A program made the translations under genes and the position numbers. A stretch of 64,000 nucleotides of DNA from Tubulanus polymorphus (lineage: Eukaryota; Animalia; Nemertea): assembly GCF_964204645.1 (NCBI RefSeq), contig NC_134033.1:5232231-5296230 (forward strand), in the 5' to 3' direction. The notes beneath the pieces are model-generated. The model ran no database searches. It worked only from the letters and a program-made list of their open reading frames with translations, and was not told the origin of the DNA. Shown here piece after piece: positions 1 through 64,000 of the stretch. The first letter of the stretch is position 1, and the number at the start of each line of letters is the position of its first letter.

Positions 1-1189
1 AATAACTAATACTCGAATAAAAACCTCGAAAATGTTTTTAATGAAAAAAAACTCTATTGATGCGAATTATTTACTAGAAAAAAACCTCGAAAATGTTGTT
101 TATTTCCTCGGAAATAACTTAAAACGGGAAAAAACCTAGATCATTTCGAGTTACAAACTCGGTATTAAACTCAGAGTCATTCCTTTTAACGATAATCGTC
201 CACGGGACGCTTCTGTACGCACGTATTACCGACGAACGAGGCAATAAAAAGTTCAACTCGATGATTTATACACCTGTCGAATTCTCGAAATCTTTGCGCG
301 AAATACCCCTCGATTCTCTAATCGATCTACGTCGGCATTTTGCTTAAGTTCGTGGGAACGTTTCGCATTAGAAAAAAACCCTCTCATTAATTACGAAAGT
401 GCCAATTTCGCCGATATGTTCTAAACAACGCTGTACATAATAGACCCCTATTAAGCATTTATAGAATTTTTATTTTTGTGAAAGTCTTTGTCGAATTACT
501 TGCAGAAGTACAGCGCATCGACGCGCGATCGAGATCACTGGGTTATTGATGACACCGCGGGTCACAAGGATCGAGAAGTTTGTTTTAAAAAAAAGTGAAT
601 TCTGGCTTGTAATGAAAACGCATTAATCATGTGACAAAGTGCACTTAATGGAAGAATGGGAGCCGATAGAGATAGTATATATCTATTTCTTTACGCTCGA
701 GAATTCGTTTCAATCGTTTGAATTCTAATTCTAAATGTAAATGCTGTTCGTCATTAAGGGCAAGAGGGCTTATAAACCAAATCGGTCGGACCAGATATCA
801 AGAACAAGTACGATCCTAAAGAAATATGCCTCATTTTATCTAAAGATCACAAGAATTTAAGAATCGTATTTAAGATATATATTTTCACGATCAACTGTGA
901 AATATGTAACAATTTCTTATGAATCACGTTTCGTTTGTGTTATCGTGACTGGAAACCTATTCTATATAGTCTTGAAGGTGCTAACAATTATGTTGCATTT
1001 TTGGTCGATGTTCTAGCAATTTATTTAGAAAAAAATGACGTGTTATTTCAAACGACGTGTGAAATTAACATATTCGAACTACATTGTTCATTTCAATTAA
1101 AATCGCCTGACGTGTGATTTTTCCCATTAAAATGTCCCAAGTCCTTAACACACGTACGTACGTGGACCTTAGACATTGAACATTATTGT

Positions 1190-1970
1190 GATGAAATGCG
1201 TTTTGCTTGTGTACTGATAAAATGTCTAATATCTGGTGTTTTTGGTTTATTTTCAATTTACAAATGTCTCGGGTGAAGTAGTGAACACATGTGAAGTGTG
1301 GATGATCAGTTTTTGAAAGTGTGCTGATAAAATGTCTAATATCTGGTGTTTGTAGTTCATTTTCAATTAAAAATGTCTCTGGTGAAGAACTGAACACATG
1401 TGAAGTGTGGACGATCAGTTTTTGAAAGTGTGCTGATAAAATGTCTAATAACTGGTGTTTGTAGTTCATTTTCAATTATAAATGTCTCAGGTGAAGTTCT
1501 GAACACATGTGAAGTGTGGACGATCAGTTTTTGAAAGTGTGCTGATAAAATGTCTAATGTCTGGTGTTTGTAGTTCATATTCAATTAAAATTGTCTCAGG
1601 TGAAGTACTGAACACATGTGAAGTGTGGACGATCAGTTTTTGAAATTGTGTTGGTAAAATGCCTATGAATGTAAAGTGTATTTAATTCCTTTTCAATTGA
1701 AAATGTGTCGAGTGAACTTCTAAATACTTCAAGTGTGGACGATCAGTTTTAGTTGAAAAAGCGGCGAAAGAATAATTTAAATGTGTGTAATTACGTGTAT
1801 ATTTTGAAATGAATTAACATATCTAATGTAAAGTCCTGATTGCACGGTGTTGACGATACGTTTTTGAAAGTGTGATGATATAATTTCCAGTGTTCGTAGT
1901 TAATTTTCAATAATATTTAAAATGTCAAAATATTGTGAAGTCCTGAACAGACGTGTACTAGTGGACAATC
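1190..1970. repeat. ~109-bp tandem satellite, about 6-7 units, degenerating at the edges
   Basis: The motif ctgataaaatgtctaat recurs at 1214, 1324, 1433 and 1542. The same family recurs at 48790-49540. Confidence 0.9.
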
Positions 1971-3851
1971 ACTTTCCAAAATCTAGTGACTAAAATCTTT
2001 TATGTCTGGAATTTGTAGTTTGTTTATTAGTTCATTTTCGTTCGGAAAAAATACTACGAGACATTTCTCGAAATTATGTTTAAGTTACGATACCTTTTGT
2101 CGACTTCCTCGTTCATTCGTTTCGAGTCGTTCTCATATTTCGGAAATTCCGTGTGAAAAAAATCTATTCGTTCATCGACAGACGAGGTGCGTAAGATATA
2201 CAACATAAACAAGCTACGTAGGCAACTGCGAGCGGTAGCGACAATTTCACTTGCAGTTTTGTTCGCATTGCATTCACGCACACTACGCGCCGACAATCAC
2301 CGCATTGAAGCCGAACACCGAAGTCAAAAAAGCATTTTCGTGTATTAGGCTCGATCAGTCATCGCCGCACGCGAAGACAAGGGCACAATAGACCCAGACG
2401 ACAAGCGCGCTCGTACGGGCAATAATGAACGCGCGAAAATGTACCCGTTAAAACATTTATTCAATCATAAAGCCAGTTTTCGCGAACGAATCGATGAAAG
2501 GAGTTATTGAAAAAAGACACGCAACTAAGTTCGGTTTGTGTACTGAATGCGTATACATAAGATTAGCCTATATAAGTCGCTCAAACCAAGACGGAGATAG
2601 CTACCGTGTGTATACATACACGGTGTATAGCTTTTTTTCTTTAAAAATGCAGTTCGCAAAATATCAAACAACACGTCAATTTATTTTTATTAGCTTTCAT
2701 TCTTCGACTAATTTTAGGGGACAGATTCCCTTTCGTCGCACGTTGAAAACCGGTTTGTCGGGATTAGCAAAAGCTGATCAGGTATCGTCGTGCTAGTAAA
2801 ATGCTACCGCGATAGGCGGATTCATAAAACCAAGGTCTCTGGTCTTTCATTCGTAAATTTCTGAGATAGCCCGTAGTTAAAACGATGATAATTTGTTTTC
2901 AGTCAGCATATGGGGGAACAAGAAATCCCCGAAAAACCAAGGAGCGCTCCTAATACAACTATACCGGCATAGAAGAAGAATGAAGTTCAAGTGCGCCTCT
3001 TAAAAAAATAATAATATTCATCGGCTCAACGTCCCATAGTTTAATGTTGACAATAAGTATACTTCTCTTCAAAAATAACAACCGGCCTTTAAATATGCTT
3101 AGTTACCGAGAATAAGTACATTGATGGATATTTGATATTGAATCACTGTCAATGTTAATGTTTCACTGATTTCAAATTTTCTGATCAGAAAACTAAATTC
3201 CATGCCTGGTTTAATTAGGCCTATTGCAGATATACATTTTCCGGGACGAATATTTTTCTATTACGATTCATTATCTTTGAATGTATTGAAATGGCCTCAG
3301 ACGACATTACGATTTCGAAATGAAAGCTCGTAACCCAAAATCGCTGTCCTGGACCGGATAAGAATATCCCGAAAATCGGATAAGAGAGTCTATATATAAT
3401 ACAGCACTTCCAATATTCAACGCCCCTGGTGAATATATGGCCATGAAACTCAAAACAATTATAGAACGTTGTTGTGAGCTACAATTTTGCAATTAATTGT
3501 GGTTACTAGTAAACCTAATATGGAAATGATGATTTTTACTGCAATCAATTCAATATCATGCAGTGACATTGAAACTCAGCACAACCAAAGAACATGCCAT
3601 GAGCTACAACTTAGCAATTGATTGTGCTTACAATATACGCTTACAATATATGCATCAAGCATGGAATTTAATTTTCTGATCCGACAAAAGAATTCAATAG
3701 TGGACGCGAACGATCCTCTCGTATGAACTAGAACTAGGACGTCAAATTGAATGATAAGCGAGAAGCAAGTAAGTAGTTATCAATTCTTCAGGCGAATTCT
3801 ATTAACGAGAATTTTGCCTATTTATTGATCACAGAGAGAATATCAATACGT

Positions 3852-4361
3852 TTATCCACATGTCAGAGGATTGTAGCAATTTGGTTCCTGTGTGCCTCCT
3901 AGAATGGAATAAATAAACATGAACAAACAGATCTTAATAGCGTAATGCGGAATGACTGTCAATTACCGTTTCCATTTCCATTACCGCCGCCATTTCCACC
4001 GCCGTTTCCACCGCCGTTTCCACCGCCGTTTCCACCGCCGTTTCCACCGCCGTTTCCACCACCGTTTCCACCACCGTTTCCATTGCCATTGCCTTGACGA
4101 ACATGACGTGAATCTGGAAAATGTTGGTGGTATCATAATCAAGTCAGTTCAGCTTTATTTGACCGCATATTTAAATGATGACCTTGACGCAGCGATGCTG
4201 CGATTGAAGATAGGTAATTTAGAATCAAAATCTAAGATTTCATAGCGCAGATCCTCGGCCAGCTCGATCTGTTTTAGCAACTTACGCGCGGCATCTTCGG
4301 AGTTTACAGTCGAAGCAACCAGCACTACCAGAGCAAAGAAGAGTAGCTGTTTGGAAAACAT
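3852..4361 (-). CDS. Secreted Gly/Asn-rich peptide precursor, copy 1 (89 aa): MFSKQLLFFALVVLVASTVNSEDAAHSRHVR|QGNGNG(NGGG)8NGNGNGGTQEPNCYNPLTCG*
   Basis: Coding exons 4361-4286, 4113-3967 and 3898-3852, joined by two phase-1 GT-AG introns; 270 nt stays in frame. Hydrophobic signal peptide. AATAAA on the minus strand at 3826-3821. A non-coding exon 1 ends at a donor at ~5698. Synonymous differences from the paralogs (CTG/TTG, CCA/CCC, CGT/CGA). Confidence 0.85.
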
Positions 4362-4639
4362 CTGAAAGTGATAAATAGTGTACTTTAAAAACAAGTTCTA
4401 TGATGCCCAGTGATACTCATGGACATGTTATTCAATAATGAGTTTCGAAGGTTTAGATAGATAGATATTTATTTTTCGTAAACTGCACATACAACATAAT
4501 TGTATGATTTTTATTTTTTTCTCATAAATACATGATGTTTTCAGGGATACAGTGCGAGCCGAAAGGCTGTACTTAAAAATTAAGGCACTGAAACCCTATG
4601 CATAGTGCATTATTGGTGCAATTGTGTACAAAAGAGATA

Positions 4640-4650
4640 TAGTAATAATG

Positions 4651-4683
<33 letters not shown>

Positions 4684-4875
4684 GTAGTAGTAATAATAAT
4701 GATGATAACAATAATACTAATAATAATAATAATGATAATAATATTAATAGTAATAATAGTAATGATAACATTAATGATAAGAATTACTACACGAATAATA
4801 ATAATCATAAAAATCATAGTACAAATTATAGTAACAGTATTCATGACAATCATAACAGTAATAATGAATTATAAT
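4640..4875. repeat. Degenerate (AAT)n microsatellite in intron 1 of peptide copy 1
   Basis: Direct inspection. It generates the spurious poly-N and poly-I ORFs. Confidence 0.95.
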
Positions 4876-5697
4876 ACAAGAAAAAATAAATTCAATAAAT
4901 TCACGGTTAGAGGCAACGGTTAATGTTAAAATTCTTTACAGTGATCTTATAAACGAACTTAATTTCAATAACTATGAGCAGATAATTTAAACCTTGAAAC
5001 AAGAGAACAGATACTAGGCGCTTTACGAAGATGATCAGGAGTATTTTGCCATATGATAGGTACTTGAGCCAAGAAAGAATTATGAAAAAGTTTAGCGGTA
5101 TGCTGTTGAAATGAGTTTCGAAGGTTTTATATGCGTCTATCGAGCCTCTGTCAAGCTATATATTTTCTGAAAGTACTAAGAGTTACTTAAAAGGTTACGT
5201 TAACTGCTACCAGGGTTGCTACTATTTTTTATTATGAATGTCATCTCGCTCTGAGTGGTCACAAAAATCGAGTTAAAGAATAAGCCCCAGATTAGCTTAA
5301 CCACGTACATCGAACGCGTCTCATGGCAGGATACACGTGTCCAGTTAATGTACATTGTTGGGTTAAATTGCCTAATTCTCGATTGAGGACGACGGTAATC
5401 GTCCAGCAAGTCCTTAGAAAAACGGCAATGCCATTGGGAAAAGGTCTGACGATGGATACTGATTTTGGCTGTGTACCTTGCATTGGTAAAACACATTGGA
5501 ATGCTATAACTATTTTGCATATCTTAGAATTGATGTCTTCAGTTCAGTACCTTATTGTTCGGCCTACTCATGTTAAATATCAGAAGTGTCTAAATTATAA
5601 TCGCCTAAAACGGTGGTTTGAATCACATCACGGTCTTAAGCAAAACGTCACCAAAATCCATAAACATTCTATATCTGCCCTTTTCAAGAGTTCCTAC

Positions 5698-5830
5698 CTT
5701 GATTGCCGCTGTTTAATTCAGGAATGTAATCAACGTATCCTGTCCATTCTGATGTATTAGTCCCTTATATGAAATTTAGTGGGATTCATCGTCACATACT
5801 GGTGCATGTTCTTCTTATCGGCAAACGTCG
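5698..5830 (-). promoter_or_regulatory. Promoter and non-coding exon 1 of peptide copy 1
   Basis: On the minus strand: GATAAG, TGACG, TATA-like CATATAAG (~5771-5764), then a short exon ending AAG|gtagg. The block is conserved in the paralogs. Confidence 0.65.
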
Positions 5831-8727
5831 ACTTTTCTCCTTTTTATCTACGAATGTCAATCACCAGAATACGATACAGCACAAAATGTGGATGAACGTA
5901 TAGATAAAGTCAAGACGAGTATCGAAGATTGAGTGATGACGGCAATAATGCTTGCGTGGGTGAATCGAAAATGAGTTGTTAATAATTTACCAGGTCGTAT
6001 TGTGAGCGGACGCCGTACAAGGTCAAAACTCATCAAATACAATCCCCGATCATCAAAATGTCCCATGCATTAAACTATATTTACTGATATCCAGTAATGC
6101 CTTGATACTTTTTTTCCGTCAGATGCACGTTTCAGACACTTTTTTCCAATCTTGTTAATTGATAGCAGCTAAAAAGAACTGAATTTTCTGGTGAAGTGAA
6201 TTCAAATTATCGGGCACAAAAGGAAAATCAAATTTTTACCAAATCAATCGAAAATTGAGACGAATTTTACAAAAATGTTATGAAATATCGTCGTGAAACC
6301 ATAACGGACGACTAGTAAAGGAAATGGGACCGTACTTCAAGTAATTACAATGGCCAAAATCTAAGCGAACTTTTACAAAATACGTCAAGTAATAAAATGA
6401 TGAAAACGCTAAGTCTTTCCATTGTTTTAATGTCGAACAGTCCAAACAAATGCTCTTTAAATGATGATCCATAGGGGAATCAAAACCACGACAAAGGTCA
6501 TGGTAATTGGAAAGAATGAAGGACCGAGCTGATTGTATAGGAGACGAAAACAAAGTCACCGAAGTTTTAGAATCGTATAAAGATGGGTAATTATCCCGCG
6601 TCCATTAAAGAATGACAATAATAAAGACCCGGATATTCGGCAGAGGTAGGGCTAAATTCGAACATACGATCTGTTGCGAATACGTTATATAATCAAGGTT
6701 TCCTTCAATGTTTTTCAATTGTACATGTGTCAGGCTGTACACATGTACTAGGTAAATAAATCAGATATCAAAACAGAACCTTGTGGTACACCGCATTTAA
6801 GTTTGACTCTTTATCATCTTTCCATTTAGACTATTATTTTGACTAATTTATCACCTAGATAATCGTGAAACCAATATCTATACGCTATGATTCTCTGATT
6901 GTAATGAAGATAAAAATTTACATTAAAATTACCCTTAACCCTTTCTACAGCTAGATCGCAATCAAGATGGCCGACTTGAGTCCAGTTCGGCAAAATCAGC
7001 ATTTAGTTTTTGAATGCAAAATGTTGAAGACGCTCCGATCGATTGTTTCAACCAATCAATCCGACAATTGCCAAATTGTAGCTCATGATATCTAACACTT
7101 CATCGTTATCCAATTTTGACTAAATGTAATACACAGAGTATATCGTGAAGCACATTAATCTCTATATCTTATATAGGTGTTGGTTAGTAGATGGCGCTCC
7201 TACAAAAACCGTCGTTAATTCACTGATTTAAGATTGATTTCGTCCAAATCTAAATACGACATTTCAACCAACTTCTCAGAAAACCCGTTATCGCTGCTTT
7301 GAAGCTATATTTGTAGATTTGTATTTGTATCAAAAATTCTCATGAGTTCATCTCAGGGTGAGGTTGTAGGACGTGAATTAAACTTGTGGTTATTTGACTG
7401 AATTTCCACAGCAGATTTTGGTGCAGAAATATTCACGAATTTCTCATCCAAGTAAAAGTAATGTAAAAATTAAAGACAAAGTTAAAGACATGTTACAAAC
7501 ATGTGACTGAGTGAAGATGTCCAACAAAAAGTCTTTATATACCGGTGATATTGGTTATATTGCAGGAATAGTAGCTGGATGTGTGAACATTGGAAATACG
7601 AGTGAAACAGTAACAAACATCATTGTTGTGCGTTTTGATTTTATACTCCTATGATCAGACGAAACCATTTTTGAACCACTAAATAAGTTTCTAAAATAAA
7701 TCCACTAATATGGCGGAACTTATTTGACAAAGGAGCCAGGAACAGCAAGGGCCACGAGTGCGAAGCTCTCTGCGGAAGGTTTGGGGGTCCTCCCTCCAGA
7801 ACATTGGATGCGTTTTAGAGACGTCGTAATCTGATAAATTTTCTTTGACAAAACTATTATGGAACTCGGGATCTTTTTGGGAGGTGCATTCGCACCCAAC
7901 GCACCCCCTAATTACTAAAGTTCTAATTACAACTTTCCAATGTGGTAAATATACGTATATAAAATTTGTTCTTTTACAAGACCTTCTTTTATGTGAACGG
8001 ATTCCATATCTGAGCATTTTTCGGAATTATCTTTTTCGCCTTTCATTAACAGTTTGCGATGGCTAATGACATAGATTATTTGAAACTAGACTGCTTGTAG
8101 CATACCACATTGCACAGCAGTATTCAACCTCGCTTGCCAGGCAGTGATTGATTGCTCCAACCAACAGATATCCTCATGCCAACACATATCCTGGCCGAAA
8201 TTCCTTCATCGTCAACGACACCGCCCAAGATTTCTTCTGCTCAGCGGCTACCAGTCTTTTTTATCTAGCCATGACGCACCTGATTTGATTTACACAAATA
8301 TTAGTTGACGAAAAGCGGCAACCGTTATTACCACCGTTTCCATTGCCTTGCAACATTGCAACATAAGTAGTCACCAAACCTCAGCCTTACTTAACTGATG
8401 TAGTATAATATGTAATGTTGATATATGCAAATATATGGTGTAAGAAGTTGGGTCCCTTTAGGAGGGTCACTTTGTGGACCACCGGCACCAACACTGTCCC
8501 CTGAGAATGAGCCGCCTTAATTAAGGGGCTATAATGAATAGACATTTAAATGATTGAATAACCCAGCTAAAATGCACCTGAAATAAAGCGTTATCCTTCC
8601 TCTCATCTGAACTAGAATTTCGAATTTTGAATAATAGGCAAACAACAACCAGTATTTACTTCTTCAGAAGAATTTTATTGACGGGAATCTTGCATAATAT
8701 TTGACGAAAGATACTCGAACAATATGT

Positions 8728-9249
8728 TTATCCACATGTCAAAGGATTGTAGCAACCGGGTTCCTTTGTGCTTCCTACAAATACAAACTTGAGGTGTGAA
8801 AAAATTTCAAACAGATTTGAATTACGTAATGCGGTGTGACTGTAAATTTCCATTACCACCGCCATTTCCGTTGCCGCCGCCATTTCCGTTGTTTCCGCCA
8901 TTTCCGTTGTTTCCGCCATTTCCGTTGTTTCCGCCATTTCCGTTATTACCACCGTTTCCATTGCCTTGGCGCACTTGTCGTGAATCTAGAAAATGTTAGT
9001 GGTATATTATTCAAATCTTATATGACACCTTATTATAACATTGACCTCATATTCAAAATGTTAAGTACAAGATGTACAAGATGGTTGCTGCGATTCAAGA
9101 TATTCAACTCAATGTCAAATTTTATTCTCAAATTGTTTAGCGCACATCTACAGGCTACTTGATCTGTACTTACGCGCAGCTTCTTCGGAGTATACAGCCG
9201 AAGCAACCAGCATTACGAGAGCAAAGAAGAGAAGCTGTTTGGAAAACAT
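8728..9249 (-). CDS. Secreted Gly/Asn-rich peptide precursor, copy 2 (83 aa): MFSKQLLFFALVMLVASAVYSEEAAHSRQVR|QGNGNGG(NNGNGG)4GNGNGGGSTKEPGCYNPLTCG*
   Basis: Exons 9249-9174, 8985-8857 and 8774-8728, with GT-AG phase-1 introns at the same positions as in copy 1. AATAAA lies downstream at ~8679-8674. Confidence 0.87.
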
Positions 9250-9664
9250 CTGAAGTTGATACAAATATTTTTTACAATATAATGATATTATATAATTACA
9301 AAAGATATTTACTGGGGACATTTCATCGGTCAACAAATTGCGAACAGTGCGGCTATGAGACGCAAGACAGATCTGACGGATGCTAACTATGGACATTGCA
9401 ACGATCTTGCAAACTCAATGGAAATGATATTAGTGTTTTGCATATTTCATGTGATGTTTTGATATATTTCAGCAATATATTTCCCCTTTGTATTCACTCG
9501 CACTGCTTAGACAATTATTAATTCAGTCTAGACATAACGTTAACCAAAGACGGTGGTTTAGATGACCGGTACTTCAAAGACAAAATCTTCTAAAATCCGT
9601 AGAAAATGATTTTTGATCCACCCTTAAATTTTCCTGATTACTTGTCACTTCTGAGAGTTCTTAC

Positions 9665-9800
9665 CTTGAATGGAGCAGTTCAGGAGTGTACTCGTATCCT
9701 GTCTGGTCTGATTTACCCGTGTCTTATATACAATTTTGTTGGATTCATCGTCACATACTGGTGCATGTTCTTCTTATCGGCAAACGATGACTTTTTCTTT
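9665..9800 (-). promoter_or_regulatory. Promoter and non-coding exon 1 of copy 2 (identical at +5010 and +10020; paralogous at ~24570-24710 and ~30141-30280)
   Basis: On the minus strand: GATAAG at 9778-9773, TGACG at 9753-9749, TATATAAG at 9730-9723, and a donor CAAG|gtaaga at 9665/9664. Confidence 0.7.
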
Positions 9801-10039
9801 TTTAATCATGTTTATGAATCATCAATAGTCTAAAGAGATATACGCAGAGACAACGTCAAGATGAGGAGATTGGTAAACAAAGGCAAATACTAAATGCTAG
9901 TTTGGATGTACTGATGAAAATAATCTTGGTCATATCATGAACGAGGGTACCCCACAAGCTCGGAAAGCTTCAAAATCTACCAAATTATACGCTAATTTCC
10001 AGTTTAGCCTTTCTACTATATACATCATCTATATACGTT

Positions 10040-11200
10040 GTATCGCATCATGTCCAGCGTAAAGAGGTTTTCCATAGAGTTCTGCCAATTTTGTATATAT
10101 CTTTTTAGATGGATTAGACAAGTCATGTTCATTGAAGGGGTTTTCAACTACCCGACGATAAATTCTTCGAATCTCGAACTAAGACGCAAAATGGGACCCT
10201 GTGTTAGTGAACGACAGTACTCTGGTACTACGACCCGTGGGTTGTTGGTAAAAGACAATGTAACAAGACCTGGTTTCTGTGTACTGACTGACTGAGAACA
10301 TTCATTCGGGAGCTCATACAAGTACGAAAAAGAGGATTACTTTGACATTTGAACGGTTTTGAATTTGAACAGTTTTGGTTGATTTGGTGCTATTATATGA
10401 TAGCCTAGTACTGTAATATGAGTCTATTTACAATTCCCGACACCTGGTACTCTCCTTGATGACTATGAACAACACATATAGCTCGATGCGCAAACGTAGC
10501 TCGATAGATTCTGAGTGACATGATCAAATTCGAACCTCTAGCTGCTAGACTAAATGCTAAATTCTAAACAAATTGAAGTCTATGAAGCTTTATTTTTCAG
10601 ATATTTTTCTTCTTCATATAGTACTCGGAGTTACGGATTTTCTTCGGGATATATCTTTTTCTTATAATTGCGACGAGGCAAAAAGGATGAAAAATAATGT
10701 TCTTATAGTTTACGAGTTTTGCGGGATCCAGAGGTGGATCCGAACTCAAAGCAATTAAAAAAGGCATCGAAGTAATCATTAGTCCTTGGCCGGCAGATGC
10801 AAGTTGACATTGGCCCGGCTCATATTCGTCGACGCCATGAGGCGTTAACAACGGGAAGTTTTCGACAGGTACGATTTGTCATTACTGGACCCCCAACAAG
10901 AACAGGATAGGTATAATCACCAATGAAAGCACACAGGTCGATTCCATGCTCGTTTACCATACCCGTGATAATGTGGTGTTGCCCTGATGAATTCTGCCAA
11001 TCAGCATCCTAGTTGAGTTCATGATTCACGAGGATCCAATTAGACTTACGTACTGACGGTCTGAGAACGTACTGACTGTCGAGGTGTTACCCGTGCTTCC
11101 CGCGTATTGGAAAATTAATCTTACATGGAATAGTTCTTTATTACGGCTGTCAATTTTCAGATGTCATTTTGTCAGCAAATGACAAATCAATCCTCTGAAA
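10040..11200 (-). pseudogene. Decayed, unidentified protein-coding sequence upstream of the peptide gene (also at +5010, +10020, 24940-26050, and a diverged fragment at ~30650-30870)
   Basis: Long, stop-interrupted frame (...EPGQCQLASAGQGLMITSMPFLIAL...NLAF[RS]L[VA]AR.SNL...TFAHRAICVVHSHQGEYQV...). The 30.7-kb copy keeps NLAFRLIAETSN with third-position changes (CTC/CTA, TCC/TCG). Confidence 0.45.
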
Positions 11201-11666
11201 CATAACATAAACGTCCGCGTTTTTGTGTTGATATTGTCGTCATCATTTATGTATTTATTACAAACACAACCGTTTTTAATATTGTTTACAGCAAATTTAA
11301 GGAAGGTTCCAGAAATCTAGCGCAATTAAGGCCTACTACGGTTTTGTGCAAGTTTATTATTGTGTAAAACATAAATATAATTGAACTAAATATGAATATT
11401 CGTTGTGAGAAGTTCATTGTCAATGGTGAATTATCTCATAGTAAACCACGTAAACTAGTTGGGGAATGTCTATGAGTTCTATACAGGAAAAACACGGGTA
11501 GAATAGCTTCAAATTTTAAAAGGTTCATAGGGCCACCAGACCTACGTTCATTTCCGCCCAAATTAAAAATGAACCACGTGCTATAGCAGGTGTGGGGGCA
11601 CATTTAGTACCTTCATTCTACCGGCATTCCATTACTTCGTTCAAACATGAAAATTCCACGCATATC

Positions 11667-11930
11667 CATCCTGTCCCGAGAGGGATTCGAACCTAATGGC
11701 AACGAGTCTGGCACAACACCTTTAAAACACGAGTGTGCGGCTCCATGTGTGTGCAGCTTAGATGACTTAGCCAATCACATATCCCGTTTTATTTTAGCCC
11801 GGGCTTTTCCATGTATAGTTTATCGGTGAAATTTACCTCAGCGATAATATAACGGTCAATCTGATTTCGCGCAGATGTTTGCGCATGAATCCTGCGGGCT
11901 TGGGCTAAAGTGTGGCAGTGTTTCTATCTC
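11667..11930. mobile_element. Partial copy of a dispersed foldback/MITE family with tRNA T-loop-like arms (also at +5010, +10020 and ~27135-27390; complete at 53711-54042)
   Basis: Shares gggattcgaacc...gcagcttagatga...ttagccaat...ttttattttagcccggg...gaaatttacctcagcgat with the 53.7-kb element. Confidence 0.65.
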
Positions 11931-13039
11931 AGGACCTAAAGACTTACCTTCCCTTTTGTATCATTTACTGTTTAGTAACGTGTGCAAACCCTTTACCAGT
12001 CATAGTTTGGTATTCACGGATTGTAACGCATTCATACGTCACATCATTCCACCGACCCATGTACGGAGTGTATACGTACGTCATTCCCAGACATGTTTAT
12101 CAACGGTACTACCTATTGTTTATGTGTGACTTAAACATCAGCGCGGGTAGTTTGACTATCCAACACTATTGTACTAAGGTGACAACATAAATATGTTGGC
12201 TGATGAGGACGACAAATCTTCAAATTGATTAAAAATAAATTGTCAGAAAGTTGTTTTCGGGACCTAACCAAAACCTTTTTCAGGACACTCATGGCTTTTC
12301 TGAAAACTATGAGTTTAGTATCACGAAAGTTTTTTAAAAAGGGAAAAATGACTTAGCAATGCAGGATAAAAGTACGCTAACAAAATTGCGGCTAGCAACT
12401 GTAAAATGGTATATAGACCAGACAAGAAGCGTGTTTGAATCGACGCGCGATAATGAACCCGTTAAAACAGTATTCAATCATAAACGTTATTCAGGACAGT
12501 TTGCTGGTTGTAACCAACTGGTAATAATTTTCTGCAAGTGCCTTGGTTTGATTCGTTTCCGTTAATTCAGTTTATTATTCTTTTTTCAATCTTTTTCCAA
12601 CTTTATGTAACGCTATTTAATGTTATCGTGTTGTTTAATATAGTGCTGTTTTCGCGGGAGGTTTTAATTCATGTCAATGTGATGATACTATGTATGGTGG
12701 AGAGGTGCAGTGGCTGGTTGCCGCTGGTCACTGGTCTCGCCGATCCATGGTTTTTGGCTTTCAAACCCTGTTGACAGAGTTGCTTGGTCGAAGGTTCTTC
12801 TCTGGTCTCTCCCCAATCGGGAAAATGCAACTTAATGTGAACTGATTCCATATCTGAGCATTTTTCGAAATTATCTTTTTTCGCCATTCATTCACAGGTC
12901 GCGATGGCTAATGGCATAGATCATTTGAAATTAGGCTGCGTGTAGGATACCACATTGCGCAGCAGTATTCAACCTCGCTTGCCAGGCAGGTGTTTGATAG
13001 CTCCGACAAACAGAAATCCTCATGCCAACACACATCCAG

Positions 13040-13198
13040 GGCAAAATTCGGTTTTTCGTATCTAGTCGACTAGTGGTCGGAACTAATAACCGAATGCGCT
13101 TGATTTTCGAACTATTTGCGGAATATAGTTTCGACTAACGGGCATTTGGTTTCGTTTAGTTCGACTATGGTCGACTAACTCAGAAACCGAAGGTGGCC
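13040..13198. mobile_element. 159-bp MITE with CWG target duplication, PIF/Harbinger-like (also at +5010 and +10020)
   Basis: cag|GGC..TTCGGTTT...AAACCGAAGGTGGCC|ctg. The paralogous empty site has a single ctg at 8191-8193. Confidence 0.7.
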
Positions 13199-13737
13199 CT
13201 GGCCGCAGTTCCTTCATCGTCAACAACACCGACCACCAGTCTATATATCTAGCCAACCATATGCATGTTTTGATGGAATCTACCTGCGAAAATGACGCAC
13301 CTGATTGGGTTAACACAAATATTAGTAGACGCAAAGCGGCAACTTTTCCGCTCGTGCAATCTTGACAAGGATAAGAAGTCACCAAACCTCAGCCTAACTT
13401 AACGAATGTAGTATATAATATATAATGTCGATCAATGCAAATATACGGTGTAAGAAGTTGGGTCCCTTTAGGAGGGTCACTTTGTGGACCATCGCAACCA
13501 TCAACACTGTCCTGAAATGAGCCGCCTTAATTTAGGGGATATAATGAATAGACATTTAAATGATTGAATAACCCAGCTAAAATGCACCAGAAATAAAACG
13601 TTATCCTTCCTCTCATCTGAACTAGAATTTCGAATTTTGAATAATAGGCAAACAACAATCAGTATTTACTTCTTCAGAAGAATTTTATTGACGGGAATCT
13701 TGCATAATATTTGACGAAAGATACTCGAACAATACGT

Positions 13738-14259
13738 TTATCCACATGTCAAAGGATTGTAGCAACCGGGTTCCTTTGTGCTTCCTACAAATACAAACTT
13801 GAGGTGTGAAAAAATTTCAAACAGATTTGAATTACGTAATGCGGTGTGACTGTAAATTTCCATTACCACCGCCATTTCCGTTGCCGCCGCCATTTCCGTT
13901 GTTTCCGCCATTTCCGTTGTTTCCGCCATTTCCGTTGTTTCCGCCATTTCCGTTATTACCACCGTTTCCATTGCCTTGGCGCACTTGTCGTGAATCTAGA
14001 AAATGTTAGTGGTATATTATTCAAATCTTATATGACACCTTATTATAACATTGACCTCATATTCAAAATGTTAAGTACAAGATGTACAAGATGGTTGCTG
14101 CGATTCAAGATATTCAACTCAATGTCAAATTTTATTCTCAAATTGTTTAGCGCACATCTACAGGCTACTTGATCTGTACTTACGCGCAGCTTCTTCGGAG
14201 TATACAGCCGAAGCAACCAGCATTACGAGAGCAAAGAAGAGAAGCTGTTTGGAAAACAT
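13738..14259 (-). CDS. Secreted Gly/Asn-rich peptide precursor, copy 3 (83 aa, same protein as copy 2)
   Basis: Exons 14259-14184, 13995-13867 and 13784-13738; this is the +5010 copy. Confidence 0.85.
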
Positions 14260-17200
14260 CTGAAGTTGATACAAATATTTTTTACAATATAATGATATTA
14301 TATAATTACAAAAGATATTTACTGGGGACATTTCATCGGTCAACAAATTGCGAACAGTGCGGCTATGAGACGCAAGACAGATCTGACGGATGCTAACTAT
14401 GGACATTGCAACGATCTTGCAAACTCAATGGAAATGATATTAGTGTTTTGCATATTTCATGTGATGTTTTGATATATTTCAGCAATATATTTCCCCTTTG
14501 TATTCACTCGCACTGCTTAGACAATTATTAATTCAGTCTAGACATAACGTTAACCAAAGACGGTGGTTTAGATGACCGGTACTTCAAAGACAAAATCTTC
14601 TAAAATCCGTAGAAAATGATTTTTGATCCACCCTTAAATTTTCCTGATTACTTGTCACTTCTGAGAGTTCTTACCTTGAATGGAGCAGTTCAGGAGTGTA
14701 CTCGTATCCTGTCTGGTCTGATTTACCCGTGTCTTATATACAATTTTGTTGGATTCATCGTCACATACTGGTGCATGTTCTTCTTATCGGCAAACGATGA
14801 CTTTTTCTTTTTTAATCATGTTTATGAATCATCAATAGTCTAAAGAGATATACGCAGAGACAACGTCAAGATGAGGAGATTGGTAAACAAAGGCAAATAC
14901 TAAATGCTAGTTTGGATGTACTGATGAAAATAATCTTGGTCATATCATGAACGAGGGTACCCCACAAGCTCGGAAAGCTTCAAAATCTACCAAATTATAC
15001 GCTAATTTCCAGTTTAGCCTTTCTACTATATACATCATCTATATACGTTGTATCGCATCATGTCCAGCGTAAAGAAGTTTTCCATAGAGTTCTGCCAATT
15101 TTGTATATATCTTTTTAGATGGATTAGACAAGTCATGTTCATTGAAGGGGTTTTCAACTACCCGACGATAAATTCTTCGAATCTCGAACTAAGACGCAAA
15201 ATGGGACCCTGTGTTAGTGAACGACAGTACTCTGGTACTACGACCCGTGGGTTGTTGGTAAAAGACAATGTAACAAGACCTGGTTTCTGTGTACTGACTG
15301 ACTGAGAACATTCATTCGGGAGCTCATACAAGTACGAAAAAGAGGATTACTTTGACATTTGAACGGTTTTGAATTTGAACAGTTTTGGTTGATTTGGTGC
15401 TATTATATGATAGCCTAGTACTGTAATATGAGTCTATTTACAATTCCCGACACCTGGTACTCTCCTTGATGACTATGAACAACACATATAGCTCGATGCG
15501 CAAACGTAGCTCGATAGATTCTGAGTGACATGATCAAATTCGAACCTCTAGCTGCTAGACTAAATGCTAAATTCTAAACAAATTGAAGTCTATGAAGCTT
15601 TATTTTTCAGATATTTTTCTTCTTCATATAGTACTCGGAGTTACGGATTTTCTTCGGGATATATCTTTTTCTTATAATTGCGACGAGGCAAAAAGGATGA
15701 AAAATAATGTTCTTATAGTTTACGAGTTTTGCGGGATCCAGAGGTGGATCCGAACTCAAAGCAATTAAAAAAGGCATCGAAGTAATCATTAGTCCTTGGC
15801 CGGCAGATGCAAGTTGACATTGGCCCGGCTCATATTCGTCGACGCCATGAGGCGTTAACAACGGGAAGTTTTCGACAGGTACGATTTGTCATTACTGGAC
15901 CCCCAACAAGAACAGGATAGGTATAATCACCAATGAAAGCACACAGGTCGATTCCATGCTCGTTTACCATACCCGTGATAATGTGGTGTTGCCCTGATGA
16001 ATTCTGCCAATCAGCATCCTAGTTGAGTTCATGATTCACGAGGATCCAATTAGACTTACGTACTGACGGTCTGAGAACGTACTGACTGTCGAGGTGTTAC
16101 CCGTGCTTCCCGCGTATTGGAAAATTAATCTTACATGGAATAGTTCTTTATTACGGCTGTCAATTTTCAGATGTCATTTTGTCAGCAAATGACAAATCAA
16201 TCCTCTGAAACATAACATAAACGTCCGCGTTTTTGTGTTGATATTGTCGTCATCATTTATGTATTTATTACAAACACAACCGTTTTTAATATTGTTTACA
16301 GCAAATTTAAGGAAGGTTCCAGAAATCTAGCGCAATTAAGGCCTACTACGGTTTTGTGCAAGTTTATTATTGTGTAAAACATAAATATAATTGAACTAAA
16401 TATGAATATTCGTTGTGAGAAGTTCATTGTCAATGGTGAATTATCTCATAGTAAACCACGTAAACTAGTTGGGGAATGTCTATGAGTTCTATACAGGAAA
16501 AACACGGGTAGAATAGCTTCAAATTTTAAAAGGTTCATAGGGCCACCAGACCTACGTTCATTTCCGCCCAAATTAAAAATGAACCACGTGCTATAGCAGG
16601 TGTGGGGGCACATTTAGTACCTTCATTCTACCGGCATTCCATTACTTCGTTCAAACATGAAAATTCCACGCATATCCATCCTGTCCCGAGAGGGATTCGA
16701 ACCTAATGGCAACGAGTCTGGCACAACACCTTTAAAACACGAGTGTGCGGCTCCATGTGTGTGCAGCTTAGATGACTTAGCCAATCACATATCCCGTTTT
16801 ATTTTAGCCCGGGCTTTTCCATGTATAGTTTATCGGTGAAATTTACCTCAGCGATAATATAACGGTCAATCTGATTTCGCGCAGATGTTTGCGCATGAAT
16901 CCTGCGGGCTTGGGCTAAAGTGTGGCAGTGTTTCTATCTCAGGACCTAAAGACTTACCTTCCCTTTTGTATCATTTACTGTTTAGTAACGTGTGCAAACC
17001 CTTTACCAGTCATAGTTTGGTATTCACGGATTGTAACGCATTCATACGTCACATCATTCCACCGACCCATGTACGGAGTGTATACGTACGTCATTCCCAG
17101 ACATGTTTATCAACGGTACTACCTATTGTTTATGTGTGACTTAAACATCAGCGCGGGTAGTTTGACTATCCAACACTATTGTACTAAGGTGACAACATAA

Positions 17201-18747
17201 ATATGTTGGCTGATGAGGACGACAAATCTTCAAATTGATTAAAAATAAATTGTCAGAAAGTTGTTTTCGGGACCTAACCAAAACCTTTTTCAGGACACTC
17301 ATGGCTTTTCTGAAAACTATGAGTTTAGTATCACGAAAGTTTTTTAAAAAGGGAAAAATGACTTAGCAATGCAGGATAAAAGTACGCTAACAAAATTGCG
17401 GCTAGCAACTGTAAAATGGTATATAGACCAGACAAGAAGCGTGTTTGAATCGACGCGCGATAATGAACCCGTTAAAACAGTATTCAATCATAAACGTTAT
17501 TCAGGACAGTTTGCTGGTTGTAACCAACTGGTAATAATTTTCTGCAAGTGCCTTGGTTTGATTCGTTTCCGTTAATTCAGTTTATTATTCTTTTTTCAAT
17601 CTTTTTCCAACTTTATGTAACGCTATTTAATGTTATCGTGTTGTTTAATATAGTGCTGTTTTCGCGGGAGGTTTTAATTCATGTCAATGTGATGATACTA
17701 TGTATGGTGGAGAGGTGCAGTGGCTGGTTGCCGCTGGTCACTGGTCTCGCCGATCCATGGTTTTTGGCTTTCAAACCCTGTTGACAGAGTTGCTTGGTCG
17801 AAGGTTCTTCTCTGGTCTCTCCCCAATCGGGAAAATGCAACTTAATGTGAACTGATTCCATATCTGAGCATTTTTCGAAATTATCTTTTTTCGCCATTCA
17901 TTCACAGGTCGCGATGGCTAATGGCATAGATCATTTGAAATTAGGCTGCGTGTAGGATACCACATTGCGCAGCAGTATTCAACCTCGCTTGCCAGGCAGG
18001 TGTTTGATAGCTCCGACAAACAGAAATCCTCATGCCAACACACATCCAGGGCAAAATTCGGTTTTTCGTATCTAGTCGACTAGTGGTCGGAACTAATAAC
18101 CGAATGCGCTTGATTTTCGAACTATTTGCGGAATATAGTTTCGACTAACGGGCATTTGGTTTCGTTTAGTTCGACTATGGTCGACTAACTCAGAAACCGA
18201 AGGTGGCCCTGGCCGCAGTTCCTTCATCGTCAACAACACCGACCACCAGTCTATATATCTAGCCAACCATATGCATGTTTTGATGGAATCTACCTGCGAA
18301 AATGACGCACCTGATTGGGTTAACACAAATATTAGTAGACGCAAAGCGGCAACTTTTCCGCTCGTGCAATCTTGACAAGGATAAGAAGTCACCAAACCTC
18401 AGCCTAACTTAACGAATGTAGTATATAATATATAATGTCGATCAATGCAAATATACGGTGTAAGAAGTTGGGTCCCTTTAGGAGGGTCACTTTGTGGACC
18501 ATCGCAACCATCAACACTGTCCTGAAATGAGCCGCCTTAATTTAGGGGATATAATGAATAGACATTTAAATGATTGAATAACCCAGCTAAAATGCACCAG
18601 AAATAAAACGTTATCCTTCCTCTCATCTGAACTAGAATTTCGAATTTTGAATAATAGGCAAACAACAACCAGTATTTACTTCTTCAGAAGAATTTTATTG
18701 ACGGGAATCTTGCATAATATTTGACGAAAGATACTCGAACAATACGT

Positions 18748-19269
18748 TTATCCACATGTCAAAGGATTGTAGCAACCGGGTTCCTTTGTGCTTCCTACAA
18801 ATACAAACTTGAGGTGTGAAAAAATTTCAAACAGATTTGAATTACGTAATGCGGTGTGACTGTAAATTTCCATTACCACCGCCATTTCCGTTGCCGCCGC
18901 CATTTCCGTTGTTTCCGCCATTTCCGTTGTTTCCGCCATTTCCGTTGTTTCCGCCATTTCCGTTATTACCACCGTTTCCATTGCCTTGGCGCACTTGTCG
19001 TGAATCTAGAAAATGTTAGTGGTATATTATTCAAATCTTATATGACACCTTATTATAACATTGACCTCATATTCAAAATGTTAAGTACAAGATGTACAAG
19101 ATGGTTGCTGCGATTCAAGATATTCAACTCAATGTCAAATTTTATTCTCAAATTGTTTAGCGCACATCTACAGGCTACTTGATCTGTACTTACGCGCAGC
19201 TTCTTCGGAGTATACAGCCGAAGCAACCAGCATTACGAGAGCAAAGAAGAGAAGCTGTTTGGAAAACAT
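18748..19269 (-). CDS. Secreted Gly/Asn-rich peptide precursor, copy 4 (83 aa, same protein as copy 2)
   Basis: Exons 19269-19194, 19005-18877 and 18794-18748; this is the +10020 copy. Confidence 0.85.
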
Positions 19270-22200
19270 CTGAAGTTGATACAAATATTTTTTACAATAT
19301 AATGATATTATATAATTACAAAAGATATTTACTGGGGACATTTCATCGGTCAACAAATTGCGAACAGTGCGGCTATGAGACGCAAGACAGATCTGACGGA
19401 TGCTAACTATGGACATTGCAACGATCTTGCAAACTCAATGGAAATGATATTAGTGTTTTGCATATTTCATGTGATGTTTTGATATATTTCAGCAATATAT
19501 TTCCCCTTTGTATTCACTCGCACTGCTTAGACAATTATTAATTCAGTCTAGACATAACGTTAACCAAAGACGGTGGTTTAGATGACCGGTACTTCAAAGA
19601 CAAAATCTTCTAAAATCCGTAGAAAATGATTTTTGATCCACCCTTAAATTTTCCTGATTACTTGTCACTTCTGAGAGTTCTTACCTTGAATGGAGCAGTT
19701 CAGGAGTGTACTCGTATCCTGTCTGGTCTGATTTACCCGTGTCTTATATACAATTTTGTTGGATTCATCGTCACATACTGGTGCATGTTCTTCTTATCGG
19801 CAAACGATGACTTTTTCTTTTTTAATCATGTTTATGAATCATCAATAGTCTAAAGAGATATACGCAGAGACAACGTCAAGATGAGGAGATTGGTAAACAA
19901 AGGCAAATACTAAATGCTAGTTTGGATGTACTGATGAAAATAATCTTGGTCATATCATGAACGAGGGTACCCCACAAGCTCGGAAAGCTTCAAAATCTAC
20001 CAAATTATACGCTAATTTCCAGTTTAGCCTTTCTACTATATACATCATCTATATACGTTGTATCGCATCATGTCCAGCGTAAAGAAGTTTTCCATAGAGT
20101 TCTGCCAATTTTGTATATATCTTTTTAGATGGATTAGACAAGTCATGTTCATTGAAGGGGTTTTCAACTACCCGACGATAAATTCTTCGAATCTCGAACT
20201 AAGACGCAAAATGGGACCCTGTGTTAGTGAACGACAGTACTCTGGTACTACGACCCGTGGGTTGTTGGTAAAAGACAATGTAACAAGACCTGGTTTCTGT
20301 GTACTGACTGACTGAGAACATTCATTCGGGAGCTCATACAAGTACGAAAAAGAGGATTACTTTGACATTTGAACGGTTTTGAATTTGAACAGTTTTGGTT
20401 GATTTGGTGCTATTATATGATAGCCTAGTACTGTAATATGAGTCTATTTACAATTCCCGACACCTGGTACTCTCCTTGATGACTATGAACAACACATATA
20501 GCTCGATGCGCAAACGTAGCTCGATAGATTCTGAGTGACATGATCAAATTCGAACCTCTAGCTGCTAGACTAAATGCTAAATTCTAAACAAATTGAAGTC
20601 TATGAAGCTTTATTTTTCAGATATTTTTCTTCTTCATATAGTACTCGGAGTTACGGATTTTCTTCGGGATATATCTTTTTCTTATAATTGCGACGAGGCA
20701 AAAAGGATGAAAAATAATGTTCTTATAGTTTACGAGTTTTGCGGGATCCAGAGGTGGATCCGAACTCAAAGCAATTAAAAAAGGCATCGAAGTAATCATT
20801 AGTCCTTGGCCGGCAGATGCAAGTTGACATTGGCCCGGCTCATATTCGTCGACGCCATGAGGCGTTAACAACGGGAAGTTTTCGACAGGTACGATTTGTC
20901 ATTACTGGACCCCCAACAAGAACAGGATAGGTATAATCACCAATGAAAGCACACAGGTCGATTCCATGCTCGTTTACCATACCCGTGATAATGTGGTGTT
21001 GCCCTGATGAATTCTGCCAATCAGCATCCTAGTTGAGTTCATGATTCACGAGGATCCAATTAGACTTACGTACTGACTGTCTGAGAACGTACTGACTGTC
21101 GAGGTGTTACCCGTGCTTCCCGCGTATTGGAAAATTAATCTTACATGGAATAGTTCTTTATTACGGCTGTCAATTTTCAGATGTCATTTTGTCAGCAAAT
21201 GACAAATCAATCCTCTGAAACATAACATAAACGTCCGCGTTTTTGTGTTGATATTGTCGTCATCATTTATGTATTTATTACAAACACAACCGTTTTTAAT
21301 ATTGTTTACAGCAAATTTAAGGAAGGTTCCAGAAATCTAGCGCAATTAAGGCCTACTACGGTTTTGTGCAAGTTTATTATTGTGTAAAACATAAATATAA
21401 TTGAACTAAATATGAATATTCGTTGTGAGAAGTTCATTGTCAATGGTGAATTATCTCATAGTAAACCACGTAAACTAGTTGGGGAATGTCTATGAGTTCT
21501 ATACAGGAAAAACACGGGTAGAATAGCTTCAAATTTTAAAAGGTTCATAGGGCCACCAGACCTACGTTCATTTCCGCCCAAATTAAAAATGAACCACGTG
21601 CTATAGCAGGTGTGGGGGCACATTTAGTACCTTCATTCTACCGGCATTCCATTACTTCGTTCAAACATGAAAATTCCACGCATATCCATCCTGTCCCGAG
21701 AGGGATTCGAACCTAATGGCAACGAGTCTGGCACAACACCTTTAAAACACGAGTGTGCGGCTCCATGTGTGTGCAGCTTAGATGACTTAGCCAATCACAT
21801 ATCCCGTTTTATTTTAGCCCGGGCTTTTCCATGTATAGTTTATCGGTGAAATTTACCTCAGCGATAATATAACGGTCAATCTGATTTCGCGCAGATGTTT
21901 GCGCATGAATCCTGCGGGCTTGGGCTAAAGTGTGGCAGTGTTTCTATCTCAGGACCTAAAGACTTACCTTCCCTTTTGTATCATTTACTGTTTAGTAACG
22001 TGTGCAAACCCTTTACCAGTCATAGTTTGGTATTCACGGATTGTAACGCATTCATACGTCACATCATTCCACCGACCCATGTACGGAGTGTATACGTACG
22101 TCATTCCCAGACATGTTTATCAACGGTACTACCTATTGTTTATGTGTGACTTAAACATCAGCGCGGGTAGTTTGACTATCCAACACTATTGTACTAAGGT

Positions 22201-23757
22201 GACAACATAAATATGTTGGCTGATGAGGACGACAAATCTTCAAATTGATTAAAAATAAATTGTCAGAAAGTTGTTTTCGGGACCTAACCAAAACCTTTTT
22301 CAGGACACTCATGGCTTTTCTGAAAACTATGAGTTTAGTATCACGAAAGTTTTTTAAAAAGGGAAAAATGACTTAGCAATGCAGGATAAAAGTACGCTAA
22401 CAAAATTGCGGCTAGCAACTGTAAAATGGTATATAGACCAGACAAGAAGCGTGTTTGAATCGACGCGCGATAATGAACCCGTTAAAACAGTATTCAATCA
22501 TAAACGTTATTCAGGACAGTTTGCTGGTTGTAACCAACTGGTAATAATTTTCTGCAAGTGCCTTGGTTTGATTCGTTTCCGTTAATTCAGTTTATTATTC
22601 TTTTTTCAATCTTTTTCCAACTTTATGTAACGCTATTTAATGTTATCGTGTTGTTTAATATAGTGCTGTTTTCGCGGGAGGTTTTAATTCATGTCAATGT
22701 GATGATACTATGTATGGTGGAGAGGTGCAGTGGCTGGTTGCCGCTGGTCACTGGTCTCGCCGATCCATGGTTTTTGGCTTTCAAACCCTGTTGACAGAGT
22801 TGCTTGGTCGAAGGTTCTTCTCTGGTCTCTCCCCAATCGGGAAAATGCAACTTAATGTGAACTGATTCCATATCTGAGCATTTTTCGAAATTATCTTTTT
22901 TCGCCATTCATTCACAGGTCGCGATGGCTAATGGCATAGATCATTTGAAATTAGGCTGCGTGTAGGATACCACATTGCGCAGCAGTATTCAACCTCGCTT
23001 GCCAGGCAGGTGTTTGATAGCTCCGACAAACAGAAATCCTCATGCCAACACACATCCAGGGCAAAATTCGGTTTTTCGTATCTAGTCGACTAGTGGTCGG
23101 AACTAATAACCGAATGCGCTTGATTTTCGAACTATTTGCGGAATATAGTTTCGACTAACGGGCATTTGGTTTCGTTTAGTTCGACTATGGTCGACTAACT
23201 CAGAAACCGAAGGTGGCCCTGGCCGCAGTTCCTTCATCGTCAACAACACCGACCACCAGTCTATATATCTAGCCAACCATATGCATGTTTTGATGGAATC
23301 TACCTGCGAAAATGACGCACCTGATTGGGTTAACACAAATATTAGTAGACGCAAAGCGGCAACTTTTCCGCTCGTGCAATCTTGACAAGGATAAGAAGTC
23401 ACCAAACCTCAGCCTAACTTAACGAATGTAGTATATAATATATAATGTCGATCAATGCAAATATACGGTGTAAGAAGTTGGGTCCCTTTAGGAGGGTCAC
23501 TTTGTGGACCATCGCCACCATCAACACTGTCCTGAAATGAGCCGCCTTAATTTAGGGGATATAATGAATAGACATTTAAATGATTGAATAACCAAGCTAA
23601 AATGCACCAGAAATAAAACGTTATCCTTCCTCTCATCTGAACTAGAATTTCGAATATTGAATAATAGGCAAACAACAACCAGTATTTACTTCTTCAGAAG
23701 AATTTTATTGACGGGAATCTTGCATAATATTTGACGAAAGAAACTCGAACAATATGT

Positions 23758-24288
23758 TTATCCACATGTCAAAGGATTGTAGCAACCGGGTTCCTTTGTG
23801 CTTCCTACAAATACAAATTTGAGGTGTGAAAAAATTTCAAACAGATTTGAATTACGTAATGCGGTGTGACTGTAAATTTCCATTACCACCGCCATTTCCG
23901 TTGCCGCCGGCATTTCCGTTGTTTCCGCCATTTCCGTTGTTCCCGCCATTTCCGTTGTTTCCGCCATTTCCGTTATTACCACCGTTTCCATTGCCTTGGC
24001 GAATTTGTCGAGAATCTAGAAAATGTTAGTGGTACGTTATTCAAATCTTGTATGACACCTTATTATAACATAACATTGACATTATTCAAAATGTTAAGTA
24101 CAAGATGTACAAGATGATTGCTGCGATTCAAGATATTCAACTCAATTTCAAATTGTATTTTCAAATTGTATAGCGCACATCTACAGGCTACTTGATCTGT
24201 TAAAGAACTTACGCGCAGCTTCTTCGGAGTATACAGCCGAAGCAACCAGCATTACGAGAGCAAAGATGAGAAGCTGTTTGGAAAACAT
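23758..24288 (-). CDS. Secreted Gly/Asn-rich peptide precursor, copy 5 (83 aa): MFSKQLLIFALVMLVASAVYSEEAAHSRQIR|QGNGNGG(NNGNGG)3NNGNAGGNGNGGGSTKEPGCYNPLTCG*
   Basis: Exons 24288-24213, 24015-23887 and 23804-23758, with intact splice sites. TATATAAG at 24640-24633; exon-1 donor at 24570. Confidence 0.85.
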
Positions 24289-27200
24289 CTGAAGGTGATA
24301 CAAATATTTTTACAATATAATGATATTGTATAATTACAAAAGAAATTTACTGGGGACATTTCATCGGTCAACAAATTGCGAACATTTCCCCTTTGTATTC
24401 ACGCGCACTGCATAGAAAATTATGAATTCAGTCTAGACACAATGTTAACCAAAGACGGTGGTTTAGATGACCGGTAATTCAAAGACAAAATCTTCTGAAA
24501 TCCGTAGAAAATATTTTTTGATCCACCCTTAAATTTTCCTGATTAGTTGTCTCTTCTGAGAGTTCTTACCTTGACTGGAGCAGTTTAATTAAGGAATGTA
24601 CTGGTATCCTGTCCGGTCTGATTTACCCGTGTCTTATATACAATTTAGTTGGATTCATCGTCACATACTGGTGCATGTTCTTCTTATCTGCAAACGATGA
24701 CTTATCCTTTTTTATCACGTTTATGAATCATCAATAGTCAATAGAGATATATGCAGAGACAACGTCAAGATGAAGAGATTGGCAAACAAAGGCAATACTA
24801 ATGCTAGTTTGGATGTACTGATGAAAATAATTTTGGTCATATCATGAACGAGAGCTTCCACAAGCTCGGAAAACTTCAAAGTCTACCAAACTATACGATA
24901 AAATGTCCAATGTAGCCTATCTACTATATACATGGTCTATTTACATTGTATCGCATCATGTTCAACTGTAATGTCATCGTAAAGAAATTTTCCATAGAGT
25001 TCTGCCAATTTTGTATATATCTTTTTAGATAGATCATTTTCATCGAAGGGGTTTTCAACTAACCGACGATTAATTCTTCGAATCTCTAAGCAAGACGCAA
25101 AAGAGAACCCGGTGTTAGTGAACGACTGTACTGTGGTACTATGATCCGTGGGTTGTTGGTAAAAGACAATGTAACAAGACCGGGTTTCTGTGTACTGACT
25201 GACTGAGAACATTTATTCGGGAGCTCATACAAATACGAAAGAGAGGATTATTTTGACATTTGAACGGTTTTGAATTTGAACAGTTTTGGTTGATTTTGTG
25301 CTGTTATATAATAGCTTAGTAACAGTAATTTCAGTCTATTTACAATTCCCGACACCTGGTACTCTCCTTGATGACTATGAACAACACATATAGCTCGATG
25401 CGCAAACGTAGCTCGATAGATTCTGAATGACATGATCAAATTCGAGGCTCTAGCTACTAGACGAAATGCTAAATTCTAAACAATTTAAAGTCTATGAAGC
25501 TTTACTTTTTAGATATTTTTCTTCTTCACATAATTCTTGGAGTTTCACGGATTTTCTTCGGGATATATCTTTTTTCTTATAATTGCGACGAGGCAAAAAG
25601 GATGAAAAATAATGTTCTTATAGTTTCCGAGTTTCACGGGATCCAGAGGTGGATACGAATTCAAAGCAATTAAAAAAGGCATCGAAGTAATCTTTAGTCC
25701 TGAGCCGGCAGATGCAAGTTGATATATTAGTGATTATCGGACCCCCAACAGGAACGCGATAGGCATAATCACCACTGAAAGCACACAGGTCGATCCAACG
25801 CTTGTTTACCATACCCGTGATAATGTGGTGTTGCCATGATAAATTCTGCCAATCAGCATCCGAGTTGAGTTCATGATTCACGAGGATCCAATTAGACTTG
25901 TCTGAGAACGTACTGACTGCCGGGATGTGACCCGCGTATTGGAAAATCAATCTTACATGGAATAGTTCTTTATTACGGCTGTCAAATTTAAGATGTCATT
26001 TTGTCAGCAAATGACAAATCAATCCTCTGAAACTTAACATAAACGTCCATGATTTTGTGTTGATTATTGTCATCATCATTTATATATTTATTACAAATAC
26101 AACCGTTTTTAATATTGTTAACAGCAAATTTAAGGAAGGTTCCAGAAATCTAGCGCAATTAAGGCCTACTTCGGTTTTGTAAAAGTTATTGCGTAAATAT
26201 AAATACAATTGAACTAAATATGAATATTCGTTGTGAGAAGGAGTTCATTGTCAAAGGTGAATTATCTCATAGTCAACCATGTTAACAGGTTGGAGAATGT
26301 CTATGAGTTCTATACAGGAAAAACACGGGTAGAATAGCTTCAAATTTTAAAAGGTTCATATGGCCGGCCACCAGACCTACGTTCATTTCCGCCCAATTTA
26401 AAAATGAACCAACCCACATATTCCTCACGCTAAGGATATCCACCGATTAAATAATAGTAGTACTCGTGTAATATATTTGTTTGATATAGCGCAATATCTA
26501 CTGAGTATTCTCTGCGCTATGCATAAGATGTAGGCTACATCAACTTTCTATCCACCAACACACCAACTAGCTGCTAAAAATTGGAAGTAAACTTTTAAGT
26601 TATTGACATCATAAATCTTCCATAAGCACACTGAAGCTCTCGATTCGGCTGATTGATAGTGACGTCTGTTCTGCTCGTGAATATTCATTAGAGATATTGA
26701 CTACGTGTTTTGTGTATAGTTCTGCTATTTGATATCGGTTAGACGGCAAGATGAAGAGATTTTTCCACGATAAATTCATGTAACCTGAAGAAGAGTATTC
26801 TAAGATACCCGTCGTAAAGTCATTTAAGAGGTGCGGGTTCAAGGGTCAAATACAATATGACCAAATTTTTAACTACAATCAAATCAGAATCCTGGGAAAT
26901 GATTTAATTCGTATTTTCACAACTTGGTGAGAGCTATATTTGCAGCTGCTTGTGCACACTGTGTGAAACGCGAAACATTTAATGAATCTATCTATTGTTA
27001 GGTCATCCTTATATCCAATACAACATTATCAATATTATCATTACGTGCTATAGCAGGTGCGGGGGCACGTTTAGTACCTTCATTCTACCGGCATTCCATC
27101 ACTTCTTCCATTACCAAAATTCCACCACGCATATCAGTCCTGCCCAGAGAGGGATTCGAACCTAATGGAAACGAGTCTGGCACAACACCCTCAACACGAG

Positions 27201-28274
27201 TGCGCAGCTCTATGTGTGTGCAGCTAAGATGATTAAGCCAATCAGATATCCCGTTTTATTTTAGCCCGGGCTATTCCATGTAACGTTTACCGGTGAAATT
27301 TACCTCGGCGATAATATAAACTGATTTCGCGCAGATGTTTGCGCAGCAAACCTGCGCGTGAATCCTACAGGCTTGGGCTAGTGTGGCAGTGTTTCTATCG
27401 CTGAACCTGATGACTTCACTGTTACATCGTTTACTGTTTAGTAACGTGTGCAAGCCCTTTACCACACATGGTTTGGTATTCACGGATTGTAACGCATTCA
27501 TACGTCGCATCATTCCACCGACCCATGTATGGAGTGTTTACGTACTTACACACATAACAATATACTTTTTGCACTCACCATACGCCAGAGTTCATAGCCA
27601 TATATGCGCATGCGCGGATACTTACGTCATTCCCAGACATTTATTGTTTATGTGTGACTTAAATACCAACGCGGGTAGTTGGAAAATTGCAACACTGGCC
27701 ATGAACTCCAACCTCCGTACATTTATCTAAACTGCTTAACTACCATCCAACACAATTGCACTAAGGTGACAAAATAAATATGTTGGCTGAGCACGACAAA
27801 TCTTCAAATTGATTACAAATAACATGTCATAAAGTTGTTTTCGGGAACTAACCCAAACCTTTTTCAGGACCCTCATGGCTTTCCTAAACACTATAAGTTT
27901 AGCATTACGAAAGGTTTTTAAAAAGGAAAAAATGACCCGACAATGCAGGACAAAAGTTTGCAAAATTGTGGCTTGTAACTGTAAAATGGGTTATAGACCA
28001 GACAACGAGCGTGCTTGAATCGACGCGCGATAATGAACCCATTAAAACATTATTCAATCATTAACGTTATTCAGGTCAGTTTGCTGGTTGTAACCCACTG
28101 GCAATAATCTTCTTCAAGTGCCTTGGTTTAATTCGCTTCAGTTAATTCAGTTTATTATTCATTTTTTACCTTTTCCAACTTTATTTACGCTCTTTAATGT
28201 TATTGTATTGTGTTAGATAGTGCTGTTTTCACGGGAGGTTTTAATTCATGTCAACGTGGTGATACTATGTATGG

Positions 28275-28470
28275 GGGAGAGGCGCAGTGGCTGGATGCCG
28301 CTGGCCACTGGTCGCGTCGATCCATGGTTTTTGGCGTTCAAACCCTGTTGATAGAGTTGCTTGGTCGAAGGTTCTTCTCTGGTCTCTCCCCAATTGGGAA
28401 AAAGCAACATCGAACCCACTAATAATGCCCTGCGTGGCGCTTAGTGGGTTGAGGGAATAAAGACAACTAT
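28275..28470 (+). mobile_element. Probable tRNA-derived SINE (truncated relatives at ~12710-12830, +5010 and +10020)
   Basis: A-box-like gtggctggatgc, B-box-like cgttcaaaccc, a terminal hairpin (aacccactaa...ttagtgggtt) and an aataaa tail. The sequence is repeated in the window. Confidence 0.45.
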
Positions 28471-28911
28471 GTAGTGTTGGTGAGCTGTTTTCATGGATAA
28501 TTTAATTCTCGTTTACATTTGCTCTGTGCAATTCTACTTCTGCATTCGCCACAGTATCTTCCACGAGTAAGTACCTATGCTTGCTATAACTAAAATATTA
28601 TATTTATATAATATATTTTACTAAAATCTTACACTTCTTGTCTGAATTTTCCGCTCACTCCCCACCACTAACCCAACCACCACACTATCGTGAAGTGAGC
28701 TGAACTTATGGTTGATGATGAATAGGCATTTAAATGACTGACTAACCCAGCTTAAATGCACCTAAAACAAAAATTAATCCTACCTCTCATCTGAACGAGG
28801 ATTTTGGATTTTGAAAATTAAGTCAACAACAACCGGGAATTACATTTTCAGAAGAATTTTATCGACGGGAAACTTGTATTATCATTGACAAAAGGGACAC
28901 GAATAATATGT

Positions 28912-29431
28912 TTATCCACATGTCAAAGGATTGTAGCAGCCGGGTACCTTTGTGCTTCCTACAAATACAAAATAAGTGTGAACAAGTTTCAAACAGATTT
29001 TAATTACGAAATGTGGTGTGACTAAATTTCCGTTACCACCGCCGCCTCCATTTCCGTTGCCGCCGGCATTCCCGTTGTTTCCGCCATTTCCGTTGTTTCC
29101 GCCATTTCCATTATTACCACCGTTTCCGTTGCCTTGGCGAACTTGTCGTGAATCTAAAGATGTGAGTGGTAAATTATCCAAATCTGCCCACGGAGCGCCG
29201 GCAAAACACTTTATATAACATTGACCTCATATTTAAAGGATTACTTATACACAGACTGGCTGCTGTGATTCAAGATATTCAACTCAATGTCAAATACTAT
29301 TCTCAAATTGTATAGCGCACATTTACAGGTTACTTGATCTCTTTAAGTGACTTACGCGCAGCTTCTTCGGAGTATACAGCCGAAGCAACCAGCATTACGA
29401 GAGCAAAGAAGAGAAGCTGTTTGGAAAACAT
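28912..29431 (-). CDS. Secreted Gly/Asn-rich peptide precursor, copy 6 (79 aa): MFSKQLLFFALVMLVASAVYSEEAAHSRQVR|QGNGNGGNNGNGGNNGNGGNNGNAGGNGNGGGGGSTKVPGCYNPLTCG*
   Basis: Exons 29431-29356, 29153-29037 and 28958-28912. TATATAAG at 30211-30204; exon-1 donor at 30141. Confidence 0.85.
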
Positions 29432-31536
29432 CTGAAAGTGATACAAACATTTTAAAACGATTTGACGATGCTCAGCGCAATTTGATAATGATGACTTCAA
29501 CAGCTTATGCGATCTTTAAGCTTCGCTTAAACTATATATTTATCGCATTAAGTTAAAATAGATGATCTGGGACTAGGGTTGCTCACTGTTTAATTTCACT
29601 GATGCCAATTCACCTCGCAACAAGCAGCAATCACAAATAAATATTTGACTCAGGACCTAAATATTTGGCTTAGGAGGACCTTGAGGACGTATTTCGAGTG
29701 CGACTCGTACTATAAGATACTTAGTCAGTGCCAGATATATTTTTGTTTTTGGGCCAAATAAATACCCAATTCATTTGATGAAGACGGTACGCCGACTACG
29801 CGCATTTTATCGGTCTGTAAAAAGTGCGGCAATGCAACCATTAGAAACGGCTGACGGATACCGATTCTAACTGTGGACCGTGCAACGATAGCTAAATTTG
29901 AATGATATCATTGTTTTGAATATTCTAAAAATGATGTTTTGATGTATTTCAGCAGGAAAGTTCCCCTTTGTAAGCACTACCACTACTTGAGATAAATACC
30001 AATTATGTTCGTAGAATAATGATGACATAAGAAGGTTTATTAAATTGTATCAAAGTACGAATGAACCAAAATCCGTATGAATGTTTTTCATCTGCACTTT
30101 TCAATTTTCTTGAATAATATACTCTTCGGAGAGTTCTTACCTTGACTGTAGTAGTTAATTTCAGGATTGTAATCGTATCCTGTTCGGTCTGATTTATTTG
30201 TCCCTTATATACAATTTAGTGGGATTCATCGTCACATACCGGTGCATGCTCTTCTTATCAGCGAACGATGATTTTTCCTTTTTTAATCACGATCATTAAT
30301 CATCAATATTCAATTGAGATATACGCAAAGACAACGTCAAGACGAAGAGATTGACCAACGAAGCCACTAATGCTTGGATAGATGAATCGAAAACAGAATT
30401 TTGGGCATATAATATGTGCATGAACGAGTACATTCCTTCCCTCAAGCTTTAAGTCCAGTGTAGCCTATCTACTATACATCATCCATACATTCAATCCCTA
30501 CCAAACTACATTATGTGCTTTAATGCCCCGTATACGTAGCCTATTTTCTATACTTTATCCCGTTTGGAATTCTGAATCTTGTTCACAGGATGCAAAACCA
30601 AAAGAAGTTCTTCAAACATGGCCAATATGCCAAGTAACACGTCACGAAAGCTACTAGCTACATGTACGGACGAGGGCTAAGACTCGTAGACCTGGTACCC
30701 ACCTCAATGGTGAAAGATTACACCTTAAATTCAATGCGGAAACGTAAGCTAAGATATAGAATCGGAGTAATATGACCAATTGGAGGTTTCAGCAATGAGA
30801 CGAAATGCTAAATTTGGAATAGTTTAAAGTCTACTAAGTTGACATTGAGATATTCTGCCGACAATAAATCGAGTAAGAGGTCTTGTTATGGAAGCTGTAA
30901 TTTCCGCCAACGTTGTAGGGAATTAATGTCCTCTGCCAGTGTTAGGTCGGTGTCTTTCCTCTAACTGATATCTAACTGTGTATCTATCTAATCAGTGCTT
31001 TAGATACATATATATTATCTCACCGGCTAGTTAATATCCTCTTTTGTGTAAAAACAACTTCTTGAGTCAATTCATCCATCTGTATATTTTCTCAGCCGAA
31101 CAACTCTGATAGTCGGTGTTGTCATATCGCGGAATGACGGAATCGTGGAATTTTCGAAGAACACGGAATTCTTCATTTTCACAGTAACTTCGTTTTCCCA
31201 CGGAAATATACCCTTTGTCGGACAAGGCGCCGGACGCATGTTTTCAATACTGGTACCTGGTTGGCCTATCGTCACTCAACAAATTAACAACACTTCTCAA
31301 CGAGAAAATGGCAACGTAAAACGCAGGCAAAGATCCACCAGTATTGACTGCAGTTCCCAGTGCCTTGTGTATCGGCCCTGTTCCCGTAGCAGTACGTCGG
31401 ATGAGACCGCATATAGGAACTGTGCGTATATCACCACTTAAAAACCTCAAGGGCCGCCTCAAAATGGCGCCTGGTAACTAGAAACCTCCCTATTGTCTTC
31501 GCCATACTTCGTTTTGGTACCGGGTACCCCTTTTCC

Positions 31537-31688
31537 GGGGCCGTACCTAGCACTTGATTTTTAGATGGACAGAGACATCCGAAAGAGAGCAGTTCTATAG
31601 GATATACGTAATAATAACATTTGCAAAAAGGCACTTTTTCAAAATTCCTAGGAGGCAACTGCCCCGCGCCTGCTAAATACGGCTCTGT
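31537..31688. mobile_element. ~150-bp MITE (TIR ~GGCCGTA..TAGC); an inverted relative lies at ~37270-37400
   Basis: ggggccgtacctagc...gctaaatacggctct. Its reverse complement matches the insertion in exon 4 of copy 7 (ggggcagt...gtgcc(c)tttttgcaaat...gcta.g.acggcccc). Confidence 0.55.
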
Positions 31689-32001
31689 CTTCAGAAACCC
31701 TAGGCGCACTTATGGCCTTGACGCCTCGTGATTTTGCTACGCTTCGTGATTCTGCTTCGGTCGTCTTTCAGAAATACGTTCTAGTAAGAGAATTTATATT
31801 GAGTGAACTTACGAAAACTATATTCCTTAATACACGTGCACATTGTGTTTATATGGACGATTGGTATATGAAAATTATAAATCTAAAGATCACGTTACGT
31901 TCTACGTGGCAGTTTTGAACCATCAAGCTGGCGGCGATATTTTAATCAGCAAATGTTCATTGTTATCATCCGACCAGGTGAAATACTATACCTGAGATAC
32001 C

Positions 32002-32676
32002 ACGGGTAACGTAGTCATTACTTTTTATCTATTTACATACGAAGGTGAAATGTAATCCTCCGTTCACACACGCTGACACCCATCCTGTCGATAATGAGTG
32101 TCAAATGAGATGTACCCTCGGTAACCTACGCACATCACTTTCGCTTCAGTTCCGTGGCGGACCTTCCCTGGACTTTTGATTTTTGGATTTGCCATATTGA
32201 TAGTTACTGCGGTGAACGCACTGGTTCTATATCTCACTCCAGTTTTGTCGATACATTTTACCGACCAGTTTTTCGGATGTTACTACGAATTATCGGATCA
32301 AATAACATATTACACCAGTATTGTCATCCACATTCATATTATACCTTTAACTCTGATTATAACATCGAACGCCGTAATAATAGTTCAGTTATTCATAGGT
32401 TCAAAAATGCTATTGTCGGGCAAGAAAACTACCGACGCAAAACGTACGACAATAATGCTTGTAACAGTTTCGCTCGCATTTGCAATATTCAATCTCCCCC
32501 CTGCTATCATTACAGTTTTACCAATCTCACCACATCACAGAGACTTTCTACTGGAAATTTTCACTCAGATTCAGATTTGTAACTATGTAGTTAATTTCTA
32601 CATATATCTTTTACTGGGACGAGAAATTCGTGAATATTTCTGTATGAAAATGCGCTGTAGAAATTCAGACAAATAA
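32002..32676 (+). pseudogene. Intronless class A (rhodopsin-type) GPCR pseudogene, FMRFamide/sex-peptide-receptor-like group
   Basis: The ORF 32176-32676 covers TM4-TM7 (...KRTTIMLVTVSLAFAIFNLP...QICNYVVNFYIYLLLGREIREYF). Upstream lie a TM1 remnant (TGNVVITFYLF, ~32002) and a frameshifted TM3 (ILSIMSV..SVTYAHHFR). TM2 appears to be missing and there are in-frame stops. Confidence 0.75.
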
Positions 32677-34099
32677 CCAATGGTTTCATGTCTTGTTTGG
32701 AAATAGTGTGATTATAATTATCATAACCACTTTGAGTTGAGAATTTATGTCATAGAATATGTCATAGAAGCGTGTATTAACCCTCTAGTGCCCGGACATA
32801 GACCCAGGCTTGAAAAAAAATATTTGAAGTGTGAAATCAGTAGCAATGAGGCCAATAAACATTAATATGTGCAAAAAATCAACAAAAAGAAATTTGGACC
32901 ACATTTTGGCAATGTTGTAATTTTACAACAGTGGGCTATAAGGGTCACAAAAATGAAATTACCAAAACTTTCCAAAATTTCCCAAAATCTTCTGAATGAC
33001 TAAAGCCTCACAAATCAAGTATCAGACGGTATATAAATGCAAAATTTATGATTTATTGTCACTTAGGAAGTATATTTTCAACGCTGTCGATGTCACCCTC
33101 GTCATAGTTTTCCTCGTCATTGCCATCCTCTAGAGCATCCATGACATCACAGTCGTTTTCATACCTTGTTTTACTTCCATCCATATTATCTACAATGAAT
33201 GAAACACTGCATTACCAGTATTATACTGAGGGACGTGATGGACACAAACCAAAAATGACCGCAATTTTACATTTCATTTTCTATTTTTGTGGGGCCTATC
33301 GGTTATTTCAAAAAGGAAATCACCCCTAGTAGGTGTGTAAGGCTCTAAAATGCCAGGAATGCCAAATAGATATAATTACTCCAACTACCAAAATTTATTT
33401 GAGATAAACTTGAGTTGCCTAAAAGGCCCGATGTTGCAATAATACAACACCAAAAATTGGCCCTGTCTGACGACGGAACGAGCTCCTTAACATTATTCAT
33501 ATATTTGTAATGATAGAAAACGGTTAAAAAAACAGTGATGCATACCAACTAAATTTTGACGATATTTTGATGAAAAAACATTTCTTATCACGGTGAGGTG
33601 GAATGCTTACTTCCTGGTTGTCGTTGTCAGTCTTACAGCTAGATAGCGCCACTTTATGGTTGTAATCCGGGAAAAATCTAATCCGAGGAGGGGGTGGGGG
33701 TAGCCATAATTGCGGAGGATTCCTTTCTGAAAAGTTCCGAAAGATATCTAATCCGAGGAGGGGTTGAGGTAGCCAGAATTCCGGAAGATTCCGCAGAACA
33801 TCTAAACCCTGACCATCTTAACCCTATCCCGAATTGAATTGAAATGAGCTGGTCACTCAATCGCCATCAAGCTGAATAATACGGTTTTCAAATTCATTTG
33901 GAGTCCAACGACTGAGGTCACTGAATATTGCGACTTTCTTACCTGTGAAATAAACCAATTCGATAAGCCTATGGCGTAGATAGGGTTTTTTAACCGTAAC
34001 TCGTCCTGAACAACACCAACAAATGAAAAAGGCATTGAACGCGACCTAATTGAGATAATTGATTTTTTTTTCAAAATAAGCTCAAATGAACCTTTCAAT

Positions 34100-34158
34100 C
34101 TTTTACTGGGACGAGAAATTCGAAAATATTTCTGTGTGAAAATCCGCTGTAGAAATTC
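34100..34158 (+). pseudogene. Short duplicated fragment of the GPCR helix-8/C-terminus
   Basis: ttactgggacgagaaattcgaaaatatttctgtgtgaaaatccgctgtagaaattc closely matches 32611-32666. Confidence 0.7.
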
Positions 34159-34659
34159 CTCATTCACTCTATATTACTCAAGATGTCAGTGATAGGTTTC
34201 TCAAATCAATTTTTGCTCTTCTTTCTCAAGAATGTTTAATGTGAAACGAAGATGGCAAGCCGCTTTGCATTTTCTAATCATTACTAATTTTCATTCAATA
34301 TTCGTTTAATTGACAAAGTTGATACTTAATTGAGTTGTTAAAGATCTAGACAGCCTGGCGGTAAGCTAATATTAGGCATGATATGTGAAAAAATACTAAT
34401 AAAACGCTCGTAACAGTTGCATAATAAAATGTCACTTATTTGTGATAACAGGCAAACTTCCGATTTCCGATATAAATGTTCCGGAGATTTGATTTCGATC
34501 ACCCCATAAAGTATAGAGGTCCCTCTTATTACAGGATGGTGCCAATACACCACGACGTAGAGGAGTTTTGTAATCGGATACTCATTGTCTAGACATCTAT
34601 TCTCTTATCTAAAACACGTGCTGTCGAATGATGTAATAAAAATGAAAATCTTTAGTTCG

Positions 34660-37450
34660 CAGATAAGAACATGCACCTGTTTGTGACGATGAATCCCACA
34701 ATCAGACCGGACAAGACACGAGTATATTCCTGAATTATTTACGTTTGTCGTCATAGGTAAGAATTTAGAATATGTAGCTTATAGATTGAAGAGCAGAATA
34801 ACATTTTCACGGATTTTGTTGATATAAGGGTTTTTCGTTTTAAATGCCATTGACACTTTGATTTTCAAATTTCTATTCCAGAGCTTGATAGTATAACACT
34901 GCTTTACCAATTCAACATTTCTCATCATAATCTTGCAAAATTATTTGGGTAATCAACCTTTATGAACATCTCGAAGTGCACGCCGTTGATATGCGACCGA
35001 ATTATCGGGTAGATTTCTTCGATATTATATTTCAGAGTTGGTTATTCAATTCAGTTGGTCTCTAGTAACATCCGGGTCGATTATGCAATTCAATAAGCAA
35101 TAACTCCCTGACTGATAATGATATCTGAACACGTCAGTTTTCCATTTATCAGGCTCATTGTTATAGATATTAAAGCCATAACTTACGTTATCGTCGGATG
35201 AAATGAAAAAGGCTTAAGGATGATTTGATGATATTAAGTAATAAAGATTTAAGTTATTACAATCTATGAGAAACAGATATTTGTCATTTGGAGTTCTTTC
35301 CGATGTCTTTATTAGCAGACTCCGGAGACGCACTCGGAGTTAAAAGTCTCGGAAGCCAAAGGTAAGCGTCGTTTTTAGTATTGTCAAGCCAGGGGGTGTG
35401 ACCTACTCGGTTACAGTGATTCACCTAGTTACGGTGACTCGACTTTTAGACAATGTTTAAGTGACTTAAAGGTATTAAACCTTTAGATTATGTTCGAGCG
35501 AATGAATGATTCTGGTTTGGATAATTCATTTGCGCTGATGTTTCCCGGGCCATTCGAAATCATCATTCATCATCGTTGTCTCAGTCGTTGTCGATGTCTC
35601 CATCATCAACATCAACACTAACATCAACATCAACATCACCATAAACATCACCATGAACATCAACAACATCACTATCAACATCACCATCAACATCACCATC
35701 AACATCACCATAAACATCACCATCAACATCAACAGAATCACTATCAACATCACCATCACCACCACCATCAATATCACCATCAACATCACCATCAACGTCA
35801 ACAACATCACTATCAACATCACCATCAACACCAACATCACCATAAACATCACCATCAACATCAACAGAATCACTATCAACATCACCATCACCATAAACAT
35901 CACCATAAACATCGTCATCAACATCAACAAAACAACATCGCTATCAACACCATCAACATCACTATCTTACATTTAGACACCTTGTATTCAGTTCACTCCT
36001 GTTACACGCCAAAGCGGAAACATTTCAAGACGACCCAATTTTAGTTCAAGACGTTAAAATAAACGCAGTCCAGATCTAGAATATATATTCTATAGGCAAG
36101 ATAAGATGGTTCATCAAGACGTAGAATATTGCGATCCTGTATTTCGTAAATCACTGCTAGTATGCTGATATTTTCAGCATAATTACCCTTTATATTCACG
36201 AAAAGGTCATCGTAGTTTATATCGCTATCCGATGCTACATACAAGAAATGAAGATATCATATAAGCGAGGATATAACGTGTTAAACTCTGTTTTCAACAT
36301 TGTAACCGCGCGGTTGCACCAATCATATGACGTCATGAATCGCCTCTGCTTAACCAAGATACCAACAGACAATATTTGGCATTAAAGACTATATATTGAT
36401 ACAAATTCTTAATAACATTATTTTTCTTATGTCCCACATACTGTATATGTCGTGAATATGGTGTTTTTTTCTGCTCAATAAGCGTTGTACTCCTCGGTAC
36501 AATATCTAAAAAATTGAAATATATTCTGCATAGAAAGCAATGCTGATCTAATCCCGTTATGCCTTCCTTTTTTAGTTTATATTATCGCAGTATTCCAGCA
36601 TTTTATTCTGTCCGCTTGGTGGACGTAGGCGTAATTCTTGGAAGTCTAAATCTTATAATGCGTGGTACAATGACCTTTAAGAGTTCTTAGTTTTCGCGAA
36701 GAGAGAAGTTTTATACGTTAAACCTTCGCAACTAACTATTGAACGAGACCATCGATATCGAGTTACGGTATTTTTTCACTTTCCAGATTCCAAACACCTT
36801 CTCTTCTGTGCTCTCGTACTGCTGGTTGCTTCCGCTGTATACTCCGAAGAAGCTGCGCGTAAGTTACTTAAACTAAAGACATCGGTGCTATGAAGTTATG
36901 AATTTTGATCCTTTTTCAATGACTCGAATATCTTGAATCGCTGTATTCTGTTATGTCCACGTTTTCCTTTTAATCGCTGTTTACTCTCACGTCACTGTTA
37001 AAGACGTTACATATAGGTGCTTCATTACGAGACTGAAAAACCTTTATTTTTACAGATTCACGACGTCAAAGTCGTCAAAGCAACGGAAATGGTAACGGAA
37101 ATAATAATGGAGAGGGAGCTGTTTACGGAAGGGGAAAAAGTAATTGATAGTCATGCCGCATTACGTTATTGAAATTGGTTTTGAAACTTGTTTACGCTCA
37201 AAATTTTCCTTCATCTAGGAGGCACAAGACACGCATGCTTTAACACTTATTTGTGCACAGCATGGTACCCGGCCGTCAATAGCTGGGTCAGGGGGCAGTT
37301 TTTTTCCCTTGACAGTTTTGTGCCCTTTTTGCAAATATTATTTTCATCATCCAATATAACTGTCCTTTTTTCGAAAAATTCCAATGCTAAGCACGGCCCC
37401 GCATTCATGTTTCTTTTGTCAAATATCATCCAAGATACCCGTCAATAAAA
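34660..37450 (+). pseudogene. Inverted copy 7 of the Gly/Asn peptide gene, probably inactivated
   Basis: The promoter block (GATAAG 34662, TGACG 34684) has lost its TATA segment. Exon-1 donor at 34756. Exon 36787-36858 (SKHLLFCALVLLVASAVYSEEAA) lacks 4 nt, which destroys the ATG. Exon 37056-37139 encodes HSRRQSRQSNGNGNGNNNGEGAVYGRGK. The exon from 37219 encodes RGTRHACFNTYLC, followed by a MITE where the G-stop should be. The paralogous 3'UTR with AATAAA resumes at ~37444. Confidence 0.75.
35600..35965. repeat. Degenerate (CATCAA/CATCAC)n hexamer repeat
   Basis: Direct inspection. It generates spurious INIT/MLMV ORFs. Confidence 0.95.
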
Positions 37451-40302
37451 CTTTTGCAGAAGTAATTACTGATTACTGTTCGATAATCATTCAAATTTCC
37501 AATCCTAGTTCGGAAGATCATCTCTGGCTTTAGGCTAAACAAAAGTTATTCCTTGTTTTTCTCCGAAGCGACCGGGTTAGTTTTGTAAATTATGATAAAA
37601 TCCGTAAGCTAAATCAGTTCATTTCTATAGCTGCCTGGTCTGTTATGGTAAAATAAATCACGATTTTGAAGAAACAAATTGATACCGTTGGCTACGGGCG
37701 TCCTGATCGGTTATATTATTTGCTGGTTTGCCCTGAAGTTCGTTGTAGCGAGGTTCCAAAGTTCTATCAATTCTTAGGTTGAATTCAATAATATAATAGG
37801 CCTAAACGTTTTGTTGTGACCGTAGAACTGTAATTCTGATAGAGTGAATTTTCCCGAATACTCGCATATTTTCTAATTCGCAAATTGTGACAAAACAACG
37901 TATTTCGGGAATACGTTCGTAAATTTCCTTACCCGAAAACGTCGCGGCTTGTTTCGTATATTTTGAATCTAGAAATTCCTTCTCAGCGTTCGATTGTACG
38001 CGTATACCTGCAAATTCCTGCTTCACAAACACCAGCTTCAAACACCAATTGAGAGATTGTTTTGAAGTGATTCCACATCTGACGAATGATAGTGATTTCC
38101 CGACCTGTTTTTAAGCTGTTCCTGGTTATCGTCACATAGATGTCTGGAACCGCTACTTTGGCAATCGATTTTTTCCACATATGGCAGGCGAGGATCCGCC
38201 AGGTTCGCTAGTGGTTCCTCGGTTACCTCGCATCAATTTATTCTACATTTCAATTGAGGTCGAATAAACTGTTCTCATTAGTAAATCAAATTCCAGTCAA
38301 ACTATACCATACACTCATCGACAACATCAATTATATATCGATGGCTTGTATGACAACATTTCCATTTAGGAGCCTAAAAATCCAGTTTAAAGTTCACTGA
38401 AATCATGACCTCATTCCTTTTTCATCCAATTTTTGATCGTCTAAGACTTCACGGCTTCAGCTGCAAAATTAGCGCGCCCAGAGGTGACGCTCGTGCCGTC
38501 AGAGCCTAGTGATGTAATCAGGTTCGAATCCCTGCCGAATGTAGCCCTAGCCTCAAGTGCAGTTGAGATGCTCTACTCTTACCGACAGTAGGAAATTAGA
38601 CGAATTCGATATATCAGTTCTTCTAAAATCATATTCTTTTTTTATTATCTTTTTTTATACAAAAAAGCAACACAAAATTGTCCCAATCAATGAAACCTAT
38701 AGAAATAATACATATCTGATGAACGGACGGGAGTTCGATGACGTCATTAAGACCAAACGACCTCAATTTCGAGAAATTCAAAAATAAGTCTCCTTGCATA
38801 GAATTTATTTTTCGGGCGGCAAGATTTCACACAAAAAAAATTCAAAATTTATTACAAGTTGCTTTTGCGAGTTATATCGTAGTTGGTAATATCCATATGC
38901 ACCTAGGACTCACGATGTTCTTCGCATGGCTGTCAACAGTGACTTTTTCTAAGACCGACTGCTAGCCACGCCATATGGTAGTTGACACGAAACTAAAAAA
39001 GTCAACACGAAATATCGGATAAGAGAACCAAATAGAACCTTTCAGATATGGAAGCCAAAATTCGAGTTCACATTTCACTGAAAATGCACAGATTTTCACT
39101 ATGAATAAACCCAGTGTTTCAATGCGCCATCTGGCGAGTGCTGGTATCCCACTCTACAGCCAGTTGTTGGTCTACGGGTACCAGAAACAAAACCATGATT
39201 TAGATTTAGGAGTCTTAGTTCTATAGCCGATCTAACGAGTTAAGATAAGTCTTCAGCGTCGTCGCAAATGCGAAACTAAGTGGGCCCTGGTCAGAGATAT
39301 TAACCATCAATAAGTGTTTCAAAGTATTGAACCTAATGCCGGCGTAATAAGATGGCAAAGTTGTATGGTCTTTAATGTCATTTCTCAATGGGGTGGGCAT
39401 GCATCGGGTAAGGGGAGGAGGGTAACGGGGTAGGGGGGTTATATAGTGCTTAAGAACTCAAAATATCTTCAAAAATGTACATACATAAAAAAATTACATA
39501 TCATACATTGCAATAAATTAAAGGCTATAGAAAAATGTACAATCCATTTTTTACACTAAAAAAAAATCTCGTTTTTTGATCTGCGATGCTTTGATTTAAA
39601 AATCCAAATCAATGGCAAAGAAAGTTTCCACAAAAATTGAAAATCAACCCGAAATAAACATATTTGGCGAGCAGTCACTCTTTGTTTCTTGAAAATTGCC
39701 ACCAGTTATTCAAGGGCTAAAAAAATGACACCGTCTAATCGGCCGGGTCACTTTTGTAAACTGTGATAAAATGCGTATTCAGTTCATTTATCAATTATCA
39801 ATTTCTTTAGCCTAATAGCTTAATTTTTGTTCACAATCTTGATGCTACAGAAAAAAAATGTTTGCTTCACCTCTCAACAATACCCATTCATTAAGTACAA
39901 AATAAATACATGTACAGTAGACTACGGTCAAGTCAGATCTTTTCAAGAATTGGAAAATTTGCCCAACATTTCATCTAATTATATGGGGTCAGAAAGACAT
40001 TTCAACAAACAGGGGACGGACCCAGTGCTTGTGTACTTCAATGTCCTTCAAATCTTCGAGAGTGCCCTTATTCGTTTTGTCACAAAAAAACCTGGGGCTG
40101 GTTTTATATGCTGGTATCATCTTTAACCCGGGGGTTTAACTCAATTCATTTTCAATCTAGTGAAACCCCTAGGTTAAAGCTGATACCAGTCTATAAAACC
40201 AGCCCCTGGTTAAAGATAATACCAGTCTATAAAACTGGACCCAGGGTCTCATTCGAGTTAGCCCCTGGGTTAAGATTAATACCAGCCTTTAAAATCGTGT
40301 CC

Positions 40303-40572
40303 AGGGGCCGGTTCCAGGGCTCAATACCAAAAGTGGTCTTAAATCTTAAGACTGGTCTTACGTTTCTTAGATTGGCTATAGAACTAAGTTGGTCTTAGAA
40401 CAATCTTATGTCTAAGCCCTGACTATGGAACCAGGGGCCGGTTGCAGTCATGGCTTAGACTTAAGACCAGTCTAGGACCAACTTTGTTCTATAGCCAATC
40501 TAACAACTTAAGACCAGTCTTAAGATTTAAGACTACTTTTGGACTTAAGTCATGACTGTGCAACTGGCCCCA
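40303..40572. mobile_element. Two adjacent, oppositely oriented ~135-bp MITEs (TIR GGGGCC[AG]GTT[GC]CA, cag flanks; Harbinger-like)
   Basis: caggggccggttgca...tgcaactggccccag. The internal ttaagaccagtct motif also forms arrays at 41230-41360, 44036-44190 and 55410-55730. Confidence 0.6.
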
Positions 40573-41364
40573 GATTTTTAATCGCAAGGATGATTCACTT
40601 ATTATATGTGCATAAAATCTCAATTTCCTTTCTAACCCCCTGTATCAATCAGTACCTAATTCGTATACAATTAATCAATGATCCTTTCACTATTATCCAA
40701 TCTACGAAATGGCGCCCTGAGCATTGATTTTTATTCATCATCGTATACATTGTATATACATTGTATTAAAAATACATAAAGAGATCCTCTTTATGTATTT
40801 TTGATTGTATTGAAAAACTAAATCATCTCATCGGGTATTAATGAACAAAACTAACTCATCTCAATTTTCATAATCTCGAAAACTAAACTAAATGCTTCTT
40901 AATCTAATACTATCTCTAGATATTTTGGCATCTAAAAGCTTGATCGAATAACGACGCGAGTTTCAATTCTAACCCAACTCCAGCAACCGTGCATCGCCTC
41001 CACGTCTTCAAAAGCAACTAGTCAACGCTAGTAATTATTGAGATTCATTTGCCTCCAGCGATAATTATATTTTTCAGCACGCGTATAATTTCAAACTAAC
41101 GTTCGAAGCTAAGTTCGAGTGACTAAAACGATAATATGGTACAAAATATAGGCCTAATAAAATGTATTCCTGAGAAAAAAGAAAACATAACATCGTTTAT
41201 ATAGAGGGCTCAGATACACAACCGAAAAGCATTTAAGACCAGTTTTAGCTAACCACTGCAACCACTTGATGCCAGTTTTAGCTTCTATGACCAATATGAC
41301 AACTTAAGACCAGTCTAAGCTCATTATGGTTCTATAGTCAATGTAACGACTTAGACCAGTTTAA

Positions 41365-44035
41365 AACCCTGGGACGCCCACCGTCCCATATATGGAACAC
41401 CCCCTTCAACCCCCCTTTAAAAAAAATTGTGTGAAGATTTGATCGAATTATAATATTTTGCTACCACTTCTGCCCGGTGTCCCACCCGCGGCACACGAAC
41501 AGAAGCTGGTTGCGACATCTTCCGTCTGTGCAGTGCATTCAACATGGCCGCGCCCATGAAATTGGGATGACGCAAATTCGAATCAAAATTATCGTGAAAA
41601 TTTCGCATGGAATCAGGTAATTAGACCACTTTTGTAATGTTATTTTACTAAAACAAATAATAAAGAATAATTAGAGTCATTGTTATCGGGTGTAGCTGAT
41701 AAAGTGAAGTGTGTAAAGCCGATGTTTTAGTGGTGTCCCACCCGTGGAACACCGGGCAGAAATGTTTGGTGTCAGCATGATTGATAAGATTTTTTGTATG
41801 GAACTTTTTGGGTTTGTATGGACTGCAGCACTATGATTTAGCCTTTTTATGCCCTCATGGCTAATGTTTTGATTCTTTTCTGTATTTTTAGTGATTTGGT
41901 GAATACTTGAGTCTCATCATGAAAAACCATGTCTAGACAAAATAAAAAAGCATTCAGTTTGGTTCAAGTTCTGGATGTAATTGATGACGACGATAGTGAT
42001 TTTGGCAATGACCCTGAATCTGATGATGATGATGGCTGGGGCAGCGATGATGATTATGACGGAAATGCAGGGGAATCTGATATTGATAGCGACGATGGTG
42101 ATGAGGATGCCGATGGCGAAAGCGATGACGATGTTCCGCTTGCTCAATTAGCTGGTGTGAGTCAGGTAGTGAGCCGTACAAAAACTGATTGTAAGTGGGT
42201 AAAAAAAAAATTCACACCTCCAGTTATAAACTTTACTGGCCCAGCCGTTGAACCTATATGCCGTGGGGTTGAACTTGAGACGCCGTTGTGGTATTTTAGC
42301 CAGTTCATAACGAGGGACATGTTAGATTTGATTGTGGAAAATACAAATTTATATAGTGCACAAGTATTAGGCCCAGATAAATCGGTAAATACAAACTACA
42401 AAGAGATTGAACTATTCCTAGGAATTTATTTGAGAATGGGTCTAATACAGTTGAGATCTGTTCGCATGTATTGGGAAGTGAATCTTCGCATCCCGTTTAT
42501 CGCAGATGTGATGCCGCGAAATAGGTTCGAGACCTTGCAGCGGTATTTACACTTTGTCAATAATGAAGCTGTAACGGATGATATGAAGAAAAATAAAGTG
42601 TGGAAGTTGCAGCCATTTATTGATAAATTTCGACAACAATGTCTTCTCGTGACTCCAGAACAGTACCAGTGCGTTGACGAGCAAATGATCAGCTATAAAG
42701 GGAAGTTTAGTGGAATTCGTCAATATATCCGAGGAAAACCTCATCCGTGGGGGTTCAAAATGTGGGCCAGGTGCGGTAGCGATGGCTTTTTACATGATTT
42801 CGAGATGTATCAAGGAAAAAATAGTGCCGAACAACGGGTTGATTCTCTTGGAACTCATATTGTCTTCAAACTATGCCAATCCCTTGCCGATAACTGTGGT
42901 TATATAGTTTTTGCTGATAACCTGTTCACCTCATTACAACTTTTGTTGAAGTTGGTACAACGCGGAATTTATTATGTTGGTACAGTTAGGGCAAATCGTG
43001 TTAGTGGTTGTCCACTCAAAACCGATAATCAGCTGAAAACCAGAGGTGAATATGATTATTATGTAGAGAACAAAGAAAATGTAGTATGCTGTCGCTGGAA
43101 GGACACAAAGGCGGTAACTTTGATGTCAACGTATGTAGGACCTGAACCGTTAGACAAATGTAAACGATGGGATAAGACTGCCAAAGCCTATAAGGAGATC
43201 AGTCGGCCATTCATGGTAAAAGAGTATAATAACCACATGGGTGGTGTAGATATGCTAGACGCATATTTGGCTAAATGTAAATTTCGTATGAGAACGAAAC
43301 GATGGTATACCATATTGTTTTGGAATTATGTTAGTATAGCTTGTATCAATGCATGGCTACTTTATAAGCGCGATGCAAATCTCCTTGGTACGCCCAGTAA
43401 AATAAAACTCCGCGTATTTCAAACTCAGGTAGCAAAAGCATTAGTTACATGTGGCATGGCAAAGAGAAGGGGACGGCCATCGGATGCAGCAGGTTCACCA
43501 TCACAATATGTTCCTCCAAAAATGATACGCGTTTTGCCAGACGTTGACAGCCAATATGATCAGGTTGCTCATTGGCCTGTGAAGGCAGATAAAAGGGCCC
43601 GTTGCGTAGTTTGTAGTTCTAAAACGGACACCAGATGTGAGAAATGTGAAGTTCTCCTTTGTTTTACTGAAAACCGTAACTGTTATAGAGCATATCATAT
43701 AAAATAACTGTAAATTGAGCGATGTCCGAGGTTAGCCGAGGAGTTCATTTATAGCCATTTGTAGTTATTATACAATAGTGGAATAAGAATAAAAGTTGAT
43801 TGATATTATAGCATACATTAGTGGCCTAATTAGTGTTCTTTGTTGAATCAAGTTAAGTATTAGTACAAGTCATAAATGCCCGGTGTTCCATATATGGGAC
43901 AGCTCAGAAAAGTAGGTCATCACCCTTGGTTACCAAAATTTTTGATAGGGATAAACTATTTGCACCATATTTAGGCTAGTCCCAAAGGTATATAATTTTC
44001 AGCAAATTTTTTGGTACTTTGGGCATCCCAGGGTT
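41365..44035 (+). mobile_element. Full-length piggyBac DNA transposon
   Basis: TIRs AACCCTGGGACGCCCA / TGGGCATCCCAGGGTT, flanked by TTAA (41361-41364) and CTAA (44036-44039). Subterminal inverted repeat gtcccatatatggaacac (~41383) / gtgttccatatatgggac (~43882). Contains an intact transposase ORF. Confidence 0.93.
41929..43707 (+). CDS. piggyBac transposase, PGBD3-like, 592 aa, intact
   Basis: Acidic N-terminus; catalytic motifs CVDEQM, FADNLF and GGVDMLD; KPHPWGFKMW; C-terminal cysteine-rich domain CVVC...CEKCEVLLC...CYRAYH. AATAAA at 43788. Confidence 0.95.
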   Translation: MSRQNKKAFSLVQVLDVIDDDDSDFGNDPESDDDDGWGSDDDYDGNAGESDIDSDDGDEDADGESDDDVPLAQLAGVSQVVSRTKTDCKWVKKKFTPPVINFTGPAVEPICRGVELETPLWYFSQFITRDMLDLIVENTNLYSAQVLGPDKSVNTNYKEIELFLGIYLRMGLIQLRSVRMYWEVNLRIPFIADVMPRNRFETLQRYLHFVNNEAVTDDMKKNKVWKLQPFIDKFRQQCLLVTPEQYQCVDEQMISYKGKFSGIRQYIRGKPHPWGFKMWARCGSDGFLHDFEMYQGKNSAEQRVDSLGTHIVFKLCQSLADNCGYIVFADNLFTSLQLLLKLVQRGIYYVGTVRANRVSGCPLKTDNQLKTRGEYDYYVENKENVVCCRWKDTKAVTLMSTYVGPEPLDKCKRWDKTAKAYKEISRPFMVKEYNNHMGGVDMLDAYLAKCKFRMRTKRWYTILFWNYVSIACINAWLLYKRDANLLGTPSKIKLRVFQTQVAKALVTCGMAKRRGRPSDAAGSPSQYVPPKMIRVLPDVDSQYDQVAHWPVKADKRARCVVCSSKTDTRCEKCEVLLCFTENRNCYRAYHIK

Positions 44036-44661
44036 CTAAGCTCATTTTGGTTCTATAACCAATCTAAAGCAATTTTGGTTCTAAAGCCAAACTAACAACT
44101 TAAGACCGAACCTAAGTTCATTTTGCTCTACAACATGAGCTAATTTCGGTTGGTAAAGCTAATGTAACAAAATAATACCAATCTTAAATCCAAGAGTGAA
44201 TTCATATCTGTGTAACTGATCCCTGGTCATCAGTATATTCTACTTTGAATGGTAGGAAAAATTTTTTCTGTGATTTTAAAAGCGTTTTCATCTCTAATTG
44301 GTCGTTCGGCCGAGACATATTTTAAACAGGCCAATCACTGAAGAACGCTCATTGGTTCAAAATATCTGATTCACCCTTATGTAACAAACATGTGACTGAA
44401 GAAAATTTATCACAGGGAGACTTAAAAAGAGGCAACCATCCTTCCTTGAAGGGTCTATTAAACGTTTGAGGTATCACAAAAAAAATATCGTCATTTTGAA
44501 CGCAAACTACTTTTGAACTGGTTTTTCGTTATTTCTTAATGTTCCCTCTTCAAATAAATGTAACAAATTTTCAAGGGTGGTGGGGGGGGTAGAATTTCAC
44601 TTTAAAACAGCCATTTCCACTAGATTTCAAATTGTGTAAACTTAACAAACAACCTACCATA

Positions 44662-45537
44662 CAGGGCTGCCAACCTCTTAAAAGTGCTATTAGTAACAAA
44701 TTGATTATTTTTCTCAGTAACATTTCATTGAAATATGAAAGGAAGTGTTCAAATTAATCAGTAATCAACGGTAAGACCCTCAGTAACATCATTCATAATT
44801 CTGTAGGCCTACAAATTAATCAGTTATCAAGTGGTAAAGACCCTCAGTAACATCACTCATATTTCTGTTCAAATTGATCAGTAATCAACAATAAGACCCT
44901 CAGTAACATCACTAAATTTCTGTTCAAATTGATCAGTAATCAACAATAAGACCCTCAGTAACATCTACATATTTCTGTAGGCCTACAAATGAATCAGTAA
45001 TCAAGGGGGTAAGACCCTCAGTAACATCATTCATATTTCTGTTCAAATTAATCGGTAATCAACAGTAAGACTTTTAGTAACATCTACATATTTCTGTAGG
45101 CCTACAAATGAATCAGTAATCAAGGGGGTAAGACCCTCAGTAACATCATTCATATTTCTGTTCAAATTAATCGGTAATCAACAGTAAGACTTTTAGTAAC
45201 ATCTTTCATATTTCTGTAGGCCTACAAATGAATCAGTAATCAAGGGGTAAGACCCTCAGTAACATCAATCATATTTCTGTTCAAATTAACCAGTTATCAA
45301 CAGTAAGACTTTTAGTAATATCTTTCATATTTCTGTAGGCCTACAAATGAATCAGTAATCAAGGGGGTAAAACCCTCAGTAACATCAATCATATTTCTGT
45401 TCAAATTAACCAGTTATCAACAGTAAGACTTTCAGTAACATCTTTCATATTTCAGTACGCATCAAACGAATCAAACCAGTAATTCTTGTCATAAAATAGT
45501 AACAAATACCGAAGATCACGAACAGTTGGCAGCTCTG
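44662..45537. mobile_element. Non-autonomous TIR element carrying an internal tandem-repeat array
   Basis: TIRs CAGGGCTGCCAAC / GTTGGCAGCTCTG. A 5-bp direct repeat CCATA lies at 44657-44661 and 45538-45542. Internal ~55-62-bp units contain gtaagaccctcagtaacatc..catatttc. Confidence 0.75.
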
Positions 45538-47086
45538 CCATAATATACTCCCTATAATATGTATGTACATCATACTTGTTTTATAGAGGTTGAAGCTGTA
45601 TGTAGTCCCGCTGAAATATACTATTTTAAATCTTGATTGTTGTTATATTGAAAAAAATTGCGTAATCGATGAAGTAACAAATATTTTTTCGATCATCTCA
45701 CAAGGGAACTACGGCACAAAAGGGAATGGCGTCCGCACCACCGACCCCGCCTGGGACGCCTATGACGTTAGACAAAAGATAAGAGAAAAGAATTCTACAT
45801 TTTACGCGAAATTTCGTCGGCATTTTCGCGAAGTAGTAAATAATCCCTGAATTTCGACTACATTCGGCGCGCGATTCTACGAAATCGTACGGTTCTTCGC
45901 GTAATGACTAGAAAACCGTTTCGTAACGATCTCGTACGACGAAACCCGCTTAATCCGGATCAGTTTCAGTTCGGCTACGTCGTCCGAGGCGGATCAGTTT
46001 AACCCTCTCCCGCCATACACGGTTGCGCACACAGTGGGAGCGACTGTATAGCATTTTCCAGTAAATTCGCCTGATCTTCGTAGGTGGTGCTGCCCTCTGA
46101 ATACTTCCTACAATGAGGACTCTACGTTCACCTGGGGCAATCGAGGATTCCACCAGTGGCAAGCGTGGATCCACCAGGTTCGCTAGCAAGCATTTAGACA
46201 GCAACTCTCGGATTTCTTCTCAGATTCAATTAAAATCTAACCATGATTTCTCAAATTCTTTGAATGATGATTAGTAAAATTCAGCTATATATGAACCTAA
46301 AGATCATCTGAGTTTATCAAGAGGAGTGATTTCGCTAATTTTTTATGAGGGAGGCTAAAAATCGAGATGAAAGTTCATTTAACTAGATTTTGAAAGAGTT
46401 GTCGCTCTGATACGCACACCATGTAATGGGATAGCTGGTGGCATGGAGTCCTCATAAATTGATGATTTAAAACAGCGCCGACTAATTCCTACCCTGAAGT
46501 GCTGGAGATAATTTGAAAATTCCACCCCAACGCATTAAATTCATCATATATCCTTATATTCCACAATGAATGCTGCGATCAAGTATACACTGTGATGCGG
46601 TGTATTAGTTGAGTCGATTGCCGATTCATACATCACTGTGCGGTGTAGACGATGTTATTGTGTAAAGAAAACACTGAGCCACAAAAATTCCCAAATACGT
46701 TCGCAGTAACATAGAAAAGGGGCCAGGAAAGGGTTGAACTCTTCTAACAGAATTATCCGAAATCTAATTCGGACATTATTCACTACAGCAGTTAAGAAAA
46801 AAATAAGTAGAAACCAATTTCTTCAACGCGGATTTCTGTATAGTCCGGATCAATTCAATGCAATCGATCTGGATTAAGCGGGTTACGCTGAACTTAGATC
46901 TGATACGTAATTTTCCTTTGCGACTAATCGAGAGATATTCACCCGGTTTCGGAGAGAAGAGAGGCATATTTTTTTTCCCTACGCATCTTTTTTCGTCGCG
47001 ATCGAAATCGTAGAATTTCCCCAGAAACGAAGCGTTCGCCGTCTTCCATCTCACGAGCGCGAGTCCGAAAGAAAAAATACGACTTA

Positions 47087-62840
<15,754 letters not shown>

Positions 62841-64000
62841 GCTCGGCGAGCGATACTCGCGTTATCGAGGACGACGCGAAACGACGCATGTCGCCGCCAT
62901 CGGAAGAAAATTATCTTTAGAAAAAAACTTTCTCGCACTTCCTAAAGATTCTTATACGCGAATTTTTTTTCCTCGTTTTTCGTTTCGTTTTTTTTAAATC
63001 CGGGACTTCAAGAATCCGACAAGCGAATTTGTTGCGACACTACTTACGTCCTATTATCTAATGCAGAACATCGTATACGCGAATTCCTTCCGACTGTTTT
63101 GATATTCTATCTAATCCGTTGCTACAGGAATCCTATACGCGAGATTCTGCTGCAGATGATCTTAATATTTTAAATTTTTTCAAATCCAGGGAATCCGATA
63201 TGCAAGTTTCCGCGTTCGTTTCTACAATCGAGAGCTTCGATAACACAGCGCGAAAAGTATCTCCAATCCCGCACTTCCTCGCTTCGACAATCCTAAGCGC
63301 TTTGACGCTCAAACGCGGATTCAATGAAAATCCTTTTTCCGAAACTACGTCCTCGAAGTCAAATATTTCTGTGCGTAATCTCCGTTCGGTTTAACGCCCG
63401 GGCTACACTGGAAAAGTGATTCTACTCCGAAGCCCCCCAGAACCGGAAAACTGAAAGTTCACTTTTTTCGTATCTATTTACAGATGCTATACAATGTACG
63501 TCGCATCGAAATTTCATCCAAACAGTTGCGTCGAAACGTTCGCAGTTTTTCGTCACTTCCACGCTTGATTCGTACTTCAGAGGCTTCGTCACAAAATCGG
63601 CAGACTTCGACTTCTTAAATTCCGATAATCCGTCGATAGTTTCGTACGAGAAGATCTTCTGTAGTAACGCGGCACAAGCCGAGGAGCGGAAGCTGTTAAA
63701 TACAGAGACACATTTGAAAACCGAACCGTTCTCAAATTCGTTTTTCGAATACGCGTAAATACGGGGGTCCCTACGGCTCGGTCATTCTTTGATAGGCCTA
63801 CAAGAAGTTTTCACGAAAATTAACCCTTTTAGTGTGGGTACACCCAAGTGCGGTGTACGAATCAGTGATGGATTTTGCTAGTACACCGCACTGTGGTGTA
63901 TTAATTTAATTAGTAATTACTAATTATCTCTCTTGAAAGATGGCAGCACCTGTCAAACATAGTGAATTATAAGTAACTAACGATACACCGCGCCATGGTG

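Follow-up and report, generated by a model that had tools for sequence, protein, structure and literature searches.

Organization of the peptide gene cluster

The window, by which we mean the whole 64,000-nucleotide stretch of Tubulanus polymorphus DNA that was analysed, contains a cluster of six intact genes and one pseudogene, with four distinct products (Table 1). The intact copies 1 to 6 all lie on the minus strand, with their ATG codons at 4361, 9249, 14259, 19269, 24288 and 29431, and the back-translated pattern of their common C-terminal ring matched the window six times, against 0.00 matches expected from 100 shuffles. A preliminary description of this DNA had counted seven genes. Six of these hold, but the seventh is a pseudogene: its TATA box has been removed by a 24-bp deletion, its ATG by a 4-nt deletion, and the terminal Gly-stop is also lost. 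Precursor lengths are 89 aa in copy 1, 83 aa in copies 2 and 5 (the latter with a single Ala within its Gly/Asn tract) and 79 aa in copy 6, where the poly(A) signal is GATAAA.

Table 1. Coordinates of the genes, relics and other features of the cluster in the window.
Feature	Position	Strand	Details
Copy 1, intact, most diverged	3852..5800	-	non-coding exon 5698-5753; coding exons 4286-4361, 3967-4113, 3852-3898
Second GPCR relic, stop-interrupted	7387..7686	-	upstream of copy 1, co-oriented
Tandem array, period 5010 bp	8271..24384		holds copies 2-5
Copy 2, intact	8728..9800	-	non-coding exon 9665-9712; coding exons 9174-9249, 8857-8985, 8728-8774; AATAAA at 8679
Promoter block (copy 2 as example)	9713..9800	-	conserved across copies; putative function
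Copy 3, intact, coding-identical to copy 2	13738..14810	-	exons 14675-14722, 14184-14259, 13867-13995, 13738-13784
Copy 4, intact, coding-identical to copy 2	18748..19820	-	exons 19685-19732, 19194-19269, 18877-19005, 18748-18794
Copy 5, intact	23758..24710	-	exons 24570-24622, 24213-24288, 23887-24015, 23758-23804
Copy 6, intact	28912..30281	-	exons 30141-30193, 29356-29431, 29037-29153, 28912-28958
Rhodopsin-type GPCR 3' relic, ~TM4-TM7	32125..32676	+	PF00001 E 1.2e-4, below curated cut-off
Copy 7, inverted pseudogene	34640..37450	+	exons 34701-34756, 36787-36858, 37056-37139, 37219 onward

The 5010-bp units of copies 2 to 4 are >99.9% identical, with 1-2 differences per 3890 bases between their intergenic bodies (n=3). 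The duplication of the peptide gene has been staged, its most recent units being near-identical, which bears out the earlier proposal of a recent amplification. Since these three units are almost identical, the number of middle units may be specific to the individual or inflated by the assembly.

Gene structure and predicted splicing

Each intact gene consists of a TATA-type promoter, a non-coding first exon and three coding exons, with GT-AG introns in phase 1. The first coding exon measures 76 nt in all six intact copies, and the last exon, which encodes the ring, ends with Gly-stop. The conserved promoter and non-coding exon, located 0.4-1.3 kb 5' of each intact ATG, had been overlooked in the preliminary description. 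The putative promoter block includes a GATAA-like element, a TGACG half-site at about -41, and the element TATATAAG some 20 nt ahead of the presumed start.

The exon joints proposed earlier for copy 2 (9174/8985 and 8857/8774) are predictions, and they yield an open frame of 83 aa. Intron positions and phases had been described as identical across the copies; this is true of the phases but not of the second donor, whose GT in copies 1 and 7 is GA in copies 2-6. In the latter, the next GT in frame is found 6 nt further upstream and is a weak match to the donor consensus, at 5/9 positions, tying in score with an early donor, near 8949-8952 in copy 2, predicted to leave a tail of 5-6 residues. 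Retention of the second intron in copies 1-5 would give a predicted product ending without the ring, while the second intron of copy 6 (78 nt) is in frame and free of stops. The weak second donor of copies 2-6 counts against the explanation that we favour below. Four sequencing runs were compared with copy 2, three of unrecorded kind from one study and one presumed to be RNA. The contigs covered the introns and contained no GT-AG joint, and the presumed-RNA run gave 0 contigs, so that these data are no evidence either way on expression.

Predicted precursor and peptide

The predicted spliced frames of the intact copies encode 79-89 aa, composed of a signal peptide, a short acidic spacer, an RxxR|Q motif, a Gly/Asn tract and the terminal C-Y-N-P-L-T-C-G-stop. 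This anatomy, already outlined in the preliminary description, is supported by both sequence and selection. R at -4, R at -1 and Q at +1 are constant in 7/7 copies and the residues between them vary; because the flanking residues are invariant while the middle ones change, RxxR|Q fits a processing site. Signal cleavage, the convertase cut, the pyroglutamate, the C-terminal amide and the disulfide are predictions that we infer from established chemistry. The tract, for which 30-45 aa had been estimated, measures 33-44 aa (44 aa in copy 1), contains 9-13 Asn-Gly pairs and has no acidic residues. The predicted peptides have a net charge of -1, 0 or +1, and hydrophobic residues are nearly absent outside the ring.

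In the comparison of copies 1 and 2 (51 codons), we counted 10 synonymous and 9 replacement changes, with a dN/dS of 0.24 (Fisher p 0.004). The statement that coding differences are mostly synonymous fails by count, although purifying selection is upheld. The ring is invariant across the six intact copies and its codons carry synonymous differences only, in copies with an intron divergence of 27-32%. Exon 1 is conserved above the intron rate (p 1e-4 to 6e-6 for copies 1/2 and 2/6), as is exon 3 (p ~0.02), and in four tracts 58/58 AAn codons specify Asn. Judged from these codon comparisons, the intact genes evolve under purifying selection, and the Gly/Asn tract is a linker constrained in composition, not in length or period.

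These results also bear on the notion that the gene models do not reflect what is translated, the cluster being made up of decayed copies, of a simple repeat or of an array inflated by the assembly. The near-identity of the middle three units and the weak second donor would agree with it. The exon-specific conservation, the frame-preserving tract lengths, the Asn-only AAn codons and the four distinct intact copies that are left when copies 2-4 are collapsed into one speak against it, and we regard it as very improbable.

Possible structural and host-defence roles

The preliminary description had left defence or toxin, pheromone and structural roles open. Gly occupies each third tract position in copy 2 (12/12), copy 5 (12/12) and copy 6 (10/10). 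The period of the tract nevertheless changes between copies, being 4 residues in copy 1, 6 in others and about 2 in copy 7, which falls in neither Gly register, and composition is kept throughout. A regular structural role is weakened by this change of period. An AlphaFold model from a single sequence gave no confident structure (mean pLDDT 43.8, weak evidence). With an unconserved tract period and a low-confidence model, we rejected a collagen-like or ice-binding regular fold.

The tract could still belong to a matrix, mucus or biomineral peptide, in which it would bind calcium or mineral (more so once deamidated) or form a gel, with the cysteines cross-linking chains. A structural product would suit a high dosage, and in nacrein and N66 the Gly-Xaa-Asn domain, where Xaa is Asp or Glu, regulates calcification (PMC6599672). 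The Gly/Asn repeat with Gly at each third residue in copies 2-6, but not in copies 1 or 7, is similar in part. However, Xaa is never acidic in the cluster tracts, and the nacrein repeat, as described there, lies within a carbonic anhydrase, while the cluster encodes a free peptide with a predicted ring-amide end and no Pfam match to carbonic anhydrase; a lectin domain is absent as well. An invariant ring followed by Gly-stop also exceeds what cross-linking needs. We consider such a role unlikely.

A lytic antimicrobial role is argued against by a net charge of about zero. A mixed-type host-defence peptide with a non-lytic action on microbes is a more serious candidate, although still a doubtful one. 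Antimicrobial peptide genes commonly show the features seen here, namely a signal, an acidic spacer, an RxxR site, a predicted pyroglutamate and amide, tandem amplification and the death of gene copies; PMC10608444 presents amidation, pyroglutamate and tandem amplification as equally typical of these peptides, and mentions a pyroglutamate in penaeidin-3a. The same review assigns penaeidins, arasin 1 and crustins a low-complexity N-terminal part and a disulfide C-terminal part, a layout shared by the cluster peptide. It also describes such peptides as mostly cationic and amphiphilic. Those named are Pro/Arg-rich or cationic with 4-12 cysteines, and penaeidin and arasin have 4-6, whereas the cluster peptide is neutral, has two cysteines and nearly lacks hydrophobic residues outside the ring. 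Its acidic spacer has no cationic peptide to neutralise. The promoter holds GATA-like and TGACG elements, but when the 500 bp ahead were scanned with one kappaB consensus, a site of this type was absent from 5/5 promoters.

Comparison with other ring peptides

CCAP, grouped here with the NG peptides and neuropeptide-S, has the layout P-x-C-x5-C-G, with Asn after the first Cys of the ring and an aromatic residue and Gly before the last. The cluster peptide shares this layout, including the Cx5C ring followed by a Gly amide donor, and differs in the residues inside the ring. The Rana box of frog skin peptides is a C-terminal Cx5C ring behind a cationic amphipathic helix, in a precursor with signal and acidic spacer; here the ring, signal and spacer are alike, but a neutral Gly/Asn tract replaces the helix and a Gly-stop follows the ring.

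Could the product act inside the animal, as a neuropeptide or hormone akin to allatostatin-C, CCAP or the orphan ring-amides but extended to an unusual length at its N-terminus? We find this improbable. To our knowledge, a sixfold amplification, as seen here, is seldom found for neuropeptide genes, and the ring has no adjoining dibasic site. In favour of it are the C-terminal ring with its predicted amide, the precedent of orphan amidated precursors with two cysteines described in echinoderms, and an aromatic-N-P core resembling F-X-P. Allatostatin-C/somatostatin-type precursors carry two cysteines in a peptide from their C-terminal region, with an F-X-P motif (PMC8851493, PMC7536072), and the cluster genes likewise place a two-cysteine ring at the C-terminal end. 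In the position of F-X-P or F/I-W-K, the six intact copies have Y-N-P (a conservative Tyr for Phe) and copy 7 has F-N-T; there is no W-K. The order aromatic-N-P-aliphatic-hydroxyl-C is also that of the allatostatin-C ring. Within the ring, the likeness is closer than the loose one noted earlier. Protostome ASTC, however, has six residues between the cysteines (SS types have more) and a first intron in phase 0 (PMC7536072), while the cluster ring holds five residues and the first intron is in phase 1 in all copies; the long Gly/Asn tail and the six gene copies are further differences. Deuterostome invertebrate NG precursors bear a neurophysin domain (PMC4772807). The cluster precursor lacks it, with the stop directly after the ring Gly, and Asn-Gly, common to both, forms a long tract here and the head of a short peptide there.

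Database and literature searches gave no homologue, although they cover this lineage poorly. The protein queries were the copy 6 exon 2-3 read-through and the signal region. The former had 8 matches (E 1.6-7.6), all generic Gly/Asn-rich proteins, and the latter gave no candidate. In HMMER against 1.84 billion representatives, the lone match was a repetitive 1080-aa sequence, set aside because it overlaps the query over just a short stretch of intron-coded residues. No usable match came from Pfam, PDB sequences or the ESM Atlas, and Rfam had 0 matches. DNA pattern scans matched 6 metagenome and 3 viral contigs, all one locus, where the match falls in a frame full of stops next to an open frame, which we attribute to chance. 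Literature searches by ring motif, tract motif with precursor terms, motif variants and descriptions found no report of the peptide among the papers listed (one motif-variant match was a synthetic library peptide), and supplements of two echinoderm catalogues contained 0 matches. As a control, the GPCR relic, a member of a known family, gave no match among 583 longer candidates and none in PDB; the blank protein searches are therefore weak. The claim that no known family has this architecture is thus not contradicted, with little force for this lineage, and the architecture is without match in the databases and literature searched. Short spliced peptide genes of this kind escape ordinary annotation.

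A proposed secreted, end-blocked peptide

Our preferred explanation, which we advance tentatively, is that the six intact genes encode a likely secreted, end-blocked peptide, released in bulk, whose ring binds a target and whose Gly/Asn tract is a neutral flexible tail. After signal removal, the prepropeptide would be cut at RxxR|Q to give a peptide of 47-57 aa, with both ends blocked by pyroglutamate and amide. The disulfide ring of seven residues would recognise a specific target. This would most likely be a receptor, for which the peptide would serve as a pheromone or defensive signal, leaving in bulk by exocrine release to act on it. The gene has been duplicated repeatedly, its recent units are nearly identical and one copy is dead, all of which is in keeping with a product required in large amounts, and very recent amplification under purifying selection suggests that the animal probably needs much of the peptide. 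Consomatins offer an analogy for the mode of action, as a ring-type signalling peptide gene repeatedly duplicated and amplified for exocrine use (PMC9048919); no sequence relationship was seen and the W-K motif is absent here. Consomatins, as presented there, show rapid directional change, and the purifying selection and invariant ring of the intact cluster copies differ from this, which counts against our explanation. The long tail, unnecessary for receptor binding, also counts against it, as does the finding that amidation, pyroglutamate and tandem amplification characterise antimicrobial peptides just as well (PMC10608444).

In unstructured peptides, no pair deamidates faster than Asn-Gly, which has a half-life of days (PMC4682632). 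Deamidation may thus slowly acidify the tail, over days. A bolder version, which we think has little chance of being right, sees a contracted allatostatin-C-like ring, the first of a new family, acting on receptors of conspecifics, predators or prey, with the Asn-Gly tail as a chemical timer (neutral at release, polyanionic after days) and the length of the tail governed by the use of alternative in-frame donors at Gly codons. If the ring is a receptor ligand, it would provide invertebrate signalling or defence with a new scaffold; if tail deamidation matters, the peptide would carry a rare built-in expiry clock. Its small size permits synthesis, and the predicted masses allow direct testing; with pyroglutamate, amide and one disulfide assumed, the monoisotopic values are 4541.8 (copies 2-4), 4555.8 (copy 5), 4126.7 (copy 6) and 4739.8 (copy 1).

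The pseudogene and related sequences

The GPCR relic at 32125..32676 lies upstream of copy 7 in the same orientation, with an extra 60-bp piece at 34100-34159, and is 52% identical over 98 aa to the second relic. We considered these relics as a receptor of the peptide; neither is complete, and the idea is unsupported. The ring of copy 7 has diverged to C-F-N-T-Y-L-C with its Cx5C spacing kept (chance of C-aromatic-N-x3-C ~2e-5), and duplicated 3' UTR pieces lie behind it. The signal exon is the best-conserved part of the genes, and by analogy this conserved signal exon with the diverging ring of copy 7 resembles secreted peptide superfamilies. Loose contig ends in three runs suggest that there is another gene, which has its opening 11 signal codons in common with the cluster genes and differs from them beyond that point.

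Gene structure of the intact copies

A six-frame motif scan of the window found the ring motif C-Y-N-P-L-T-C-G-stop six times, always on the minus strand and about 90-210 bp 3' of R-[HQ]-[VI]-R-Q, which starts a Gly/Asn tract; back-translated, the ring pattern matches at 6 places, against 0.00 expected from 100 shuffles. Coordinate-built models of the six genes (copies 1-6, in order) gave open precursors of 89, 83, 83, 83, 83 and 79 aa, each assembled from three exons (a first one of 76 nt, the tract exon and a ring exon of 47 nt); both coding introns are GT-AG and in phase 1. This agrees with the preliminary description of three short coding exons (signal, R-[HQ]-[VI]-R-Q, tract and ring) and shared intron phases. 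A non-coding leader exon was missing from that description: self-BLAST and alignment revealed a conserved block 5' of every copy. It holds a promoter carrying TATATAAG and a short non-coding exon whose donor is good (the two that were scored fit the consensus at 7-8 of 9 positions). In the intact copies the 76-nt exon begins exactly at the ATG, directly behind an AG acceptor. Residues 1-21 have a hydrophobic core, and by heuristic prediction their small residues permit a cut after 16, 17, 18 or 21, of which only the last had been proposed. The copy 1 leader exon contains a five-codon upstream ORF (~5730-5747, minus strand), which the other copies lack. The second intron of copy 6 (28959-29036, minus strand; 78 nt) is stop-free and in frame, probably by chance, and its retention would keep the ring.

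The gene model is weakest at the second donor. In copies 1 and 7 this donor is GTAATT (7/9 consensus). The corresponding place in the alignment is GA in copies 2-6, and there the closest in-frame GT lies 6 nt upstream with 5/9 matches, tied with donors at the tract start. Contrary to the preliminary description, the second donor does not sit at one position in all copies. Because every GGT codon supplies a phase-1 GT, the ring stays in frame whichever donor is chosen, and only tail length alters. Conservation of exon 3 between copies 2 and 6 argues, at the level of sequence, that some second donor is in use.

Evidence for coding and selection

Between copies 1 and 2, exon 1 (90.8% identity) and exon 3 (87.2%) align without gaps, whereas both introns reach ~59%; against the ungapped intron rate this gives p 1e-4 and p 0.016, respectively; the comparison of copies 2 and 6 yields p 6e-6 and p 0.024. 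Over 51 alignable codons of copies 1 and 2, dN/dS is 0.24 (Fisher p 0.004). The 10 synonymous and 9 replacement changes do not bear out mostly synonymous differences in number, although they show purifying selection. The remaining pairs give dN/dS 0.10-0.51, two of them not significant. Frame is kept in all tract exons (147, 129, 129 and 117 nt), and across these four distinct tracts 58/58 AAn codons specify Asn and none Lys, with the third position of Gly codons freely variable. A non-coding reading of the cluster is very improbable beside these data. The cluster is real, under selection and recently amplified, and encodes a predicted peptide for which no relative was found.

Copy 7 and duplication history

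The supposed seventh gene is dead, leaving six intact. Its TATA box is gone through a clean 24-bp deletion, it lacks four bases, the start codon among them, its leader exon has no upstream ATG, and the Gly-stop is lost, with duplicated 3' UTR pieces behind the ring. Contigs of two public sequencing runs (loose ends at 9244) share the ATG-less junction, so an assembly slip is unlikely. Read in the paralogues' frame, copy 7 retains the signal and RxxR|Q; its Asn/Gly stretch is shorter, and its ring reads C-F-N-T-Y-L-C. It therefore appears to be what remains of a diverged paralogue. C-aromatic-N-x3-C occurs 7 times in the window's 127,996 codons, precisely in the seven copies (chance within a three-codon slot ~2e-5); this is the constant of the predicted peptide family.

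Intron distances are 0.27-0.34 for copies 1 and 7, the oldest pairs (shuffled-intron baseline 0.41), 0.15 for copy 6 and 0.04 for copy 5, and the unit bodies of copies 2-4 differ at 1-2 of 3890 bases. The duplication order read from these distances is copies 1/7, then 6, then 5, then 2-4. Exon 1 of copy 6 equals that of copies 2-4, though their first introns are 17% apart, and exon 1 of copy 7 clusters weakly with copies 2-4 and 6; this sharing may point to gene conversion limited to the exon, with low tree support. A 29-nt stretch (8322-8350, minus strand) that matches tract exon sequence exactly lies ~380 bp 3' of copy 2, close to where the 5010-bp array ends; the equivalent place behind copies 3-5 has none.

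The locus and its introns are present in three public runs of one study, one of which may have supplied the window. Contig depth of the copy 2-5 type relative to the copy 7 type (8400-9900) was ~2.5-fold in X1 (74-80 vs 30) and ~1-fold in both X2 and X3. As contig depth does not equal copy number, this hints only weakly that copy number varies from sample to sample. Loose contig ends with a shared signal start occurred in 3/4 runs. At 9218, contigs of X1, X2 and X3 share the first 11 signal-exon codons before diverging into another hydrophobic stretch; at 9186, an X2 contig shares the first 21 and continues differently. Other genes of a signal-peptide superfamily are likely to exist elsewhere in the genome.

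Relatives and possible role

Protein, family and structure searches with single exons or an intron read-through, and literature searches, gave no match, in line with the earlier statement that no family of this architecture is known. Such negatives carry little weight: as a control, a GPCR fragment from nearby likewise found no relative in the protein search, and the case for novelty depends on searches that cover animal lineages poorly. The general kind, a secreted prepropeptide cluster, is known. Nine DNA-pattern matches elsewhere proved to be a single chance locus.

Established peptide chemistry would have the signal removed and the precursor cut behind RxxR, the exposed Gln cyclised, the last Gly lost to an amide and one disulfide closed, giving predicted peptides of 4.1-4.7 kDa. 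Across the six intact copies the ring and the tail composition are fixed, tail length and period are free, charge is near zero, and amplification is repeated. The constant ring may have a specific binding partner, the neutral variable tail could be a spacer influencing solubility, diffusion or retention, and six copies would suit release in bulk. Each tail holds 9-13 Asn-Gly pairs; such pairs, when unstructured, deamidate within days according to PMC4682632, and an unstructured tail would then turn acidic.

We tentatively favour an exocrine signal or defence ligand. With CCAP/NG peptides the predicted peptide shares the Cx5C-Gly layout. It lacks the neurophysin that deuterostome NG precursors carry (PMC4772807). 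Allatostatin-C and somatostatin types (PMC8851493 and PMC7536072) also have a C-terminal two-cysteine ring, and Y-N-P here is near their F-X-P; they differ in having six ring residues rather than five and a phase 0 rather than phase 1 first intron. An internal neuropeptide is improbable. Among orphan precursors in three echinoderm catalogues, none was similar in the text, and 8 supplement files held no motif match. A non-lytic antimicrobial peptide is somewhat unlikely. The predicted peptide shares the two-part layout of penaeidins and arasin, from which it differs in being neutral with two cysteines (PMC10608444). A matrix or mineral peptide is slightly less probable still. Only in copies 2-6 does the tract resemble the Gly-Xaa-Asn repeat of nacrein/N66 (PMC6599672). 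For the favoured exocrine role, consomatins (PMC9048919) illustrate that such recruitment occurs; they are fast-evolving, unlike the intact copies here. The cluster merits attention and would be inexpensive to study further; how it is expressed, how the precursor is processed and what the peptide does are predictions from sequence.

Neighbouring features

Features surrounding the intact genes
Feature	Position	Strand	Remarks
Rhodopsin-type GPCR 3' relic	7387-7686	-	upstream of copy 1, same orientation
Rhodopsin-type GPCR 3' relic	32125-32676	+	upstream of copy 7, same orientation
Rhodopsin-type GPCR 3' relic	34100-34159	+	upstream of copy 7, same orientation
Copy 7	34.7-37.4 kb	+	inverted; dead copy
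piggyBac-type transposase frame	41923-43707	+	594 aa uninterrupted; PF13843, E 8e-82
GC-rich open frame	62553-62861	-	strong donor-like site close to its end
Satellite-like family	1209-1750 and 48791-49512
Satellite-like family	44750-45473 and 59923-61283
Long TA and GA microsatellites	57956-58085; 59050-59470

None of the GPCR relics is complete, the longest being open for 183 aa with the first helices missing; since they stand co-oriented 5' of copies 1 and 7, the earliest duplicated unit contained one. The GC-rich frame, without match in Pfam and Atlas searches, is possibly an exon of an adjoining gene. Spliceosomal introns, the GPCR relics and the piggyBac-type transposase mark the host as an animal. 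TAGGCCTA, known from echinoderms among others, is enriched in the window (12 observed, 0.8 expected).
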